A stretch of DNA of 61,362 bases, the filler included, from Malassezia furfur (lineage: Eukaryota): the NCBI GenBank assembly GCA_052055015.1. It is 9 parts of 9 records of this genome, joined end to end, with 100 filler letters (N's around TTAATTAATTAA, not from the genome) between each part and the next. Parts side by side here need not be neighbours in the genome. Positions count along the whole stretch, not along the records: positions 1 to 6,833 come from JBQJIT010000523.1; positions 6,934 to 13,741 come from JBQJIT010000524.1; positions 13,842 to 20,596 come from JBQJIT010000526.1; positions 20,697 to 27,448 come from JBQJIT010000527.1; positions 27,549 to 34,294 come from JBQJIT010000528.1; positions 34,395 to 41,115 come from JBQJIT010000529.1; positions 41,216 to 47,876 come from JBQJIT010000530.1; positions 47,977 to 54,619 come from JBQJIT010000531.1; 1 more part is not named here. One strand, written 5' to 3'. The position numbers and the translations under genes are program-made. Numbering within the stretch: the stretch's first letter is position 1; each line of letters begins with the position of its first letter. A model generated the notes under the pieces. The model did not search any database. It worked only from the letters and a program-made list of their open reading frames with translations, and was not told where the DNA came from. Below are positions 1 to 61,362 of this stretch, one piece after another.

Positions 1-1
1 A

Positions 2-697
2 GCCCCGTCCACACGCACCCCTTCCCTGCCCCGCAGCGTCCCCAACGCCGACCTTTTTCACACACTCAACTACCTCTACCAACGTGCCCACTACCTCGCG
101 ACATGTGCAGCACTCACCAACCGGCCACACCTCGCGCGCTGGAACGCCGTGGCGATGCGCCAGTTCTTTGCACTCGCACGCCGCGCCGTCATTCGCATGT
201 ACGTCTTCGTCGACCTCTCACACAGCGACCCCGAAATCAAGCGCAGCGTATGCAAGCGGTGCATGCACCTCCTCCTCGAGGGGCTCACGGCACATACGAC
301 CGTCCTTGGTACGCCGCACCCTCACCCAGAAACGCGCCGCACGCGCCTCGTCTCGACACTGTGCCTACACTGCCGCTACGTCCGCGCACGCAACGTGCCC
401 TATCCACCACCCGCACCGACGCGCCCACGCCACCTGTCGCAGCGCCAGCGCCGACGGCGGCACCTCTGGCGTATGCATCACCCTGAGCACGCGCCCAGCC
501 CACCCGACCTCGCCGTGACGCCGTTCGCCGAGCGCGCTCAAGGCACGCCGTGGCGCGCACCGATGCACGCGTACGTGCAGGCGCAGCATGGCGATGTGCG
601 CGCACTCGAAGACGCACTCACGACGCGCGGCGACCACATCACGACAGTAGGGCTCCTGCGCAACGGGCAAGTGGGGCCGCCGCAGGACGCCGCGTAG
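2..697 (+). CDS. RPR2: RNase P/MRP Zn-ribbon subunit (Rpr2/Rpp21/Snm1 family), 5'-partial
   Basis: Frame 2 from the window start reads ...DLFHTLNYLYQRAH...ARRAVIRI|DPEIKRSVCKRC...LCLHC (two CxxC, LNYLYQ and DPxIKRxxCKxC motifs). Probable in-frame 27-nt intron 199-225 (GTACGT...CTCACACAG). Confidence 0.75.
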   Translation, partial: APSTRTPSLPRSVPNADLFHTLNYLYQRAHYLATCAALTNRPHLARWNAVAMRQFFALARRAVIRMYVFVDLSHSDPEIKRSVCKRCMHLLLEGLTAHTTVLGTPHPHPETRRTRLVSTLCLHCRYVRARNVPYPPPAPTRPRHLSQRQRRRRHLWRMHHPEHAPSPPDLAVTPFAERAQGTPWRAPMHAYVQAQHGDVRALEDALTTRGDHITTVGLLRNGQVGPPQDAA

Positions 698-864
698 CGC
701 CGCGGACCTCTCCACGTGGTTTCGGCCTGGTGCCGACGCCGCGGGGGGTTCCAATGCGCACCTCCACAAAAGCAGTGGGGCCACACGCATGCGTTGCGTG
801 CGAAACGCACTGCCGGCGCAGCTCGGAACCACGACCCGAGCACCGCGGCGCCGTCCACCGCACC

Positions 865-2310
865 ATGCTCCGCCACGGTCTCGCCCACGTCCGTCTCACG
901 CTTGCGCGCGCACCTGTGCGCCCGGCCTGGCCCTCGGCGTGCCATGCCCCGGCGTTGGCCCGTGCTCACAGCACGCCTACCGGGCCCCCCACTCCGATCC
1001 CGCGGCATCGCGTCGTGATCGTCGGCGCAGGCTTCGGTGGAATGACGACGATCAACGCACTGCGTGGTGCGCCCGTCGATATCACGCTGATCGACCGCTC
1101 CAACTGCCACCTGTTCCAGCCGCTCCTGTACCAAGTAGGCACGTGCGATCTCGGCACAAGCGACATTGCGTGGCCCATCCGGCACCTGGTCGCGTCGCGC
1201 CCGGAAATCACCACGCTCCTCGGCGAGGTGGATAGCGTCGACAAACACGCACGCTTGGTGCACATCAAGGACGACGCCGATCCCATCCCGTACGATACAC
1301 TCGTCCTTGCGACCGGCGCACGCGACGCCTTCTTTGGGCACGACGAGTGGGAGCACATTGCCCCGGGGCTCAAGACGCTGCGCGACGCCACGACCGTGCG
1401 CCGACGCCTGCTCGTCGGGTTCGAGCTTGCAGAGCGAGTCGCCGATCCGGAGCTGCGCAAGTCGCTCATGACATTCACCATCATCGGCGGTGGGCCGACG
1501 GGCGTCGAGCTGGCGGGCGCCATTGCGCAGATGGCGCACCGCACACTTCCGCACGAGTTCCGGAAGATTGACACACGCGACGCACGCATCGTCCTCATCG
1601 AGGCCGGCACACGCGTCCTTAGCTCCTTCCCAGAAGATCTCTCGGCGTATGCCAAGCGCGCGCTCGAGGACCTCGGCGTCGAAGTCAAGCTGAACCAGCC
1701 GGTGTCGGACTTGCAGGTAGACCGCGTCGTCGCTGGCAACGAGACCATCCCGTGCTCGACCATCTTCTGGGCCGCCGGCGTCCAGGCGTCCGTCGCACAC
1801 CGCTGGATCTCCGCGCCGACCGACAAGGCGGGGCGCATCCAGGTCGAGCCGGACCTTTCGGTGCCGCACCACCCCGAGATCTTTGCGATCGGCGACACCG
1901 CCGCGGTGCACAACGCGGACGGCAGCCCGGTGCCGGGCATTGCCCCTGCCGCCAAGCAGATGGGCAAATATGTGGGGAAACTCGTGCGCAGCCGCATCCA
2001 TGGCGAGCCGGCGCCTGCACCGTTCCGCTACGTGGACATGGGCAGCCTCGCGACCATCGGCAAGAACAAGGCGGTAATTAGCTACAAGGGATTCAAGCTT
2101 CGGGGCTGGATCGCTTGGTGGATGTGGGGGCTCGCACACATTTACTTCCTCATCAGCGTCCGCAGCCGCCTGAGCGTCGCACTCAACTGGCTCTGGAACT
2201 TTACGCGCAACTTTCGCGCCTCTCGCGTAATTACGCAGGACCCGTTCCAGGACTTTCCCAAGGGCTTTCCGGAAAGCGTTTCGAAACGCCGCCAACGTGA
2301 GAATCCATAG
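865..2310 (+). CDS. ndh: Type II NADH:quinone oxidoreductase (NDH-2), bacterial-type, with a putative N-terminal mitochondrial presequence; intronless
   Basis: ATG at 865 (MLRHGLAHVRLTLARAPVRPAW..., Arg-rich, no acidic residues). Then VVIVGAGFGG, DRSNCHLFQPLLYQV, YDTLVLATGA, GGGPTGVELAG, FAIGD, PGIAPAAKQMG and a C-terminal WWMWGLAHIYFL membrane segment. Confidence 0.9.
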   Translation: MLRHGLAHVRLTLARAPVRPAWPSACHAPALARAHSTPTGPPTPIPRHRVVIVGAGFGGMTTINALRGAPVDITLIDRSNCHLFQPLLYQVGTCDLGTSDIAWPIRHLVASRPEITTLLGEVDSVDKHARLVHIKDDADPIPYDTLVLATGARDAFFGHDEWEHIAPGLKTLRDATTVRRRLLVGFELAERVADPELRKSLMTFTIIGGGPTGVELAGAIAQMAHRTLPHEFRKIDTRDARIVLIEAGTRVLSSFPEDLSAYAKRALEDLGVEVKLNQPVSDLQVDRVVAGNETIPCSTIFWAAGVQASVAHRWISAPTDKAGRIQVEPDLSVPHHPEIFAIGDTAAVHNADGSPVPGIAPAAKQMGKYVGKLVRSRIHGEPAPAPFRYVDMGSLATIGKNKAVISYKGFKLRGWIAWWMWGLAHIYFLISVRSRLSVALNWLWNFTRNFRASRVITQDPFQDFPKGFPESVSKRRQRENP

Positions 2311-2560
2311 CGGCGCAGCAAAGCTTGGCGAGGACCGCGCATAAACACGGCGAGACGTTTGCGCCAGCACGAAACACACGTTTATACGAGGAATGCCATC
2401 TATATCGTAGGATCCACGCTGCGCTCGAGCCTAGGGCACTCTGAACAGCCAGCGCCAGTGTCCTCCACCATGCCAAAATTCGATAAAAAGGCCCAATTTC
2501 CTCTGACTGTGGAGGCTCGCCCCGCATCCCTACCATGCCAAGCTCGACTTTCCTTCGCCC

Positions 2561-4095
2561 CTAGACACGCGCAAAACTACCTTGTTGCAGCGCTTCCACA
2601 ATCTCGGAGCGCCAACGAGCAATACGTTTCTGGTGTCCGGCCTCGAAAATTTGCATCCACGCTGGGTCAAAGGGAGGTAGTGGGCGTCCCGGTCCGTCAT
2701 TTCCTGCAAGGTTTCGAATCGTCTCGAAATACTCTTGAAACTCGGGGAAGAGGGCTGTGAATTTCGGACCATTGCCGCGCACCTTTATACGATCCATCTC
2801 CCACTGCTCTTGCTCAACTCGGGGAGGCAAGTGCGCTCGGCCGGCCAACACACGACTGGCAAGCACGGCCTGCCACTCGAACGCTTTAAAGGTCAATCCA
2901 GCGGCAATCTGCATGCGTTAGCAATAACGACACACGCATACGTACCGCTCCCACGAATGCCAAAGTAGAATCATTTATGTTGAATACGTGCAGATACAGT
3001 CCATTGACCCTGTTTCCATCCAGGCACAAGTCCGGCAAATAAGGATAGCTGTAGCGATAGCCTGTTGCAAAAATGATTTTGTCGACCCGGTTTGCCACAG
3101 AGCCATCGCGAAAATACACCGTGCGCTCTGCTGGCGCAATGTGGCTGATCTCGGAACGACGAACAATCCCGGGATGATTCAACGCTGCATCTCCAAAGAA
3201 CGGGTGAACGGTGCCTCGTGATGACGACACCACAGGCGACTTGGCCATGCCGATCAAGTCATGCGCGATGTCCATACCCGACACGGATGAACCGACTACG
3301 ACCACATTCTGGCATGAGCACGAGTGTGGTATACCTTACCATATTTCGATAATGCTCCCGATGCCGATAGTTTTTCGCATGTTCCACCGTAAAGGGATAC
3401 AATTGCTCGAACGCAGCCAGGCCTGGGATGTCGGGGAGGTTGGGCACATTGTAGTGTCCCGAGCACACGACAAGCGCATCAAAGCGCTCCTGCCACCAAT
3501 AATCAAGATCATCATCCGACCGCCGAAGGGTCAAGACCCATTCGGTACCCTGCTTCTCCGCTTTTTCAACCGTGGTGTTGTACTCAACCAGCTTCTCGTA
3601 GCCTTTTCGCTCACATAGGCTTTGGATGTATTGCTGAATCACGCTGTGGTGACGGAAGGGGGTCGTGGGACCATACGCGGCAATGGATGCCTCGGATCGA
3701 ATTTCTGGGATCGGCTCCTCGGTAAACTCCATGGCTCTGGCGTCCACATTCGACTCAAGGTAGGGATACGTTGGCGTATGTGCGTAACGTTCTTGCTGAC
3801 CTTTTTCCTTATAGCAGGGAAGTTTTTTCGGTAAATTAAGAGGCGGATCAAGTTGGGAGAGCTCAGCAATTCCTACAGGCAACCGACGCGACGAGGGGTT
3901 TTCGTCCAAAAGCCTAGAGTGTTAGCCTTTCCATGCACTAGGCCATACGTACCATACACCTCCAGCCTTTTCACGCCGCTCAAACACCTTCACAACGTCA
4001 AATGCCTTCTCGCGAACCAAGGAGTCAAGCGCAATGGCACCAGAGGGCCCAGCACCAATCACTGCTACACGCTGAACGTGATGCTCACGAGCCAT
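2561..4095 (-). CDS. Flavin-containing monooxygenase (FMO/thiol-specific monooxygenase-like), 4 exons
   Basis: MAREHHVQRVAVIGAGPSG...FERREKAGGVW, CSGHY, HAKNYR, VVVGSSVSGMDIA, IIFATGY, LAFVGA|IAAGLTFKAFEWQAV. Introns 3914-3952, 3309-3339 and 2909-2945 restore a continuous frame. Confidence 0.88.
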
Positions 4096-4522
4096 GTTTT
4101 GTAGCGTAGCAGAGGGGAACGCAGATACCTATCTGAAACACTATCCTTTAAACTTAGGAAGGGCATCCAGCCAATACAGAGGTCCACACTACAGGTGCGA
4201 CGGTCAAGAGCACGCACGTATCATGACGTGCTCTTGTGTGGAATTTTGCGACATCGTGGAGAAGCACGTGGCTGGAAGTAGGCACGGAGATCGAGTTCCT
4301 AGGTCGCCCCACAACCATTTTCTCCACACGCAATGCTCTCCTGCTTTATTTTGTCATTCATCAGCATCATGTGATTGACCTCACTCATTGTCCTTCTCAC
4401 GCAGCAACATAACATTTGCCCTATACCTACTCCATCTTGCGTGGTTTTGGCTAGATCCAGAAACACTTTATGTAATCTAGGAACACACTATCATCGGTAC
4501 GATGCACTCGTAATTGATCTAC

Positions 4523-6179
4523 TTAGACGTCACCAACCTTGTCTTTCACCGGCTCCATCCCTGCCATACGGGACTTTTGACGTAAACTTGCACCAAACTT
4601 GTAAAACATGGCAGTTATTGGCAGCAGCAAAAGTGCCAACCCGCCAAGAAGGCTGCATCCGCCCTGAATGATGAGCTTTTTAAACATTTGTGTGGAGAAA
4701 AGAGGAAATGCACCACCCGCTAATGCACGGAACAGTCCGTTGCTTGCATAGGCTGAAGCAGTATACACTGGGTACATTTCTCCCAAGTATCCAAGAAATC
4801 CCTGGAAAAGGAGAAATATGGCGCACTGGAACACTCCGTAGGCCGCGAGGGGTGCATAAACAGGTACACCAGAAAAGGATGTCCAGCCAAACTTTGTGAG
4901 TGCTTCACTATGCTAACGTACCCAAAAAAGCGAAATTGGAACTAAGACTCCACCGACAAAACACGCCTGCATTCTGTATTCCGGCTTCCACTTGCCTGAT
5001 TTGAACCACGGAAGGACAAGCCTTTGGTTGTAAATGCAATACAATATCAAAGCAACTGCGCACACGATCCAACCCGTCACGTAGGCACTGCTAGATTGAC
5101 CTAGTGAGAGTTGGTGGCGCCCCTGAAATGTCTGTTTGTAAGCAAAAATTCGAGGTTGTTTCGTACAAGGGGAAAGGCTTCAAAACTGTTGTTAGCAAGG
5201 GCTCAAACACATACAAGCAGTAGGTAATCCCATAAACATAGGTAATATAAAGGTTGCTAAAGAACAGAACGGGTTCCGTAAACGTCATGTGCAAGGGTCG
5301 AAACAGAGTACTGTAAGCAAGCTGGCTCAGTGTAAGCTGAGCGTCGCGGTCTTCCCCTCGCGAGTGAATGTTTGCGTTCCCGGTAATGCGGCGTAAGACG
5401 CGGGCCCGATGAGTGAGGATCGAATCCGCATTCGTCTCGGGCATGAAAAAGAAGGCAATGAGCCATGTGAGTCCTGTTCCACAGAGTAATGGCCAGATCA
5501 TCCAACGCCATCCTTTCTCCTGAACAGCAAATCCCGATAACAGTGGGCCCATTCCAGGACCACCGCATGCTGCATATGACCAGCATGCAATTCCATTCAT
5601 GAATCCTCCGTCAAGATTCCAAATGTCGCCCATTGTCGCACCCCCTGTAGCTAGAACAGGACTTTCAAGAAACCCAGCGATGAAACGCAAAATCATAAAG
5701 CCTGCGACGTTGTTGCATTGTGCCATGGGGATTTGCATAATGACAAATAGCCCAATACTCACAACGTATGGCCAATTGCGGCCAATGCGGGCAACCTCGG
5801 TAATAGGTGATAGGATCATCGGCCCGAGTCCATAGCCCCATACGAATAGAGAAATGCTCAAGGAGGAGGCGGTTTCCGATATGCCGAACACCTCGCTGAA
5901 TTCAGGAATGCCTGGTACAACGATACTGCTTCCAAGATACACAAACACCGTCATCAAGCAAACCAGAAATGTCACGAAACATTTGTAGAGAAAAGGCCAG
6001 TTTTTGGGATTTTCGGGATCATCGTCTCCGTTCCAATCCACTTAGAGACTCTCTTGTGTACCAAAATAACTTGGTGGTTTGCTCTTTCCCTGCACGATGC
6101 TCTTCTCAAAACGCGTCTTGAACAAATGCTGACCACTAACCAAATACACCACGTTACCGAAAGCAGTGGTAGCAAACAT
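4523..6179 (-). pseudogene. DHA1-family MFS drug:H+ antiporter, otherwise intact but with one in-frame TAA at codon 46
   Basis: ATG at 6179 (MFATTAFGNVVYLVSGQHLF...QESL), TAA at 6042-6044, then VDWNGDDDPENPKNW, GYGLGPMILSPITE..IGR, PEYRM, SLFW|FGWT, YTASAYASNGLFR. Introns 5186-5214, 5132-5166 and 4892-4921. The family call is firm; pseudogene status is less certain. Confidence 0.65.
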
Positions 6180-6760
6180 AGGAGTCGGTCAGTTTGCGTG
6201 AAACGCAAATATTGGCTAGTCTCGGACTAGTAGGAGCCACCACTTTTGAAGTAGAGCTGTCATTTATCGGACTCATTGGAGTAGCACGGCAGCGGGGTAG
6301 GATAGCCAATGTGATCATGAACTTCGGCGTTAACTAAGGTTTCCCTGTCTTTCTCAATGACGCAATTCTCTCAGATGTTACATAAACGCAATCTGCATTT
6401 AGTGAGTCTAAATTTAGCTCGTCCAATAAACATTTGCGCATCGACAGAAATTATTGCACATATCCATAACGAAAAGTAGTCTTTACTATACACGATGATT
6501 GATTGGAGGAAATGGAGGGAATTTTGCGTGAAACGTGCAACGTAGGTAGGCGTACCCTACACCATGTGGTTACGGAGTTAGACTATCGCCGGGACGAAAT
6601 GGGAGCGCGGCCTCGGATATTGGCTAACACCGCAAACGTTTCGGGAGATAGAACAATAATCAATGTTGGCGCGCAAATAGAGATTGTTTTGGGGTGGAAC
6701 GTCTGTGTTTGACAAGAGCATAGCGTAGCTTTCATTTTTGGCTGTTTAATTCTGACATGA

Positions 6761-6833
6761 ATGGGAATAGGAATAGGAATTAGGATTAGGATTAGGATTA
6801 GGATTAGGATTAGGATTAGGATTAGGATTAGGA
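6761..6833 (+). repeat. Telomeric repeat array (TTAGGA)9 preceded by degenerate ATGGGA/ATAGGA units
   Basis: Nine perfect TTAGGA copies at 6780-6833 run to the contig end with the G-rich strand pointing outward; variant units at 6761-6778. Confidence 0.88.
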
Positions 6834-6933
6834 NNNNNNNNNNNNNNNNNNNNNNNNNNNNNNNNNNNNNNNNNNNNTTAATTAATTAANNNNNNNNNNN
6901 NNNNNNNNNNNNNNNNNNNNNNNNNNNNNNNNN
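6834..6933. other. Artificial contig linker
   Basis: N44-TTAATTAATTAA-N44 (stops in all six frames). Confidence 0.98.
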
Positions 6934-7526
6934 ACGCCGCAGTGTGATCTTGTGCGGCTTGGGCGACTCGGCGCGCTCCTCTTTGGGCACGCTGCTCTTG
7001 GCGACCGACTCGGCGAGGCGCCGGCGCTTGGCGTCTGCCGCGTCATCCGGCGCACTGCGCTTCTCGGCCTTTGTTTCGCCCGCAAGCCATGCGTCGTACA
7101 CGTCGGCACTCGCCTCCTTGATCACCGCCTGGGTCAGTGCGCTCCACTTACATGCAAGTCGCGCGCCTGGAGCCAAATTTCGCTGTCGCGCATATTAAAC
7201 CGTTTCGCGTTGTTGCAGATCAGCTCAAAGTCGTGCTTGACGTCCGAAAACGTCGTGTACTCGTGCTGCTTGAGCCGCGTCTTGATATCCGTGAGCGTCA
7301 TGGGCTTCTTGATCACCACGTAGTATTCGGGGTACTGGCGCCGGCTGGGCAGGCGCATGAACGGCTCCGCCAGCGCAACCCCCTCGCGGTCCTTGGCGCG
7401 CAGCACACGCTCGAGCATCTGCTGCCCCATTTTCGTGACCTGCTCGACGGTGGGCACGGGCGCCTCCGACCCCGTGCTCCGCCGCGCGCTCTTGCGCACC
7501 TCGTCCGGCTTCGCGGCGATCGTCAT
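6934..7526 (-). CDS. Bromodomain protein (RSC/polybromo-like), 3'-truncated by gap
   Basis: LAEPFMRLPSRRQYPEYYVVIKKPM...DFELICNNAKRFNMRDSEIW. A 23-nt intron 7129-7151 (GTAAGT..CTGAC.CAG) joins it to the downstream frame. Confidence 0.8.
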
Positions 7527-7582
7527 AGGGGGAATTATGCCACGTGGCGTGTCGCGAGGCGGTGGACCGTTCGTGAGCGATC

Positions 7583-8554
7583 ATGGCGAGTGGACGGGCC
7601 GCGCTGGACTCGAACCCGTTTGACGACCCGAGCGTGCAGAGCGCCATGCACGGCTCGCTCGATGACGACCTAGAGGCTGCTCCGTTTGACACGGACTCGC
7701 TGCACGGTAAGGGCGGCTTGGGCTACGCCGAAACGCTCGATGAGGACGAGGAGGAACTCTACCCCACGAGCACGCACGGCACGGCCCCGGCGCACGCCAT
7801 GCGCGAAGACGATATTGCACGCCGCGAGCGCGAGCTTGCCGAGCGCGAGCGCGAACTCGACGCGCGGACGGAGCACATGCGCAAGTTTGGGCGCAACAAT
7901 TGGCCGCCGTTCTACCCCCTCGTCTACCACGACATTGATGCCGAGATTCCGCCCGACGCGCAGGAGACAATGCGGCACATTTACTACCTGTGGCTGCTGC
8001 TTACTGCCACGTTAATATGGAACGTGCCGACGGTAATTGTGATGGCGATTTCGAGCGTGCCCAACGCCAACTTTATCGGCGCCATCATTTACCTCGTCTT
8101 CATCCCCCCGCTCAGTTTCATGCTGTGGTATCGCCCGGTGTACAACGGTTTGATGAAGGAGCACTCGCTGTTCTACTACGTGTATTTCCTGTTTAGCGGC
8201 TTCCACCTGCTCTTCTCTTTGTACGCCGTTATTGGGTATGCGTCTACAGGCTGTGCCGGCTTGCTGAGTGTGATTTCCGCGTTTTACAACGGCAAGTGGG
8301 TCGGCGGAGCGCTGGCCATCGTGTCGAGCCTTGGGTTTGTCGTGCAGGGCGCCGGCAACCTGTGGTACTACCGAATCGTACGTCGCTGCACCCACTCACC
8401 CAGATCTATCAGCACAACCAAGAGAGTAGGTCGCGACACTTACCCCAGAGGGCCACACGTTTGCGCAGGCCAAGGCCGAGCTTGCCTCGCACGGCGCGCG
8501 CGCCTACTTGTACGTGTCTTACTCACCGGTAGTTTGCGCGGCTCGCGGGTTTGA
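7583..8554 (+). CDS. Secretory carrier membrane protein (SCAMP)
   Basis: NPF motif, RERELAERERELD coil, NNWPPFYPLVYHDI, four TM segments, SFMLWYRPVY. Introns 8378-8403, 8426-8448 and 8510-8532 give the tail IYQHNQEKGHTFAQAKAELASHGARAYF. Confidence 0.9.
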   Translation: MASGRAALDSNPFDDPSVQSAMHGSLDDDLEAAPFDTDSLHGKGGLGYAETLDEDEEELYPTSTHGTAPAHAMREDDIARRERELAERERELDARTEHMRKFGRNNWPPFYPLVYHDIDAEIPPDAQETMRHIYYLWLLLTATLIWNVPTVIVMAISSVPNANFIGAIIYLVFIPPLSFMLWYRPVYNGLMKEHSLFYYVYFLFSGFHLLFSLYAVIGYASTGCAGLLSVISAFYNGKWVGGALAIVSSLGFVVQGAGNLWYYRIVRRCTHSPRSISTTKRVGRDTYPRGPHVCAGQGRACLARRARLLVRVLLTGSLRGSRV

Positions 8555-8636
8555 TAGTTCTCTGTACGTCTGTACGTGTACGTCGGAAGCGAGAAGTACG
8601 TTGCACACTGTGGGATCGCTAGGGGAAGGGGGGTGC

Positions 8637-9667
8637 CTATGCGGCCTGCGCCGAGGGCGCCGCGGTGCTGGCGTACTGCGCCTGCTGCTGCTGCGCCTGA
8701 TGCTGCGCCTGCTGCTTCGCGCTGCTCTCCTTGAGCGCGAGGAGCTGCTTGGAGCGGAACGACTCGTAGAACGTACTGCTCGTCGTCTCGATCAGGTCGT
8801 GCAGATTAGTGCGCAGCATAAAGTCGCGCAGCTGCAAAAACTCGCAGTGCGACTTGTTTTCCACGTTGATCAGACCGCTGCCGACCTGGCGCACACGCAC
8901 CGGCCTGCCGTCCACCTCGACCGTCTTCTCTGCAGTGACCACCGCGAAGGGAAGGAGCGACTGCACCAGCGTGTTCAGCTCGCGGTCCTCGTCGTCGTGG
9001 TCCTCGTGGTCAAAGGGATAGACACGGATGCCGTTGGACTGCAGCGACGCACGAATCCGCTTTTTGAACAGCTCGCGCTCGCCGAGCGTCAGCGCGTCCG
9101 CCTTGGCAATGACTGGGATGACGTTGGCAATGTCGCCAAGCTTCTTGAGCACCTGAATGTCGATCGAGCGCAGCGAGTGACCGGACGGGTCGATGAAGAA
9201 GAGAACGGCGTGCACGCGCGTATCGGGGATATGGCGCTCACGCACCGCAGTCAGCTCCTTGCGCAGGTAGATGCTGTACTGGTCCTTGATGTATTTCACA
9301 ATGGGCTCCCAGCAGTGCTCGTTGTTAATCAGGTCGCCGTAGCCGGGGGTGTCAATGAGGTTCAGCTTGAGCTTGACGCCGTTCTCGACAATGGCTAGGT
9401 CAGTAAGGAGTACGTACTGTGCGACGTCGTCACAATACTCGTCGTCTGGCGCACCTCGTCCGACGGCTCCATACGGCCCTTGGACGAGAGCAGGTCCGAC
9501 GAAAAGAGCGTGTTGATGAGCGAGCTCTTGCCGAGACCCGACTGGCCCACGACCATCACATTGAACTGGAACCCGCGCCGGAGCAGCTTCGACTCGAGCT
9601 GCTTCGTCAGCGTGTCGAAGCCGACGTAGCCATGCAGGGGCGTAGGCACTGGCTCATTCACAGACAT
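8637..9667 (-). CDS. CDC10: Septin, Cdc10 group
   Basis: YVGFDTLTKQLESKLLRRGFQFNVMVVGQSGLGKS, DTPGYGD, DTRVHAVLFFI, VIAKAD; lacks a long C-terminal coil. 23-nt intron 9395-9417. Confidence 0.9.
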
Positions 9668-9725
9668 CCTGGCAAACGGTGGCAGTCCTCGCTGCGCGGC
9701 ACCGCTCCCTCCCCCCGACGCGTGA

Positions 9726-9735
9726 GTCACGTGAC
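9726..9735. promoter_or_regulatory. Palindromic E-box GTCACGTGAC (bHLH/Cbf1-type site) in a divergent promoter
   Basis: Perfect 10-bp palindrome in the 130-bp gap between the CDC10 ATG (9667) and the ATG at 9798; the same core recurs in other promoters. Confidence 0.55.
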
Positions 9736-9797
9736 ACCCCCTCGCGCGCACGGGCGGCGCGCGCGGACGGCTTAACCCCCGCGCTGATCGTTTCGAT

Positions 9798-10463
9798 ATG
9801 TCCATGCTGCGACAACTCCCCCGTTCTCTGCGCCCTGCGCTCCGCGCGCGCCCTGGAATGCACAGTGAGCGTGCCATGCTCAGTGGCGTGCGCGCCACGC
9901 GCGCATACTCGAGCCAGGCTGGGCATGGTCCCAAGCAGCAGAACGATGCGCCGTGGGTGATTTCGTCGATCGCCGTGTTCGGTCCGCTTTTCGCGTACGT
10001 GACGAGCCTGGATATGGGCGGCGAGCATCACGATGCACACGGCGAGAAGAGCCACGCAAAGAACGAGGATGACGATGCTGCCGATGAGGGCGCGCAGGAA
10101 GAGCCGAAGGAGTCGGACGCAGGTGACGACGCCAAGGAGAGCGACGATGAGAAGGAGGCGCCCAAGGAAGAGAAGGAGTCGAAGGAGGAGTCGAAGGAGG
10201 AGTCGAAGGAGGAGTCGAAGGAGGAGTCGAAAGAGGAGTCGAAGGAAGAGCCGAAGGAGGAGTCGAAGGAGGAGTCGAAGGAGGAGCCGAAGGAGGAGTC
10301 GAAGAAGGACGATGCGCCTAAGGACGAGTCGTCGGAAGACAAGGGTGCCAGTGAGTCCAAGTTGGGCGACCAGTCGCAAGAATCTGGGGAAGACGCTAAG
10401 GAGTCGTCTACGGATGCATCGGAAGGCAAGTTGAAGGAGTCGTCGGACGACGAGTCCAAGTAA
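9798..10463 (+). CDS. Hypothetical protein: mitochondrial-like presequence, one hydrophobic segment, acidic EESK-repeat tail
   Basis: MSMLRQLPRSLRPALRAR...RAYSS, DAPWVISSIAVFGPLFAYV, then E/K/S/D-rich low complexity. Confidence 0.7.
   Translation: MSMLRQLPRSLRPALRARPGMHSERAMLSGVRATRAYSSQAGHGPKQQNDAPWVISSIAVFGPLFAYVTSLDMGGEHHDAHGEKSHAKNEDDDAADEGAQEEPKESDAGDDAKESDDEKEAPKEEKESKEESKEESKEESKEESKEESKEEPKEESKEESKEEPKEESKKDDAPKDESSEDKGASESKLGDQSQESGEDAKESSTDASEGKLKESSDDESK
10185..10304 (+). repeat. Coding 12-bp tandem repeat (GAGGAGTCGAAG)x10 encoding EE[S/P]K
   Basis: Ten near-identical units read directly. Confidence 0.92.
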
Positions 10464-10877
10464 ATATGGTATAGCTGCCTTCCCTTACGCGATGGGTGGG
10501 CCGTGGAGCTGCCGCGCCCCTCGTGAAGCGCACCTTGCACGCGCCGCCGTAGCGAGTAGATCTTGGAAGATGCCGCGCGCACGGCGCACTTTCATTCGGC
10601 CGAGTGATGGCATCGATCGGCGGGCGGGGCGATTCGGGAAATATGATGTGCGTGCGGCGGCCGCGCGCGGCAGGCCCGGTGTTCGGCCGAAGCAGGCGTT
10701 TGCTGGCAGCGCACGGCGGTGGGCATTCCGGGTGGTTTCGGTGGAGACGTTCGCTGCAATTGGCTGGCGGCCCGCTGCTGGATTACCGGGCACCCAACCC
10801 GGGCCATGCGGATTCGGGCGTAGGCCTAGGCTTCTTTCTTGCCCTTTCACCTCTTTCTTAGAGCGAAACCTAGCGCC

Positions 10878-12538
<1,661 letters not shown>

Positions 12539-12598
12539 GCGCGCCGCGTTTGGGCGCTAGACAGAACGTCGATCGTCTTGCGCGTGGCCTTCACGCAT

Positions 12599-12824
12599 AG
12601 ACTTGACGTGCTGTATTTGCCTCTGTTCGGTATGCTGGGCGGCACCAAGACGCTTGGGCCCCGTGGCACACCCACATGGGGACGCCCATCGCGACATAGC
12701 CGGATCCAGTATCGACAAGTCTCTTTCCTATAACAGTGGGGGCCCTATGGCTGCCGCAGCAGGTAGGCAGGGGGGTATCGTATCTTCCTGGCGAGGCCCA
12801 GCTCCCAGGATCATGCACACATGC
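12599..12824 (+). ncRNA. Candidate structured ncRNA (hairpin, H-box-like ATAACA, hairpins, ACA); family unassigned
   Basis: Complementary arms found by eye: AGACTTG 12599-12605/CAAGTCT 12716-12722; TGGGCG 12636-12641/CGCCCA 12683-12688 enclosing two small hairpins; ATAACA 12730-12735; TCCTGG 12786-12791/CCAGGA 12805-12810; ACA near 12817-12821. Confidence 0.35.
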
Positions 12825-12843
12825 ACGCACACACGCGCGCCCG

Positions 12844-13741
12844 TCAGTCGACCGAGATGTCGCCCGCCTCGGCCGTGCCCGGCTCAAGCGGCAGCGGCGG
12901 CGACGTCCGTGCGACGCGCGCCGGAAATAAGCGGCCGGGCGATACAGGCGCCGCTCGTGGCACGCCGTTGGCCGCCGGCGCAGACGCACTCGGCGACGCG
13001 CCGTGCGCAAGCACGCGCGCGGCGCTGTCGTCGGTGGGTGCGCTGCTTGCGACGCTCTCGGCGTCGCTCTCGGTCGACGTATCGTGGCGCAGTTCCGATG
13101 CGTGCAGTACGCGGCTCTTGCCGACGTCTGTGTCGACGCGCGTGAGGATCGCGCTGCGTGCCTCGTCGAGCATCGTGTCGATTGTGTTCTGGCAGCGCGC
13201 ATGCAGCGCCGCCAGCTCGGCGTCCTGCTCGGCGAGCGCGCGCGCGACCTGCACCGGAAGGCTCTCCTGGTCGTGTGCTTTCGTCGTGTCGAGCAGCTGC
13301 GCGAGTGCCAGCGGCATGGCGCTCGCCTCCAGTCCATACACCTCGGTAGGGTCCACGGCACGGTCGAGCTGTGCCTGGAAAATTTGCTGGCGCAGTGCGC
13401 GCAGCTCCTTGGCCTGCTGCACCTTGGCCGACTCGAGACTCGCGTTGATCGCCAGCAGGCTCTTGTTCGAGATCTCGAGGTCGAGCAGCTTGCGCTCGTG
13501 CTTCGCGTCCGCCATATCGACATCGTCGTGCACAGCACGCACGGGCGGCGTCGAGGCGTGCGGCAGGGTATGCGGCGTCGCGACGTGCGGCGTAAAGGGG
13601 TGCGCATGCACTGCGGCGGGCGTGCCGAGCGCCGAAGCCGCAGGCGAGTGCGCAAACGACCCCGACACGTCGGCGACGTGCGGCGGCGTGGCGTGCGCCT
13701 CCGCACGCACGCGCGCCGTCGGGACGGGCGGAACAGCACGC
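12844..13741 (-). CDS. Conserved fungal coiled-coil hypothetical protein, 5'-truncated
   Basis: Open frame with ERKLLDLEISNKSLLAINASLESAKVQQAKELRALR heptad segment. Confidence 0.65.
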
Positions 13742-13841
13742 NNNNNNNNNNNNNNNNNNNNNNNNNNNNNNNNNNNNNNNNNNNNTTAATTAATTAANNN
13801 NNNNNNNNNNNNNNNNNNNNNNNNNNNNNNNNNNNNNNNNN
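13742..13841. other. Artificial contig linker
   Basis: N44-TTAATTAATTAA-N44. Confidence 0.98.
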
Positions 13842-14294
13842 CTGTAGCGCCAGGCTAGCAGCGAGAGGGTCAGCAAGCTAGGAGCCAGCACAAGACAGCC
13901 AGAGAGCATGCCCGTGCGCGGCCCATTCCCATATATACTGGGGCCTACTCGACCACCTGCACACGATGCCAAGTCTGCACCGACGCACGGCCAATCGAGT
14001 GCGCGTGTGCAGCGTGGTATCTACCGTGCGCGCCTGAGTGGATGTTGCGCCGTGCAGCGCCTAGAATTTGCACGGGTGGAGGCGCGATGCGCGCGGGGTT
14101 TCGGCCGAGGTCAGCGGGCGCGTGCGCCCCGAAAAAAAAGGCTTAGTGTCTGTCTCGGCCGGCGTACTGGCGAGCTCGGCACGCAGGCGCGGACGGGGCG
14201 TTTGTGGTCGTTTGCTGAACCATTTTGTTGGTGCGCCAGCAATACCTACGCTGGCTTGGAGCACAGAAGAGGTCAACGAATGTTGCAGGCTGGG

Positions 14295-14932
14295 ATGCGA
14301 ACAATCAAATGTATGTATGGAGATGGTGCGCTCATGCAGGTGTGGTTGTGGGTGCCGTCGGCAAGACGTGCCTTTTGATCTCGTATACCACGAACGCGTT
14401 TCCGGTACGTTGACGGGCGCAGGCGCTCATAATGCAGAGCGAATATGTGCCTACAGTCTTTGACAACTATTCGGCCAACGTCATGGTTGATGGCAAGCCC
14501 GTGAGCCTCGGGTTATGGGACACGGCGGGCCAAGAGGACTACGACCGGTTGCGTCCTTTGTCGTACCCCCAGACGGATGTGTTTCTGATCTGCTTCTCGA
14601 TCGTGTCCCCTCCGAGCTTTGAGAACGCCAAGACCAAGTGGTGGCCAGAAGTGTCCCACCATGCGCCCGATACCCCCATCATTCTCGTGGGCACCAAGCT
14701 CGATTTGCGCGAAGACCCAGCTGTGAACACGCGTCTTCGCGAGCGGCGTATGGCCCCCATCACGTACAGTCAGGCGAGCCAGATGGCGAAAGAGATCCGT
14801 GCTGTGCGCTATCTCGAGTGCTCGGCGCTCACTCAAAAAGGGCTGAAAGGCGTGTTTGACGAAGCGATCCGATGTGTGCTGTCCCCCAAGCCTGTGAAGC
14901 GCCGAAAGGGGAACAACTGCATCGTGCTCTAA
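14295..14932 (+). CDS. RAC1: Rho-family GTPase Rac1 (P-loop appears to lack Asp-Gly)
   Basis: [38 protein letters not shown]...[23 protein letters not shown]...[11 protein letters not shown] (CAAX). Introns 14311-14339 and 14405-14437. Confidence 0.9.
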
Positions 14933-15112
14933 CCCGTTTGGCCGTGGGCTGTGCCCACACGCTTACGAGACATGACCCCTGTTGCCCTGTGACGCATGCA
15001 TAGCGTGGATGATGCACGGCGCGCGGCTCGAGGCCGTAGGCGCACGTCGTCTCCTTCCATCCCAAGCCCCTGTGTATTGTACCGCTTGGCGTATTGCATA
15101 GTGCGCTACACC

Positions 15113-18100
15113 CTATACAATGATCAGATCCCCACGACACGACGAACAGAACAAGAGCGCATCCTGCGAGAACTGGCGCGTCTGGCTCCGCGTGCCGCGA
15201 CGCTCGTCCTGCACGGCACTGGTCACCGCGCCTGGCGCATCGACGATCGACAGCGTGCTCGATGGGAGCCGCTGCACGGGCGCCGCAGTTGCATCGCCCT
15301 CGGCCTCGTCCATGCGCGCCCGCAGCATCTGCAAGCTCTCGCGCCGCCGGTGGCGCTGCTCGGGCGTAATTTCGTCCCGCATGTGCGTCGGCCGCCGCAC
15401 ATCCTTGGTCGGCGCACGCCGGCGCAGCGGCATCGGCTCCTGCTCAGAGAGCGTTGAGAGCCGCGGCGTGGCGACGTACGCGGCCGTCGCACTCCGCCGG
15501 TGCACCTTGCCGCTCGGCAGCACTGGATTCGACACCACGCGCCGATTCAGTGTGCCCTCGTCCGTCTCCAGTTCACGGATGCGGCGCTGCGCGGCGTGCG
15601 TCTGGGCCGCCTCCTTGGTGAGCTCGGCTTCGAGCTTGCGGATGTGCGCACGGGCCGCCTGCAGCTCCGCGCCGGCGTCCGTCGCGGGGTGCTGCAGCTC
15701 CGCACGCAACGTGCGGTTCTCGGCGCGGAGCGTTTCGACCTCGGCACGCATCGAGGTGTCCGGCGAGCGCGTGCGTGCTTGGAGTGCCGCGAGCTGTGCC
15801 ATGATCTGCTCCTTCTCGCGCTGCCACTGAGCCGAAAGTTGTTCTTTTTCGCGCTGCGCCTGGGCCAGTGCCTCTTGCGCAGCAGTGACCGTCGCAACCA
15901 GCGTCGAGATGCGTGATGCCGCGTCGTTGGCCTGTGTGAGTCGCGCGAAGGACGTACCGAGTCCATGAGCTTCCGCCGCTCGGATTCGAGCGAAACAATC
16001 GTGCGCTGGGCGGTGCGCAGCTTGTCAGCATCGCCCTCCGACTGTTCGGTGTACGACGAAGTGAGGGACCGCGGCACCTCGTCCAGGAACGCCGAGTCGC
16101 CCAGCGTAAACCGCGAATCGCCCTCAGTCTCGGCCTGTGCCGCGTACAAGTCGTGCGTTGTAGTATCGCCTGACTCGTCCGCACCAAAGAGGCCCGCGGC
16201 TGACGACGCGGACGCCGGTGGTGCATACCGATCGGTCTCGAAGGCGTCCACCGGCGGACTCGGAGGGCGTGCCGCATTGATTGCCGCTTCAGTTGCTGCC
16301 TCGGGGCCAGCTTCGGGGGCCGCCTCAGATGCCGCCTCGGGTGCCGCCTCGGGTGCCGCCTCGGGCGCCGCCTTAGGTGTCGCTTGAGGCACACTTTCCG
16401 CCAGCTGCGTTTCAGCATCGTGAGCTTCGTCGGCTTCGCCAACCTGCTCGGCCTGCACCAATTCCTCGGGCTCCTCTTCGAGCGGTTCCAGCGTCTGCGT
16501 CGACTCGGCAAGCCAGTCGGCCGGCGCAAATACATCTGCATCGGTAGCATTGCTCGGCTCGGCTGGCTCGGCGGTCTGCGGCGTGGTGGATGCATACCAA
16601 TCCGTGCCACTCGGGCCAAACAGGTCGCCAGCGGACGTATACGTCTCGTGCTCTGCGGGCAGCGGCTCATCGCTCGAAGCCTCGGCGGGGCCGCCCGTCG
16701 TGATCGAGGACGCAGCAGGTGCGGCAAATGGATCGTACGCAGAGGCCGCGTCGTTCGTACCCGAGGGGGCACCAAACAGCGCATCGGTTTCGTACGAGGC
16801 CGTCTCCGGCGCGTCTTGGCGTGCCTCCGGCGCAGGCGGCTCGTACGAGGTCTGCGTCGAGCCAAAGGCGGCAGTCGGCTCCGACGACAACCAGTCGAGC
16901 TCGTCGGTAGGAGCGCCGGTGCCTGGCTTCGTAGGAGCCTCGCTAGGCGGGACATACGCGTCGGTTTCAGGTTGATCATAGGCTTCGGCATCATACGAGG
17001 CATAGGCATCCTGAGGGACGAAACCTTCAGCGTCGTATGCTGCATACGCTTCGGCGCCCTGCGGGGTGTAGGCACCGTTGCCCTGCGGCACATGAAGGTC
17101 GACCTCCTGTGGCCGGTAAGGATCGGTGTTGTGCGCCGCATAGGCTTCCGCGTCCTGCGGCGCATATCCCTTCGCGTCGTGCGAGGCGTAAGGGTCTGTG
17201 TCGTGTGATGTAGAGGGCTCGACATCGTGAGGAATGTCGGCCGTGGCCTCCTGCGTAGCATACCATGGCTGGGTGCTCGGCGCAAATAGGTCGTCCGTCT
17301 CAGCCTGCGGCGTAAGATCGTCGTGCGTTGCGCTATGCTGCGGTGCATACGCCTCGTCGTCGGCAAATGGCTCCATGTCTGACGCCGGCGCACCGCCTGC
17401 GGGCGCAGGAGATGAGCGACGCTCTTGTGCGGGCCGTGTGTGAGAAGTGGGACCAAAAAGGTCGTCGGTATCGCCATACGACACATCGCTCCGCTCCGGT
17501 TGCATCGCCGACGCTGCAAAAGGGTCATGCGCGTCAACCAGGCGAGGCATCGACGCGGCCTTGGATGCGCTGGGCGCAAAGACGTCGGGAACCAGCTGGG
17601 AGGTGGGTGCGCCAAACAAGTGGTCGGCGTACTCGGTCGTGTCGTCGGGCGCGGGGACAGCAGCGCCCGAGTCATGCGCGGTAGCGACATCCTCGACCGG
17701 GGCGGCCGACGACGTAGGGCCCAGTGCGAGCGCATCGAGCGCACCTGTGGGAGGCTCGCCAAACAGGCTTTCCGCTGTCTCGGAGGGTGCATTGGGGTCG
17801 TGCGTCGGTGCAGGGTCCCGGAACGTGGACGCATCCGCCCGTGCGGGGTTGGCGCCTGGGGTACTGGCCGTGAGTACCGGTGCGGGGGGCGAGGATGCTT
17901 TCGGCGCAGGCAGAGCATCGTGCACTGCGGGCGCGTCCAGTGCGCGCGAACCATCATGCGGCTCCAGCGCCTCGGCGGGCGCCGGTGCGTCGGGGTGTGG
18001 AGCACCGTAGGGTGGTGCGGCGCCAGGCGCGGCCTGTGCGCGCCGCGGCCCTGGCGGCGGCCCCGCGGCAAGGCTCAATTCCGGTTTCTTCTCGGCATGG

Positions 18101-18186
18101 GCCTCTTCGAGCTTCTTGCGCTGCGCCTCCTGGTGCCGGCGCAGCTGCTTCCGCGCGCGCGCGGCCTTCGCAGCGCGGTCCTCCAT
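15113..18186 (-). CDS. Golgin-like protein (Bug1/GM130/golgin-45-like termini, long acidic disordered middle, coiled coil)
   Basis: N-term MEDRAAKAARARKQLRRHQ; 26-nt intron 15932-15957 joins the coiled-coil region; C-term LFCSSCRGDLIIV*. Confidence 0.6.
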
Positions 18187-18261
18187 CGTGGTGGTTCGCC
18201 GCGCACAGGCAGCTTACGTGATCGCACGTGGCGATCGATGGCGCGCTTCTTCGTGCTACGA

Positions 18262-20367
18262 ATGCGAAGCGTGCGAGCCTGGGCGAGCGTGAGCCGCGCA
18301 CGCCGCAGCGCGCTCCGGCCGCTGGCGCCGGCGCATACCAGGGCAATGAAGCCGCGCCGGACCTTTGCCACCTCGCCGGCATGGACGGCCGTGGCGAGCC
18401 GCGAGCCTGCGCAGCAGCTACTCGATCTGCTGCACACCTCCGAGCACACCGCCGCCGATCGCGTGTGGGCGCTGTACGTCGAGGCCATGCACGAGCGTCC
18501 GCATGAGCTGAGTAATGGCTCGGTTCGTGTGCCTCGCACGCTGAGTGCCGCTGAGCACCGTGAGGTGCTGCACGCGCTGGTTCCCCACGCCGCGCCGTAC
18601 ACCACCTACCTCGTCGAGCGTGCGCGGCTGCGCGCGTTGCGCACGCGCGCACAGCGCGAGGACGGCGCGTCCGATGTGCCACTCGACCTGTCGACGCCGC
18701 AGGAGCTCGCGCCGCCCGCGCCACACGTGCCGCTCTCTGCGTCCGACGCGCGCATCTACCTGAGCCGCGTCCAGGCGCTGTTGCAAAACATGCACGCCGA
18801 GCCGAACGCGGTGCGCGTGAGCGACTACCACACGGCACTCGAGGCGCTTGTGCACGGCGGCCACTTTCCCGAGATGAAGGTGCTGCTCGACGAGATGCGT
18901 GCGCGAAGTGCCTCGGAGCCGGCGCTGACGCCGGACTGCGACACGTACAATCTGCTGTTCCGTGGGCTGTTCGTACACGCGCAGCGCGAGATGCAGGCAT
19001 TGCAGCGCGCCTACGGGTACGTGCTTAATCCCACGGCGCACGCGCGCCAGCGCGCACAGTCGACCGCCGGTGACGGCGACGCGGTCAAAACGGTGCAGCA
19101 CTTTGCGCAGCAGACCGCTCGCGAGGCCACCTCACTCATCCAAGAGATGCAGCAGCGCGCGGTGCGTCCCAGTACCCAGACGCTCGACATTGCTGCGCGT
19201 GTGCTGCGCATCACCGGGCAGCTGCCGGCGCTGCTAGCGCTGCTGCGCACCGGGTTTGGTGTGGACGTCGTGACGCCGGACGCCGACCGCGGCGAGCCTG
19301 TTCACCCGTGCACGCCGACGACGCAGACGCTCAATACCGTGCTCATGGCACTTGGTGAGCATGCGACTGTGTCCAACATGGTGTCGGCGTACGAGAGCAT
19401 GACGCAGGCGCTGCCGGCCGGCGGTGACGAGGCCGGCACCGAGGCCGTGGACACTGACGCTGGTGCAGTGGTGCGCCATGCGGCGTCGCCCGACGTGCGC
19501 AGCGTGCCACCGAATGCCAAGACGTTTAGCATTTTGCTGAAGCATGCATGCACCGCCGCCGATACCCTCTTTCTCGCTGCGGCGCTCGTCCCTCGCCGGC
19601 GCTCGCTGCTGTCGCGTATGACGTCCTCGGACGAGCCTGTGGGCTTCTCGACACAGCACGACCTGCACACCGAGATCGAGCGGCGCATGCGCGGCGACTA
19701 TATGAGCGTGGCGCGCTACATCCTGGACGACTGTGTGGACCGCTATGCGGCGCAGGTCGCGCTGCTGTGCCGTGCGCTGCACGTCGATGCGCCCGGCCTG
19801 GACGCCAGTGCGGACGAGGCGGGCGCGGCGGTGTACGAGGCGCGGTGTGCGTGGAAGGCCGCGGACGGCGTCGACGCGCCGGTGCGTGCGATGCCGCTCG
19901 CGCACGTCGTGGCCGTCGAGGAGGCGGCAGCGGCGCGCGTGACATTTGTGCCGCCGAGCGTGGGAGTGTCGCTCGAGATGGTGTACCCCGTGGTGTCGTT
20001 GGCGTCGCGCCGGCGTGCCTCGACGCAGCTCGTTTGGGTGCGCGCGCGCGTGGACCGCGTGCTGTTGCTGCGCGCCATCGAGGCGAACGCCGCGCGTACA
20101 GCGGCCGCGGCGCACGCCGAGACGGCGCCTGCGCTTGCCGCGTCGCTCACGGCGCACGCCGCGCGTGTCGAGCGCGATTTGGCCGCACTGCAATGGCTGC
20201 GCTTTGAGCGGATCCCTGCGCGCCTCGCGGCGGTGCGCACTTTTACGCATGCGCGCAATGCGCGGCGCGCCGCGAGTCGTGCCGCGCGCGAAGAGGCCGC
20301 CCAGCGCCGCGTACGCCGGCGCGCGGGAAAAACAGCTTCGTCGCCTACGAGCCCTGCCGTAGCCTAG
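18262..20367 (+). CDS. Mitochondrial PPR-like helical-repeat protein
   Basis: Arg-rich presequence (alternative ATGs at 18238 and 18346). PPR-like motifs: LLDEMR...TPDCDTYNLLFRG, EMQQRAVRPSTQT, PTTQTLNTVLMAL, PPNAKTFSILLKH. Confidence 0.7.
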   Translation: MRSVRAWASVSRARRSALRPLAPAHTRAMKPRRTFATSPAWTAVASREPAQQLLDLLHTSEHTAADRVWALYVEAMHERPHELSNGSVRVPRTLSAAEHREVLHALVPHAAPYTTYLVERARLRALRTRAQREDGASDVPLDLSTPQELAPPAPHVPLSASDARIYLSRVQALLQNMHAEPNAVRVSDYHTALEALVHGGHFPEMKVLLDEMRARSASEPALTPDCDTYNLLFRGLFVHAQREMQALQRAYGYVLNPTAHARQRAQSTAGDGDAVKTVQHFAQQTAREATSLIQEMQQRAVRPSTQTLDIAARVLRITGQLPALLALLRTGFGVDVVTPDADRGEPVHPCTPTTQTLNTVLMALGEHATVSNMVSAYESMTQALPAGGDEAGTEAVDTDAGAVVRHAASPDVRSVPPNAKTFSILLKHACTAADTLFLAAALVPRRRSLLSRMTSSDEPVGFSTQHDLHTEIERRMRGDYMSVARYILDDCVDRYAAQVALLCRALHVDAPGLDASADEAGAAVYEARCAWKAADGVDAPVRAMPLAHVVAVEEAAAARVTFVPPSVGVSLEMVYPVVSLASRRRASTQLVWVRARVDRVLLLRAIEANAARTAAAAHAETAPALAASLTAHAARVERDLAALQWLRFERIPARLAAVRTFTHARNARRAASRAAREEAAQRRVRRRAGKTASSPTSPAVA

Positions 20368-20596
20368 TGGAGTGGCAAGCCGCACACCTCGCAGTCGGAC
20401 GCGCCCGGCGGGTTGACAAACGTGCAGTGCGGGCATGCGATGCCCTCGGTGGACGCAGCGTCGCCGCCGTCGCCGTGGGCATCGGTGGGCGCCGGCTCGC
20501 TCGCCGCGAGCGGCGGGGCGTGCTCGGCGGCGATCGTCACCAGCGTGCTCCACCCGCTCGTCGCGAGGAGCGCGTCGAGCGGGGCGCCCGTGCTAT
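20364..20596 (-). CDS. NPL4: Npl4 C-terminus with NZF zinc finger, 5'-truncated (absent from ORF track)
   Basis: Manual translation: ...LLATSGWSTLVTIAAEH...IACPHCTFVNPPGASDCEVCGLPLH*. Confidence 0.75.
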
Positions 20597-20696
20597 NNNN
20601 NNNNNNNNNNNNNNNNNNNNNNNNNNNNNNNNNNNNNNNNTTAATTAATTAANNNNNNNNNNNNNNNNNNNNNNNNNNNNNNNNNNNNNNNNNNNN
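20597..20696. other. Artificial contig linker
   Basis: N44-TTAATTAATTAA-N44. Confidence 0.98.
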
Positions 20697-22156
20697 TTCA
20701 GCAGCGCGTGCACCACCTGGTCGGGGATGGCGGGCGCGTCGAGCGCCACGGGCCACGCCCAGCGCACGGGCGCGAGCACCACGGCGAGCACCGCCTCAAA
20801 TACGGGGTCGGTGACGCGGCGCAGCGCCTGTGCGGGCAGCAGCACCAGGTCGAGCACACGGAAGCCCAGCAGGCGGCCGGCACAGTAGGGGATCGCGACA
20901 AACACCGTTATCACCGACACCGCGAGCGCCTGCACGAGCGCGAGCGTCTGCAAAAAGTTGACAAACGGGCCAAGCAAGCCGATGGCCTCCAGCACGCTCT
21001 CGATGTCCTCCGCAAAGTGGTCGCCGCCATCGACGTCGTCCCAGCCAAACTCGTCGTCCTCGTCGTCGTCGACGTCGCGCACCGCGGCGGGCAGCACCGC
21101 GTGTGCGTCGACGTGCGCGGCAAGGTCGTGTGCGCGGTCAGCCTCGAGCGACGCGTCGCTGTCCGTCTCGTCGACCCACTCGTCGTCCGCACCGGTCGCG
21201 TCCGGCGCGCCCGCCGGCTCGTCGTCGGTCCACGCATCCTCGTCGGTGTCCGCCGCCGCGCCCCACGCAGCAGCAGGCGCGGGCCGCGGCACGCCCGGCT
21301 CCACGACGGGCGCATGGGCGTTCGGCGCTTGGAGCAGCGCCGCGCGCGCCAGGTCGTCGTACGCCATCTGCCCGGGGTCCGCGGCGAGCATGTGCTCTGC
21401 ACGCGCCTGCGCGGTGGCAAGCGCCGCCATGCGCATGCGCTCGCGCGCCGCGTCCTCGGCCGGTGCGGGTGCGTCGTCGTCGAGCGGCGCCGGCGCCTCG
21501 GGCACATTGTGCACGACCCACTCGCGCAGCAGCAGCACGGCGACGAACGAGAGCACGACGCTGACGGTCACGACGACCGACGTGACCCACGTGTCGGTGA
21601 CCTCGTCGAGCACGCGCCGCGCGAGCGCCATCAGCGACGCAAGCAGCGCACGTGGCGACGACCACACGAGCGACGGCCACGGCGCGGCGTGTGCCGCCGC
21701 GGCGCTCGCGCGGAAGATGTGTGTGCCGAGCACGGCGTCGGTGATGCGGTCGCCGACGTTGAAGTACATGCGCCACACGCGGTACGTCGTGTACGGCACG
21801 AGCAGCAGCCACGCAAACGCAACGACCGCTGCACGCACGACATACGTGACGGTCTGCGCGGTGCGCCACGCAATGTAGCGCACATACAGCCACACAGGCA
21901 GCGTTCCCGGCGGCATCGAGTGGGTATAGCGCTTGTGGAACACAAACGAGTAGTTGCACAGCTCGCAGTACGTCTTTTGGCTGTGCTGGAGCCATTGCAC
22001 GAGGCTGCGTCAGTCGGCACACACGTACCACTCCTGGTGGCAGTACTGGATACTCCCGCTGCAGCGACATGGGCGGTACAGCGGTACACCAGGCTCTTCC
22101 TCCATGCGGCAGATGCGGCAGGTGGGCACATCAGGCACCGCCTCGACGCCAGCCAT
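20697..22156 (-). CDS. DOA10: RING-CH ERAD E3 ligase Doa10/MARCH6, 3'-truncated
   Basis: CRICR...LYRPCRCSGSIQYCHQEC|LVQWLQHSQKTYCELC (24-nt stop-containing intron 22005-22028), TM segments, LLREWV, EAIGLLGP. Confidence 0.88.
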
Positions 22157-22269
22157 GGTGAAGGGCGTGGCGGAGAAGGACCCAGACGCGATTGTTCGCT
22201 CGGCCGAGTTCACGCCGGGGGGCACCCCACGCGACTGCCTGCCCCCACTATGGCCGTGCACGGGGCACA

Positions 22270-24106
22270 CTACAGACGCGCGAGGCGCTCGCGCAGCACC
22301 TTTTTCTGGATTTCTGTGTGAGCGATGCACACAACGTACTGCCTGTGCTTGTCTTGGGCAGCTCGGTGACGATCTCGTACGTCTTGGGCACAGCAAACTT
22401 GCTCATGTGCTGCCGGCAGTGCGCCTCGAGCGCCTTGGCGAGCGCCGCCGTGGCCGCCTCGGTGTCTTTGCCGGCGAGCGCGCGCTCGCCCGCGCGCGAC
22501 AGCAGCACAAACGCATGCACCGCCTCGCCCCACTGCGGGTGCGCACGCGCCACCACCGCCGACTCGTTCACCCACGGGTGCGCCGCCAGCTCCTGCTCCA
22601 CCATCACCGACGAGATGTTCTCCCCGCCCGAGATGATCACGTCCTTGCCGCGGTCCAAAATCTGCACCTCGCCGCCAGGATGCCGAACCGCCAGGTCGCC
22701 CGTGTGGAACCAGCCGCCGCGCGTCGCCTGCGCTGTCGCCGCGGCGTCGCGATAGTAGCCCTTGAGCGTCATGTTGCCGCGCATCACAATCTCGCCGACC
22801 TCGTGGCCGTCGCGGTGCACGTCCTCGAGCACGGCATCCTCCTGTGCCTCATCCGTGCGCCGCACGACGCGCGCCTCGTCGCTCGTGACCATCGCGTGCC
22901 CTTGGCGCGCCTGCAGCCGCGAGCGCGCATCCAAGTCGAGCGCCTGCCACGCGGTCTCGGCAAAGCGCCGCGTGCTTGGGCCGTACTGCGTCAGTGGCAA
23001 CACGCACCGTCTCTGTGAGGCCATACACGTGCACAGGGTACAGCTGCAGGCCCTCCATGCGCCCAAGCAGCGTCGCGCTCGGCGCACTCGCCGCGACCGA
23101 CACGCGCACAGCGTGGTCGAGGCGCTTGGCCTGCGGCGCATTCACCACGCCGAGCTGCACGGTCGGCGCGCCCGAGTAGTGCGTCACGCCGCCGTGCAGC
23201 AGTGCGTCCCAGATCTGCGCATAGTCCACCTGGCGCAGCATGTAATGCGTCCCCATGCTCGCCGTCACCGCCCAGGGGAAGGTCCACCCACAGCAGTGGA
23301 ACATGGGCAGCACCCACAGGTACACCGAGTCGCCCGCAAGACCCGACTCAATCACGTTGCCCAGCGCGCTCAGATACGCGCCACGGAACGTGTACTCGAC
23401 GCCCTTGGGACGCCCCGTCGTGCCCGACGTGTAGCACAGCGCACACGTCGCCAGCTCGTCGGCGGGCTGCGTCAGCAGCGCCCAGTCGCGCGCGCCGCCG
23501 GCACGCTGCTGTGCAGCCTGCCATGCCGCGTATCCGTGCATCAAGAACGCCTCGTATGCGTCGTCTGGCCGTTGCCCGCCCGAGTCGAGCGACACCACCA
23601 CCGTGACACTCGACGGCAGGTTCGGCGGCACGAGGTGCGCGACCGCGTGGTCCACCAGCACGACCCGCACATCGGCATGCTGCAAAATGTACTCAATCTC
23701 CTTGGGCGAATTGCGGTAGCTAAGTCAGTGCATCGACGTACTTGAGCGGCGTGCAGACCCCGCCGGCGGCCAACACACCAAAGTGCGCATCGGCAATCAG
23801 CGGCACGTTGGGGCTCAAAATCGCGACGCGGTCGCCGCTCGTCCAGCCTGGCACGTTGCGTAGCGCAAACGCCAGGCTCAGCACGCGTGCGGCCCACTGC
23901 GCATAGGTAAAATGGTAGCCCTGCTCGGGGTGCACCACTGCCAGCTTGTCTGGCCGGACGAGTGCAGCGCGCAGCAGGAAATGCACGGGCGTGAGCGGCG
24001 TGACGTAGTGCAGCACGCCGTCGGGTATACGCGAACGCAGCTCAAACGGGCGGTCGCCCGGCGGACGCGACGAGGGCGGCGGCGTGTAAGCGCGGTTCAG
24101 GTGCAT
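22270..24106 (-). CDS. AMP-dependent acyl-CoA synthetase with PTS1-like -ARL terminus
   Basis: PLTPVHFLLRAA, YTSGTTGRPKGV, YGLTET|YGP, GWFHTGDLA, DRGKDVIISGGENISS, LPKTSTG|KIQK...RLARL*. Introns 23720-23741, 22986-23007 and one of ~26 nt near 22315-22340. Confidence 0.9.
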
Positions 24107-24265
24107 CGTGTGGGGAAGCGGCGGGTGGAGGTGGGGGGTGTTGGGGTAGGTCCCTGCGCACGTTTTGGACTCCACCGCGAGGCGAAGGCGGCGCGCGGTG
24201 CATGCGCGGTGCATGGTACGTAGTGCGTAATGCGTCGTGTGCGCTTATGCACGCATCCCTATCGT

Positions 24266-25796
24266 CTACTTCGACAGGACACTGTCAGCACACTCCTGCA
24301 GGATACGGAGCGTCTTTTTGACGTGCTCCTCGGTGGTCGCCGGCGCCCCCACCACGAGGCGCTCGCAGTACCCCACCTCCGGCAGCACCGTCGGGCTGAG
24401 GAACAGCTGGTCACTGCGCTCGAGCAGCGCATCGTTCAGCGCGTGGTTCAGCGCATCGACGTCCGTCGACTCGTCCGGCGCGCGCAGGCGGAACATGACG
24501 AGCCCCCACCGCGGCGGGTTGACGATCTCAAATGCCGGCATCTCGCGCAGCTGGTCGGCGAACGAGCGTGCGAGCGCCATGGAGCGGCGGAGGTGCTCCT
24601 GGAACCCGGTGGTCCCGTAGCTGCGCAGCATAAACCACACCTTGAGCGCACGGAAGCGACGGCCTAGCACGATCTGCAGGTTGCGCAGGTCGTTCAGCGC
24701 ATCGGGGTCCATGCCCTTGCTCTTGAGAATGTCGGGCGTCATCGACAGTGCCTTGGCGAGGTCGTGCCGATCGCGCACAAACGTCGGCGAGCACTCCATC
24801 TGGACGAGGCCCCACTTGTGGAGGTTGGTGGAGAGCGAGTCGAAGTGCGCGTTGAACGCGGCAATGATCCGCTCGGGGCGGTTCTCGGGCAGGCACCAGG
24901 TCACGCCGCCGTACGCCGCATCCACATGGAGCCACAGCAGCGGCGACGACTTGGCGACCTCGGCGATCTCGTCGAGGTGGTCGATCGCACACGAGTTCGT
25001 CGTGCCGTACGTCGCGACGAGCATGAACGGGATGCGCCCGCGCGCCGTGTCCTCCTCGATCGCGGCCCGCAGCGTCTCGCCACGTAGCCCATACTGGTCC
25101 TTGCGCGCGACTTCGAGCGCGCGGAAGCGGATGCCCAGCATCATCGCGGCCTTGGCGCCGACCGAGTGCGTCTGCGTGGTGCCGTACATGACGAGTTTGG
25201 GCAGCATCGCGGCACGCCACCCAATCGGATCCGCGGCGCTCTCGCCGTGCTGCTCGGCAAGCGCACGCAAGGCGCGTTCGCGCGCGGCGATCGCGATCGT
25301 GAGGGTCGCCTCGCTTGCGCCGCCAAGGATCACGCCGCCGCCGCCGTGGCTGAGGTCGTTGGAGTAGAATGCGCTGCTGAGCCCCATCATCTTGGCGAGC
25401 CAGTCGAGCACGATGAACTCGAGCTCGGTGACGGCGGGCGAGGCGTTCCAGTTGAAGCCCGGGTTGGTGAGTGCGGAGGTGTACATGTCGGCGATGATCC
25501 CCTCGTACGTCGCGTTCGACGGGAAGAAGCCAAAGAACATGGGGTGCTGCCAGTGCGTCATGCCCGGCATGATGTGCTGCTCGAAATCGCGCTCGATCTG
25601 CTCCCACGCCTCGCCTTCGGCGGGCGCAGCGTCCGGCAGCGCGCGCGCAAGGTATCCGCGTTCGACCTGTGCGGCGACGGGAAGCTGCTCGATCGTCGCA
25701 TAGTAGTCACAAATCCGGTCGACGGCGGCGTGCGCCGCACGTCGGAAGCTGCGGGTGAGCGCGTGCGCCGCCGCGCACGTACCTCGCGAGGTCCAT
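24266..25796 (-). CDS. Aromatic L-amino-acid decarboxylase (group II PLP)
   Basis: MDLAS|FRRAAHAAVDRICDYY, IMPGMTHWQHP, ASPAVTELE, HVDAAY, STNLHKWG (PLP Lys), LGRRFRALKVWF. Confidence 0.92.
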
Positions 25797-25860
25797 GGTG
25801 GGCGATCGCTCGGCCGAGTCACGTGGTGTTGCCCGCGCGCCGACGCTCACGCACGTCTCC

Positions 25861-27448
25861 ATGGCGGCCGGCGCAAAGGAGCTTGCTGTGTTCGAGCCGG
25901 GGCGCTTCGAGGCGCTCTATGCCGTCCTACAGGCGGTCGCCGAGGCCGCGCCGCATGGCGGTGCCGGCGCGAGCGACTGGTACATCCAGCTCGAGCGCAG
26001 CCGCGCCGTCCTGGCCAACCTCGGCCAGGTGTGTGGAAAACGCGACGCAGAGCGCCGCGAGATGTCCCAGGGCAAGATTGTCCTCGAGGGGCACACACAG
26101 ACGCTGAACGCCGACTTTGTTGCACAGTCGCTCCTGCTCTCAGATGCGCTCAATGTGTCCGAGGTGTATGCCGCGTCGCTTTTGCAGGAGGGCATCCACG
26201 CCAGCACGCGCTGGGCGCGGCCGCCGACCGACGTCGCGGTGCTGCTGCACTACCGCGAGAAGCTTGCGCTGCTTGCGTGCCTCAAGGAGCTCACGGGGTA
26301 CGCGTACACGCTGTGCCTCAGCGACGACGCCGACACGCTGCGCACCGGCGTGCGCATCGGCCGCTTTGTGGATGCGCTGGCGCCCGACGCGGAGCTGGTG
26401 CACCGCGTGGTGCGCGAGTGGGACGCGCTGCGCGACGAGCGTGCGGGCGTGCAGCGTGCGCTGCAGAGCGCGGCCGCCGGCCCTGCGCGCCTCAGCGACG
26501 AGATTCAGCTCGAGCGCCTCGCGTGGATTGCGCAGGCCGAGCAGGAGCTGGGGCATGTCGTGTACATGCTCGCGTTGTCGCGGCGCCTTGCACCTGCGGC
26601 GATCGAGGCGCTGCTCGCGTACGCGGCGCGCCTGGATGTCGGCAAGGCGACGAGCGCCGTGCCGGTGTACGTGCTGACGGCGCTGCTTGCCGCGCTCGAT
26701 ACGACGCCCGACGCGGCCGCCGAGTGGCTCGTGCGGCACGCAGCGGGCACACTGTACAGCATCGAGGCGCTGTGTGAGGACGCCACGTTCCTCAGCGGCG
26801 TGCACAAGCGCGTCACGGGCTCGTGGGCGTCGCAGGGCCTGCGGCGCGTCGTGCTGCTGAGCTATGCGCTCTTTTTGCTGCATGCGATGCAGCGCACGCC
26901 GAGCATCGCGACGCAGGTGCAGGTGTCGGCGGACGCGGCGCACGCGCTCGTTGCCGAGGCGATTGCGCCCGAGGCCGAGGCGTCCGAGAGCGCGCTGCTG
27001 TTCCTGCTGCTGCGCGCGCTCCTCTTCCAGCACCGCGCGGGCGATGCGCTGGACGACGAGGCGGCGTCTGCGCGGGCGCTGCGCGACGTCGACGCCGCGT
27101 TCCAGGAGCACACGCTGCAGCAGGTCGAGCACCTCGTGCTGCAGCTCACCGCGACGCAGCTGCCGCTGCTGCGCAAGCTGCAGCGCGCCGAAGAAGACGC
27201 CGGGTTTGCTGCGCTGCGCGGCGCACGCCCCGGTGCGCCGCCGCCCGCACGGCGGTACGACATCGAGGCGCTGCTGGACCTGATTGCGCTCCTGTGCAAG
27301 GACCGCCCGGACGCCGGTGTGCCGTTCTGGCTCGGCGCCGACCGGCGCATGTCGCGCTTCCTGCACTGGGCGCTCGACATGCGCGAGCCCGGGCAGCAGC
27401 GCGCGCTGCTCGACATGCTCGCGGCGCTCGCGACGGGCGAGCAGTGTG
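25861..27448 (+). CDS. NUP192: Nucleoporin Nup192/Nup205, 3'-truncated
   Basis: GKIVL...LNADFVAQSLLLSDALNVSEVYAASLL...AVLLHYRE..LLACL matches the Nup192 N-terminal pattern. Confidence 0.75.
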
Positions 27449-27548
27449 NNNNNNNNNNNNNNNNNNNNNNNNNNNNNNNNNNNNNNNNNNNNTTAATTAA
27501 TTAANNNNNNNNNNNNNNNNNNNNNNNNNNNNNNNNNNNNNNNNNNNN
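27449..27548. other. Artificial contig linker
   Basis: N44-TTAATTAATTAA-N44. Confidence 0.98.
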
Positions 27549-28472
27549 TGGCACGTCCGGGCTGCTCGGAATGCCGCCCGGCGGGCCGCGCACGCGCCGC
27601 CGGCGCGGGCGGTGCGATGCGGCCATGATGTGGTTCTCGATGCCGCGCCCAAAGCCCTTGGTCGTGGGCGCGCGCAGGTCGCCCTGCTCGAGCACGGTGC
27701 GTATGACGTCCAGCGGCACCTCGTGCAGTTCGCGCATGCGCCGCGCGACCCACTGCGCGGTGCCCTCGGTGGCCGGCGTGCCCAAATCGCGCACGCCGTC
27801 GATGCCGATCGTGTCGCACTGGAAAAACTCCTCGACGCGCCCGTTGGCGAACGTGCCCATGATGTGCGGCCCGATCTCGTACAGGCTCGAGAGCGTGTGC
27901 AGGATGAGCAGCTCGGTGCGCCGCGAGAGCAGCGACTCGCTCCCCACGCCATACACACGCAGCAGCACCGTCGGCGGACTGCACACATACGGCCCACCGG
28001 GCGGGCGGTAGCTCACAAAGAACACGGCGTTGGTGAGTGCGCCACTGATGCGCTTCAGATGCACATAGTCGGCGCGCAGCGGGCGCAGCGCGGCGTCCAC
28101 CTGGTCATCCGTCCAGCCGGGGAGCGTCAGCACGTCGCGGAACATGTCGAGCACCTTGGCGCGGAACGCCTCCGTCTTGGCCTCGCGCGCATCAAGGTAC
28201 CACCCACGCGCGGCAGGGATGCCGGACGCGTGCATGTCCTCTTCGTCGTCGTCGAGGCGCTCCATATCCTCGCCGTCCGAGGCCGCCTCGGCGGCGTCGG
28301 TCACCGACGGGCCGGGCGACCACGTCGCGGCGACGGGCGTGTCTTCGAGGTCATCGAGCTCATCGAGCGTAAGGCTGTCGAGGTCTTCGCCAACGGATTC
28401 GACAAACTCGGGCGACGGCGGGCGATACCACGCCGACGGCGCGCGCCCCGCACCCTCACTCGTGGGGGACAT
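27549..28472 (-). CDS. Choline/ethanolamine kinase, 3'-truncated
   Basis: KRISGALTNAVFFV, VLLRVYG, ELLILHTLS..IGPHIMGTFANGRVEEFF, VARRMRELH. Confidence 0.85.
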
Positions 28473-28524
28473 GCAGTGGATATGCCGGAAGAAATCGGGA
28501 GATCGGGCGCTACGAACGGGCGGC

Positions 28525-31049
28525 CTACAGCAGCGTCTCTTCGAGCCAGCCGTGGTGCCGGCGCGGGCGCGGCGTCTGGGCCTTGCTCAGCGCCGGCTGC
28601 TTGGCGCGCGGGCGGCCGAGGCGCGCGTCAAGGCCCACGAGCACCGCGTCGAGCACCTGCTCAGCGAGTGCGGCGTCCTCAAACTTGGCCCACGCGTCGC
28701 TTGGCTGCTCGCCGAGGCGCGCGTGGAAGAGCGGCGGCTCGTACAGCGCATGGCCGACACGCTCGCCGAGTAGCAGCGCCTGCGTGAGCCAGTGGCTCGT
28801 CTCGAGGACAAATGCAAGCATGGTGCTCAGCGTGATCGAGCGGTTCGGCGGCGAGCCGCCGGCGTACGCGCCGGTGACGGCCTGCAGCTCATCGGGCGAC
28901 GCACGCGCGTGCAGGTTGCGCACCACCACGCCCGCGTACACGGCCGCCTCGACCTCGGCGCGCGTCCAGTTGTGCCGCGTGCGCAGCTGACCGAGACGCT
29001 CGTGGTTCGCGACGATCGCATACCGCAGCGCCGCCGCAAACGCCCACAGGTCCTGCGGCAGCGCACGCAGCTGGGGCAGCAGCGCGTGGTGCGCGTACAG
29101 CCACAGGTCCACACGCGTCTCCTCGGGCAAGTCGGGCACAAATAGCGGCGAGGCGTCGTCGCCCTCGCCGCGATGCGCCGCCAACACCTCCGAGAGCGGC
29201 TTGGACAGCGGCGCTTCGGTGCGCTGCGCCACGCTGTCGAGCAGGTCGACGAGCGGGGGCACAGGCACCTCGTCTTTGCGCAGCGAGTACTCGGTGCGCG
29301 TGTATTCGGTGATCTTGGGCAGCGACGCGAGGTACGCGTCCTGCTCGGTCTGCTCGGCGATGCGCTGCGCAAGGTCCTCGTCCACGGGCTCCTCGTCTTC
29401 GTCCTCGTCCTCGTCCTCGTCATCCTCGTCCTCGTCGTCGTTCTCCTCCGCCGCCGCGGCCTCCTCCGCGGCCTCGTCGCCCTCGATCGTCGCCTTCTCA
29501 AGCTCCTCGACGAGCTCCGGCTCGGGGTCCTTGGCGTCGGGGTGCGCCGCCAACCACACGCCGAGCAGCGCCGACCACACAAACGAGCGCAGGCCACGCA
29601 CCACCACGCGCTGGCTCGGCGGCTCCTCGGGCTCCTCGAGGAACACGCGCGCAATGTAGATGCGCTCGAGCAGCACCGACACCAGCACCTGGTCGAGCTG
29701 GCGCTTCCAGTAGGCCTCCTGGTACGGCTGCAGTGCGCCAATCTCCGTCTTTTCCATGAACCGCTCGATCGCCTCGTCGCGGTTGCCCGGCATGAATGCG
29801 AGCGCGACGGAGTGCATGTTGAGCACGATCGTCTTGCGCATCTCCCACGACACGGTGATCTGCGCGCCGCGGCGCTTGCGGCCATAGTCGACGAGCGCGT
29901 CAAAGGTCTGCGCGAGCAGGCGCAGCACCGGGTCGCGCAGGTCGATCGCGTGCTCTCCGGCGTCCGTGTCGGTGGGCGTGGCGTCGCTCTGCTCCTTGAT
30001 CTCGGTGTACTGCTGTGCAAGCACCTGCGCAATCACCGGCATGCGGTTGTTCACGCCGTGGAACACGGTGTTGAACAGCTCGACGTGCTCCGTGGAGCGC
30101 TGCTCGGTGCCGACGAGCGCCGCAAACACGGGCAGCAAGTTCATCGGGATCTTGAGCTGCGCAGCCGCACGCCCGGACGAGAAGCACCGGAAGCGCACCG
30201 ACTCCTCTTGCAGCGCCGCACGCTCCGCCGGCAGCACCGGCTTGCGCAGCACGTGGGGGAGGTTGGCGAGCTTCGCTGCGGCCTGCTGCTTTTTGCCGCG
30301 CTTGCTCTTGGCCGTGCTCACGGTGGTGAAGCCGTCGTCGTCGTCGGCGGGCGCCTCCTCCTGGACGCCGGCGCCCGTCTCCTTGGCGATAAACTCAATC
30401 GAGCCGAGCGGCACATAGCCCTTGCACTGCGGCGCATTGCCACACAGCACCAGGAAGTCCGAGTCGCGGCTCAGCACGTAGCCCGCACGCTCGTCGGCAA
30501 GCTGCGCAATAGCCACGTCGACCTCCTCGGCGCCGACCTGCGTCTCGACGTCGTACTTGTCGAGTACGCTGAACAGGCACTCGCTCAGGCCGGGCGGCAG
30601 GATGCGCCCGTGCTCAAACTCGGGGTCCGTGCGCAGCTTGGTGCCCGCGCGCATCAGCTTCGCGTTGAGCCGCACGTAGTTCTGCGTGCGCGACAGCGTC
30701 GCGCCGAGCTTCTGGTGCAGGCGGGGGCCGTCGATGACCACGACCAGGTGGAAGCCAGCGGAGCTGGGTTAGGCGTGTGAACGTACCGCAGCGTGTCTAT
30801 CCATGTGCCGAGCAGTAGCTCAAATGCAACCGTCGAGCCGCCCTGGTACACGTTGGTGTTCATCGAGTGCCAGACGTAGTGCACCCACGCCCACGCATCG
30901 ATCACGAGCCAGTCGCCCTTCGACTCGAGCTGCGCAGGCTCGCCATCGACGAGCGCCGAGCCGCTCCCGTGCGGCACAGGCAGCGTCAGCTCACTCGAGA
31001 TGAGACGCTCGGTTTCGTTCGCCCAGCGCGTCAGGCCGAGCACACCCAT
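28525..31049 (-). CDS. Asteroid/FAM120-like PIN (XPG-type) domain protein
   Basis: MGVLGLT...VIDAWAWV...GGS...|VVVIDG...EEVDVAIA...YVLSRDSDFL; 23-nt intron 30764-30786; acidic insertion. Confidence 0.75.
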
Positions 31050-31170
31050 GATGTCTACGAAGAAGAAAGTGAGACGCACGTGATGCCCGTGCGGGCCGGG
31101 GGCGGAGGTGGAGGGAGAGAGCGGTGCGGGGCGTCGGGCGACGCCGCACGGGGCACACGGGCGCCGCCCG

Positions 31171-31942
31171 TTACTCGTCGTCGTCGAACTCGTCGTCGTC
31201 GTCGTCGTCCTCAGCATCATCCTCATCAAACACGTCGCTCGACTCATCGTCGCTGTCCCCGTAGTCGTCTTCCTCGTCGCTCCCATCGTCCTCAGCGTCG
31301 TCCTCGGCGCCCTCGTCGCCGTCCTCGGCCTTGACACGCCGCTTCTTTTTGGGCGATGGTGCGTAGCGCACAGGCTTTTTGCGGGTACGCTTCGCTGGCA
31401 GATCCTCGGGCGGTGGCTTGAGGTCGTCGTCGTCGTCGCTCTCGTCCTTGGCTGCTTTTGTAGGCGCCTTGCGCTTCGGCGGCTTGGTCTCACCCGCGTC
31501 ATCCGCCTCGGCTTCTTCGGCCTTTTCGCGTTCGCGCTCGCGCCAATGCTCCTCCTTCTCGCGCAGGCACGGCGTTATATCCTCTTCGCGCAGCCGGCCG
31601 AGCTCAAAGGCCGCCGTGACCGACGCTTGGTCGCGCGGCTCGAGATCCTCAAACCCATCCTGCGTAAGTGTACCACGTACGAGCTCTTTGGCATCGCCCT
31701 CGACCTCGTTCTTGACGTGCGCCAAAACGCGGTCGGTCGTGCTGCGTGAGTGTCGTGTGCCGTACCATCCCCAGTGCCGCCAGATCATCGACTGCATCAG
31801 CGTTGTCACGTACTGTGTGCCCCTGGATCTCGGTCAGAACGCCAAGCCGAAGCTGCCCCTTTTCGATCTTGGTGCCCGCACACGGCTGCGGACCATGGCA
31901 CGACGCGCGCCCCGTCGACGCGTACTCAATCCGGTAGGGCAT
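31171..31942 (-). CDS. Stand-alone PARP-type zinc-finger protein with acidic tail
   Basis: YRIEYASTGRASC...C..KIEKGQLRLG...|WRHWG|C; introns 31792-31813 (22 nt) and 31742-31765 (24 nt). Confidence 0.82.
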
Positions 31943-31968
31943 GGCGCGACGCGAAGCTGACTAAGCAT

Positions 31969-32775
31969 CTATGTCGGTGCGGCGGCCTCGTCGAGCAGCA
32001 CATACTCGCGGCGGCTCGCGCCAAACTGGCACGTGTCTCCGGACCGCAGCTCGTAGTAGCGCGATGCAGGCACCTCTTCTCCGTTGACCGTACTTCCGTT
32101 GGCCGACTCCAAGTCGATCAAAAAGGGTCTGGGTCAGCCAACTGTACGTACTGGACATAGCGCTGCTCGTCGCCGAACTCGTTGCGTTTCGTGACGAGGC
32201 GGAACTGGATCACGGCATGCTGCTTCGAGCACGATGGGTGCTCCACGGGGATATCAGCGACCGTGCGGTCGCGACCTAGGAGATAGCACGACTGCCGTCC
32301 CAGCACGAGCATATCTAGGTAAGAGATCTCACGTACCAACTTCCTTGCCATCCTTAAATACAAACAGGCGCCAGCTGGTGGCCGGTCGCCGCGCCTCGGG
32401 TGGCTCATGGTACTTGAGCGCGACGCCATTGAGGCTATTGCTCTCCTTGCCTAGGAGTCCTGAGGGCGCAAAGTTGGGCGTGTACGATGCGCCTGGACGC
32501 TCGTTGGGCCGTTCATTCGGCGAGCGCGAGCGACGCGCATCGCGACCGTGGCGCTCAGACCGCTCGGAGCGACCGTGCCGCGCAATGGCATCGTCGTCGC
32601 GCCGCGAGCGCTCTGACCGCTCGCGATCGCGGCGGTCGTGTCGCGCGCTCTCGCTGTCGTACCGCGACCTGTGTGCGTGTCGTTCTTCGTCGTAACGTGA
32701 GCGCCGCTCGCAGCGCTCGCGGTCATCTTTTTCGGGCCGCCGCGCGGCGCGTTCGTGGCGCTCGGCGTCGGACAT
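31969..32775 (-). CDS. PML1: FHA-domain RES-complex splicing factor (SNIP1/Pml1)
   Basis: RD/RS-rich N-term, PNFAPSGLL, LKYHEPPEAR, WRLFVFK, YLLGRD, HPSCSKQHAVIQFR, PFLIDLESANGS. Introns 32315-32336 and ~32129-32151. Confidence 0.88.
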
Positions 32776-32846
32776 GACGCAAACGTGAGTCAACTCCACA
32801 TGCCCTTTTTTTGGCTTCCGACAGCCACTTTCGAAGAACACATAGC

Positions 32847-34294
32847 ATGGGGACGGTGCGTGGCGCCGATGCCGGTGTGGATGCGTTCGTGGCAGCGCTG
32901 CACGCCACGGCGCAGGCTGAATCGTCAAAGCCGCTGATGCGTGCAACGCTGTACACGGTGGACGCCGCGGATGGGCCGCACTCGCTGCTCTCCTGGCGGA
33001 CGCAGGAGTATGCATACCGCCAGTTTAGCCAGGACAAGGACGAGCTGCCGACGCTGGCGCGTGGACTGTTTACCGAGCGCTATGAGACGCCAGATGGGCC
33101 GCACGAGCGCATTGTCGTGCGTGGCTACGACAAATTTTTCAATGTCGGCGAGCTGGGCTGGACGCGCCCCGAGGCGATTGCGGCGGCCTCCGAGGGCCCC
33201 TACACGGTATCGTACAAGGAGAATGGGTGCATCATTTTTGTTGCGGCACTCACGCCTACCGAGCTTGTCATCACCTCGAAACACGCCATTGCCGGGCGTG
33301 ACGACGACGAGCAGCGCGTGAGCCACTCGGCGATGGGCCGCACCTGGCTTGAGCGGCATTTGGAGCACAGCGGAAAGACACAGGCGGATCTTGCCGCGGA
33401 CCTGTGGCGCCGTAATGAGACTGCGGTGCTCGAGCTGTGTGACGATGCGTTCGAGGAGCACGTCCTGGCGTATACCCCCGAGCGTTCGGGACTGCACATG
33501 CACGGTCTGAACGCGAACACGATCGACTTTGCGACGCGTCCGATGGATGAGGTGCGTGCATTTGCCGAGACGTATGGATTCCTGCCCGTGCGCTTCCATA
33601 CGTTTGCGACGCTGGCGGACGTGGATGCGTTTGCCGCCGAGGTCGGCAAGACGGGCTCACTGCACGGCGAGCCGATCGAGGGGTTTGTGGTGCGCACGAC
33701 CATGCCGCAGACGCACGCAAGCGACGCGCCGCGCCCGCCGTATGCGCCCGGTCAGGCATGGTTCTACAAGATCAAGTTTGATGAGCCCTACCTGATGTAC
33801 CGCGACTGGCGCGAGCTGACACGCACCATGCTCAAGGAGCACGACGCATGGCTCGCCCAAAACCCACTGGCGGATGCGATGGAGCGCACGACGCTCGACG
33901 AGGCACCCGCGCAGGACGATACGCCCGAGCCGGCGGTCGTGCAGGCGCAGCAGGACTTCGCCGCAGGGCGCATCAGCAAGAGCGAGCTGAAGCGCGTGCA
34001 GGCCAAGACGAAGCGCAAGCAGCAGGCCAAGAACAAGGCGGACCGTGCTGCAGGCAACGCGCGGCCGACGCCGCCGACGCCGCGCTCGTTGCGCAAGGAG
34101 ACGTGGCTGTATGCACAGTGGTGTTTCGACCTGCTCTATGGCAATCCCGAGAAGCAAATCGCCGCGCAGCCCGAGCTGTTTGCCGCGTTTGCGCAGGGCC
34201 ATGGCATCATTGCGCTCCGCGAAAAGTTTCTCGCGTATCTTGCGACGCCGGCGGGCCAGGCGGCGCTGGCGGCGACCGGCGGGCGTGGCGGCCC
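32847..34294 (+). CDS. TRL1: Fungal tRNA ligase Trl1 (ligase domain), 3'-truncated
   Basis: LPTLARGLF, RGYDKFFNVGE, KENGCII (motif I), SKH, ELCDDAFEEH, EGFVVR, YKIKFDEPYLMYRDWRE. Confidence 0.92.
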
Positions 34295-34394
34295 NNNNNN
34301 NNNNNNNNNNNNNNNNNNNNNNNNNNNNNNNNNNNNNNTTAATTAATTAANNNNNNNNNNNNNNNNNNNNNNNNNNNNNNNNNNNNNNNNNNNN
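34295..34394. other. Artificial contig linker
   Basis: N44-TTAATTAATTAA-N44. Confidence 0.98.
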
Positions 34395-35061
34395 CTGTGA
34401 TGACCGCCATGCGGATGGTGCCGCCCGACGAGCCGTCGCGGCGCATGGCCAGGCTGAGCGCTGTGGGTGAGCGTGGGCCACGTACCGTTCTGGACAAACT
34501 TGAGCGTCTCGTCCTTGTTCCAGCCCGGCCGCCAGTTGGCGTCGCAGAAGCCGTAGATGTACGCCGACCCCGAGCCGCCGATGGCCCACGGCTGCTCAAA
34601 CACGCCGCCGCCGAGCGGAATGTTGAACACGCGGCCGCCGTGCAGTTTGTCCCAGCCGGCGACAATGATGCCTGCGCTGAGCCGGTCCTTGTTCTGGTAT
34701 ATCAGCTCCTGGAACAAATTCGCCGCGACGTCGGTCGGCGGCTGCATTTCCTGCGTGACCGAGTAGAGCTGCAGGTGGTAGGTGACCACGTCCGCGAGCG
34801 CCTGCGTGTCGGCCGCCGAGCCCGAGCGGCAGCAGTAGATGCGGTCCGCGAGGTGCGTGAGCTTGTCGGTGACGCGGTTTGCCTTGGTCAGCTGCGGTGC
34901 GACGCACAATGTATGCTCCCATCGTCGTGCGCGAGTCGGCGCCAATCACCACGCCGCCGTCAAACGCCACGGCCATGATGGAGGTCTGCTGTGAGCGGTG
35001 TGCGACGTACGCCGAGGTCCACCTCGCCCTTCTTGAGCCGCGTCAGGTCGATCGCGTCCAT
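34395..35061 (-). CDS. PRE3: 20S proteasome beta1 subunit, 3'-truncated
   Basis: RLKKGEVDLG|TSIMAV..GADSRTTMGAYI|ANRVTDKLT...CRSGSAADTQ...GGSGS...|RDGSSGG; three ~25-nt introns. Confidence 0.95.
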
Positions 35062-35140
35062 CGTAGTCGAGCGCTGGCGTAAGCGCCCCCGATCTTCCCA
35101 CGTGATCGAGTGGTTGCGGGGCGCTGCGCGACGGACGACG

Positions 35141-35754
35141 ATGGGGCAGCAGGGCTCGCAGTTGCTGAACGACATGGAGCGGAGCACCAACTGTACGTGG
35201 CGCATGCACATACTGACGCAGTCTCCGCTCCCGAGATCCAGCGGCTAAAAAAGCGCTTCCTCAAACTCGACCGCGACGGGTCGGGGTGCATCGACCGCGA
35301 CGAATTTCTGCAAATTCCTGCCATTGCCAACAACCCGCTGGCGCACCGGCTCATCTCGATCTTTGACGCAGAGTACGTTGCACGCTGGCGCTGACCACAG
35401 TGGCGGCGGTTCGGTCGACTTCCAGGAATTTGTGCATGGCCTGAGCGTGTTTAGCAGCCAGGGCAGCCGGGAAGAAAAGTTGCACTGTACGTGTGCACGG
35501 CGACTAACGGTGCAGTTGTGTTTAAAGTGTACGACATGGACCGTGATGGCTACATCTCGAATGGCGAGCTGTTCCTCGTGCTCAAAATGATGGTCGGCGG
35601 CAACCTCAAGGACCAGCAGCTGCAGCAGATCGTCGACAAGACCATCATGGAGGCGGACAAGAATGGCGACGGCAAACTCGACTTTCACGAGTTTCTCGAC
35701 ATGGTGAACAACACCGACGTGGCCAAGCAGCTCACGCTCGAGGATTTGTTCTGA
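35141..35754 (+). CDS. CNB1: Calcineurin regulatory subunit B
   Basis: MG start, [21 protein letters not shown], four EF hands, [34 protein letters not shown]; three short introns. Confidence 0.96.
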
Positions 35755-35791
35755 GCGCCAGGGAGGGTACTGTTTCATTAGATGTAAATGG

Positions 35792-36408
35792 CTACACAAA
35801 ACGCGCGCGCGCAAGCGGCGCCAGCAGCGTCGTGAGCGACGGGGCAGGCGTCGCCGTCTGGCTCGCTACGGCGGGGGGCGCCGCGGCGGTGGACAGCTGC
35901 CGGCGCTCGAGGCGGTTCAGGCGGCGCGCGGTGAGCGCGTTGCGCTGCGTGCGCTGCCCCCGCACCGGGAAGCCGTTGGCGTGCCGCCGCCCCTTGTATG
36001 TGCCGATGGCGCGGTGGTGTGCAATGTTGGCGAGCATGTCGCGGCGCAGGTCGCCCTCGATTTTGATGGAGCGCAGCGGGTCGGTGGACGCCTGTGCGCG
36101 CTGCGACGGCGGGGGCGTCGCGGCCTGCGGTGCCTGCGCGGGCGGCGCCGTGACCGCGGCGCGCGTGGGGCTCGCGCCGCGCGCGGGAATCAGGCCCGGC
36201 GACGAAAGGTACGCGGAGAGCTCCGTGACCTGCGCCTCAGTGAGCGACATGACCGTCGCGCGCTCGTGCACGCCGATGCGCGCGCAGATCCTGAGCGCGG
36301 TATCGTACGAGATCCCGTAGAAGGTCGTGAGCGCAATCTGCAAGGTCAGCACGGAGTACGCACGCGCACGAGCTTGTGGTCCGGCAGGTACGCGCCCAGC
36401 AGGTACAT
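35792..36408 (-). CDS. SWS2: Mitochondrial ribosomal protein uS13
   Basis: MYLLGAYLPDHKLVR|IALTTFYGI...IGTYKGRRHANGFPVRGQRTQRNA. Confidence 0.88.
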
Positions 36409-36451
36409 GGTGGAAGCCGACGACGTCACGTGAACAATGTACAATTCGCGC

Positions 36452-38206
36452 CTACGAGAACAGCTCGAGCTGCTGGCGCACCTGGGACGCGGTGGGCCGC
36501 TCTTCGGGTATGGGCGAGACCATCTGCTGTATGAGCGTGCGCACCGCGTCCGGTAGCCGCCCGCCGCCTGGGAGAATGAGCGCCGGCGCGCCGTCCGGGT
36601 ACGGCTGCCGGTCGACGGTGGCACGTGCGTCCGACGACGTGTCCGGCGACGCTGTGCGCCGCGGCGGCGAGCCGTGCGTCACCGAGCGCGTCGAGGCCGC
36701 GGAGGAGGCGCGCGTCGACGCGGGCGACGCGGGCGTCGGCGAGAGGGTCTCGGGTAGGTCGCCGAGGGCGTGCGCCCGGCAGACGGCCGCGCTGCTGCGC
36801 ACGTCCGACGTGGCGCGCTCGAGCGTGCACGGCCGCCCGGGCGCGTCGAGGTGCGTGGCAAGCGTGCGCTGTGTGTGGTGCGGTGTCTTGTCGGTCGCCG
36901 AGAGCGATTTGGTGCGGAGCAGCGCCGCGGCGTCCGGCGACGCCTGCCGCGTCTTGGACACCACGCCGTGCACCGGCGACGTCGGGTCGAGCAGCCGGTC
37001 CACGGCCGCGTCCGACACGCCGAACGAGGAGGTGCTGCTGCTGCGCTGCGATGCGCTGCGCCCCAGAGATGTGTCGCGGCGCATGTCGCGCGGGCGCAGT
37101 CCGCCGTCACGGAGCGGCAGTGCCATGCGCTCGATGCGGTCCTCCTCCTCGGACTGGAAGAACTGGTGCTGGCGGTGGCGCATGGCCATCATGCCGTGGA
37201 CGTGCCGCGACGGCTCGACGCCGGTCGCGAGCGAGTAGAGCAGCACGCCGAGCGAGAAGACGTCGAGCGTGAAGGAGAGCGCGGGGTGCGTCGGGTCCTG
37301 CCCCTCGGACGGCGTCCAGCGCGACGAGGTGAACAGTTCCGGCGCACTGTACGCCGGGGTGCCAACCGTGAGGCAGTCGGTGGCCGGCACGGCGGCGTTG
37401 GAGAAGAGCACCGAGGTGAAGTCGCACAGCTTGATCTGCCCGTCGGCGGTGAGCAGCACGTTTTGCATCTTGACGTCGCCGTGCACGCACCCCCGGCCGT
37501 GGAGCCACTCGATGGTGCGCGTGAGCTGCAGCGCCCACGTTGTCCACTGCGCCAGGTCGACGGCGTGCGGCTCGCGCTTGACAAACTGCCCCAGGGTGCA
37601 CGGGAGGTATTCGAGCAGGATGAGCAGGCGCGGCAGGTCCGGCGGCCCCGACGCGGGCGGCGCAAGCAGGTCGCTCAGCTGCGGCGGCGCGCGCAGACTC
37701 ACCTCGTCCACGACCGCGATCAGGTGCACAATGTGCGGGTGCGGCCCGAGCCGGCGCAGCGCAAACACCTCGTCGAGGCCCGCGAGCTGCGACTCGCGGT
37801 CGACCTGCATGCGCTTCACCGCGCAAAGGTCCCACGGAGCGGGCGCATCGGCGGGCGCGTGCATGTGCACGCGGCGGTACGCGCCGAGGTACACCTCGGC
37901 GTTGCGCCCCTCGCCGAGCTTGTATTCGCGCTCGAGGAGCACGCGGATATCGACGCCGTGTTCCGCGCGGATGCGCTCACGCTCCGACTCGCGCTGCTCC
38001 ATCGAGATGCGCCCAAACGACGGACGCTTGACGTGCCCGCGGCGCGCGGTGGTGAGCGTCGACGGCTGCCGCGGGGGAGCGGGCTGCTTCTTATCGGCGC
38101 GGAGCGGCGGCTTGGCCTTGGGCGGCGACGGCACGTGGATCGTCTGGAAGAAGAGGTCGTTGCGCGACGCGGGCGCATCAGAAGACGACGTAGGCGCCGG
38201 CTCCAT
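36452..38206 (-). CDS. Ser/Thr protein kinase with variant HGD/DFT motifs
   Basis: LGEGRNAEVY, AVK, HGDVKMQN, KLCDFT, GTPAYSAPE, DVFSLG, ERPTA. Confidence 0.85.
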   Translation of the reverse strand: MEPAPTSSSDAPASRNDLFFQTIHVPSPPKAKPPLRADKKQPAPPRQPSTLTTARRGHVKRPSFGRISMEQRESERERIRAEHGVDIRVLLEREYKLGEGRNAEVYLGAYRRVHMHAPADAPAPWDLCAVKRMQVDRESQLAGLDEVFALRRLGPHPHIVHLIAVVDEVSLRAPPQLSDLLAPPASGPPDLPRLLILLEYLPCTLGQFVKREPHAVDLAQWTTWALQLTRTIEWLHGRGCVHGDVKMQNVLLTADGQIKLCDFTSVLFSNAAVPATDCLTVGTPAYSAPELFTSSRWTPSEGQDPTHPALSFTLDVFSLGVLLYSLATGVEPSRHVHGMMAMRHRQHQFFQSEEEDRIERMALPLRDGGLRPRDMRRDTSLGRSASQRSSSTSSFGVSDAAVDRLLDPTSPVHGVVSKTRQASPDAAALLRTKSLSATDKTPHHTQRTLATHLDAPGRPCTLERATSDVRSSAAVCRAHALGDLPETLSPTPASPASTRASSAASTRSVTHGSPPRRTASPDTSSDARATVDRQPYPDGAPALILPGGGRLPDAVRTLIQQMVSPIPEERPTASQVRQQLELFS

Positions 38207-38333
38207 CGCGCTCAGGCAGCCGCGGTGCGCTCCCGTCGATCCACGCCGGGCACGGTGGCAAGCCGTGGGCGCCGCGCCGCGGCCCTCGTGCGTCACGTGC
38301 GTTGTGTGGGGGGATGCCGGTCTTCCCACAACG

Positions 38334-40585
38334 ATGAGCATTGCCGAGGAGCCGATTCAGGGACGCGTTGTGTGGACGCCGCCGCCGCACCCCACGCGGC
38401 TCGACCGATTCCGTGAGCGCATCAATGCGGAGCATGGCGTGGCGCTCGAGGACTATGCACAGCTGCACAAGTGGAGCGTCGAGTCGCTCGCGCCCTTCTG
38501 GCAGGCCGTCTGGGACGAGATCGGCGTCGTGGCCAGCGCGCCCGCAAGCGAGGTGCTGCCCAAGGACCCGCAGATGTTCCCGCCGGTAGAATGGTTCTTC
38601 GGCGCGCGCCTCAACTTTGCCGAAAACATCCTGCACCACGGCCGCGACGAGGACGTCGCGCTGATCGCGTGCACGGAGCGCGACGACGACACGCACAAGA
38701 CGACCTACGGCGAGCTCCGCAAGAAGGTCGCCTACGCGGTGCGTGCGCTGCGCAAGCTCGGCGTGCAGCAGGGCGACACGGTCGCGAGCTACGCGAGCAA
38801 CACGGCCGAGAACCTCGTTGCGTTCCTCGCCGCGAGCGCCGTCGGCGCCGTGTGGACGAGCGTCGCGCCCGACTTTGGCACCGCCGGTGTGCTGGAGCGT
38901 CTGCAGACGGTGCGCCCGCGTGTGCTGTTTAGCGTGAACGCGGTGCTGTACAACGGCAAGCTGCATGACCACCTCGCGAAGCTCGATGCGACCGTCGAGG
39001 GGCTGCTCGCCGAGAACGGCGCACACGCTCCGGCCCCCGACGCAGAGGCGGACATGGACGGCGATGCCAACGCCGACGGGGAGCGCCGTGCCAAGCGCGC
39101 GCGCCGCGAGACGCGCCCGGCGCTCGAGCACGTCGTCGTGATCCCCTACACCGGCTCGCACCCCGAGGCGGCCGAGCGCAAGGACGGCGTCACGGGCTAC
39201 AAGGACCCGCACGGCGTGCAGCGCACGACCTGGGCCGACTTCCTCGCGAGCGGCGCGCCCGCGGACGGCGAGGACGAGACGCACACCACGTTTGCGCAGC
39301 TCGACTTCAACCACCCCCTCTGGATCCTCTTCTCGAGCGGGACGACGGGCAAGCCCAAGGCGATCACGCACCGGGCAGGCGGCATGCTGCTCCAGTTCGG
39401 CAAGGAGCATCTGCTGCTCGGCGGCCTGACGCGTGACGACGTCTTCTTCCAGCACACCACGACGGGGTGGATGATGTGGAACTGGCTCGTGGGTGCGCTC
39501 TTGGCGGGCTGCCCCGTGGTGCTGTACGACGGCTCACCGGCGCACCCCACGAGTGTGCTGTGGGAGCGTGCGGCGCAGCTGGGCATCACCGTGTTCGGCA
39601 CCTCGGCGGCGTACCTCGGCATGATGGAGCGCCGCGGCTACTACGCCGAGGACCTGCACGATAAGCTGCGCGTGCGTGCGATCCTCTCGACCGGTTCGCC
39701 GCTGCGTGCGGAGCTGTACCGCTACGCCGAGAAGCTCGTGGGGCGCCCGGTGCAGGTGGGCAGCATCACGGGCGGCACGGACCTCTGCTCGCTGTTCGCC
39801 TCGAACAACGTCGCGCTGCCCGTGCATGCCGGCGAGCTGCAGTGCATCTGTCTGGGCATGGACGTCGACGTGTTCGACGACGCGGGCCACAGCTGCCCCG
39901 ACATGGTCGAGGGCAACCTCGTGTGCAAGAAGCCGTTCCCGGCGCAGCCGCTCGGCTTCTGGCGCCAGCCAAACGACCGGTACCGCGACAGCTATTATAC
40001 CCAGTACCCCGGTGTGTGGTACCACGGCGACCTGGTCATGCGCTCGCGGCACCACGGCCTGATCATGCTGGGCCGCTCGGACGGGATCCTGAATCCGAAT
40101 GGGATTCGCTTCGGCAGTGCGGAAATCTACGAAGTGCTCGAGAGCTCCGAGGCAACCGCAGCCACCTCGCCGCTCGCGCACATCACCGACTCGCTCGTCG
40201 TGGCGCTCAAGACGCCGGCGAAAGACGACGAGGTGGTCGTGCTGTTCCTCGTTGCCGACGACGAGGCCGACTGGGACGCGATCGAGCGTGAGACACGCCG
40301 CATGATCCGCGCGCAGCGCAGCGCGCGCCACGTCCCCGCGTTCGTGTGCCGCGTGCAGGGCGTGCCCAAAACGCTGAACGGCAAGCGCGTCGAAGTCCCG
40401 GTAAAGAAACGTACGTCGCCCCATGCACTCACACAGTCATCAACGGCGCGCCGATGAGCACCATCAACAAAGCTACACTCCTTAACAGCGAGGTGCTCGA
40501 CGAGTACATCGCGCTTGGCGAGCAGCTCCGCCAGGAGCTCGCGGCCAAGACCGCCGCGCCGGCCGCGAAGCCCGCGGCCCCGTAG
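38334..40585 (+). CDS. Acetoacetyl-CoA synthetase
   Basis: [82 protein letters not shown]; ~26-nt intron near 40411-40436. Confidence 0.92.
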
Positions 40586-40631
40586 TCACGTCACGTGCCT
40601 TTTCTTTTTTGCCGGCCAGTGTTCGACGACC

Positions 40632-41097
40632 ATGTATCGCGGTGGTCGTGGAGGCGGTCGCGGCGGCTTCAGCGGCCGCGGCGGGCGCGGCGGCATGGCG
40701 ATGGGACCGCCGGCCAATGTGATCCCGTTCGGCACGTTCAAGCACGCCGTCGAAGGCGAGATGTTCTGCGCGAGCACCGACCCAAAGCACGTCCCGTACT
40801 TTAACGCGCCCATCTTGTACGCTGCACCCCCGCTGACCCAGCCTCGAAAACAAGACGCAGATCGGTAAGGTGGACGAGATCCTTGGGCCCATCAACGAGG
40901 TGTACTTCACCATCAAGACGGAGCCGGGCATCGTCGCAACCTCGTTCAAGGCGGACGACACCGTGTTCATCTCGGACGACCGTCTGCTGCCAATTGAGCG
41001 CTTCCTGCCCAAGCCCAAGAGCCTCACCAAGGGCCCCAAGAAGCCCCGGGGTGGTGCCGCCGGCGGCCGCGGTGGATTCCGTGGTGGCCGGCAATAA
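40632..41097 (+). CDS. GAR1: H/ACA RNP subunit Gar1
   Basis: RGG arms, [38 protein letters not shown]; 25-nt intron 40817-40841. Confidence 0.95.
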
Positions 41098-41115
41098 AGC
41101 AGAGCAGCGGTTTTT

Positions 41116-41215
41116 NNNNNNNNNNNNNNNNNNNNNNNNNNNNNNNNNNNNNNNNNNNNTTAATTAATTAANNNNNNNNNNNNNNNNNNNNNNNNNNNNN
41201 NNNNNNNNNNNNNNN
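41116..41215. other. Artificial contig linker
   Basis: N44-TTAATTAATTAA-N44. Confidence 0.98.
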
Positions 41216-41319
41216 CGAGCGGCGCGGGCAGCGCGAGCGCCGGCACCGCGTGGGCGGCGTCGTGGTCCATGTGGAGGCCGGGCGGCGGCGCGCAGCGGGG
41301 CTGTACAGAGCTGCGTGTG

Positions 41320-42893
41320 CTACGGAGCGGGGGCCCACAGCGGCATGAACGTCGCGTGACACCGGTCGATCTTGCGCCCGATGTCGCTCACGGCGCCAAA
41401 CAGGCGCGTCGCGATCCAGTACTCCCAGACGACGTGCCAGGGGTGCGCGAGGCGCCAGTGGACGAGGTCGTGGTACATGTAGTAGTCGCGGCGGTCGTAC
41501 GCTGGGTGAGTCGGGGGCGCACGTACCGACCACCACGCGGGGGTTCACGTAGATCAGGGGGTGCGCGGGGTGTGCGAGGCGGTGCATGTCGAGCGACGTC
41601 AGCAGGCACTCGGACGCGAGGCACAGCACGCCCTCGCGGAAGCGCAGCGGGAGCTTCGCCGGCGCCTCGCCGTCGGCGAGCGTCGCGTTGCGCGGCAGCT
41701 GCGCCACGGTGGGCAGCGCGGCGTCCGGCGTGCCCTGCGTGGCGTCCGGCACTACGCCGGGCGCCACGCCCTGCGGCAGGAACCAGCGCGCGTCGAATGC
41801 GACGAGCCCGTTCCAGCACGCGTTCACCAGCACGTCCTCGCCGCGGTCGACGCGCGCCTGGTCGTCGCGGCGCGCAAAGAAGGGCCAGAGCGTGCGTGCG
41901 CGGTCGGCGTTGACGTCGCGCGTCACCCAGCTGCGTCAGGAGGAACACGTACGTGTCGTACAGCCCGATGGCATAGTAGTCGATCGCGCACGCCTGGTCA
42001 AACACGCCGCCGTGCGTGCCGAGCAGCGTGTGCAGCGCCTCGGTGTCGAACAGGATGTCGTTCAAAAACACGACGCGCTCAAACGCGCGGCCGTCGAGGC
42101 GGCCGCCGAGCTCGACCCACAGCGGGTCCATCGCCTCGTTGCGCAGGTACGCGAGGCGGCGGATGCGCTTGAGGTTCTTGAACCCCTTGCGCTTCGTCAC
42201 CGTCTTGATACGCCGGCGCACGCCGCGCCGGTCCAGCTCGGCGTCGAGCGCATGCAGCAGCTCGGGCGTGCGGTCCTGCGAGTCGTTCTCGTAGATCGAC
42301 ACATACACGTTGCGGGGCCCGACGTCCTCGATGAACTGCAGCAGCGCCTCGGAGTAGCGCGGCAAAATCCGCTCGCTGTTGAACAGATTGGACGCGATGT
42401 AGAACGTCTGGTTCTGGGGGTTGTAGTCGCGGTGCGCGGCGCGCGCGGGCGGCGCGCGGGGGTCGGCATACGGCGTGTCGAGCACCACGCCCACGACACA
42501 CGTCGCCGTGTACGCCGTCGCGAGCGCGCAGAGCGCCAGGCGGAGCCATGCGCCGAGCGTCGGCGGCAGCCGCCGGTGGTGCAGCACGCGCGCGACATCG
42601 ACCGCGAGCACGAGCGGGAACGCAAAGAGCATGCACACGAGGTATACGAACAGCGTGGACGGCACGTAGAAGTAGATGCTCAGCACCACGACCACCGCGA
42701 CCGACACAAAAAAAATGGCGCCGTACGGCGACCGGACGAAATCCGCGACGGCCGCCCTGACCGAGCGCTTTCCGCGGCGGAAATGCGGAAAGTGTGCCCC
42801 GTCGTCCCCGTCGAGGAACGCCTCCGTCTCACAGTCGCCCATCTCAGGCTCCAGCTCGTACGCCTCGCCCAGCGCGGGCGACTGCGCCTTCAT
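41320..42893 (-). CDS. CAP59/Cmt1-like alpha-1,3-mannosyltransferase (GT69)
   Basis: FYIASNLFNSE, VYVSIYENDSQD, RIRRLAYLRNEAMDPL, VFLND, YDT|WVTRD (22-nt intron 41931-41952), ACWNG, SEC, IYVNP. Confidence 0.85.
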
Positions 42894-43159
42894 CGTCGTA
42901 CAGAGAAAGCACGTGGCCTCGCTCAATCTCCGCGCTCACTATACAGCACGCTCGTGGTTGGCCGAATTCCGCGCACAGACCACGGTGTCACGGCCGACCT
43001 GCACGCGGCGCGCCGCACACCGTCCGCGCGTGGCCACATGATGCTTCGACAGCCTCGCTGCGAACCCATTGCACAAACAGACATAGTACATACATGCACA
43101 CGTATTCGCGCGACTACGCGGACGACGAGTCGCTCGGGACCGCACCGTCGTTCCGCGCA

Positions 43160-44085
43160 TCACGCACGTCGTCAGCTGGAGCGTCATCGCGAGGTCAGGC
43201 ACGGTGCAAAGGGCTTGATAGAACACAAGGTTGTAGGACACCGCGACGCCGGTCTCCCAGGTCGCGCCGACCGCGACGAGGAAGGCACATTTGACGACCA
43301 TTGGCAAGGCAAGCACCACAAGCACCACAATCATCTGCATGAGCGCTCCACATACCATGGCGAGTTGCTTGTGCGTGATGACCGCGAGGTGCTGTATCGT
43401 TTGCCCTTCGAGATGGTCCGTTGTGGCGGAGCCATCGGCAAACGACAATCGCATCTTGCAGTCGCCGCTCAGCACCACAAGAATCACGACCCAGAACCCA
43501 AAGAAAGAGACTCTCGAAAACGATCCAGGTGTACCAGTACTCGCCCCAGCCTGCAATACCCACCAAGGCAAGGGCCGCAATGAGGACAAAGGCCGCAAAC
43601 GCGGGGTGGTACATAGACTCGCTGAACACTGTCTGTCCATAGCACAGATTCGCCAGGTGCGTCCTGGAGTGAGGTCCAGCACGTACCACCGGGCGTGCAG
43701 CCAGTACAGCAGGCACAATTGCACCGACATGCCCACCGAGTACAGGAACTGATGCATTCCAAGGGTTAGGGGCCATACGCACGCAAGAAGAAGAGCCGAA
43801 GCAGGCTGTACGCGAGTCGGGCGCGTCGCTTCAACACATACTAGCACGTCGCCGGCGCAAAAGTCCCAAATATGCACGCAAACTTCACGAGTCCTACGCC
43901 GTTATACATTCGTCCAAATTCGTAGCAGTTGCGATGCGTCTATATGCACAGGCCCTGGTTGCGTGGGTTGGTGCCGCGGCCGCCATAGCATCCCCGTCGT
44001 AGCCCCTACCGTAGCCCCCGCCGTACCTGTGCGGCACCCTTAGCTGTCGTTCGGGCGTGGCCAAATTTCGGACATCGTTAGACAT
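43160..44085 (-). pseudogene. Decayed paralogue of the multi-pass membrane gene at 45187-46290
   Basis: Shares GLV.FAC.FG, LANLCY, YHPAF, GIAGWG.YWYTW, HLEGQ, VGATW, LC..PDLA and intron positions with the intact copy. Has a TAG at 43841-43843, a deleted exon segment and a +1 frameshift near 43503-43506. Boundaries approximate. Confidence 0.8.
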
Positions 44086-44123
44086 TGCAAGCGCAAAGTT
44101 TAGATATGGAGCCGCACACGCTG

Positions 44124-44265
44124 CGCCATGGTTTCATTTTAATAGGATTAAGCTATGCAAGGCCTTCGTTGGCTCATGATTGGGTTAATTAAATTTACGA
44201 ACTTTATCCCCGGATTCTCACTTGGCCTTACCGAGTCCCACGTACCTTGTTCTGATTCGCACGCG
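44124..44265 (+). repeat. Copy 1 of a ~141-bp imperfect direct repeat
   Basis: cgccatggttt...ggattaagctatgc...tgattgggt.aattaaat...atccccggattctcac.tggccttac...attcg.acgcg, shared with 44688-44828. Confidence 0.88.
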
Positions 44266-44687
44266 ACGCCTTTGTTTAAAGGGAATCTTCGCTCCAATGT
44301 ACGGTGTAGCGTAGTGTTGCTCACGGGGGTTGGTAAGATAGGATCCTTGCCCTATAGTGATCCCTGGACTCTGTCCTCAATGCGTTATCCTTTCGCACGG
44401 GCAGAATTACGTGCGTATCTTGACCGTGTCTTGAGATACCCATGCGTGCCGCAGTCGATGCAATGCGTCGCAGATCGCAGAAGCGCGTGATCCGTACCTA
44501 ACAATTCCAAACCATACAATCTGTTGCGTACTGAGGGTCTCTGAGTCCACTTTGCGTGGAAATGGTGTATGCGCTTTTGACGTAGCTGTGCACCGCGCTG
44601 AACCCCTATTCAGACATCACGAAACTGCTGGTGTCACCGCTCGCAGACGTAGAATGAGCGTGTTTGGATAGGGGGACGACTGTGCCG

Positions 44688-44828
44688 CGCCATGGTTTAA
44701 TTAATGGGATTAAGCTATGCCAAGGGCCTCGTTGGAGCGTGATTGGGTAAATTAAATGGACGCACTTCATCCCCGGATTCTCACCTGGCCTTACAGAGGC
44801 CCTTGTGCCCCGGTCTAATTCGTACGCG
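44688..44828 (+). repeat. Copy 2 of the ~141-bp imperfect direct repeat
   Basis: Colinear with 44124-44265. Confidence 0.88.
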
Positions 44829-45186
44829 CTCCTTGTTCTAGCCTCAGTCGGTCCAGGGTGAAGGGTCCACGTGAACATGGCTCCTTGTCGGAGCATGACA
44901 GGCTTTTTGGCTTACAGCGACTGGGCGCCGGAGGTTGTCATGCGCCAGAATCGATGAGGTAGTTGGATTCCTGCGACTTGCGCCCTCGTGTGCATTGTCT
45001 TATTGGCACAGGTCCGCGCATGTCTCGGCATACCGAATATGCGCACCTGGCGCTACGTTGCTCAGGAGCCCAGGTGTGCCGCAGTTGACAGCGTGGTCGT
45101 ATCGGACGCATAAACGAGAGTGATATCTAGCAATTACAAACACAATACAGGTAGTACTATAACACGGCAGGCCCGCCTCGGTGGCC

Positions 45187-46290
45187 TTACGAGCTGCGCG
45201 ACGAGCTCGACCCCTTGGACTCGTCGGCATCGTTCGAATCGCTGTCGTCGCTCCCTCCGGGCACTGGCAGGTACTGCGATATCGCATAGAGGTCGAGCGT
45301 GCCGTAGGTGCACAGGACGATGGTGAGCGCCAGGTCGGGCAGGACGCAAAGCACCTGGAAGACCTCGACGCTGAAGTCGTACACGGTTCCCGTCTGCCAT
45401 GTTGCACCGACGACGATCAGGAACACGCACTTGATCGTCAGCAGCGATACGATCACGGCGAGGATCATCACCATCTGTGTGAGCAATGCCACATACCGTA
45501 TTCAGCTGCTTGTAGGACACCGGCATGGGCCGCTCGCTCCACTGCCCCTCGAGGTGCTCCGATGTGACAGCGCCCGACAGGAACTGCGACTTCAGCCGGC
45601 GGTTCCGGACGAGGGCGATGACGACGGCGATCCAGAGGCCGAGGAAAAAGGCGAGGAACACCATCCAGGTGTACCAGTACTTTCCCCAGCCCGCGATGCC
45701 GATCATCGTGAGCGCGGTCACGAGCACGAACGCGATGAACGCGGGATGGTACACCGACAGGCCGAACGCGCGCTTTTCGTAGCAGAGATTTGCGAGGCGC
45801 ACCCTGGGTGAGGAAATCGACGTACCAGCGCGCATACAGCAGGAAGACGAGGCACAGCTGTGCGGACATCGCGACTGTGTACATGATCAGCATCACGTTT
45901 TGGTACCCGTCGAACCCGACGGCGAAGCCGATGAACTCCACTGCGTGGTGAGCCGAGATACGTACGCAGAGTGGACAGGAGGAGGAAGCCGTATTCGAGC
46001 TTGGCGCGGCGCCGGAAGATGTAGTATGCGATGACGAGCGACAGGATGCCGAACAGGCACGCGAAGCTCACGAGGCCCGTGTCGCCGAGGCCAAACGTCG
46101 AGTCGTAGCACTCGTCGCGCGACCAGACGCACATCGTCTGCTTGCCGACCGCCTGCGCACTATCAGGGCCCTGGCCCACGAACCCGCGCGTGGGGCCGGC
46201 GTTGGTGCTTACGGAGCGCGAGTAGGTGACCGCATCGCGTGAACGTGCGTATGATGACCCAAAGTCGTATGGGCCGAAGCTGAGCGACAT
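45187..46290 (-). CDS. Multi-pass (~7 TM) membrane protein, weakly RTA1-like
   Basis: Introns of 25, 22 (45804-45825) and 22 nt (45475-45496) join four ORF-track fragments into one hydrophobic protein (LLEFIGF..., FQVLCVLPDLAL). Family assignment is tentative. Confidence 0.7.
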
Positions 46291-46570
46291 GGTGTGCGCA
46301 AATTCGCTGGTCCGCTCGTCGAACCGCGTTAGGGAGGGGAAGCGGCGCGTGGTCCTGCCAAGACCGGCGTGGCCCCGTGATTGGCTTTTTTTTTGCAGAG
46401 CGGCCCACGTGCGGCTCCACCTGGGGAGAAGAGGGGGCGAAGCGAGCGAGTATGAGCAGGGAAGCGAGAGCGTGGAGATGGGGGAGGGCGGCGCAGCGGT
46501 CGTACACCAGCATGCGCATACGTAGACACACGAGCGAGGTATCGGTATAGGTTTTATCGCACACCCCCGT

Positions 46571-47556
46571 CTAGGGCGCCGCGTCGCTACGAGCTACGGC
46601 GGGCTCGGCACGCGGCGGCGTCGCTGGCGTTTTGTCGGGTGTCGCGATGCGGCTCGTGGCCGTCGTGGCCGTCGTGGCCTCCGGGCGCCTTTCGGACGCC
46701 GTACGTGCGTACGCTGCCAGTTCGTCGACGTGCGACGACGTGGCTGTCAGTGCACGCAGCGCATTGATGACGGCGACCGCCGGCTGCCGCACCGGCCGCC
46801 AGAAGTAGACGGCGGTCAGCACCACGAGGAACAGGGTGTGCCGCGCTAGGTGCAAGTTGGCGTGCCACTGTGTGAGTTTGGGGGGCGACGTACGTGTTCC
46901 CAGCGGCCATACACGGACCCCAGCTGCTCTGCACGGAGCACGATGTACGCCTCGACGAAGAATGCGGCGAGCAGGACGAGCGTTGCAGGCGTCCGCGACG
47001 ACGCCCGCGACGTGTACGGCGCGACGGCTGCGTCGTGTGCCGGCGTCGACACGGTGCGCTGTACGAGACGTGGGAGGACCCCGTGCGAGGGTATGGTGAG
47101 CAGGCCCACGAGGACGAGCATGACGAGGTACGGGCTGAGGAGCTGGTACAAGGCGTACTGCTGGCAGTCGAGCTTCTGCACGCACGTCGCACAGCCGAGG
47201 ATCGGCTCGGCGCCGAGCACGAGGTAGAGTTTCTGGGTGAGCAAGCCACGTACGCGACCGTCGACACTCGACCAGCGCCAGAGGAGACGCTCGAGTGCCT
47301 CTTCGCCAAAGCGCGTGCGCCACGCGTGCGCGAGGCCGCTGAGTGCGCCGCCGGGGGCGAGCGCGTCGCGGAGGAGCTGGGTGGAGATGGTCGTGCGCTG
47401 GCGCAAGAGCAAAAACACGTCGCTCGGGTAGCCGTGAGCGCGCCAGGGCGTCGGAAGCCATGCGCTGGGCACGAGCGCCGCCGCGTGGTATGCGGCGGCC
47501 GCGGCCGTGAGCGGGCCGAGCACCCACGTGTCCCACGCCGAAGGGGGGATGACCAT
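46571..47556 (-). CDS. Conserved fungal hypothetical membrane protein with CxxC
   Basis: SVDGR|KLYLVLGAEPILGCATC...YALY..YLVMLVLVGLLT, TM segments; probable introns 47233-47253 (21 nt) and ~46868-46893. Confidence 0.6.
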
Positions 47557-47588
47557 GCGAGGGAAGCGGTGCGCCTCCACATTACAGG

Positions 47589-47876
47589 CTACGAAGGCGG
47601 GGGTATGTCGTGGAAGCGCGGGAGGCGCTGTGTGTCGTGTTCGTTGCTCGAGCACGAACGGCTCGTGGCCGCGCGTCTCGATGTGCGAAGCGAGCTCGAA
47701 CGAGTCGCGCAGCCGCTCCTCGCTCGGGCGGCGGTGTGCGCTAAACGAGCGGCCGCGGTCGTGGGCGAACGACGGGCGCGTCTGGGCGGACTCGGCGCCC
47801 TTGTTGATGTTGAGCAGGTATACGCCGAGGAAGGTGGTGAAGAAGCCGCCGAGGAGCGACACGGCGGCGGCGCCGC
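47589..47876 (-). CDS. NIPA-type Mg2+ transporter C-terminus, 5'-truncated; true stop uncertain
   Basis: VSLLGGFFTTFLGVYLLN resembles the last TM of fungal NIPA proteins. Confidence 0.55.
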   Translation of the reverse strand, partial: AAPPPCRSSAASSPPSSAYTCSTSTRAPSPPRRARRSPTTAAARLAHTAARARSGCATRSSSLRTSRRAATSRSCSSNEHDTQRLPRFHDIPPPS

Positions 47877-47976
47877 NNNNNNNNNNNNNNNNNNNNNNNN
47901 NNNNNNNNNNNNNNNNNNNNTTAATTAATTAANNNNNNNNNNNNNNNNNNNNNNNNNNNNNNNNNNNNNNNNNNNN
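47877..47976. other. Artificial contig linker
   Basis: N44-TTAATTAATTAA-N44. Confidence 0.98.
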
Positions 47977-47984
47977 CAGGGTTC

Positions 47985-50900
47985 ATGAGTGCGGAGGTCG
48001 AGCTGTTCACCACGTCGATCCTGGGCAACCCGGTCACCAGGAATCGACATGACCGATACATAACCGTGCTAACGGCACATAAGATCCCCTTTGTATTCTA
48101 TGATCTCGCCTCTGATGACGAAGCAAAGCGGCGATGGCGACGAAAGGTATGTGGTCCACGCTGAGTCAGGCACGCGATCCGCGTATTCCAGGGCTGCTCG
48201 TGCGCAACGAATGGGTCGGGTCCTACGAGGAGTTTGAAGAGGCGGTAGAATATGGCGAGCTGCGGCAGTTCCTGGGGGTGGATACGGTGGCAGCGCCGCA
48301 GCCCAAGCCGGAAACGACCGTTCAGCCTGCCGGAAGCGGTCGCGAGCGGATCCCGCCCGCACCGACGCTGATGGCTACACCTTCAGTGGCCAGCAAATCG
48401 GCATACTCCGAAGATGCAGACTACATGCTTTCGGAGCTGCTCCCACAGGGCACGACCATTTCGGACGCCGACGTCGACTCACTTCTCAAGGAACTTGAAA
48501 AGCCGCTTAAACGCACGCCGCGGCGCACCTTCACCCCGTCCAGCCGTACCGCACCATCTTCACTACCATCTTCGTCTAACACGTCCGCCTCTTCGACAGA
48601 GCACGCTCGCTACGAACCGGGCACACGCAACTTGGTCGAGGAAGCGGCCCGTGCGATCGGCGTCGAGCCGAAGCCGCGCGGACCTGCACCGCGTATAAAG
48701 CTGAACCGCCGTCCTCTGCAAGAAATTATGGAGGAGCGTCGAGCGCGGCAGGCGCAAACAGAACATGCACGGCGAAACGACGAGCTCTTTGCCAGTCTGG
48801 GCCTGTCTGATGCTCAGATTAACGACGAAGATGCTGAAGCGTTCTTACGTGACGGTACGATACCCGAAGTGCAGCGCAAGAAGACGTCACCTGTGCCAGC
48901 CAGTACGCTGCGACAGCCAGAGACCAACTTGCGCGACGCACATGGGCCTGACGACACTATCGCCACACATCGGGTGCCGGATCCGGCAGTGACAACATCC
49001 TCTGTGCCCGGACAAGGTACGGAAGAAGAGTCATTCTCTGCTCTGGATGCTGGGAAGAGTGAAGTGGAAGTGGGAGCTGCCCCTGACGCCAACAAAGACA
49101 CGGAATTGACCGAAGATGCTACCGAGCCGGGCTCAGCCGTCGAGGAACAAGCGCAAAGCGATGCGGCCGTTGTGCCAGAGGAGATGCCCGAGGCTTCCTC
49201 GACTGGGGACACCCCGGTATCTGCCCGCAAGTCACTCCAAGAGCGCCTCCGTAAGTCGGTGCATCTTGCCAACAAAACGGCAACGCCTAATGAGACGGAT
49301 GAAAGCGCCGAGGCGATCGGCAGCGCAAGGGCTCCAAAGAGCTTTGATGAAGCCTCCAGCTACGAGGGCACAACTCCCCTTGCCGACGACATGACGGCCG
49401 CGCCTACCGCTGTGCTTGAATCTGCCACCCTAGACAGGGCAGATCAAGCGCCAAGCACGACCGAGACATCGGCTCAGGACCAACAAGGTGCCGGTGTCGC
49501 TTTGGACCAGCTTGTCGCAGAAGAGCCAGATGCACCTATGCAAGCAGATGCCTCGCGCGACACTTCTCGCAGTGCTGACATGCTTGATGCTAAACCGGAC
49601 GACACGGATGTGGTCCCGAGCACAGACTCCAATGTCGAGCGCGTGTCCGAACCGACCGAGGCTTCCTCATCTGCAGACTCCCGCGACCCAAACCATGTGT
49701 CTGAGGGTGCTCAAGAAGCTGCTGAGGCGCCTCACAGTGCGGATGAGGTCCGCGAACCATCGGTGTCCGTCGAGTCTGACGCTGACACTGAGGCAGACAC
49801 CCGTCCTAAAACGTCTCCTGCAGAAGAGACATCAGGTACTGGGGACGAGCCGGCGAGACGCGTGCACGTTCCTGAAGCAGAAGGTGCGCAGTCTGCCGAG
49901 GAGCGGAACGAGCCAGCGGCCGAGGTGGACCAAGAGAGGTCTTCTCAGGAGCTGTTGGCCGAGTCGACTGGCGAAGAGCCTTTCGCACAGGAGCTAGGTA
50001 AGGCATCCATGGTCTCTGCGGGTCCAACTTCATCTATGGAAACGGGCACGGCCTTGCACCAGGAAACTACGCAGCTCAGCGACTCGGCCGGCTACGCATT
50101 GCCGTCGCCAAATGAAGACAACGCCTCCATGGCTGCGGCGGAGAAAGGGGAGGACGGGCATACTCTTTCTACTGCGCAGTTGGCCCCGAAGAGTGACGCG
50201 AATACCGTGTTGGACAATGCATCGAATGACGCAAATCAGGACGAGGCATCTGGTCACGTCCCGGCCAACAATGCGGAGCAAGTGAATGAACAGGTGGATG
50301 ACCCCGTGGATGAACGCACGGATTCCCCTGCGGACCAGCGCACGACACAGTCCGAACTTGCGTCCGAGGCGCCAGCGGTACCGACCGACGAATCTGATCG
50401 TACTGCGGAAGAACTCCACAAGTCCCTTGATAAGGTCAATTTGGGTGAAAGTCCTGCTTTGGAAGAGTCGCTGGGGACGCAGGTGCTGGCAGAGGTGCCT
50501 GGCATGGAACCGTCTATGGCAGATACCCAGGATCTCGCCTCGTCGGACGTGCGGGGCATCAAAGAGGCTACCCTAGGCGACATGTCCCAATCATCTCCTC
50601 TCGGTCACAGCGATGGACGGGACGGAAAGCCGATGCCCATGGAGCGCCATACGCTCGAACAACCTCTGAGCGGCACAGATTTGGCCGACGAAGGCGACTT
50701 GCCGCATTCAAACGCAGAGATGCTGCCGGCTGAGGGTCAAACAGGTACCTCGCTTACGTCGGCAATGGCCGAGCTCGATGTTCCCGTGGATCACTCGAGA
50801 CATCCACTGGAAGAGCCTCTGAGCGATGCACAGTTGAGCAAGGATGACGAGGGTACCTTACAAGAGGACCGCAACATCAGTGAGGCCCCGCAGGGCTCAG

Positions 50901-53900
50901 CCGCGCAGCCTTTGGTCGGTGGTGCGGCGGGGTCGCCCTCGGAAAAGACCGGCGACGCCTCTCGCCCTTCTCAGGAGTCAGTGATGGAGGCCACGCAGGA
51001 CGAACTTCCCCCCTTGCCATCAAAGGACGCTTTGTCGCCTACCGTAAAGAGCACGACCACCATGCCGTCTCAAGATGAGAGCTGGTCAGAGGACAAGGCA
51101 GGGCTGAATGTGACTCCCTCCGAATTGGCTCGCCAGAGCGCCGACGTTGCAATGCCATCCGTGCCAAAAGTGGAGGCGGAAACGGTAGGGGCCATCGAAA
51201 CGAGCGACTCAGCGGGGGTGCCCGAGAAAACCGATACTCTTCAGTCGACCGAGACAGAGTCTGTTCCCCGGTCGGCCCTGGTCGAGCCCGCAGATTCTCG
51301 GGACGAGAAACGGCAGACACCGGAGCCAGCACAAGACCCATCCATCGACGCGACCACTGGCCTAGCGGCTACGCCGAGCCTGCCAGCTGCGGAAGCCAAT
51401 GCCAACTTGCCGCAGACCGAGCCTGCTCACTTGGCACTGGCAGATTCGTCTGCTCAAGATGAGGCTGAGGTGCCAGTACTCCAACAAGCAACCGCACCTG
51501 CTGCCTCGCGCGCCGTGGAGACAGATACGCGGGCTTCTTCGGATGAGCCGTCTACGTCGTCCAGACCAACGACAGACAGTCTTGGGCTCTCCAAGGCGGA
51601 CCCAGCGCCCTCTACGCATCCATCGACCGCATCTACCCATCACACCTCGCACACGCATTTCCACCAGGGCCACACGCATTGGAACAACGAGCAGGACTTG
51701 GATGAAGCTGTGCTCGCTGCGCCGCCTGGGCCACAAGCCACTCATGTGGACGACAGTGCGACCTTGGATCACTTTGCCGGATCCGATGGCCATGTACGCG
51801 ACCGTTTGCGCAGCATTCAGCGCTCTGACAGTTTCCAACACGGGATGCGGCACATCGGCCATGGCGCAACAAAGGAACAAGAACGTGTTGCGCTGCATCA
51901 GACGCTGGACCGCTTTAGCTCGCTAGAGCCGCCGCTGCAGGCAGACCCAGCGATACCACAGCCGACGCCAATGGCGGCCTCCACGGACGTAAGCCGCCAT
52001 GTGCTGGAGCCGACCCTTGATGCGGACAGCTCGGCCCGTGATGCCAGCGCCAGCGCCAGTGCCTTACCGGAGGAGACACGCCACGCGGCCGAGCAGCTGC
52101 CGCACCATGCCTTGCCGCCGTCCGACCGACGACGCGTGTCGGCGGATGCGTCGCCCGAAGAAGAGCGCGTGGCAGTACACCAAGTCGTGGACCGCTTCAG
52201 TGCGCTCGAGCCGCCGCTTCATGTCACAGCCAGCCCACGCTCGCCACAGCCTCGCGCGCCAGATGCGCGGCATGTGTCGGCGGATGCCTCGGCAGAAGAG
52301 GAACGCATCGCTGTGCACCAGGTGGTGGACCGTTTCAGTGGGCTGGAGCCGCCGCTCCACGCGACCTCTTCTCCGCGCTCACCGCGGCCTGATGTGCCAG
52401 ACGCTCGCCACGTGTCGGCAGATGCCTCGACGGAGGAAGAGCGCATCGCCGTGCATCAAGTGGTGGACCGATTCAGCGCACTGGAGCCGCCCCTGCATGC
52501 CGATTTGGGAGCGGAGGAGTCGGACGCCACGAGCCGTGCGCCGTTGGCGCGCGACCCGCTGGAATCGGCACGCATTGCGCAACACCAGGTGATCGACCGC
52601 TTCAGTGCACTCGAACCGCCGCTGCCTGATTCATCCGCTGATAAGCCGAGCGACGTTCCGCCGTCTGCGGCGCACCCAACATCATACGCGTCCGGGAACG
52701 AGCCCGATTCGAGCGAAGGCGAGGACGACGACGACGTGCCCGATCTCTGGGTATCGAACCCCTCCCGTGCGTCACAGGCGCTACACCGACACTCGGGCGT
52801 CGATTCGGACTGGGACGCCCAGGCCAGCGACATGTCGGGCTCTGTGGACGAGGCAGTGCGTGTGCCGGTAGACCTTGGCAAGCTCAGCGCGGCGCAGCGG
52901 TCCGACGAACCGGGCAATATGCAAGCGCCCGGGTCGCCGCCGGTGCTCCACTCGGCGTCTTCGCGTGCGCTGGACGAGTCCGAGTCGGACTACTCGCAGG
53001 ACGAAGAGTCGGCCGACAACACCCCCGAGCACATTGTCCTGTCTGGCGCGCCGGCACCGCTCACAGCACCGCCGCGGCCACAGGACGCCGTGGGGGTGAC
53101 ATCGCCTGACAACACGGTGCCGGATCGCGACACTGACACGCCGAAACTCGAGCGCGAAGTACCAGCCTCGGTCGCAGCCGCGCGCGATTTGTCTGGAGTG
53201 AGTCCATCGACGCCCACGAAGTCGGCGTTGGTCGCAAAGCAGTCGTTGCCGTCGACGCCGCAGCATGCGGGCGACGTACTCCCTATGGGATCGGGCACCG
53301 ACACGCCTATGGCAGGCTCGGCGCACGAAGCGGATACAAGCAAGGCGCCAGCCGAGGCTTCGAGCGCTGCGACGCAGCAAGAGTCAACGGCGACCCAGCC
53401 CGACGACAACGTGGGTGCGCCGCTTACGCAGCACACGCCCTCGTCGGAGTCACGCGATGTGCCGAGCGGCGAGACCGACGTGCTTGGCACGATGCCTCAG
53501 CGTCTCCCGACGTCGCCACAGGCCTCCTTGTCGACTCGCAGCCCACGCTCCAGCGCAAGTCCTAGCCTGCGCTCGTTGCGCACCCCGACGCGGCGCGCTC
53601 CCGAGGCCCGCAGTACGGTGCCCAAGTTTTTACTGGACACGTCGCCGCCGTCGACCGCGGTGGCCCTGCCACGCTCGCCACCCAACCCGCCACAGAATGC
53701 GCCATCGATGCAAGACGATTGGCTGATGCAGGACTCGTCCGTCCCGGCGAACGACGCCGGTCGTGCTGATTCGTCAGGCGCAAGCAACATGCCACAGGAT
53801 CCGCCGATGGCCCCGTCGCTGGAGTCGCAGGGCTCGTCACAGGACCCGGCGGACGTTGTTGCCCCGGCCCTGCCCCCCCGTACAAGCACAGCCGAGCGTG

Positions 53901-54439
53901 CGTTGTCGAACGCGACGACACCGGCGCCCTCATCCTCCCAGCGCACCGAGGCCAGCTCGCCAACGCCCGCCAAGCGCCCAGTGCCCCCAGTGCCGACGAC
54001 GCAGGCACCACCAAGCTCGGCTGCAGATCCATCGGTGGACTCAGCGCAGACCAACTCGCCCCGTCCGTCCACGGAAGTGGCGACGAACAGGGATGTTCCC
54101 GCATCGGCGACCCAGCCGGCGTCGCGTCCAGTGCCAGAGACAACGGCGGCCTCCGCCGCACCGACCCCTACCGGTGCGGCAGAGTCTCCGTCGCACACGG
54201 TGTCCGCGGCGTCCTACGAAGCGTCTACGGCGTCGTCCGCGACCGAGGATGACGAGCGACATGTCCCCAATGACCCCCCTGCCGACAAGCGGCGGTCTGC
54301 GTCCGGTACGCACACCAAGCGGGCGCCGATCCCGAGTGTGCGCAGCGTCTCGGGCACTCAGCGCCCGGGTGGTCACCGCAAGACGCTCAGTGCAATCATG
54401 CAAGAAGCCGATGCATTCCTGCAAGAATGGAAGGAGTAG
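47985..54439 (+). CDS. ~2,143-aa protein: N-terminal SH3BGR/glutaredoxin-like domain plus huge acidic Ser/Pro/Ala-rich region with internal repeats
   Basis: MSAEVELFTTSI...VLTAHKIPFVFYDLASDDEAKRRWRRK|ARDPRIPGLLV...GSYEEFEEAVEYGELRQFL; 23-nt intron 48147-48169, then one open frame to 54439. Confidence 0.8.
51875..52624 (+). repeat. Five copies of ExxRxAxHQxxDRFSxLEPPL; three form 138-bp (46-aa) tandem units
   Basis: gtgtcggc anchors at 52136, 52274 and 52412 (period 138); diverged copies near 51875 and 52560. Confidence 0.9.
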
Positions 54440-54440
54440 A

Positions 54441-54619
54441 CTATGTAGCGTCTCGTGACTGTGAGGAGAAATCGTACAGACGTTCGCTGCCCATGAACCC
54501 CTGGGCCTGACCGCCGCCCTCGCGCTCGGGAATGACTTGGTATAGTTGAGGCGGAGGGCCGGTAGGGCGCGGCACGGTCGGCTTGGTATGTTTGCGCAGC
54601 TCGATGTGCGCAGGCGTCT
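54441..54619 (-). CDS. SF3B2: U2 snRNP SF3b subunit SF3B2/Cus1/Sap145, 3' end only (absent from ORF track)
   Basis: Manual translation: TPAHIELRK...PPQLYQVIPER...GFMGSERLYDFSSQSRDAT*. Confidence 0.7.
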
Positions 54620-54719
54620 NNNNNNNNNNNNNNNNNNNNNNNNNNNNNNNNNNNNNNNNNNNNTTAATTAATTAANNNNNNNNNNNNNNNNNNNNNNNNN
54701 NNNNNNNNNNNNNNNNNNN
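54620..54719. other. Artificial contig linker
   Basis: N44-TTAATTAATTAA-N44. Confidence 0.98.
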
Positions 54720-55177
54720 CCGCCGCCGCGGCCGCCAGCGCGCCGTGCGATGCGCTGCTTGAGCTGCTCGCCTTCCGCGCGCCCGCGCGGCTCGTGGCCG
54801 ACGTGCTTGCGGGGTACGCTCTGTTTGCGGCCCACATGGAGCGCGTGCCGCTGCGCGCGTTTGCGTCGCCGCTCCTCGACGCGCAGCAGCTGCCCGCGAG
54901 TGCCGCGCGCGCCGCCGACAGCTGGCGCGCCGTGCAGAGTACGGCACAGGCTGCTGTCGCGCACGCGCCGCTCGATGTGCGCGCGGCCGCGGCGGCGCTG
55001 GGGGCGCACACCCCGCCGCCTGCGCCATGGGACACGCTGTTCGCGCCGCGCGACACCCACCGGATGGCGCCTGCGTGCGCACTGGCGCGCACGCTGTACG
55101 CGCTCGCCGCGCGGCCCGAGCGCCTGTGGGACGCGGCACCCGAGGTGTGGCAGCGTGCCTCGTTGCTACGTAGCTAG
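54720..55177 (+). CDS. 3' end of an unidentified protein
   Basis: Open frame from the contig edge with protein-like composition, ending at TAG 55175-55177; no recognised motif. Confidence 0.45.
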
Positions 55178-57391
55178 CTAGTCGCCAAACCGGATCGCCC
55201 CACCCGGGAATGCGCCGCCGGAAGGCACGGCGCGCGCGCGCCACGCTGCGACATCCGCACGCAGCGTGTCAAGCAGCGTCGCAAGCCGCGTGTAAAACGT
55301 GTGGCCCTCGTGCACGTGCTGCGTGAGCGTGGTGTAGGTGGTGTAGGCGTCGCGCACACGGGCGTATGCCGCGTCCTGGGCGCGCAGCGCGGCGCCGAGC
55401 GCGGCGTCGTCGTGCACGGCCGTGACGTGCGCGCGGATCTGGCGGAGCAGTGCGGCCTGGGCGTCGTGCAGCGCATCGCACTGCGCTTCATAAGGGGTAT
55501 ACTTGCGCATGCCTGCGTCGAGCACGTCGTCCAGCGCACCGGGGTCAATCGCCTCGGCCTCCGCGCCGGCGTGCAGCTCGCCAAGGTGCCGCTCGCGCGC
55601 GGCCTTTTCGAGGCGCGGGCGCAGCACGTCCGTGTCGCACGCCGAGCGCACGCGCTGCAGCAGCGCTCGGCGCTGGGCCGCACCGTCCTCAAGGCGCTCG
55701 ACGTCTGCCCGCAGCGCGCGCAGGCGCGGCGCAGCCGCACGGCGCACGCGCTCCACTTCGTAGCTGGGTGGGAGCACATGACGCGCGAGCTCGGCGCCGC
55801 CGCGCTCCATCACCGCGAGGTCGGCGCGCACGGCCTCCCACTGCGCACGCACCGTTGCGTCGCTCGCGCCCGCCTCGGCAAGCGTGTGCTCGTATTCGCG
55901 CCAGAGCGTCTGCTGCGCGTGCTGCTGCGTGACGAGGTCGTCGGCCACGCCGGGCACCGCGCGGAACACGATCGCCTCGAGCTCGCCAAGGACGTCGGCA
56001 CAGTGCGCCGCGACGTGCGTGTTCTCATCAATCTCACGGGGTAGCGCCGCAAGCGGCGCGCGCTGCAGCGCCGCCGTGTACGTCGCCCACTCACGCGGGA
56101 TGCGCTGCGGCGACTCGATCCGATCGAGCATGCCAGGCAGGTGCAGCTCAGCGAGCGCCGCGGCGGCCTCAGCGTCCAGCGCACGCAGCCGCACCTCGAT
56201 GACCGTCTCGCAAAAGTGCCGCTTGCGGTCGCTGTAATGCCGCTCGGCCACGTCAATGCCGTACGTCATCAGCCCACGGAACCACAACGTGTGTTCGTCG
56301 ATGAGCCCGCGCGGCGACGCGAGGCCCTCGGGCACCGCGGCCTTGGCCATCTCGGCCGTGCCGAGGTCGGGCAGCGCCGCCTCGCTGGTGGCCGACTCGA
56401 GGTAGATGAGCTGGTTGTCGCGCTCGGCACGCGCCAAGTTGGTCTCCACGATGGACTGCAGGCCACGCAAATCATCCACAAGGGCATGTGACGGCAGCAC
56501 ACGCAATGGCAAAGCGAGCGCTGCACGCACCTGCGCGGCGGCAAGCGTCAGGCGGCCCAGCTCGTCGCCATACCGCTTGTGCACGAGATCGTCGCAGCTC
56601 TTGCGATACTGCGCCGCGGCCGAAAAGTGCAGCTGCTTGCACCGTGCGTGCACTTTGTATGCCTGCGGCAGCGGTGACGCAGCCGCTGCATTCGCGCTCT
56701 TCTCGTACAGGTCGGCTGCGCTGCGCGCAAGTTTCGCAATGGTGGTGTCTTTGTACGCGTCCTGTGTCGCTTTTTGCCAGAAGCATTCCTGTGCCTGCGC
56801 AAGCATCAGCGCATGCAGCGCCGTGAGCGAGGTGGGCGCTAGCTCCACCGGCGCGTTGGCGCCCTGCTCCGCGGGGGTCAGAAGTGTTTGCAGCGTCTGT
56901 AATGTGCCAGCGGCATACTGCGTCAGCGCGGCACGTACCTGAAAGTGCATCGTTGCACGACGTATGCTCTCCTTGTCGCTACGCGACTCGGCCTGACCTA
57001 GCTGTGCGTACTGTGCCGCGATGCTCTGCACGATGCACGCACGCTCCATCGCAAGCGAGGAGTAGGCGACGAGGCGGCCGCTCGTGAGACCCGAGCCCCA
57101 CGGAAATCCAAATCCCAACGGCGTGTGGGCGGCGTCCTTAGCACCGGCGTTGCGGTCGAGCACACGTAGCAGGAACGCGAGCTGCACTGCGTACGCTAGC
57201 AGTTTCGGCACGCTCGACGCGGCGATGGGTAGATGGATGCACGCATCGCGCGCCGTACTCCATGCCTCTATATCGGACTCATACAGCACGCTGTGAACAT
57301 CGGGATACGCGGCGTCGAGATATGCGATCACCGGGTCGCGGAGCGCGACGTGCTCGGAGCGCGGCACGCCCAGGCCCAGCACGTTGGACAT
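55178..57391 (-). CDS. RIM20: Bro1-domain pH-response protein PalA/Rim20
   Basis: GFPW, SLAMERAC, HFQ|YAAG, MLAQAQECFWQKA, AAAQYRKS, YGDELGRL, AERDNQLIY, V-domain coil, GHTFY; probable in-frame 21-nt intron 56918-56938. Confidence 0.85.
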   Translation of the reverse strand: MSNVLGLGVPRSEHVALRDPVIAYLDAAYPDVHSVLYESDIEAWSTARDACIHLPIAASSVPKLLAYAVQLAFLLRVLDRNAGAKDAAHTPLGFGFPWGSGLTSGRLVAYSSLAMERACIVQSIAAQYAQLGQAESRSDKESIRRATMHFQVRAALTQYAAGTLQTLQTLLTPAEQGANAPVELAPTSLTALHALMLAQAQECFWQKATQDAYKDTTIAKLARSAADLYEKSANAAAASPLPQAYKVHARCKQLHFSAAAQYRKSCDDLVHKRYGDELGRLTLAAAQVRAALALPLRVLPSHALVDDLRGLQSIVETNLARAERDNQLIYLESATSEAALPDLGTAEMAKAAVPEGLASPRGLIDEHTLWFRGLMTYGIDVAERHYSDRKRHFCETVIEVRLRALDAEAAAALAELHLPGMLDRIESPQRIPREWATYTAALQRAPLAALPREIDENTHVAAHCADVLGELEAIVFRAVPGVADDLVTQQHAQQTLWREYEHTLAEAGASDATVRAQWEAVRADLAVMERGGAELARHVLPPSYEVERVRRAAAPRLRALRADVERLEDGAAQRRALLQRVRSACDTDVLRPRLEKAARERHLGELHAGAEAEAIDPGALDDVLDAGMRKYTPYEAQCDALHDAQAALLRQIRAHVTAVHDDAALGAALRAQDAAYARVRDAYTTYTTLTQHVHEGHTFYTRLATLLDTLRADVAAWRARAVPSGGAFPGGAIRFGD

Positions 57392-57443
57392 GGTGCGAAG
57401 CCGTGCGCGGAGGCTGACTCAGCCGCTTTTTTTTTGCGAGACC

Positions 57444-58073
57444 ATGGCGAGCGACGCGCGTGCGGTGGGCGCGGAAGCGAGCGTACCGGCGCCATCGAGT
57501 GCATCGGTACGCCCGACGGCGGAGAGCAGCGAGGCTGCACCGACACAGCAGGAGCTGCAGTTTGCGCGTGCCACCTACATAATCCTCGCAATGTGGCCGG
57601 CGATGCGCCAGGCCGTACTCGAGATGTGGGGTGGCCCCGAGTCCGAGGAAAAGCGCGACTTTTTGCTGTCGCACCTGTGTGATGAGTACGGCACGGGGAA
57701 GGGGAAGCTGCCAGACATGGACGACCTTACGGACCTGCTGGAAAACTACCTAGCCGAAGAGTACGACTGCCAGCTCGAAGACGACAGCGCGGCGCTCGTG
57801 GCACTCCATGTGTGCAACACGTACAAGGCCGTATTTGAGGAGCAGCACGGCACCGAATTCCTCAAGCAGCTTGAGGAAGCGTTTGCTAAGGTGAGCAAGT
57901 CGAGCGTCAAGAACCAGACACAAGAGCTCTCCGAGGATGACGACGCGGAGGAAGAGGATGCGCCCGACGTAGCTACACCTGCCACCTCTGCCCCGCGCGC
58001 ATCTGCGCCGCGGCCCGAGCCCGAGATTGACGAGGACGGCTTCGAGACCGTAGTGAGCCGCCGCCGGCGTTAA
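57444..58073 (+). CDS. TSR2: Pre-rRNA processing protein Tsr2 (WGG domain)
   Basis: WPAMRQAV..MWGGPESEEKRD, EEYDCQLEDDS, DEDGFETV. Confidence 0.92.
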   Translation: MASDARAVGAEASVPAPSSASVRPTAESSEAAPTQQELQFARATYIILAMWPAMRQAVLEMWGGPESEEKRDFLLSHLCDEYGTGKGKLPDMDDLTDLLENYLAEEYDCQLEDDSAALVALHVCNTYKAVFEEQHGTEFLKQLEEAFAKVSKSSVKNQTQELSEDDDAEEEDAPDVATPATSAPRASAPRPEPEIDEDGFETVVSRRRR

Positions 58074-58115
58074 TTTCGTAGCTCCTCCACTTGCCCCCAC
58101 GCGCCGCTGCGCGCG

Positions 58116-60884
58116 ATGGACGACGAGGCGGACGCGTCCTCGCTGTTCTTCCACGCGAGCCAGTCATCCAATGCGTCAGGTGAGCACCCTAGGCGCCTGG
58201 CACACCTTGCGGCGTCGTTCAGACTCACCGACGCCGAGATCGCCTTCTTCGATGCGGTCGTTGCGTCGCTGCCCGACGCTTCCGACGGCTTTGGGCATCT
58301 GAAGCGCGCGTACGATGCGCAGATGCGCGTGCCAACACTGGTGCACTCCGTCGCACGCGCACTGGATGTTGGACCAGACGACACAACGGCGGTCGATGCG
58401 CGGCTATGGAATACGCTCCTTGCGCTTGTCCAGGTGCGAGGCCATACATGGGCGGAGCGTTGGGATGCCGTGCGCGTTTCGCTGGGACTTGACCCTTGGG
58501 TGTCGGATGAAGACGACTCTTACTCGATGCATGAGCTTACGCGTGCGCTGCAGACACCGGCCCCGCCGGCGCACACCCCGGGGCCGTCGGCATGGGCACA
58601 GTACGATGCACCCTCTGCAACATACTCCCCTTGGTCGTCGCCGCGCAGCGTGTCGAGCGGCGATACTCACGACATTCCAAGTTCTCAGTGGATGCAACGC
58701 AGTGCTTCGCCGATGCGTGTTGGCGAGCTACAGCGTGCGCCGCTACCGACCGCGGCGTCGCTCGCATGGACCCCACACACGGCCCGCAGCAGGACGAGTC
58801 GCTCGCTGTATAGCAACGTGTCTGATGACGAGGTCGATGCGCCCTATGACTGGCGCGCTGCGCGCCGTTTAGGTACTGCCGAGGCTTGGAGTGCTACCCG
58901 TCTTCTCGGCCGCATGCTCCATCATTGGCGCACGGCGCTCCAAGCACGTCACGAGGCGATTGCTGGTGCAGCTCGAGCACACGACCGGTGTGTGGTGTCG
59001 CAGTGCCTGACCACCTGGCGCACGGCAACAAAGCAGGCAAAAAAGCGGCGCATGCTCGCTGCGGCGTATGCGGACCGTGCGCTGCTGCACCGCGCATGGA
59101 CTCACTGGGCGCGCCGCTGGACGGCGCTTCTCGATTCGCGGCGCGCCGAGCATCGCGCTATGCTGCGTGCGGCGTTTTACGAGGTGGAAACCCGGCGCAG
59201 CCGAGCGATCATCGCCGTTGCATGGACGGTATGTTGCTGACTTACCTAGCTCTGGCGCCAAGCGAGCGATCGGCACCTTGCCACGGCTGTTTGTGCCGCA
59301 CGGAGGAAGCAGGCGGCATTTGCAACCTGGCGTGCGCGGTCTGAAGATGCACGGGTACTGTCGGAGCGTGGTGCGGCTTTCCGTCGCCGTCGTGCACAGC
59401 GTACGCTACGCGATAGGTGGATGCGGTGGGCACGGCGCACCGAGGATCGCCGTGCACTCGCTGTGGCTACCGAACAGCGCCACATGCGGCAACAGTACAC
59501 AGCGTGGTCGACATGGCGCACGCGCCTTGCCCATGTCCGAGCGCTGGACGTGCGGGCCGAGGCGTGGGCCGACGCTGCTGCGCATCTGCATCTGCGTGAC
59601 ACGCTGCGCCGCTGGCAACTGCGTACGCGTGCGGCGGACGCTCTGCGTGCAGCAGATACACAGATTGTGCAGGCAGCATGGCGGACGTGGTGGGTCCGCT
59701 TCACCGAGCGCACCGTCGCCTGGCAGGGTACGTCGCTTCCTCACACAGACTATCAGGCGAACGCCGAGGCACAATGGGCGCGGCGGCGCACCGAACGTGC
59801 CTGGACGCACTGGGCGCAGCGCACCGCACACTGGGAGCGACAGGCGCAGTACGCGGTACGCACGCATGCGAAGCGGATGCTCTGGGCCGCGTACGTTCAG
59901 TGGGCTGCGCGCGCGCAGGCTCATAGAGAAGCGGCGCTGCGTGCGGACGCAGCTGCGCGGCTGCGTACGCTGCGTGGCGCATGGCGGCAGTGGCGCTCGG
60001 CGCAGCAGGCGGCGCACGCACGCCGCTTACGCGCTGCGCATGCAGCGCGGCTGCGGGGCGACGTGTTCCAAGCGTGGCGCTTGCGTGCCGCCCAGGCACA
60101 GCACTGGCGCACTGGCACCGCGCTACTCGAGGCGCAGACCGCCGCGCGCGTCCAGCGGACGTTCCTGGCACAGTGGCTCCGCCGTGCGCGTGCGCGTCGC
60201 ACTGCGTACCTGGAGGCGGCGCAGCATGCCGACACGCAATGTGCTGCGCGCGCCCTGGCGCACTGGCGCGCTCGGTGCCGCACCGTGCGTGCGCACACGG
60301 GCATGGCGGATGCCTTGCGTGCCGCTTATGACCAAGGTACGTGGCCGACTCACCAGACCGTGCACGGCATGCGTTGCATACTTGGGTACGTGCGCACCGG
60401 CTTGGTACGCTCGAAACCGCATGGAAAGCGGCGCGCGACGGCCACAGGCGCGCCGCGGCCTGGGAGCAGTGGCGCGACGCGTTGGCGCATGCGGCGCTCT
60501 CGTACGAGGTACGTGCGACGCTCACGCCAGGAATATGCGACGCTTGCAGCGCGGCGGCGGTGGATGCTGCGCCGCTGCTTTGCGCATTGGCTCGGCCGCA
60601 CGAGTGTGTTGCCTGCCGTGGAGCACCGGCGGAGCGCATTGCAGGCCCACGCGCTGCGCCGGTGGGTGGACAGGCTGCGTGCGCGGCAGCGCGAGGCGAC
60701 CGCGCGTGCGTTTGTCCAGGCGACCGTGCTGCGCGATGCACTCGCGACGTGGCGCGCCAAGCGCGCGTACCTCGCCGAGTTGCGTGCCGTCCAAGGCCTA
60801 CACACACGCGCGCGGCGCACCTCGTCGGACACGCACTTTCGGCGGCGGCTTGCGTTTGTGGCGCCCACGGCGCGTTTCTCGTAG
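58116..60884 (+). CDS. SFI1: Spindle pole body half-bridge protein Sfi1 (Trp-periodic centrin-binding repeats)
   Basis: Many A-x7-L-x3-[FW]-x2-W[RK]-type repeats. Introns 59229-59249, 59728-59748, 60337-60356 and 60509-60530 give a continuous repeat protein. Confidence 0.82.
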
Positions 60885-60889
60885 CGGCT

Positions 60890-61362
60890 CTACTTACGCG
60901 AGACATGGTACGAGCTCGCCTGGTTCGTCGGCAAGATGAGCACGTCGGCGATGTTGACGTGCGGCTTGCGACTCGCGGCCCACACGACCTCCTCAGCAAT
61001 GTCTTCGGCGGTGAGCGGCTCGATGCCCTCGTAGACCTTATCAGCGGCAGACTGATCGCCGCGGTAGCGCACAAGGCTGAACTCGGTCTCGACCATGCCT
61101 GGCTGGATCTCGCTCACGCGGATCGCCGTATCGACCAGCTCCATGCGCAGTGCAGTGGTGAACGAGTGCAGCGCGGCCTTCGACGCGCAGTACACCGATC
61201 CGCCCGGATACGGATTCACCCCCCCGATGGAGCCGAGGTTGATGATGTGACCCGCGTTGCGCGCCTTGAACTCGCGCACGAACTGCTGCGTGATGTGAAT
61301 CAGGCCATGCACGTTGGTGTTGAGCATGCGGTCGATCGCGTCCGGCTTGACGTCGCCGACGC
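60890..61362 (-). CDS. Classical SDR, YdfG/YMR226C-like NADP-dependent 3-hydroxy acid dehydrogenase, 5'-truncated
   Basis: NTNVHG, INLGSI, YPGGSVYCASK (YxxxK), IQPGMVETEFSLVR, PLTAEDIAE. Confidence 0.88.
   Translation of the reverse strand, partial: VGDVKPDAIDRMLNTNVHGLIHITQQFVREFKARNAGHIINLGSIGGVNPYPGGSVYCASKAALHSFTTALRMELVDTAIRVSEIQPGMVETEFSLVRYRGDQSAADKVYEGIEPLTAEDIAEEVVWAASRKPHVNIADVLILPTNQASSYHVSRK

Follow-up and report, generated by a model that had tools for sequence, protein, structure and literature searches.

The window, by which we mean the entire stretch of 61,362 nucleotides that was analysed, consists of nine pieces, joined artificially, from the GC-rich nuclear genome of a Malassezia skin yeast. 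In all three protein searches which returned species names the best named matches are Malassezia, in agreement with the lineage (Malassezia, Ustilaginomycotina) guessed by an earlier note on this DNA. The closest species is M. furfur, and one of the encoded proteins shares 99% identity with a protein of M. furfur CBS 14141. Sequence similarity places the genome in M. furfur or in a very closely related species. No snRNA or other Rfam family is found in the window. Both strands were searched with a strict motif consisting of GT[AGT]NGT, CTNA[CT], 0 to 4 nt and YAG, with a total length of 18 to 34 nt. This motif occurs 45 times, compared to a mean of 2.99 (sd 1.72, maximum 9) when the pieces were shuffled 200 times with dinucleotide counts preserved, which amounts to a roughly fifteen-fold excess. 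Thirty-nine of the matches coincide with curated introns on the sense strand of a gene, two are nested alternatives of curated introns and three (199-225, 14311-14339 and 53411-53431) remain candidates outside the curated set. The match at 56015-56044 was rejected as an intron as it lies antisense to a Pfam-supported gene.

The curated set comprises 46 introns in roughly 35 genes, 43 of them in GC-rich sequence. Within these 43 we regard 26 as verified by homology or by a restored family motif and 15 as supported by coding potential, ORF continuity or a paralogue, while two are recognised by their motif only. Verification is provided by orthologue alignments (three introns in an acyl-CoA synthetase gene, three in SCAMP, four in an Sfi1-like gene, two in a membrane-protein gene), by continuity of Pfam coordinates across a change of frame (septin, CAP59, BRO1, FHA, Ras, Gar1, proteasome), by continuous PDB residue numbering (two in calcineurin B) and by restored motifs (RING-CH, two in a zf-PARP gene, S13, SH3BGR). 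Codon scores were calculated with a codon-usage model trained on exons of the same window. The three introns accepted in piece 1, all on the minus strand, measure 29 to 39 nt and fall within the low-GC portion of that piece. In an FMO-like gene the 37-nt intron 2909-2945, with an FMO-like Pfam match upstream, links an ORF of 130 codons to one of 115; read-through meets a stop after 19 codons. The 39-nt intron 3914-3952, likewise in an FMO-like gene, joins 58 to 217 codons (stop after 10 codons) between an upstream NAD-binding and a downstream FMO-like match. The 29-nt intron 5186-5214 joins a 275-codon MFS_1 ORF of an MFS transporter gene to 27 further codons (ORF evidence only).

Several GC-rich genes show the frame or the protein family resuming directly beyond a short segment. 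In a bromodomain gene the 23-nt intron 7129-7151 (minus strand) follows just after the end of the bromodomain; the codon score is 28 bits on its upstream and 23 bits on its downstream side, and read-through meets a stop after 5 codons. The SCAMP gene (plus strand) contains introns of 26 nt (8378-8403), 23 nt (8426-8448, after a 22-nt exon) and 23 nt (8510-8532, after a 61-nt exon), all placed by orthologue alignment. Removal of the third leads to the conserved last residues and the stop codon, and with all three removed the C-terminus aligns with the orthologues to the last residue, its tail being gap-free in 14 of 17 rows; one-intron and unspliced models lose this conserved C-terminus and were rejected. 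At the 23-nt septin intron 9395-9417 (minus strand) the Pfam Septin match covers positions 1-51 up to the exon end and 56-277 from the second downstream residue in another frame. The longest intron in GC-rich sequence, of 38 nt, lies in the ATP synthase beta gene (11047-11084, plus strand; flanks scoring 11 and 39 bits for codon usage, with a stop 3 codons into the read-through frame). In a Rho/Ras-family GTPase gene the 33-nt intron 14405-14437 (plus strand) separates Ras profile positions 8-25, ending at the last upstream residue, from 27-160, starting at the second downstream residue, and the upstream frame hits an intronic stop two codons beyond the donor. The weakest accepted case is the 26-nt intron 15932-15957 (minus strand) of a coiled-coil protein gene, linking ORFs of 752 and 272 codons with codon scores of just 10 and 1 bits (read-through -30 bits).

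On the minus strand, the 24-nt intron 22005-22028 interrupts a RING-CH gene whose RINGv match (1-30) extends to the exon end; its removal completes the C4HC3 motif, while a stop is met if it is left unspliced. The acyl-CoA synthetase gene, also on the minus strand, harbours intron 1 (22 nt, 23720-23741; junction gapless in 10 of 12 orthologues, the other two showing a 13-residue gap at the junction and a later start, respectively), intron 2 (22 nt, 22986-23007; gapless in 12 of 12) and intron 3 (26 nt, 22314-22339), removal of which yields the conserved C-terminal tail and stop found in 10 of 12 aligned orthologues. After codon 5 of a PLP-dependent decarboxylase gene (minus strand) the 34-nt intron 25749-25782 joins, in phase 2, the ATG and four codons to a 493-codon ORF, giving an N-terminus which we take to resemble that of the family.

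The genes between 30764 and 32336 are read from the minus strand. In an XPG-like gene the 23-nt intron 30764-30786 links an ORF of 262 codons to one of 745, with codon scores of 21 and 30 bits for the flanks and -28 bits for read-through. In the zf-PARP gene the zf-PARP match (1-33) runs to the exon end at the 22-nt intron 1 (31792-31813) and the finger resumes beyond it in another frame; once this intron and the 24-nt intron 2 (31742-31765, donor GTACGG), from which it is separated by a 26-nt exon, are both removed, the H-x2-C half of the PARP-type zinc finger is complete. The 21-nt candidate intron 3 (31660-31680) is identified by motif only, with perfect donor, branch site and acceptor; as its length is a multiple of three and it contains no stop, the frame does not decide on it. 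A 23-nt intron within an FHA domain (32129-32151) has profile positions 1-28 and 34-67 on its two sides in different frames; an intron of 50 nt, whose donor is weak, would suit the frame equally, and the 23-nt form was chosen by donor consensus. The same gene contains a 22-nt intron (32315-32336; 11 and 10 bits, read-through stop after 2 codons) with the FHA domain beginning 10 residues downstream.

Three 25-nt introns on the minus strand interrupt the proteasome beta-subunit gene: 34461-34485 near the 3' end (34 bits over 153 codons, 9 bits over 21 codons followed by a stop; read-through -10 bits), 34883-34907, where the frame carrying Proteasome profile positions 5-34 meets the one carrying 33-167, and 34986-35010 just 5' of the mature N-terminus (17 and 10 bits; read-through stop after 16 codons). 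The second of these carries an AAG acceptor, the only one which is not YAG. The calcineurin B gene (plus strand), whose start codon lies in the exon upstream of intron 1, has introns of 29 nt (35193-35221), 28 nt (35373-35400) and 29 nt (35487-35515). Beyond intron 1 the exon matches 6tz8_B (PDB) from residue 19 with a codon score of 21 bits; the exons flanking intron 2 correspond to residues 19-66 and 69-95, continuous if an unaligned end residue and a split codon are counted, and those flanking intron 3 to residues 69-95 and 99-175, again continuous. Removal of the 26-nt intron 36338-36363 (minus strand) links the start-codon exon of a mitochondrial-type ribosomal protein S13 gene in frame with its body, where the S13 Pfam match lies downstream; read-through meets a stop after 5 codons.

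A large AMP-binding (acetoacetyl-CoA synthetase-like) gene on the plus strand contains a 26-nt intron near its 3' end (40411-40436; 14 and 31 bits, read-through stop after 15 codons). In the Gar1 gene (plus strand) the profile runs from 1 to 35 up to the GTACGC donor of the 25-nt intron 40817-40841 and from 36 to 92 just past the acceptor in another frame. Two minus-strand introns interrupt CAP59-type mannosyltransferase coding sequence, one of 25 nt (41502-41526; flanks scoring 27 and 34 bits, the unspliced reading -28 bits) and one of 22 nt (41931-41952) with profile positions 2-159 up to the last upstream and 161-242 from the first downstream residue. Two paralogous membrane-protein genes follow on the minus strand. 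In the gene at 45190-46290 removal of the 22-nt intron 45475-45496 gives a model free of gaps against M. brasiliensis P0225 and P0223, while in the M. furfur record P0222 the segment is left in and translated. The 22-nt intron 45804-45825 (flanks scoring 29 and 23 bits, the unspliced reading -20 bits) is preceded by residues kept in the paralogue, and public records have alternatives of 34 and 52 nt instead; the 25-nt intron 45941-45965 (32 and 32 bits) corresponds to an exact 25-nt gap implied by P0222. The gene at 42942-43901 has a 21-nt intron without a stop, with a length divisible by three (43335-43355), at the position of the verified 22-nt intron 45475-45496 and with a similar beginning, as well as a 23-nt intron (43664-43686) at the position of 45804-45825, which must be removed for the frame to continue and is flanked by weak codon scores (-2 and 16 bits). 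A frame change near 43480-43510 is not associated with any recognisable intron.

Gene 46574-47874 (minus strand), which has no assigned family, contains a 26-nt intron (46868-46893; 13 and 17 bits, read-through stop after 15 codons) and a 21-nt motif-only candidate (47233-47253) with perfect signals, no stop and a length divisible by three, for which read-through scores equal those of splicing. In the SH3BGR-domain gene (plus strand) the match covers 3-50 up to the end of the exon at the 23-nt intron 48147-48169, read-through meets a stop after 5 codons, and the downstream frame presumably represents the second half of the domain (by eye, unscored). The 21-nt intron 56918-56938 (minus strand) of a BRO1/ALIX gene, again without a stop and divisible by three, separates BRO1 positions 8-143, ending at the last upstream residue, from 145-383, starting at the second downstream residue. 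The Sfi1-like gene (plus strand), whose closest homologue is about 80% identical over the aligned part, has four introns. Intron 1 (21 nt, 59229-59249) contains in-frame stops; five of the six covering homologues lack residues at this site and the sixth has seven extra ones. Intron 2 (21 nt, 59728-59748) is stop-free and divisible by three, and its seven residues are absent from six of seven homologues including the closest. Intron 3 (60337-60356) is, at 20 nt, the shortest of all, and the closest homologue follows the spliced frame; intron 4 (22 nt, 60509-60530) gives a junction that is gapless in all five covering homologues. Removal of introns 3 and 4 raises the blastp score against the closest homologue from 489 to 580 bits.

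The observation of the earlier note, spliceosomal-type GT-AG introns of 20 to 27 nt in genes throughout the window, whose removal restores frames and family motifs, is thus confirmed, with homology restored exactly at 26 sites. All 14 segments listed there have correct coordinates and lengths and start with GT and end with AG on the strand of the gene. Ten are verified by homology or motif (those starting at 22986, 23720, 31792, 41931, 45475, 60509, 8426, 8510, 9395 and 48147), and four (32315, 45804, 7129, 30764) are backed by codon-usage scores on both flanks together with a broken read-through frame. A CTNA[CT] branch-like motif 1 to 5 nt 5' of YAG is present in 13 of them, the exception being 48147-48169 with CTGAG. 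The length range holds for 37 of the 43 GC-rich introns; the other six are longer, the real range being 20 to 38 nt (median 23, mean 24.4). The occurrence in every GC-rich contig has to be qualified for the GC-rich part of piece 1, where the candidate 199-225 is the sole match.

The introns in GC-rich sequence share a compact layout: a six-base donor, a G+C-rich spacer of 6 to 11 bases, CTNAC, usually one further base, and YAG. Within the donor G1, T2 and G5 are invariant (43 of 43), a C occupies position 4 in 36 of the 43, and the hexamer GTACGT is found in about seven out of ten introns. With branch points assigned by motif, the branch A lies at +16 in nine introns, at +17 in ten and at +18 in seven (together 26 of 42), +16 being the minimum. 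The close spacing of donor and branch A claimed before, 16 to 19 nt, is found in most introns. In 29 of 42 introns five nucleotides remain 3' of the branch A, and because it usually sits this close to the intron end there is no space for a pyrimidine tract; the T content of the introns is 20%. Acceptors are CAG (36), TAG (5) and AAG (1). Exons of 22, 26 and 61 nt separate some neighbouring introns. In Paramecium intron lengths divisible by three are reported to be depleted; in the window, where nine of 42 to 43 introns have such lengths, this depletion is a weak trend only (one-sided p = 0.067 for 9 of 42).

We consider it very probable that these segments are ordinary U2-type (GT-AG) spliceosomal introns of Malassezia, a known property of the genus rather than a new system, and that they occupy the short extreme of what a spliceosome tolerates. 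Our case for excision is drawn only from protein homology and coding statistics. Each intron would be recognised as a unit (intron definition), its donor by U1 and then U6 and its branch site by SF1/BBP and then U2, while the 3' site would be the first AG a few bases past the branch A; a pyrimidine tract is absent and apparently not needed. The floor of +16 most likely reflects the shortest loop which allows the donor and branch helices to be accommodated together in the catalytic core. The roles of U1, U2 and SF1 as well as this geometric reading of the 16-nt floor are proposed on the basis of what is generally known about splicing.

The interpretation given in the earlier note is supported in part; the note had gone further and proposed a candidate miniaturised splicing system. 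A sterically adapted machinery, with changed or lost U1, U2AF, SF3b or RES components or a changed U1 5' end, might permit introns of 20 to 23 nt. From the spacing of donor and branch A and the five-nucleotide tail it follows that the U1 and U2 duplexes would be only about 4 to 6 nt apart, and that a protein binding the pyrimidine tract would have nothing to hold. The dominant C at donor position +4 is a mismatch to the canonical U1 5' end, and our literature search found no analysis of the Malassezia spliceosome. Yet the signals are strong and canonical, with GT-AG ends and a yeast-like branch site. Ciliates, the Bigelowiella nucleomorph and microsporidia have equally short or shorter introns and differ widely in spliceosome reduction, so that short introns alone are no proof of adaptation. 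We consider an adapted machinery unlikely.

Still less probable is that some of the 21-nt segments represent optional, alternatively retained coding insertions. Five introns with lengths divisible by three (31660, 43335, 47233, 56918 and 59728) are stop-free and would keep the frame if retained, read-through scores match splicing at 47233-47253 and 31660-31680, and one homologue record carries seven extra residues at both 21-nt Sfi1 sites. These residues, however, begin like a translated donor, so that the record probably stems from a gene call in which the intron was left in. The Pfam profile at 56918 is continuous without the seven residues, at 59728 nearly all homologues lack them, and the signals are as strong as in frame-breaking introns. 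Partial retention of the introns at 56918, 59728, 31660 and 47233 could nonetheless be harmless to the frame. It is exceedingly improbable that motif matches by chance, sequencing frameshifts or sites of non-spliceosomal processing account for the segments: about three matches are expected at random, at least one (56015-56044) is antisense to a gene and the frame change near 43480-43510 lacks an intron, but the motif excess over shuffles, the agreement of match strands with genes, the exact restoration of homology, the invariant GT-AG ends and the fixed distance of the branch motif all speak against it.

Microsporidian (Encephalitozoon) introns measure 23 to 52 nt, and in Trichomonas and Giardia the branch-point and 3' splice-site motifs are fused; the genomes of these lineages contain from a handful up to a few dozen introns, and their spliceosomes are strongly reduced. 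The introns of the window resemble theirs in that the branch site adjoins the 3' splice site, a pyrimidine tract is absent and almost all bases are signal, whereas Malassezia possesses thousands of introns (PMC5389616). Ciliate introns (Paramecium and others) measure about 25 nt (PMC5014332) and those of myxozoans and dicyemids 22 to 27 bp with reduced splice-site motifs (PMC13644364). A genome-wide mode below 30 nt, GT-AG ends and definition of introns as units are common to these groups and the window. In contrast to myxozoans and dicyemids as described there, donor and branch signals of the window are long and nearly invariant (GTACGT, CTNAC), and Malassezia, unlike all three groups, is a culturable, transformable basidiomycete yeast. 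Other basidiomycete yeasts, such as Cryptococcus neoformans with a mean of 63 bp (quoted in PMC8476143), belong to the same phylum and share the intron-definition architecture, but their introns are two- to threefold longer; the available text of that fungal survey treats M. sympodialis only as intron-poor and does not mention intron length.

The closest comparison is with Malassezia itself, where short introns are already on record, contrary to the novelty implied by the earlier note. The curated set of M. sympodialis contains 5350 introns in 4493 genes with a mean of 30 bp and RNA-seq support for 99% (Zhu et al. 2017, PMC5389616, Table 2), M. restricta introns have a median of 30 bp (PMC9241646, Table 1), minimum intron lengths of 20 and 15 were set for Malassezia annotation (PMC6473144), and in a review the introns of the genus are described as "very short" (PMC7426719). 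The window shares with M. sympodialis and M. restricta the genus, genome compactness, roughly one intron for each gene and intron sizes in the 20s to 30s; for the published annotations minimum intron lengths of 10 to 20 were required. The introns of the window are shorter, their median of 23 nt and mean of 24.4 nt lying below the published averages. The available texts of PMC5389616, PMC6473144 and PMC9241646 give neither a mode nor splice-signal anatomy nor branch-point distances. The predicted mis-annotation by gene finders is borne out by public records of relatives, as in one M. furfur record with introns of 34 and 37 nt in place of two 22-nt introns. Very short introns are, accordingly, already published for the genus, and the shortest of them are still misplaced in some public gene models.

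A strict scan of both strands for segments of 18-34 nt which begin with GT[AGT]NGT and end in CTNA[CT], zero to four bases and YAG yields 45 matches in the window, compared to a mean of 2.99 (sd 1.72, maximum 9) in 200 dinucleotide-preserving shuffles. Thirty-nine of them are introns accepted in our curated set, which comprises 43 introns in GC-rich sequence and three in a low-GC stretch (2909-2945, 3914-3952 and 5186-5214, all on the minus strand), two are nested alternatives of accepted introns and one is antisense to a gene. The strand bias of the matches provides an internal control because chance matches are expected on either strand. All 14 segments put forward as examples in the earlier note possess the positions, lengths and ends which it attributed to them, the ends being read on the strand of the respective gene. 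A scan of every GT..AG pair of 14-150 nt with coding flanks turned out to be too noisy, being swamped by in-frame pairs within exons. In its place a relaxed-motif scan combined with flank scores was used, in which true introns are told apart by a broken read-through. Several candidates were rejected: 46153-46183, since the M. furfur protein record codes through this segment; 28029/28033-28058 and 56015-56044, each antisense to a Pfam-supported gene; and 22005-22024, 32315-32340 and 2909-2935 as nested alternatives.

The remaining three strict matches (199-225, 14311-14339 and 53411-53431) were neither accepted nor rejected. The first, a 27-nt candidate with perfect signals, is located in frame and free of stops within an RNase P Rpr2 domain, at a site which corresponds to a variable loop in alignments to two solved Rpr2/Rpp21 chains (PDB). 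The segment 14294-14404 holds the initial exons of a Rho-family GTPase gene. Removal of the 29-nt candidate at 14311-14339 leaves the P-loop two residues short of the family pattern; the unspliced reading includes the missing P-loop residues, but the surrounding context does not continue.

The main test of intron status was whether removal of a segment restores homology. In this way 26 of the 43 accepted GC-rich introns are verified by homology or a restored motif, another 15 are supported by coding statistics, continuity of the open reading frame or paralogue position, and two are candidates which show the splice motif. Codon support means positive log-odds on both flanks in splice-compatible frames plus a read-through that is broken or scores negative, as judged by a model whose weakness is that it was trained on Pfam-supported exons from the same window. 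The claim of the earlier note that excision restores reading frames and family motifs is borne out by homology or motif for ten of its 14 examples and by codon support for the other four.

In the acyl-CoA synthetase gene, removal of the introns 23720-23741, 22986-23007 and 22314-22339 (22, 22 and 26 nt, minus strand) leads to gap-free junctions and a conserved C-terminal tail, with 10/12, 12/12 and 10/12 orthologues in agreement, respectively. The conserved C-terminus of the SCAMP protein is obtained to its last residue only upon removal of all three introns (8378-8403, 8426-8448 and 8510-8532, plus strand; 26, 23 and 23 nt): the spliced tail is gap-free in 14 of 17 aligned rows, and the unspliced as well as the one-intron models fail to match. 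This alignment rescued the examples at 8426 and 8510, which codon statistics alone had scored poorly. All four introns of an Sfi1-like gene (21, 21, 20 and 22 nt) are supported by homologues. Taking out the 20- and 22-nt introns lifts the closest homologue's score from 489 to 580 bits, and the residues encoded by the two 21-nt segments are absent in 5/6 and 6/7 homologue rows covering the respective site.

In seven genes the positions of the Pfam profile continue across a frame change exactly at the intron, namely from 51 to 56 in a septin, from 159 to 161 in CAP59, from 143 to 145 in BRO1, from 25 to 27 in a Ras-family protein, from 35 to 36 in Gar1, from 34 to 33 in a proteasome beta subunit and, more loosely, from 28 to 34 in an FHA domain, where a 50-nt alternative is equally frame-compatible. 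Three successive exons of calcineurin B correspond to residues 19-66, 69-95 and 99-175 of 6tz8_B (PDB), a numbering which becomes continuous after counting split codons. Intron removal furthermore completes a RING-CH finger, restores a ribosomal S13 protein at its N-terminus and, by excision of the two introns flanking a 26-nt exon, completes a PARP-type zinc finger. It also completes an SH3BGR domain, the second half of which was identified by eye. The SH3BGR-domain N-terminus is followed by an open frame of 2,106 codons (48119-54436) without a Pfam match. Its coding score is low over most of its length and its strand is A-rich (AT skew 0.16-0.18); it may represent one giant disordered protein, or further introns or genes may be hidden within it.

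The window (61,362 bases) consists of nine separate stretches, each some 6.7 kb long, joined end to end and is not a single locus. The separators at 6834-6933 and at seven further junctions, each composed of N44, TTAATTAATTAA (twelve bases) and N44, are artificial. The G+C content amounts to 60-72% nearly throughout, except for 48-54% at about 2,000-6,800. This stretch (2000-6800), which encodes an FMO-like monooxygenase and an MFS transporter, shares its piece with GC-rich sequence in a genome of 65-70% G+C. Malassezia orthologues are the closest named proteins in all three name-bearing searches, covering three of the nine pieces. The best named match of the acyl-CoA synthetase exon belongs to M. 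psittaci (78% identity) and that of the SCAMP exon to M. yamatoensis (85%); for the membrane-protein exon, identity reaches 99% with a protein of M. furfur CBS 14141 and 85% with one of M. brasiliensis. In a tblastn search of the window this M. furfur protein shows 100% identity across 124 residues, so that M. furfur or a yeast very near to it is the source. A metagenome scan with the synthetase exon, aimed at orthologous DNA of other Malassezia, gave 80 loci, none above 45% identity, with unbroken matches and no signs of introns; these are taken to be bacterial, and none was used.

The 43 introns in GC-rich sequence have a median length of 23 nt and a mean of 24.4 nt. One is 20 nt long, six are 21, eight 22, eight 23, two 24, six 25, six 26, one 28 and two 29 nt long, and single introns measure 33, 34 and 38 nt. 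Thus, 23/43 fall between 20 and 23 nt, 37/43 do not exceed 27 nt and 40/43 do not exceed 29 nt, so that most introns in this 61-kb, nine-piece sample remain below 30 nt, as is characteristic of an ultra-short architecture. The three low-GC introns, at 29, 37 and 39 nt, are longer and invariably contain CTAAC, with 6-9 nt following the branch A. All 43 GC-rich and all three low-GC introns start with GT and end with AG, a result which is partly circular since the scans demanded both dinucleotides.

Among 42 donors, GTACGT occurs 30 times, GTATGT five times, GTGCGT three times and GTAAGT, GTAGGT, GTACGG and GTACGC once each, the last two having been found by homology without a donor filter. Considered by position (n=43), +3 is occupied by A 40 times and by G three times, +5 is always G and +6 is T in 41, in agreement with a GTRNGT-type consensus; the exon bases preceding the donor lack a consensus. 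The branch motif (n=42) reads CTCAC in 18, CTGAC in 14, CTTAC in four, CTAAC in two, CTCAT in two, and CTGAT and CTGAG in one intron each. Hence, 41/42 conform to CTNA[CT] and one, with CTGAG, does not, the agreement with a branch-site consensus being one of motif. The putative branch A is situated at +16 in nine introns, +17 in ten, +18 in seven, +19 to +25 in 15 and +32 in one, and never before +16, with at least 6 nt separating the donor hexamer from the branch pentamer. It is followed by five nucleotides in 29/42 introns, by four in one and by six to eight in 12, the typical end after the branch A consisting of C, a single base and YAG. The acceptor is CAG in 36 cases, TAG in five and AAG in one. 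As the earlier note had asserted, there is no polypyrimidine tract. Nor is there any room for one, and T accounts for 20% of the bases of the introns and 16% of those of the spacers.

Lengths divisible by three occur in 9/42 introns compared to 14 expected (one-sided binomial p = 0.067), and five of these nine are free of an in-frame stop. Selection against in-frame, stop-free introns, manifest in a depletion of such lengths, has been reported for Paramecium. Minor, U12-type introns are marked by a rigid ATATCC or GTATCC donor and an TCCTTAAC branch site; none of the accepted introns carries such a donor. Sequence and homology evidence identify the segments as real, ultra-short introns, very probably spliceosomal GT-AG introns of the U2 type which would be excised as lariats.

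Between adjacent ultra-short introns, internal exons of 22 nt (8404-8425) and 26 nt (31766-31791) are present, and two further ones comprise 61 nt each (8449-8509 and 31681-31741), which argues for recognition across introns and not across exons. On general knowledge of splicing, each intron would accordingly be recognised as a unit. U1 and, at a later stage, U6 would read its donor, and CTNAC would be bound by the branch-point binding protein and subsequently by U2. The 3' site would then be the first AG just past the branch, chosen without the help of a pyrimidine tract. The floor at +16 is probably best understood as the shortest loop allowing the donor and branch helices to meet in the catalytic centre. 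A C at donor position +4 mismatches the canonical 5' end of U1. The adapted or reduced U1/U2 machinery envisaged in the earlier note is reasonable as a hypothesis. A search for Rfam families, snRNAs included, gave no match in the window at gathering thresholds.

The further expectation that gene finders err on such introns is supported by examples in five out of nine named Malassezia records for three genes, a figure which illustrates the problem and is not a rate, as some differences could be real. Judged by alignment to the spliced models, the five differing records look like cases of misplaced or unspliced short introns. P0222, the M. furfur record for the membrane-protein gene at 45190-46290 (minus strand), keeps the 25-nt intron 45941-45965. 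At 45804-45825, however, its donor is placed 12 nt further upstream, giving rise to a 34-nt intron and the loss of four residues which are conserved in the window's own paralogue. It then reads through the 22-nt intron 45475-45496 and regains the frame by a later gap of 37 nt. The replacement of both 22-nt introns by introns of 34 and 37 nt creates a wrong stretch of 21 residues, and the stretch resulting from the read-through is contradicted by the M. brasiliensis record and by one other record. The M. brasiliensis record itself lacks ten residues at the 45804 site. The paralogue, at 42942-43901, shares two intron positions with the gene at 45190-46290. At 43480-43510 (minus strand) it exhibits a change of frame without a recognisable intron, which could reflect a frameshift, an assembly error, a pseudogene or an atypical intron.

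As to the synthetase, the M. psittaci record shows a gap of 13 residues at the 23720 site, and in the record of M. pachydermatis the last intron is translated as coding sequence. In the SCAMP record of M. yamatoensis, additional residues appear at intron 1 and intron 3 is translated. Four more SCAMP records from the genus are correct. In P0002 and P0005, protein records of two other Malassezia species, the synthetase is, according to their domain lists alone, fused with the neighbouring PLP-dependent decarboxylase. In the window, the gene of this decarboxylase lies on one side of the synthetase gene. On the other, directly downstream and on the same strand, the first exon of the RING-CH gene is located within or adjoining the last exon and 3' end of the synthetase, the packing of genes being very tight (22029-22402 / 22251-22340). 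Proteome-based work on M. furfur, a skin commensal and opportunist, inherits gene-model errors of this kind.

With respect to the earlier note as a whole, its view that the introns are real and ultra-short and that annotation suffers from them stands, but its claim of novelty does not: ultra-short introns are already known as a published property of the genus. As far as the available portions of the respective papers go, published annotations largely document very short Malassezia introns (PMC5389616, PMC9241646, PMC6473144, PMC7426719). The manually curated M. sympodialis set contains 5350 introns in 4493 genes, with a mean intron length of 30 bp and RNA-seq support of 99%; its aligners allowed introns of 10-2000 bp (Zhu et al. 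2017, PMC5389616, in extract). For M. restricta, an extract gives a mean of 37.2 bp and a median of 30 (PMC9241646). Extracts of two further papers mention a re-annotation with a minimum intron length of 20 and then 15 (PMC6473144) and Malassezia genes with "very short introns" (PMC7426719). Our full-text literature search found no work analysing the splice signals or branch distances of Malassezia, no stated intron mode of 20-23 nt and no study of the Malassezia spliceosome. In its available part, an article of 2026 about the shortest introns of animals counts ciliates, microsporidia and dicyemids as the exceptional groups below 30 bp and leaves Malassezia unmentioned (PMC13644364), and in that of a 2021 fungal survey M. 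sympodialis appears solely as intron-poor (PMC8476143). Since the searched intron-evolution literature, to the extent of these extracts, omits the genus among lineages with introns below 30 nt, the Malassezia case appears under-used.

The present data confirm the observation of the earlier note and extend it to 46 introns, a minimum length of 20 nt, a floor of 16 nt and exons down to 22 nt. The residual interest is moderate, that of a tractable and under-recognised case. Rather doubtful in our estimation is a reading which combines three elements: a hard geometric floor for introns of the M. furfur type (branch A at +16 or beyond, 5 nt before the end, with a mode of 21-23 nt, below any value printed for the genus); a systematic misplacement of the class of up to 23 nt in public Malassezia gene sets; and a preference for C at +4 and an absent pyrimidine tract which would reflect real changes in the usage of U1 and U2AF. 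If this reading were true, M. furfur, being culturable and transformable, would be the most tractable model for a full-size spliceosome working on a 20-nt intron. The 16-nt floor, the fused branch and 3' site and the 22-nt exons show clearly, and in testable form, what a minimal intron looks like in a transformable yeast.

Follow-up and report, generated by a model that had tools for sequence, protein, structure and literature searches.

A chromosome of Malassezia furfur carries an intact NDH-2 gene of bacterial ancestry. Because the similarity ranking, three phylogenetic trees and the evidence from the flanks all agree, the sequence supports the conclusion that horizontal transfer brought in this NDH-2, which is of bacterial, probably alphaproteobacterial, type; the first-pass annotation of this DNA had proposed as much in calling it a bacterial xenolog closest to alphaproteobacterial proteins. 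The explanation that we favour as a whole, and to which we would give a probability of roughly 70%, is that an alphaproteobacterial NDH-2 was taken up, was inherited vertically, gained a leader and would now have a matrix-side role in mitochondria. The window, i.e., the whole stretch of DNA that was analysed (61,362 nucleotides, filler included), consists of nine N-linked contigs of about 6.8 kb, and physical linkage to the NDH-2 gene extends only over positions 1-6833. The features of the gene and its product are as follows.

865-2310, + strand: NDH-2 coding sequence, 481 codons plus stop, intronless (from translation, Pfam, PDB 9mqy and homologues)
865-1005, + strand: N-terminal extension, residues 1-47, a putative mitochondrial presequence, absent from bacterial homologues (alignment A1)
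961-972, + strand: R-A-H-S, residues 33-36, candidate processing-peptidase (R-3-type) site, matching the motif [RK]-x-[YLH]-[SH]
1024-1041, + strand: first dinucleotide-binding motif, GAGFGG (FAD), residues 54-59, invariant in 13/13 aligned sequences
1486-1503, + strand: second dinucleotide-binding motif, GGGPTG (NADH), residues 208-213, with G208, G210, P211, T212 and G213 invariant
2041-2196, + strand: NDH2_C membrane-anchoring C-terminal domain, residues 393-444, which includes WWMWGLAHIYFLI (Pfam PF22366)
2245-2307, + strand: Malassezia-specific C-terminal tail, residues about 461-481, past the end of the bacterial proteins (alignment A1, columns 460-500)

Translation of 865-2310 on the + strand gave a protein of 481 amino acids (P0001) with no interruptions. 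Besides GAGFGG it contained DRSNCHLFQPLLYQV, FFGHDEWEHIAPGLKTL, PVPGIAPAAKQ and WWMWGLAHIYFLI, so that all of the motifs quoted for an intronless ORF in the first-pass annotation were recovered exactly. The ORF is regarded as intronless because bacterial homologues are collinear with it from the first Rossmann motif to the C-terminal tail, with gaps of single residues only. As the probable start we prefer the ATG at 865 over an alternative in-frame ATG at 754, used by some public gene calls (518 aa), because the former lies in a CACC-ATG context and orthologues with 87% identity also begin MLRH. In alignment A1, residue E246, which lies at the end of the strand following GGGPTG and which we take to be the NADH-type acidic residue, was invariant in 13/13 sequences, as were IGD and APAAKQ.

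The protein matched Pfam families Pyr_redox_2 (PF07992, 1.3e-46), PF00070 (9.4e-13) and NDH2_C (PF22366, 35.5 bits against a cut-off of 27.7); these matches are far beyond chance, and E-values in database searches reached 0. It thus has the flavoprotein core with two dinucleotide-binding domains (Pyr_redox_2) and two GxGxxG motifs. When PDB chains were searched with phmmer, NDH-2 structures scored from 1.7e-90 to 9e-23 and SQR 2e-08, the closest solved relative being the mycobacterial NDH-2 9mqy (1.7e-90, residues 43-459). An AF2 model built from a 13-row alignment was of mediocre quality (mean pLDDT 64) and was used as a fold check only. Its top Foldseek match was a mycobacterial NDH-2 (39% identity), and the rows listed through rank 23 were all either NDH-2 structures or an integrative model of an NDH-2-like protein of the YjlD/YutJ type from B. 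subtilis. In both sequence and fold, the protein is therefore closest to solved NDH-2, and not to SQR, CoADR, NOX or other relatives. A helix was predicted at 415-448, with low confidence (pLDDT <50 for residues 426-465), and pLDDT was also below 50 across residues 1-40. Pfam revealed no EF-hand or other extra domain, and the translated C terminus had no SKL-type ending. From its 60-66% identity to annotated, mostly uncharacterised bacterial enzymes, we predict that the protein is a non-electrogenic NADH:quinone reductase with FAD as cofactor.

The most obvious departure from the bacterial enzymes is at the N terminus. Residues 1-47, ahead of the first beta strand, include 6 basic and 0 acidic residues, in good agreement with the acid-free leader of ~45 aa described at first pass. 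This extension was 32-60 aa long in 8/8 Malassezia orthologues, compared with 7-17 aa in 10/10 bacterial homologues, and the N-terminal stretch contained 4-10 basic and 0-3 acidic residues in Malassezia against 0-2 basic and 0-2 acidic residues in bacteria. With a net positive charge and few or no acidic residues, the composition of the leader fits that of a matrix presequence, and it contains no long hydrophobic stretch of the signal-anchor or ER-signal type. The leader in the window is proline-rich after residue 16, and not ideal for an amphipathic helix. The pattern [RK]-x-[YLH]-[SH], presumably a processing-peptidase motif with arginine at -2/-3 of the cleavage site, was found in 7/8 Malassezia orthologues, having been defined post hoc. 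It occupied the same alignment columns in the six carriers included in A1, and in M. vespertilionis, which is outside A1, its spacing from the first beta strand was similar; in M. yamatoensis the basic residue of the motif is missing. Of the acquired mitochondrial presequence claimed earlier, the extension is real (8/8 Malassezia, 0/10 bacteria), whereas its mitochondrial function is something that we infer: judged by its composition, import into mitochondria is likely.

How might the gene have come to its present state? The ancestor of several Malassezia species would have acquired NDH-2 from an alphaproteobacterium, with vertical inheritance thereafter. Following integration beside Rpr2, the ORF would have gained about 35-50 codons at its 5' end, giving rise to the basic, hydroxylated and nearly acid-free leader, and a short C-terminal tail would have been added too. 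The scheme that we infer covers import, the site of cleavage, the side of the membrane, the substrate and the role in physiology. In it, the leader would be a cleavable matrix-targeting presequence, and the imported enzyme would be anchored by its amphipathic C-terminal helices to the inner mitochondrial membrane on the matrix face, which is topologically the same face as in bacteria. Electrons would then pass from NADH via FAD to ubiquinone without proton pumping, in parallel to complex I. The earlier suggestion that the enzyme adds a non-proton-pumping branch to respiration is probably overstated. Because three NDH-2 genes are already present in Ustilago maydis, a smut fungus related to Malassezia (PMC6134880), the Malassezia protein is more likely to be an extra or replacement isozyme than an added branch.

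An alternative that we consider unlikely, although it deserves serious attention, is that the transfer is real and the enzyme functional, but that it acts elsewhere (at the inner membrane's outer face, the plasma membrane or a different compartment), and mainly as a quinone/redox-stress enzyme, e.g., in NAD(P)H:quinone reduction under oxidative or nitrosative stress. Published HGT genes of Malassezia are enriched for stress functions (bioRxiv 10.1101/2020.01.28.923367; PMC7426719). The orthologues also share clade-specific cysteines (C94 in 8/8 and C297 in 7/8 Malassezia sequences), and the leader, whose role is putative, is variable as well as proline-rich. However, the charge of the leader and its lack of a long hydrophobic stretch are as expected of a matrix presequence, and the absence of an EF-hand, an extra domain or an SKL-type ending, together with the invariance of E246, also argues against action elsewhere.

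A more radical proposal, which we regard as a long shot, is that some members of the genus (M. furfur, M. obtusa, M. yamatoensis, M. vespertilionis and relatives) now rely mainly or solely on the bacterial NDH-2 as their matrix-side alternative NADH dehydrogenase. It would have replaced the ancestral Ndi1-type enzyme of fungi, and C94 and C297 would render it redox-regulated. If this were true, respiration in these fungi would run partly on an alphaproteobacterial enzyme unlike any NDH-2 of the host itself or of other fungi. The redox physiology of these species would differ from what is found in the M. sympodialis/globosa/restricta group, and drugs could target the enzyme selectively.

The carriers named among the matches listed were M. 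obtusa, M. yamatoensis and M. vespertilionis, and M. obtusa-type genomes possibly contain a second NDH-2 copy. The eight orthologues, with identities down to 61-66%, contained no stops and had kept the cofactor motifs; about 180 alignment columns, all cofactor motifs included, were invariant among seven Malassezia sequences. In a search with a Malassezia profile, no orthologue from M. sympodialis, M. globosa or M. restricta was present among the 120 matches listed, all of which scored at least 679 bits; M. sympodialis proteins were present in the database searched. The transfer is neither recent nor private to this genome, and took place before at least five to eight Malassezia lineages diverged. 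The gene has a subtelomeric location. Genes in such places are often silenced or turned over, and this one might therefore be a decaying or silent xenologue without current function, but this is very improbable given that the ORF is intact in all eight lineages, that so many columns are invariant and that some genomes may hold two copies.

The nearest relatives outside Malassezia, among the matches listed, were alphaproteobacterial (60-66% identity, 583-606 bits). The first database search listed 120 matches, of which 7 were Malassezia-type and 113 prokaryote-type (60-66% identity, 420-473 aa). Organism names were attached to 21 of those 113, i.e., 19 Alphaproteobacteria (15 of them Bradyrhizobium), one unclassified member of the Pseudomonadota and one labelled Leptospira. 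When one genome per prokaryotic species was scanned, 15 of the 16 loci with at least 58% identity belonged to Alphaproteobacteria by title.

Three trees placed the Malassezia sequences together. FastTree (264 rows) recovered them as one clade with a support of 100, and a quick IQ-TREE run (95 rows) as a clade with an SH-aLRT of 99 within a 45-row clade of support 100. A careful IQ-TREE run (60 rows) grouped the eight Malassezia sequences in one clade (100/99), nested in a 45-row clade (100/99) whose other 37 rows comprised 31 Alphaproteobacteria, 3 Pseudomonadota without further classification and 3 rows labelled otherwise. The tree is unrooted, but 52 bacterial rows from many phyla are placed outside and around the 45-row clade. 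The enclosing crown clade mixes Hyphomicrobiales, Rhodobacterales, Sphingomonadales and Acetobacteraceae, and the Malassezia stem has a length of 0.38 changes per site. Since the branches next to the Malassezia clade (immediate sister) had supports of 28/6 and 14/6 in the careful run, no donor genus can be named. The protein also appears to lie outside the eukaryotic Ndi1/Nde lineage, a distance that rests on the PDB scores, the trees having been built without fungal Ndi1/Nde sequences.

Alphaproteobacterial relatives are also what would be expected of an endosymbiont-derived gene, and the gene could have come down by vertical descent, either from the alphaproteobacterium that gave rise to mitochondria or from an ancient gene of fungi, with loss nearly everywhere except in a few Malassezia. 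We give this scant credence. The protein is 60-66% identical to those of living Hyphomicrobiales, its clade has a short stem inside a mixed crown clade, and of 150 representatives at 50% identity none fell inside the Malassezia clade. No named eukaryote other than Malassezia occurred among the 120 + 120 matches listed in two database searches, and losses would be needed in essentially all other eukaryotes.

Codon usage was also analysed. The NDH-2 gene had a log-likelihood ratio of +0.055 bits per codon, which is inside the range of 8 validated host genes (0.026-0.134) and outside 10/11 bacterial orthologues, one bacterial gene having scored as host-like. This test is weak, because GC3 is nearly equal in the host (0.75-0.93) and in candidate donors (0.71-0.93).

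The surroundings of the gene were as follows.

2-697, + strand: 3' part of an Rpr2/Rpp21 (RNase P subunit) gene, the upstream neighbour (Pfam Rpr2, 5.5e-09)
698-864, + strand: intergenic or promoter region between Rpr2 and NDH-2, containing the ATG at 754 (ORF list; 518-aa public gene calls)
2561-3909, - strand: FMO-like flavin monooxygenase gene, split by introns or frameshifts into three ORF pieces that overlap, low GC, the downstream neighbour (Pfam FMO-like on two pieces; FMO/Tmm matches in PDB and NCBIfam)
4523-6041, - strand: DHA1-type MFS transporter gene, at least 2 exons, low GC (Pfam MFS_1)
6764-6833, + strand: telomere-like (TTAGGA)n array, 11.5 copies, reaching the very end of the contig (TRF)
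6834-6933, no strand: artificial contig separator N44-TTAATTAATTAA-N44, not biological

The NDH-2 gene is chromosomal, and not a contaminant, because its upstream neighbour Rpr2 is common to M. obtusa; in the M. obtusa gene model P0135, an Rpr2 part (66/97 identical, E 4e-40) is fused directly to NDH-2. Contigs bearing orthologues measured 456-952 kb, and the identical protein was encoded on 29 contigs of up to 183 kb, from several sources. At first pass the gene had been described as sharing its contig with fungal genes and as lying ~4.5 kb from a telomere array, and both statements proved correct. Within 1-6833 there are, besides Rpr2, the multi-piece FMO-like gene and a Malassezia-family MFS transporter, the relatives of which are Malassezia proteins (81% to an M. 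restricta cluster and 71% to an M. sympodialis FLR1-like protein). The array lies 4,454 bp (4.45 kb) downstream of the NDH-2 stop codon, at the end of the 6,833-bp contig, and there was no second (TTAGGA)n array elsewhere in the window. The GC content is about 66-70% in the NDH-2 gene and about 50% downstream. That a bacterial contaminant fragment was misjoined to fungal DNA during assembly is scarcely credible: the contig is only 6.8 kb, its GC falls downstream of the gene and host GC is the same as that of candidate donors, but the Rpr2-then-NDH-2 junction recurs in the M. obtusa gene model, the eight diverged orthologues form one clade and all have a non-bacterial leader, the contigs that carry the orthologues or the identical protein are long, and it is the high-GC side, not the low-GC side, that resembles the other eight contigs of the window. 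In JGI metagenomes, an exact 24-mer from the Rpr2/NDH-2 spacer gave 0 matches, as did a degenerate pattern based on FQPLLYQVGxCxL, a motif specific to Malassezia.

On mammalian skin, Malassezia are the dominant fungi; they are known to carry >30 bacterial genes, mostly for redox and stress enzymes. Earlier work has established bacterial transfers into Malassezia, the gain of presequences by xenologues and the existence of alternative NADH dehydrogenases in fungi. To the list of bacterial genes NDH-2 adds a core enzyme of the respiratory chain, without introducing any new principle. Its eight lineages show the passage from a bacterial ORF to a putative organellar protein, with a core kept at about 65% identity, a fast-evolving leader and one conserved processing-type motif. 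Provided that import takes place and the enzyme is active, some species of Malassezia would have a bacterial-type, non-proton-pumping entry for NADH that others may lack. This would bear on redox balance during lipid-based growth, and on selective inhibition, NDH-2 being, to our knowledge, absent from mammals.

Transfer from bacteria to Malassezia, which the first-pass annotation had called established, is indeed well documented (Wu 2015; Ianiri 2020), and the evidence supports NDH-2 as a clean further example of the bacterial gene uptake known in the genus. We found no published mention of its transfer into Malassezia within a literature scope that excluded the HGT candidate lists of Ianiri et al. 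2020. Figure 6 and Dataset S5 of that paper (PNAS 117:15884; PMC7354939), where many transfers are restricted to its 'clade A', may already include it. In the published cases too, a self-contained bacterial redox enzyme has become fixed in Malassezia; among them are the flavohemoglobins YHB1/YHB101, catalase, 'PNDR' MS42132_3641 and MSYG_3153, an NAD(P)/FAD-dependent oxidoreductase (Wu 2015, S6 Text and HGT sheet; Ianiri 2020). The M. sympodialis PNDR MS42132_3641 can be ruled out as the present NDH-2, being a PF13738 protein of Dietzia (actinobacterial) origin that is reported from most species including M. sympodialis (Wu 2015). MSYG_3153 is probably not the same gene either, with no M. sympodialis protein among the 120 Malassezia-profile matches listed.

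Yeast Ndi1 and the fungal NDH-2 of the Nde/Ndi type (PDB 4g6g, 4g9k, 5yjw) belong to the same enzyme family and have the same fold as the Malassezia protein. The job proposed for it is also theirs, i.e., rotenone-insensitive NADH:ubiquinone reduction on the inner mitochondrial membrane following import by a presequence. However, yeast Ndi1 matches the Malassezia protein with only 107 bits and about 25-26% identity, and is of a different lineage.

Mycobacterial NDH-2 uses menaquinone in an actinobacterial membrane. It has in common with the Malassezia protein an architecture of two Rossmann domains plus C-terminal helices (PDB 9mqy/9mqz; 307 bits), but is only about 39-45% identical to it and has no leader.

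The closest likeness is to alphaproteobacterial NDH-2, annotated as 'NAD(P)/FAD-dependent oxidoreductase' or NADH dehydrogenase in Bradyrhizobium, Afipia, Microvirga, Labrys, Mesorhizobium and others. The two agree in core length, motifs and collinearity, with 60-66% identity over the whole of the catalytic and membrane-anchor region (260/399 residues for Microvirga terricola). The Malassezia proteins differ in having the basic leader of 32-60 aa and a C-terminal tail of about 20 aa, and in several derived substitutions that they share, i.e., YQVG[TSA]C for YQVATAS, GEV for A[TS]V, AQMA for AELA, and GKNKAV; their gene, unlike the alphaproteobacterial ones, sits in a eukaryotic chromosome.

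The NDH-2 gene lies on the first of nine pieces of about 6.8 kb, which are separated by linkers and are not one molecule. Because the window consists of concatenated contigs, there is no physical linkage between features on different pieces.

Features of the window (coordinates, strand, description)
1-6833, first piece, carrying the NDH-2 gene
865-2310, plus strand, NDH-2 ORF
6764-6833, (TTAGGA)n array, 11.5 copies, at the terminus of contig 1-6833
6834-6933, 13742-13841, 20597-20696, 27449-27548, 34295-34394, 41116-41215, 47877-47976 and 54620-54719, linkers, N44-TTAATTAATTAA-N44
48134-54439, plus strand, ORF of 2,101 codons on another contig, with a 138-bp tandem repeat (2.6 copies) at 52135-52491

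The 2,101-codon ORF had no Pfam match at E ≤ 1e-05. Translation of 865-2310 ran without interruption for 481 residues (P0001) and contained all of the motifs quoted in the first-pass annotation. The acid-free leader described there was also found, with 47 residues ahead of the first β strand, six of them basic and none acidic. A second in-frame ATG at 754 is the start used by some public 518-aa gene calls; we prefer the ATG at 865, because it has a CACC-ATG context and because two 87%-identical orthologues (P0003 and P0133) likewise start MLRH. The reverse strand also has a 613-aa ORF (538-2379), which was rejected as an antisense artefact of the kind common in GC-rich coding sequence.

P0001 matched Pyr_redox_2 (1.3e-46), Pyr_redox and, above its cut-off, the NDH2 C-terminal domain in Pfam; an NCBIfam scan returned no model at its cut-off. 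The best solved-structure match was a mycobacterial NDH-2 (9mqy; 1.7e-90, residues 43-459), followed by those from Caldalkalibacillus, Bacillus (YjlD) and Staphylococcus (about 1e-35 to 1e-32), with yeast Ndi1 at about 5e-30 and Plasmodium NDH2 at 9e-23. An AlphaFold model built from the 13-row alignment was mediocre (mean pLDDT 64; residues 1-40 under 50), and Foldseek searches with it placed NDH-2 structures on top (39% identity to 9mqy, 25-26% to Ndi1). Both GxGxxG motifs, the IGD motif, APAAKQ and E246 were invariant in eight Malassezia-type and five bacterial sequences. The Pfam and structural matches and these motifs identify P0001 as a type II NADH:quinone oxidoreductase, an activity that we infer. 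In UniRef, the orthologues from M. yamatoensis, M. obtusa and M. vespertilionis are already labelled "NADH:ubiquinone reductase (non-electrogenic)".

Two cysteines were specific to the Malassezia clade, i.e., C94 (1144-1146; eight of eight orthologues) and C297 (1753-1755; seven of eight); in the five aligned bacterial homologues the first position is Ala and the second is Ala, Ser, Arg or Lys. Many 50%-identity representatives (P0145, P0148-P0152 and others) were about 650-840 aa long, with the NDH-2 domain in the C-terminal 410 residues and an extra N-terminal region of about 270-320; JGI names one of them "NADH dehydrogenase/putative oxidoreductase".

A search of 5.8 billion proteins, of which the best 120 matches were considered, returned seven long-leader proteins (66-99% identity), including one named M. 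yamatoensis and a cluster with M. obtusa MOBT1_003390. The other 113 were 420-473 aa long (60-66% identity, 81-91% query coverage), and the 21 with organism names comprised 15 Bradyrhizobium, four other Alphaproteobacteria, one unclassified Pseudomonadota MAG and one labelled Leptospira interrogans. A seven-sequence Malassezia profile added M. vespertilionis MVES1_001484 and, among the matches listed, no other named eukaryote. A prokaryote scan using one genome per species gave 583 confirmed loci, of which 80 were kept; 16 of these had at least 58% identity, 15 being Alphaproteobacteria by title and one an unclassified proteobacterium. When 1.84 billion 50%-identity representatives were searched exhaustively with HMMER, 3,055 proteins reached E ≤ 1e-30, the top match being 54% identical; one of ten representatives looked up was from Falsigemmobacter. 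The named carriers probably belong to the M. furfur/obtusa/yamatoensis group ("clade A").

In a FastTree analysis of 264 of 292 proteins (excluding rows under 380 aa and 20 members of Malassezia clusters that were near-duplicate, truncated or fused), the nine Malassezia rows formed a single clade with support of 100, whose sister comprised the 113 first-search matches and Falsigemmobacter. A quick IQ-TREE run (LG+C20+F+G4) used 95 rows, i.e., 77 of the 80 loci (the other three met an early stop on translation from the match start), eight Malassezia and ten named proteins; Malassezia (SH-aLRT 99) was nested in a 45-row clade with support of 100. A careful run on 60 rows, after removal of 35 distant outgroup loci, gave the same nesting (100/99 for both clades). 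The 37 non-Malassezia rows of the 45-row clade comprised 31 Alphaproteobacteria (Hyphomicrobiales, Rhodobacterales, Sphingomonadales and Acetobacteraceae), three unclassified Pseudomonadota, a Thiotrichales MAG, a Bacillus subtilis-labelled contig and a Leptospira-labelled protein. The last two (L010, labelled B. subtilis SK6B4, and P0009, labelled L. interrogans), whose NDH-2 falls inside the alphaproteobacterial clade, are probably mislabelled or contaminated records. Given this nesting and the similarity searches, the horizontal transfer proposed in the first-pass annotation is well supported. The immediate sister was weakly supported in the careful tree (28/6 and 14/6), so the donor can be named only as an alphaproteobacterium of the 45-row clade. 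Within Malassezia, M. vespertilionis and P0008 were basal, followed by M. yamatoensis and P0006; innermost was P0001 with P0003, beside two M. obtusa forms. A single acquisition followed by vertical descent explains this order.

The fungal neighbours and telomere-like end previously described on this contig were present. It carries the 3' portion of a gene for the RNase P subunit Rpr2, a multi-piece FMO-like gene and a DHA1 MFS gene whose nearest relatives are Malassezia proteins (81% identity to an M. restricta cluster and 71% to an M. sympodialis FLR1-like protein; Parajaminaea and ascomycete proteins are more distant). In M. obtusa, the 667-aa NCBI model MOBT1_003390 (P0135) fuses an Rpr2-like protein to NDH-2: the Rpr2 ORF of the window aligns with residues 212-306 of the model (66/97 identical, E 4e-40) and NDH-2 follows directly, lacking its leader and first Rossmann motif. 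The fusion is very likely a mis-predicted intron spanning two adjacent genes, and the same-strand Rpr2-to-NDH-2 adjacency therefore occurs in a second species. The contigs that carry orthologues measure 456, 792 and 952 kb, and the exact protein occurs on 29 contigs of up to 183 kb from several sources. The fungal neighbours, the second-species adjacency and the long contigs make the reading of NDH-2 as a contaminant very unlikely. Codon usage is host-like, although only weakly diagnostic (+0.055 bits per codon vs 0.026-0.134 in eight Pfam-validated host genes; bacterial orthologues -0.164 to -0.034 in 10 of 11, with one at +0.166). JGI metagenome scans with an Rpr2/NDH-2 spacer 24-mer and a Malassezia-specific motif pattern gave no matches.

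Towards the contig end, degenerate GGAATA units give way to the terminal unit, TTAGGA; the common fungal telomere repeat is TTAGGG. TTAGGA arrays were absent from the ends of the other eight contigs, and we describe the one at 6764-6833 as telomere-like. The 4.4 kb ahead of it (2400-6760) has 41-57% GC vs about 60-74% on other contigs, and GC3 of the MFS and FMO exons is 0.52-0.56, whereas eight validated host genes range over 0.75-0.93; this subtelomeric stretch may be introgressed or foreign in composition. The MFS piece is only 57% identical to a named M. furfur family member. M. obtusa-type NDH-2 exists in four mosaic forms (P0134, P0135, P0004 and P0005), combining two N-terminal thirds, with two unrelated leaders, and two C-terminal variants, a pattern suggestive of a pair of paralogues that have exchanged sequence by recombination or gene conversion; a position beside Rpr2 is known for just one of the forms.

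Wu et al. (2015; S6 Text, HGT sheet) list eight transfers in M. sympodialis. Their "PNDR" (MS42132_3641) has PF13738 and a Dietzia origin, which makes it distinct from the NDH-2 gene. Ianiri et al. (2020; bioRxiv 10.1101/2020.01.28.923367) list 30 transfer candidates, and the NDH-2 transfer may already be in a published supplementary list; literature searches on Malassezia NADH dehydrogenases turned up no paper about it. Frequent transfer within the family is described in a 2025 preprint on the evolution of bacterial NDH-2, which excludes eukaryotes. Overall, with the ORF confirmed, this is a well-supported further case of the known bacterial-to-Malassezia transfer.

All eight Malassezia orthologues have 32-60 residues ahead of the first strand (4-10 basic, 0-3 acidic), vs 7-17 (0-2 basic, 0-2 acidic) in all ten bacterial homologues examined, and mitochondrial retargeting is likely on this basis. 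The leaders are otherwise poorly conserved, but seven of eight contain [RK]-x-[YLH]-[SH] 10-17 residues ahead of the Rossmann strand (RAHS, RGLS, RAYS, KSYS, RAYS, RLLS and RTLH; M. yamatoensis has ANYS). Six carriers align in identical columns; the seventh, M. vespertilionis, is outside the alignment. The motif resembles the R-3 type site of mitochondrial processing peptidase and Icp55. Because the pattern was defined post hoc from sequences already seen, its reading as a candidate processing site is suggestive only.

An NDH-2 imported via a presequence would, as a monotopic protein, reach the matrix face, which corresponds topologically to where it sits in bacteria, and would act like yeast Ndi1, in parallel to complex I. 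The Pfam table of Wu et al. (2015) shows complex I domains for every Malassezia listed. The first-pass annotation had envisaged a new branch of respiration. The related fungus Ustilago maydis is described in PMC6134880 as having three NDH-2 genes with internal and external activities, and by analogy the Malassezia xenologue more probably supplements or replaces an existing isozyme than opens an entirely new branch.

Follow-up and report, generated by a model that had tools for sequence, protein, structure and literature searches.

Introduction

Short introns are an established feature of Malassezia: "very short introns" have already been published for the genus (PMC7426719), M. sympodialis introns have a mean size of 30 bp, and RNA-seq supports 99% of the 5350 known there (PMC5389616), and the median in M. 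restricta is likewise 30 bp (PMC9241646). Elsewhere among eukaryotes, introns average 25 nt in Paramecium (PMC8997360), and a 2026 survey (PMC13644364) reports sizes of 15-16 bp for Stentor and a median of 22 bp for dicyemids and myxozoans, with Microsporidia as a further case; in the excerpt of that survey available to us, Malassezia does not figure among the lineages credited with introns below 30 bp. A search of our literature library found no analysis of the lower length limit or the branch geometry of Malassezia introns, and no paper on SFI1 in Malassezia.

Sfi1 of S. cerevisiae (PMC2173958) and of S. pombe (PMC4161509) binds centrin and is required for duplication of the spindle pole body, and its repeats have been described by the consensus AX7LLX3F/LX2WK/R (PMC2173958). 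The essentiality of SFI1 derives from that budding-yeast and fission-yeast work (PMC2173958; PMC4161509), not from Malassezia. Here we describe an SFI1 locus in a 61,362-nt stretch of M. furfur DNA (filler included), referred to throughout as the window, in which the reading frame is interrupted by 21 nt at 59229-59249; these very probably constitute a genuine intron that must be excised for Sfi1 to be made.

Results

Sequence and reading frame of the interruption

Direct reading of the window gave GTATGTTGCTGACTTACCTAG at 59229-59249, exactly the letters, with a TGA and a TAG in frame, that the original prediction had described. The stop-to-stop ORFs on either side, 58074..59240 and 59250..60884, are collinear and share one frame, and the ATG-started ORF 59421-60884 lies in the frame of the upstream ORF. 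Apart from the terminal stop, the frame opened by the ATG at 58116 therefore contains no stops other than the two within the 21 nt. Because both stops are in frame, an unspliced message would yield only a 374-residue N-terminal fragment; in the spliced model, excision fuses ...AIIAVAWT to LWRQASD.... The coordinates of the locus are collected in Table 1.

Table 1. Features of the predicted SFI1 gene, in positions of the window.
Feature	Position	Strand	Properties	Basis
SFI1 orthologue	58116..60884	+	including stop codon; five exons separated by four ultra-short introns; product of 894 aa	spliced model, homology, Pfam
Exon 1	58116..59228	+	371 aa; conserved N-terminal domain and first Sfi1 repeats; ends ...AIIAVAWT	
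GTTGCA, rival donor	59217..59222	+	donor of the 33-nt intron; used by public annotation CBS9595_000826	
Intron 1	59229..59249	+	21 nt, phase 0, GT-AG, two in-frame stops	sequence, frame, homology
5' splice site GTATGT	59229..59234	+	the less common form of the GTAYGT donor in the window	
CTGAC, second branch-like motif	59237..59241	+	A at 59240; probably unused	
TGA in frame inside intron 1	59238..59240	+	terminates the 374-aa unspliced ORF	
CTTAC, putative branch site	59241..59245	+	A of the branch at 59244, which is base 16 of the intron and 5 nt short of its 3' end	
3' splice site TAG	59247..59249	+	doubles as second in-frame stop	
Exon 2	59250..59727	+		spliced model
Intron 2	59728..59748	+	21 nt, phase 1, GTACGT..CTCAC..CAG, no in-frame stop	
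Exon 3	59749..60336	+		spliced model
Intron 3	60337..60356	+	20 nt, phase 1, GTACGTGGCCGACTCACCAG, frame-shifting	
Exon 4	60357..60508	+	about 50 aa; two Sfi1 repeats	spliced model, homology
Intron 4	60509..60530	+	22 nt, phase 0, GTACGTGCGACGCTCACGCCAG, frame-restoring	
Exon 5	60531..60884	+	with stop codon 60882-60884	

Gene model and identity

The length of the spliced model is divisible by 3, and its single stop is terminal; the start of exon 1, MDDEADASSLFFHAS, agrees with M. furfur and M. brasiliensis proteins. When aligned with CBS9595_000826, 833 of 833 residues were identical, and the model was collinear with M. furfur GLX27_001207 (P0062, WFD46570.1; 894 aa), with which it shared 705 of 893 aligned residues. 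The protein search returned no transcript-derived entry that matched the model in length and at near-identity. Intron 2 is read through as GTSLPHT in P0001 and P0077, and its orthologue as GTSLSHT in P0002; it is absent from M. brasiliensis P0003 (VAWR-DYQ), from GLX27_001207 and from all intron-less homologues. Only once intron 3 is removed does the frame read DRARHALHTWVRAHR..., in agreement with P0003 and P0062, and the junction formed at intron 4, ...ALSYE-EYATLAARRRWML, agrees with the same two proteins and with the intron-less homologues. ORF callers, and two public annotations as well, either skip exon 4 or read it wrongly.

The identification of the gene as SFI1 held: the Pfam Sfi1 family PF08457 matched the downstream ORF at 27.5 bits (cut-off 22; E = 1.5e-6), and named Malassezia orthologues carry a precomputed PF08457 match and the title 'Sfi1 spindle body domain-containing protein'. 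Exon 1 alone scored 19.4 bits, below the same cut-off. Its N-terminal domain (..ARLWNTLLALVQVRGHTWAERWD..) was conserved only among the fungal homologues retrieved, which comprised Malassezia proteins and longer, more distant ones.

The spliced protein has approximately 20 conserved tryptophans, 25-34 residues apart, around a core of [F/L/W]xxW[K/R]; it contains multiple consensus repeats at the spacing of ~23-35 residues expected of the family, apart from a single spacing of 42. That exception, from W331 to W373, precedes the junction repeat and is longer than the intervals elsewhere in the protein, a point against the model. At the junction itself, excision would complete a W-x-x-W repeat core, AWTLWR, as had been foreseen; a core of the form AWxxW is found six more times in the spliced protein.

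The junction in homologues

In a MAFFT alignment with homologues, the window model was set apart from the read-through sequences by one clean gap of 7 columns, and from the intron-less ones by none, which fixes the boundaries of the intron exactly. In 12 Malassezia-type homologues lacking an insert, AWT, ALT, AMT, AWK, AWM or AWS is followed directly by LW; metagenomic genomic-DNA loci, all ten of them from intron-less species, are contiguous at the same point (10/10; ...TGG ACN, then YTN TGG...); and GLX27_001207, whose annotation may itself be a prediction, reads AVAWTLWRQ and is collinear with the model at all four junctions. The predicted join of T to L is borne out by all three.

At the same site, seven other homologues, including the ORFs of this lineage, have an insert or a stop that starts with V (GTN); V follows AWT or AFT in six listed homologues and in P0026/P0081. 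Three of the inserts are seven residues long and end in Q (VRRRLTQ, VRVALTQ and VGFSSHQ), which the genetic code allows to be read as GT...CTNAC...CAG; the remaining V-continuing homologues have a frameshifted tail or end early. The position of intron 1 would therefore appear to be common to other homologues.

The P2 lineage of M. furfur, represented by GLX27_001207, has the same gene with the same AVAWT-LWRQ junction, a product of equal length and all four intron positions matching those of the window. Its intron 1 is presumably also 21 nt, judging from the 7-residue read-through in CBS14141_001125, and, unlike that of the window, would contain no in-frame stop (VRRRLTQ); by the genetic code, at least 4 bases must differ from the window's 21 nt. 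Read-through is impossible in the window lineage, unlike in the P2 copy.

Intron class in the window

The window was searched with the motif GTATGTN{4,12}CTNACN{0,6}YAG and its GTACGT counterpart, which can detect lengths of 18-32 nt only. The GTATGT form matched twice against 0.08 expected, and the GTACGT form 28 times against 0.11 expected; none of 100 shuffles reached 2 or 28, respectively. Together, the 30 matches to GTAYGT..CTNAC..YAG (approximately 0.2 expected) measured 20-29 nt with a median of 23, a range partly set by the pattern, and 20-23 nt was the most frequent size. A donor-agnostic scan returned GTACGT 28 times, GTGCGT three times, and GTACGC and GTATGT twice each, with none at a control distance; GTAYGT made up 30 of the 66 GT hexamers located 15-21 nt upstream of branch motifs, and again none at the control distance.

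The three other introns of SFI1 (21, 20 and 22 nt) belong to this class. The suggestion that intron 1 is remarkable did not survive the comparison: 20-23 nt is the commonest size among the window's introns, and intron 1 is typical of the M. furfur genome, so that the original prediction was a correct reading of something little surprising.

The geometry of the class is narrow. CTNAC occupies intron positions 13-17 in all five 21-nt matches, the branch A lies 5 nt from the 3' end in 21 of 30 matches, and the distance from the 5' G to the A is never below 15 (30/30). In intron 1 the putative branch A, within CTTAC, is separated from the 5' G by 15 nt and from the 3' end by 5, both distances typical of the class. 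We rejected the overlapping CTGAC as a branch site, its A being 11 nt from the 5' G and below the class minimum.

Splicing of the class was also assessed by a GC3 frame test, which proved informative for most introns of the window. Three does not divide the length of 23 matches; across 17 of these the GC3 frame changed in the manner expected from splicing, and 3 agreed with no splicing. Where the signal was clear, 14 of 15 fitted splicing and none fitted its absence. For SFI1 the test is uninformative: the Arg/Ala/Trp-rich repeats of the gene give a weak GC3 signal to either side of each of its four introns, and its boundaries rest on homology instead. Seven candidate introns in the window have a length divisible by 3, and two of these carry an in-frame stop, with frames that are partly GC3-assigned and uncertain. 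The idea that stops in such introns act as a safeguard against retention found no support in this proportion.

Alternative readings of the locus

An intron of 33 nt (59217-59249), with GTTGCA as donor and the same acceptor, would delete VAWT and give ...RAIIA-LWRQ.... This variant is in frame, its I-x-x-W-R leaves a hydrophobic residue at position -3, and what the public model CBS9595_000826 (P0077, KAI3625465.1) omits at this point is precisely VAWT together with the 21 nt. That annotation, however, is an ab initio one, produced on the Augustus web server after training on M. restricta proteins and with no RNA data (PMC9040865), and the same model also translates intron 2 and leaves out exon 4. 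Residues at the VAWT positions are kept by 12 of 12 intron-less Malassezia-type homologues, A369 and T371 being at least 90% conserved in alignment A1, and in all read-through homologues the GTN codon comes after AWT or AFT. The 33-nt product would also place S and R on the LL positions of the Sfi1 consensus, and as a donor GTTGCA does not rise above noise, with one occurrence against 28 for GTACGT in the donor-agnostic scan. We regard this longer intron as unlikely.

Were there no splicing at all, the stops would be genuine, leaving either a broken gene or two separate genes, one for a 374-aa N-terminal protein and one for a repeat protein started from an internal ATG, e.g. 59421. ORF callers do give exactly such pieces (P0014, 374 aa; P0001, 466 aa), but the two halves form one protein in every orthologue examined, and the 21-nt interruption has full splice signals, for which the chance expectation is 0.08 per window. 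Moreover, the downstream part requires two more frame-shifting introns, themselves confirmed by homology, and no further lesions were seen in a sequence identical throughout its alignment to the CBS 9595 protein. We consider the absence of splicing very improbable.

Equally improbable is a third reading, which accepts the 21-nt intron and adds regulation: incomplete splicing would limit Sfi1 dosage through nonsense-mediated decay or a truncated N-terminal isoform. Its sole logic is a premature stop in an intron whose length is a multiple of three, in a gene whose product is reported to matter by its amount for spindle-pole duplication in yeasts. The stops nevertheless look incidental, because the orthologous intron of the P2 lineage is stop-free and an in-frame stop is present in only two of the seven candidate introns of such length in the window, their frames being GC3-assigned.

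That the 21 nt are translated as seven residues, through an assembly error or stop-codon read-through, is scarcely credible: CBS14141_001125 (P2, VRRRLTQ) and MOBT1_000581 (M. obtusa, VRVALTQ) do translate the orthologous 21 nt, but here two different stops would both need reading through, all three of the 374-aa ORFs examined, which come from further assemblies of this lineage, have the TGA again (P0014, P0078 and P0080, from a cluster that also includes P0079; all three end ...AVAWTVCC), and the seven residues break up the repeat core and are missing from 12 homologues and 10 of 10 DNA loci.

Discussion

We consider it highly likely, on the strength of frame, homology and motif, that the bases 59229-59249 form a genuine spliceosomal intron, U2-type and GT-AG, whose excision restores the 894-residue SFI1 product of M. 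furfur, here of lineage P1, that of strain CBS 9595. Four ultra-short introns (21, 21, 20 and 22 nt) would interrupt the gene, and this one, the first, would consist of hardly more than signals: the donor GTATGT, a 6-nt spacer, CTTAC, and the acceptor TAG ending 5 nt beyond the branch A. Its removal is predicted to join codon T371 to L372 and to rebuild the fourth Sfi1 repeat (I365 I366 xxx W370 xx W373 R374), permitting a full-length, presumably centrin-binding protein.

The practical consequence is a corrected SFI1 gene model for this M. furfur lineage. The lineage's public SFI1 protein (840 aa) apparently combines a wrong 33-nt intron with read-through of intron 2 and loss of an exon, and in the models of the sister lineage and of M. 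obtusa intron sequence is translated as protein. ORF-based and default gene callers fail in Malassezia in this manner: stop-free introns in the 20-22 nt range are invisible to them when a multiple of three, and pairs such as 20 + 22 nt keep a long false ORF open. The window also offers a clear view of a minimal intron architecture (15 + 5 nt) in a yeast amenable to genetics, which could be of use in studies of how a spliceosome deals with introns close to the physical minimum; the current understanding of splicing and of Sfi1 is unchanged.

More tentatively, and with the odds leaning slightly against it, intron size in this M. furfur lineage may have come to rest on a hard architectural floor of 20-21 nt. 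Such a floor would be composed of the donor hexamer, a fixed minimum of 15 nt separating the 5' G from the branch A, and a further 4-5 nt up to the 3' end, and donor, branch site and acceptor might then be read as a single composite element of approximately 21 nt. If this were true, there would be too little room for U1 beside the branch-site factors in the textbook arrangement, a transformable yeast would rank among the shortest-intron eukaryotes outside ciliates and nucleomorphs, and SFI1, with four floor-sized introns of which one is barred from read-through, would be a natural reporter.

The protein predicted here shares with Sfi1p of S. cerevisiae, S. pombe Sfi1 and human SFI1 a central array of about 20 repeats, in which a tryptophan recurs every 25-34 residues within the core [F/L/W]xxW[K/R], and PF08457, whereas outside the repeats it is highly diverged from all three. 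Its introns resemble the short introns of M. sympodialis and M. restricta in being GT-AG, a few tens of bases long and numerous, in compact genomes of 7-9 Mb; the motif-defined introns of the window are shorter than the figures for those species, although the comparison is rough, the pattern finding 18-32 nt only. With the tiny introns of Paramecium, Stentor, Microsporidia, dicyemids and myxozoans they have in common a length below 30 nt, made up of splice signals and a few spacer bases, although the origins are independent; unlike those lineages, M. furfur combines a strong, yeast-like GTAYGT donor with CTNAC as an explicit branch motif, its distance to the 3' end being fixed at 5 nt.

SFI1 and its lineage

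The gene had been named SFI1 in the original prediction, and this assignment was upheld: the downstream ORF matched the Pfam Sfi1 family (PF08457) at 27.5 bits, against a cut-off of 22 bits (exon 1, at 19.4 bits, was sub-threshold), the closest database proteins were from Malassezia, several being titled 'Sfi1 spindle body domain-containing protein', and the spliced model was identical to M. furfur CBS9595_000826 at 833/833 aligned residues. Identity to M. furfur GLX27_001207 was 705/893. The parental lineages of M. furfur, P1 and P2, are typified by CBS 9595 and CBS 14141 and are 89% similar overall (PMC9040865); because CBS 9595 represents P1, the complete identity to CBS9595_000826 indicates that the window derives from P1-type M. 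furfur. A 38-residue fragment (P0064) clustered at 90% identity with M. furfur Sfi1 although it is labelled as part of a metagenome-assembled genome of the actinobacterium Trebonia sp., which suggests that this bin is contaminated with fungal sequence.

Gene packing around SFI1 is extreme. A TSR2-like gene (Pfam WGG) ends 42 nt ahead of the ATG (58071-58116), and the ORF of a convergent short-chain dehydrogenase gene (Pfam adh_short, minus strand) ends just 5 nt past the SFI1 stop (60882-60892), so that the 3' ends of the two transcripts probably overlap.

Intron 1 carries the only in-frame stops

The sequence at 59229-59249 reads GTATGTTGCTGACTTACCTAG. As originally described, it is a two-stop stretch between collinear ORFs; the stop-to-stop ORFs 58074..59240 and 59250..60884 share one frame, and therefore TGA 59238-59240 and TAG 59247-59249, both within the 21 nt, are the sole in-frame stops from ATG 58116 to the stop at 60882-60884. 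The in-frame stop is no assembly accident: within this lineage, all three of the 374-residue ORFs examined from further assemblies (P0014, P0078, P0080) end in ...AVAWTVCC. The pattern GTATGTN{4,12}CTNACN{0,6}YAG matched twice in the window, versus 0.08 expected from the shuffled window. The two stops look incidental, as only 2/7 candidate introns of length 3n in the window, whose frames are partly uncertain, carry an in-frame stop.

The junction and a 33-nt alternative

Excision of 59229-59249 yields ...AIIAVAWT|LWRQASD..., and in a MAFFT alignment the spliced model showed a clean 7-column gap against homologues that read through the intron and none against the rest. In a census of best HSPs across the junction (47 proteins with a match, of 60), AWT, ALT, AMT, AWK, AWM or AWS was followed uninterruptedly by LW in 12 Malassezia-type homologues; about 20 longer, more distant homologues also lacked the insert, with repeat-level orthology uncertain in this repeat protein. 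Metagenomic DNA loci of relatives were contiguous at the junction in 10/10 cases (...TGG ACN | YTN TGG...), and GLX27_001207, with 894 residues the same length as the spliced model, reads AVAWTLWRQ. The predicted joining of AVAWT to LWRQ is thus matched by homologues, DNA loci and GLX27_001207 alike. The predicted completion of an Sfi1 repeat was likewise found: I365 I366 xxx W370 xx W373 R374 fits the consensus AX7LLX3F/LX2WK/R (PMC2173958). The product has about 20 such repeats, with tryptophans spaced 25-34 residues apart and a single spacing of 42 ahead of the junction repeat.

The original prediction had named an upstream donor, GTTGCA at 59217, as the refuting alternative. The resulting 33-nt intron may possibly be used to give a minor product, and it is the one adopted in the public annotation of the window's own lineage, CBS9595_000826, which lacks VAWT as well as the 21 nt. 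That model, however, also translates intron 2 and skips exon 4, and its source was the Augustus web server with M. restricta protein training and no RNA data (PMC9040865). As the main product the 33-nt form is very improbable: VAWT is kept by all intron-less Malassezia-type homologues, A369 and T371 are conserved at 90% or more in alignment A1, a donor-agnostic scan placed GTTGCA at noise level (one occurrence versus 28 of GTACGT), and the 33-nt product misfits the Sfi1 consensus because S and R fall at the LL positions. Comparison with intron-less homologues and GLX27_001207, which the removal of 59229-59249 fits, supports the original reading of a real, obligatorily removed 21-nt intron.

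V (GTN) directly follows AWT or AFT in six homologues of the census and in P0026/P0081. Three different inserts span a full 7 residues: VRRRLTQ in M. furfur P2, VRVALTQ in M. obtusa and its relatives, and VGFSSHQ. Each ends in Q and could, under the genetic code, be the translation of GT...CTNAC...CAG. The remaining V-starting homologues have a shifted frame or premature stop past the junction, as would be expected for an intron of another length. Read from protein sequences, these V-starting stretches are putative introns, and the position of intron 1 would be common to a subgroup of homologues.

For the M. furfur group, the public SFI1 models are at odds with one another (P0002, P0003, P0075, P0077). 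Intron 1 is translated in CBS14141_001125 and M. obtusa MOBT1_000581, M. brasiliensis MBRA1_001031 is about 300 residues short, and GLX27_001207 alone among these is collinear with intron-less orthologues.

The remaining introns and their class

Introns 2, 3 and 4 are built like intron 1, and are confirmed by comparison with intron-less homologues, the GLX27 protein and that of M. brasiliensis. Because introns 3 and 4 shift and then restore the frame, a 50-residue exon is hidden in a 544-aa false ORF that stays open across it.

Further introns of SFI1
Feature	Position	Strand	Description
Intron 2	59728-59748	+	21 nt, phase 1, stop-free
Intron 3	60337-60356	+	20 nt, shifts frame
Intron 4	60509-60530	+	22 nt, restores frame

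GTACGTN{4,12}CTNACN{0,6}YAG matched 28 times in the window versus 0.11 expected, giving, with the two GTATGT matches, 30 GTAYGT..CTNAC..YAG elements on both strands, about one per 2 kb. Their lengths were 20 (one), 21 (five), 22 (six), 23 (five), 24 (one), 25 (four), 26 (five), and 27, 28 and 29 nt (one each), with a median of 23 nt under a pattern admitting 18-32 nt only. GC3 frame shifted as splicing predicts in 17/23 non-3n matches, and three looked unspliced; where the signal was clear on both sides, 14/15 fitted splicing versus none unspliced. A minus-strand gene for a predicted membrane protein holds three introns of 22-25 nt within about 500 nt (45475-45965), with GC3 frame agreeing with splicing in 3/3.

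In all 30 matches the final A of the branch motif lay at least 15 nt from the 5' G (exactly 15 in eight), and in 21/30 it lay 5 nt from the 3' end; a 21-nt intron is therefore this class at its minimum. CTNAC occupied positions 13-17 in 5/5 of the 21-nt matches, and in SFI1 intron 1 the motif at this position is CTTAC, with its A at 59244. The more eye-catching CTGAC, whose A lies just 11 nt from the 5' end, was rejected.

GC falls to 0.38 (6501-7000) in a trough at ~2000-7000, versus ~0.65 elsewhere in the window, and candidate introns there are longer, with CTAAC. Malassezia centromeres have been described as short, AT-rich GC troughs.

Comparison with published short introns

A 2026 survey gives ciliates, Microsporidia, dicyemids and myxozoans as lineages with introns <30 bp, Malassezia not being named in its available text (PMC13644364), and our literature search found no study on how short Malassezia introns can be. 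'Very short introns' are on record in Malassezia genes (PMC7426719): M. sympodialis has 5350 introns averaging 30 bp, with 99% RNA-seq support (PMC5389616), and in M. restricta the median is 30 bp (PMC9241646) and annotation set the minimum intron length at 15-20 (PMC6473144, PMC9241646). The SFI1 21-nt intron adds one case to a phenomenon already known in the genus; its main value lies in gene-model correction, and it offers, in a genetically tractable yeast, a clean example of minimal intron architecture.

What the first reader, a model, noticed from the sequence alone, without database searches (positions are those of the whole stretch)
60337..60530. A 20-nt intron paired with a 22-nt intron hides a frame-switched SFI1 exon
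Seen: removing GTACGTGGCCGACTCACCAG (60337-60356, 20 nt) and GTACGTGCGACGCTCACGCCAG (60509-60530, 22 nt) replaces a junk-like stretch of the ORF-track frame with DRARHALHTWVRAHR...RRAAAWEQWRDAL, two more Sfi1 repeats. The total of 42 nt keeps the unspliced frame open as well, so the exon is formally dual-frame. The branch A would be intron base 16, only 4 nt from the 3' end. Inference: the shortest intron in the window and near the known lower limit outside ciliates and nucleomorphs.
Basis: partly seen in the sequence, partly recalled or inferred. Interest (0 to 1): 0.8.

Follow-up and report, generated by a model that had tools for sequence, protein, structure and literature searches.

The report
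Two tiny introns in Malassezia SFI1
A spindle-pole gene of a Malassezia-type skin yeast is interrupted by introns of only 20 and 22 bases that flank a small exon read in a shifted frame, which looks real but is normal gene architecture for this yeast genus.

Summary
The 20-nt and 22-nt GT-AG segments sit exactly where stated. Removing both puts a 152-nt exon (60357-60508) into a frame that continues the Sfi1 repeat pattern.

No RNA data could be reached, so the support is computational:
- Codon statistics favour the spliced frame (+15.9) over the unspliced frame (-13.2).
- Glycine plus proline is 4% in the spliced frame and 18.5% in the unspliced frame, against 1.9% in the rest of the repeat region.
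- All 7 distant orthologues tested carry the exon's sequence contiguously and score higher against the spliced model.
- The NCBI protein of Malassezia brasiliensis already has this spliced form.
- A second, slightly different assembly reads the same lengths, so no base is missing.

The window comes from a yeast of the Malassezia furfur clade. Intron-like motifs of 20-29 nt (mode 22) are the rule here: 26 strict matches against 0.14 expected by chance. The gene has two more introns of 21 nt each.

The 20-nt intron is the shortest in the window, by one base. It combines the smallest donor-to-branch spacing seen (A at base 16) with the shortest branch-to-acceptor tail (4 nt; usual 5).

The open "dual frame" is what this GC-rich gene gives by chance (82%).

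Verdict: real, but an ordinary extreme of a known tiny-intron genome.

The parts
58116..59228 (+). SFI1 orthologue, exon 1: the ATG, the conserved N-terminal domain and the first repeats
   Evidence: The start matches the MDDEADASS... start of P0003 and P0004. Pfam Sfi1 gives E 4.3e-4, below the cutoff. The N-terminus is conserved across 4 sequences.
59229..59249 (+). Intron 1, 21 nt, GTATGT...CTGACTTACCTAG, with an in-frame TGA
   Evidence: The ORF 58074..59240 ends inside it. The motif is listed. Distant orthologues P0009 and P0010 read AWT/LW across this point without an insert.
59250..59727 (+). Exon 2
   Evidence: The translation is continuous with the orthologues.
59728..59748 (+). Intron 2, 21 nt, GTACGT...CTCACACAG, phase 1, with no in-frame stop
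   Evidence: It is a strict motif match. P0004 lacks these 7 residues, whereas P0003 and the ORF calls P0002 and P0005 read through them.
59749..60336 (+). Exon 3, ending in phase 1
60337..60356 (+). Intron 3, 20 nt, GTACGTGGCCGACTCACCAG. The putative branch A is base 16, 4 nt before the 3' end.
   Evidence: The frame change across it is required by codon statistics and by homology.
60357..60508 (+). Exon 4, 152 nt, with codons starting at 60359. It encodes about 51 residues, roughly one and a half Sfi1-type W repeats.
   Evidence: The codon LLR is +15.9 in this frame, against -13.2 and -25.4 in the other two. BLASTP hits fall at the syntenic place in 6 orthologues with E 6e-4 to 0.05; the best hit of the other frames has E 0.48. 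Identity to P0004 is 86%. G+P is 4%, against 18.5% in the unspliced reading.
60509..60530 (+). Intron 4, 22 nt, GTACGTGCGACGCTCACGCCAG, phase 0. The putative branch A is base 16, 6 nt before the 3' end.
   Evidence: It is a strict motif match. The joined sequence ...SYE/EYATL... is contiguous in P0007, P0009, P0052, P0055 and P0025.
60531..60884 (+). Exon 5, with the TAG stop at 60882-60884
   Evidence: Pfam Sfi1 scores 22.9 bits against a cutoff of 22. The C-terminus is highly conserved.

Best explanation
The window is from a Malassezia yeast close to M. furfur and M. brasiliensis. The gene at 58116-60884 (+) is its SFI1 orthologue, the centrin-binding protein of the spindle pole body. It has five exons and four spliceosomal GT-AG introns of 21, 21, 20 and 22 nt, and encodes 894 residues.

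Introns 3 and 4 have lengths of 2 and 1 modulo 3. Exon 4 is therefore read two bases out of register with the genomic ORF track, and register returns after intron 4.

Inferred mechanism: each intron is essentially three signals placed end to end. These are a GTAYGT donor, a spacer of at least 6 nt, and a CTSAY branch box joined to the YAG acceptor. The 20-nt intron has the shortest spacer and the shortest tail seen in the window.

Shown here: the motifs, the frame, the homology and the length distribution. Inferred: actual splicing, use of A16 as the branch point, and the protein's function.
For: 1. Organism and gene. The best named hits are M. furfur (71% identity) and M. brasiliensis (70%) proteins, with Pfam Sfi1. 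Pfam Sfi1 scores 27.5 bits on the 544-aa ORF and 22.9 bits on exon 5, against a cutoff of 22.

2. Motif. There are 26 strict matches against 0.14 expected. The relaxed scan gives 33 GTAYGT candidates of 30 nt or less, 20-29 nt long, median 23, mode 22.

3. Frame of exon 4. The codon log-likelihood ratio is +15.9 in the spliced frame. True-frame 150-nt windows of the same gene average 16.5 (sd 6.8). The unspliced frame scores -13.2, and off-frame windows average -18.5 and -22.7. GC at codon positions 1-3 is 0.74/0.62/0.72, against 0.72/0.61/0.71 for the gene.

4. Composition. G+P is 11/588 in the other repeat exons, 2/50 in the spliced exon and 12/65 in the unspliced reading (binomial P 3.5e-9).

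5. Homology. In the MAFFT alignment exon 4 lines up with contiguous sequence of P0007, P0009, P0010, P0052, P0055, P0025 and P0054. The spliced model outscores the unspliced model against all 7 (246/184, 271/198, 196/171, 230/185, 232/181, 230/160, 307/265). The four other models (one intron only, or exon skipped) lose the conserved C-terminus, with scores of 33-108.

6. The NCBI protein P0004 of M. brasiliensis carries the same spliced sequence, 86% identical over exon 4.

7. The ORF call P0005 from a more distant species reads through a GTACGT...CTCAC segment at the same position and stops 29 residues later. In that species the unspliced frame is closed.

8. The ORF call P0002 (100% identity over its BLAST alignment, but two residue differences from the window on reading it) has the same frame through both introns. 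This argues against a missing base.
Against: P0004 is a gene prediction, not an experiment. It also removes a 36-nt segment equivalent to 59891-59926 that other orthologues keep as protein, so that pipeline may over-call tiny introns.

The M. furfur annotation P0003 models the region differently: exon 4 is skipped and the intron-4 equivalent is read as protein.

The distant orthologues carry no names. Their own gene models, spliced or intronless, could not be inspected because the listing of cluster members was off.

The individual BLASTP E-values for the 50-residue exon are modest (6e-4 to 0.05 in a 10-protein database).

A branch A only 4 nt from the 3' end is unusual; 22 of 38 candidates have 5 nt and none other has 4. 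A16 is inferred from the motif alone. CCGAC with A12 is a weaker alternative.
Confidence: 0.88

Rival explanations
1. There is no splicing at these two sites. The uninterrupted ORF 59250..60884 is translated as it stands, and 60336-60530 encodes a divergent, non-repeat linker.
For: The frame is open through the region. Prokaryote-style ORF calls such as P0002 exist in the databases. Retaining both introns keeps the conserved C-terminus in frame.
Against: The codon LLR is -13.2 in that frame. G+P is 18.5% against 1.9%. The alignment score is lower against 7 of 7 orthologues. No syntenic BLASTP hit was found. Openness is expected by chance (82%). Both boundaries carry the full intron motif.
Confidence: 0.04
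2. Both forms are made. Splicing of such minimal introns is incomplete, and the doubly retained mRNA, which keeps the frame and has no stop, escapes nonsense-mediated decay and yields a minor protein isoform.
For: 20 + 22 = 42 nt with no in-frame stop. Intron 2 (21 nt) is also stop-free and is read through in other annotations. The introduction of PMC13644364 (passage seen) says that extremely short introns in Microsporidia are spliced inefficiently.
Against: There are no expression data. Openness of the off-frame is the chance expectation here, so nothing suggests selection for a second isoform. The retained segment is rich in glycine and proline, which would break the repeat pattern.
Confidence: 0.15
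3. One longer intron removes exon 4 altogether, as the M. furfur annotation P0003 implies for its own gene.
For: P0003 goes from ...AAYDQ through 8 residues to EYATL.... GT at 60337 and AG at 60507-60508 or 60529-60530 are available.
Against: In this window both skipping models (60337-60508 and 60337-60530) shift the frame and lose the conserved C-terminus, scoring 33-49 against 196-307. Exon 4 is conserved as protein in 7 orthologues. In one search, whose search pattern itself capped candidate length at about 53 nt, the longest candidate was 44 nt.
Confidence: 0.02
4. The frame switch is an assembly artefact: an indel in one or both segments.
For: The two lengths are one base below and one above the common 21 nt.
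Against: P0002, from another assembly with two amino-acid differences elsewhere, reads the same residues through both introns and exon 4 in the unspliced frame. The lengths are therefore reproduced. Codon statistics independently require lengths of 2 and 1 modulo 3.
Confidence: 0.02

Closest known systems
Tiny spliceosomal introns of Malassezia genomes (M. sympodialis curated annotation, M. restricta re-annotation)
   Same: The genus and the compact genome are the same, and so are very short GT-AG introns. In M. sympodialis the mean is 30 bp, with 5271 of 5350 introns supported by RNA-seq (PMC5389616, Table 2 passage). In M. restricta the mean and median are 37.2 and 30 bp (PMC9241646, Table 1 passage). 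Annotators set the minimum intron length to 20 and then 15 (PMC6473144, passage).
   Different: The candidates in this window are shorter still (median 23, mode 22, minimum 20). None of the passages I read gives a minimum length or describes the branch/acceptor layout. The intron-size figure S8 of PMC5389616 is a picture, so its values could not be read.
M. brasiliensis hypothetical protein MBRA1_001031 (P0004, NCBI; UniRef name 'Sfi1 spindle body domain-con...')
   Same: It is the orthologous gene. Its protein contains exon 4 in the spliced frame, flanked exactly as in the two-intron model, and is 86% identical over the exon.
   Different: It is a prediction of only 586 residues. It lacks about 300 internal residues and also removes a 36-nt segment that other orthologues keep.
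Sfi1 of budding and fission yeast and human (Pfam PF08457)
   Same: Pfam matches lie above the cutoff. There is a long run of Trp-centred repeats about 25-33 residues apart, almost free of Gly and Pro.
   Different: The sequences are very divergent and Arg/Ala-rich, with weak Pfam scores (22.9-27.5 bits). Centrin binding is inferred from the family and was not tested.
Ultra-short introns of ciliates and myxozoans
   Same: The size class is similar. Paramecium averages 25 nt (abstract of 10.1101/2021.08.05.455221 in the listing). Myxobolid myxozoans have medians of 22-27 bp, and Stentor has 15-16 bp (PMC13644364, abstract and passages).
   Different: These lineages are unrelated. The signals here are strong and fungal in type (GTAYGT, CTSAY), whereas PMC13644364 reports reduced splice-site motifs in myxobolids.
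Fused branch-point/acceptor motif of Trichomonas and Giardia introns
   Same: The branch box lies immediately next to the 3' AG.
   Different: The organisms differ, and the tail there is longer. This comparison comes from memory only.

Membership tests
Spliceosomal GT-AG intron of the Malassezia tiny-intron class | GT at the 5' end and AG at the 3' end | tested here: met
   Both segments meet this.
Spliceosomal GT-AG intron of the Malassezia tiny-intron class | Local donor consensus GTAYGT and branch box CTSAY a few bases before YAG | tested here: met
   Both have GTACGT and CTCAC. The consensus comes from 33 window candidates. The 20-nt intron has a tail of 4 nt instead of the usual 5.
Spliceosomal GT-AG intron of the Malassezia tiny-intron class | Removal restores a reading frame that is coding by statistics and conserved in orthologues | tested here: met
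Spliceosomal GT-AG intron of the Malassezia tiny-intron class | Spliced junctions seen in RNA | not testable with these tools
Spliceosomal GT-AG intron of the Malassezia tiny-intron class | Intron position conserved in related species | tested here: inconclusive
   Only proteins were available. P0005 and P0003 read through GT-ACG-type residues at the place of intron 3, and P0017 reads through an ...LMQ stretch just before the place of intron 4. No orthologous DNA was found.
Sfi1 (PF08457) | Pfam model match at or above the gathering score | tested here: met
   The ORF 59250-60884 scores 27.5 bits and exon 5 scores 22.9 bits, against a cutoff of 22. The orthologue P0009 scores 57.9 bits.
Sfi1 (PF08457) | Array of Trp-containing repeats with regular spacing that forms one long helix | tested here: met
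   With exon 4 spliced, the spacings of the motif Trp residues are 33, 29, 32, 25 and 29. Unspliced, a gap of 47 appears. G+P is 1.9%. The helix itself was not modelled.
Sfi1 (PF08457) | Binds centrin at the spindle pole body half-bridge | not testable with these tools
   This is inferred from family membership only.

The most novel reading that the evidence does not exclude
Yeasts of the M. furfur clade may have a modal intron length of about 22 nt, with a hard architecture. The branch A never lies before base 16, and the branch box is joined to the acceptor (CTSAC-N-YAG, A usually 5 nt from the end). That would place a fungus with strong canonical signals among the shortest-intron eukaryotes. 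The 20-nt SFI1 intron (15 nt from donor to branch, 4 nt from branch to end) would mark the working lower limit of that spliceosome. I found no paper that describes this layout. One search returned 1 paper, on another fungus, judged from its title and abstract only. Searches found none.
Probability: 0.4. Interest if true: 0.5.

Novelty: new member of a known kind. Interest (0 to 1): 0.3.

Why it matters
For annotation, these introns are short enough for pipelines to miss them. When their lengths add up to a multiple of three, a wrong protein passes unnoticed. The M. furfur model skips the exon and reads two 21-nt introns as protein. ORF callers read straight through. The M. brasiliensis model seems to over-splice elsewhere.

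For splicing biology, a 20-nt intron with a full-strength donor and branch box and only 4 nt between branch A and the acceptor is a convenient natural substrate. It could be used to ask how little RNA a fungal spliceosome needs. It does not change what is known in kind.

Tried and rejected
- Whole genome: none is held.
- Names and sources of the distant orthologues: the database is off.
- Orthologous DNA: two metagenome scans, with N-terminal and C-terminal alignments, found 92 and 117 pattern matches. None was confirmed as a relative.
- Second and third homologue searches: these returned only the three proteins already in hand, then P0004 alone.
- Earlier scan notes: nothing on this genome or on Malassezia.
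- Rival splice models: 20 only, 22 only, skip 60337-60508 and skip 60337-60530 all lose the conserved C-terminus.
- Internal GTACGT at 60386: it has no branch box or acceptor and is absent from the census.
- A 20-nt candidate at 22005-22024(-): rejected. Codon statistics and the RING-type motif fit the 24-nt version.
- An 18-nt candidate at 14405-14422: set aside. Its only branch-like A would be at base 9, below the minimum of 16 seen elsewhere, and the 33-nt version fits the motif.
- Dual-frame coding as a selected feature: rejected as chance.
- Depletion of 3n introns: the sample is too small to test.

Full report
**Observation**

The sequence at 60337-60356 is a 20-nt segment, GTACGTGGCCGACTCACCAG. 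The sequence at 60509-60530 is a 22-nt segment, GTACGTGCGACGCTCACGCCAG. Cutting both out, together with two further 21-nt segments upstream, gives one open reading frame from the ATG at 58116 to the TAG at 60882-60884. It encodes 894 residues. The genomic frame also stays open without splicing, as ORF 59250..60884.

**Organism and gene**

- The best named relatives of the ORF are hypothetical proteins of Malassezia furfur (71% identity, Pfam Sfi1) and Malassezia brasiliensis (70%; UniRef name begins 'Sfi1 spindle body domain').
- Pfam Sfi1 is matched above its cutoff by the 544-residue ORF (27.5 bits) and by the last exon (22.9 bits; cutoff 22).
- A distant orthologue, P0009, scores 57.9 bits.
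- The neighbours are a TSR2 gene ending at 58073, only 42 nt before the SFI1 start, and a convergent short-chain dehydrogenase gene. The dehydrogenase ORF ends at 60890, 5 nt beyond the SFI1 stop.
- So this is a very compact Malassezia genome, about 65% GC.

**Is the motif real?**

- The pattern GTACGT-N4-16-CTSAY-N1-5-YAG occurs 26 times in the window. The expectation is 0.14, and no shuffle of 100 had more than 1.
- A relaxed scan lists 46 candidates. Of these, 33 are GTAYGT candidates of 30 nt or less. They are 20-29 nt long, with median 23 and mode 22.
- These are motif candidates. Only some were checked for frame.
- The branch-like A lies 5 nt before the 3' end in 22 of 38 GTAYGT candidates. 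It lies 4 nt before the end only in 60337-60356.
- In one search the branch-like A lies at base 16 or later in 32 of 33 candidates. The exception is base 12 in intron 1 (59229-59249), which also offers CTTAC with A at base 16.
- The 20-nt intron therefore combines both minima. It is the shortest in the window by one base; there are five candidates of 21 nt.
- A competing 20-nt candidate at 22005-22024(-) is wrong. Codon statistics and a RING-type motif fit the 24-nt version.

**Is exon 4 read in the shifted frame?** Four independent tests agree.

1. Codon usage. The model was trained on the gene's other exons.
   - The frame starting at 60359 scores +15.9. True-frame windows average 16.5 (sd 6.8).
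   - The unspliced frame scores -13.2 and the third frame -25.4. Off-frame windows average -18.5 and -22.7.
   - GC by codon position matches the gene only in the spliced frame.
2. Composition. The repeat region has 1.9% Gly+Pro (11/588). The spliced exon has 4% (2/50). The unspliced reading has 18.5% (12/65, P 3.5e-9).
3. Homology.
   - An HMMER search of 1.84 billion representatives with P0004 gave 71 relatives, and I read 12 of them.
   - Seven have contiguous sequence across the region: P0007, P0009, P0010, P0025, P0052, P0054 and P0055. Exon 4 aligns to that sequence, and the W-x-x-W-R-D motif sits directly before the conserved E-[EL]-x-A-x-L-A-A-R-R.
   - BLASTP of the three frames against 10 orthologues puts the spliced frame at the syntenic place in six of them (E 6e-4 to 0.05). 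The other frames reach no better than E 0.48 and show no positional agreement.
   - The spliced model outscores the unspliced one against 7 of 7 orthologues. Models with only one intron removed, or with the exon skipped, lose the C-terminus.
4. Repeat spacing. With the exon spliced, the motif Trp residues follow at 33, 29, 32, 25 and 29 residues. Unspliced, there is a gap of 47.

**Is a base missing?**

P0002 is an ORF call from another assembly. It differs from the window at two residues, and one of those changes the last base of exon 3. It reads the same residues through both introns and exon 4 in the unspliced frame, so both lengths are reproduced. Codon statistics also require lengths of 2 and 1 modulo 3.

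**What is not special**

- Dual frame: the off-frame that the unspliced reading uses has only 3 stops in 894 codons, and 82% of 51-codon windows are open. The 'dual frame' is therefore the chance expectation.
- Published tiny introns in Malassezia:
  - The curated M. sympodialis annotation has a mean intron of 30 bp, with 99% supported by RNA-seq (PMC5389616, Table 2 passage).
  - M. restricta has a median of 30 bp (PMC9241646, Table 1 passage).
  - Its annotators set minimum intron lengths of 20 and 15 (PMC6473144, passage).
  - A review says the genes contain 'very short introns' (PMC7426719, passage).
- The M. brasiliensis protein in NCBI already carries the spliced exon.
- Median intron lengths of 22 bp are now reported even in animals (PMC13644364, abstract).

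**What remains open**

- I could reach no RNA, peptide or orthologous DNA evidence.
- P0004 is a prediction that also removes a 36-nt segment others keep, so it is not independent proof.
- The branch point is inferred from the motif only.
- No paper I could search describes the Malassezia branch/acceptor layout or a minimum intron length. One search found 1 paper, on another fungus, judged from its title and abstract only. Searches found none. The intron-size figure of PMC5389616 is a picture, so its values could not be read.

**Verdict**

It is the lower extreme of a known tiny-intron genome rather than a new kind of thing. Its practical value is as a warning for annotation: the M. furfur and M. 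brasiliensis models both appear to err at this locus. It is also a natural minimal substrate for splicing studies.

Noticed in passing
window 59891-59926 (+): This 36-nt GTACGT...CTCATAG segment lies inside exon 3. Its equivalent is spliced out in the M. brasiliensis protein P0004. M. furfur P0003 keeps it as protein, and it aligns to a Trp-repeat stretch in P0005. It is probably coding, so the P0004 model probably over-splices.
   Followed up: partly
P0003 (M. furfur annotation), compared with window 59229-59249, 59728-59748 and 60337-60530: The M. furfur gene model reads both 21-nt intron equivalents as 7-residue inserts (VRRRLTQ and GTSLSHT). It also skips the equivalent of exon 4. Stop-free 3n tiny introns go unnoticed by pipelines.
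   Followed up: partly
window 58073-58116 and 60884-60890: Gene packing is extreme. There are 42 nt between the TSR2 stop and the SFI1 start, and 5 nt between the convergent SFI1 and short-chain dehydrogenase reading frames. Promoters and 3' ends must therefore overlap neighbouring genes.
   Followed up: no
window about 2300-7000: This block has much lower GC: 38-55%, against about 65% elsewhere. It holds an FMO-like monooxygenase gene (-, about 2564-3921) and an MFS transporter gene (-, about 4526-6041). Candidate introns here are longer (27-39 nt) and use CTAAC branch boxes. The origin of the block is unexplained.
   Followed up: partly
window 34986-35010 (-): The candidate intron ends in CTCACAGCAG. 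The first AG follows the branch box directly (22 nt, A only 3 nt from the end). A second AG lies 3 nt further on (25 nt). This is a tandem acceptor that keeps the frame either way.
   Followed up: no
window 22005-22028 (-): This is a 24-nt intron in a RING-CH-type gene, with a second GT-G-T-G-T donor-like site 4 nt inside it. Codon statistics favour the 24-nt form.
   Followed up: yes
window 10001-10500: This 500-nt bin has a strong strand asymmetry: GC skew +0.37 and AT skew +0.46. I did not look at it.
   Followed up: no
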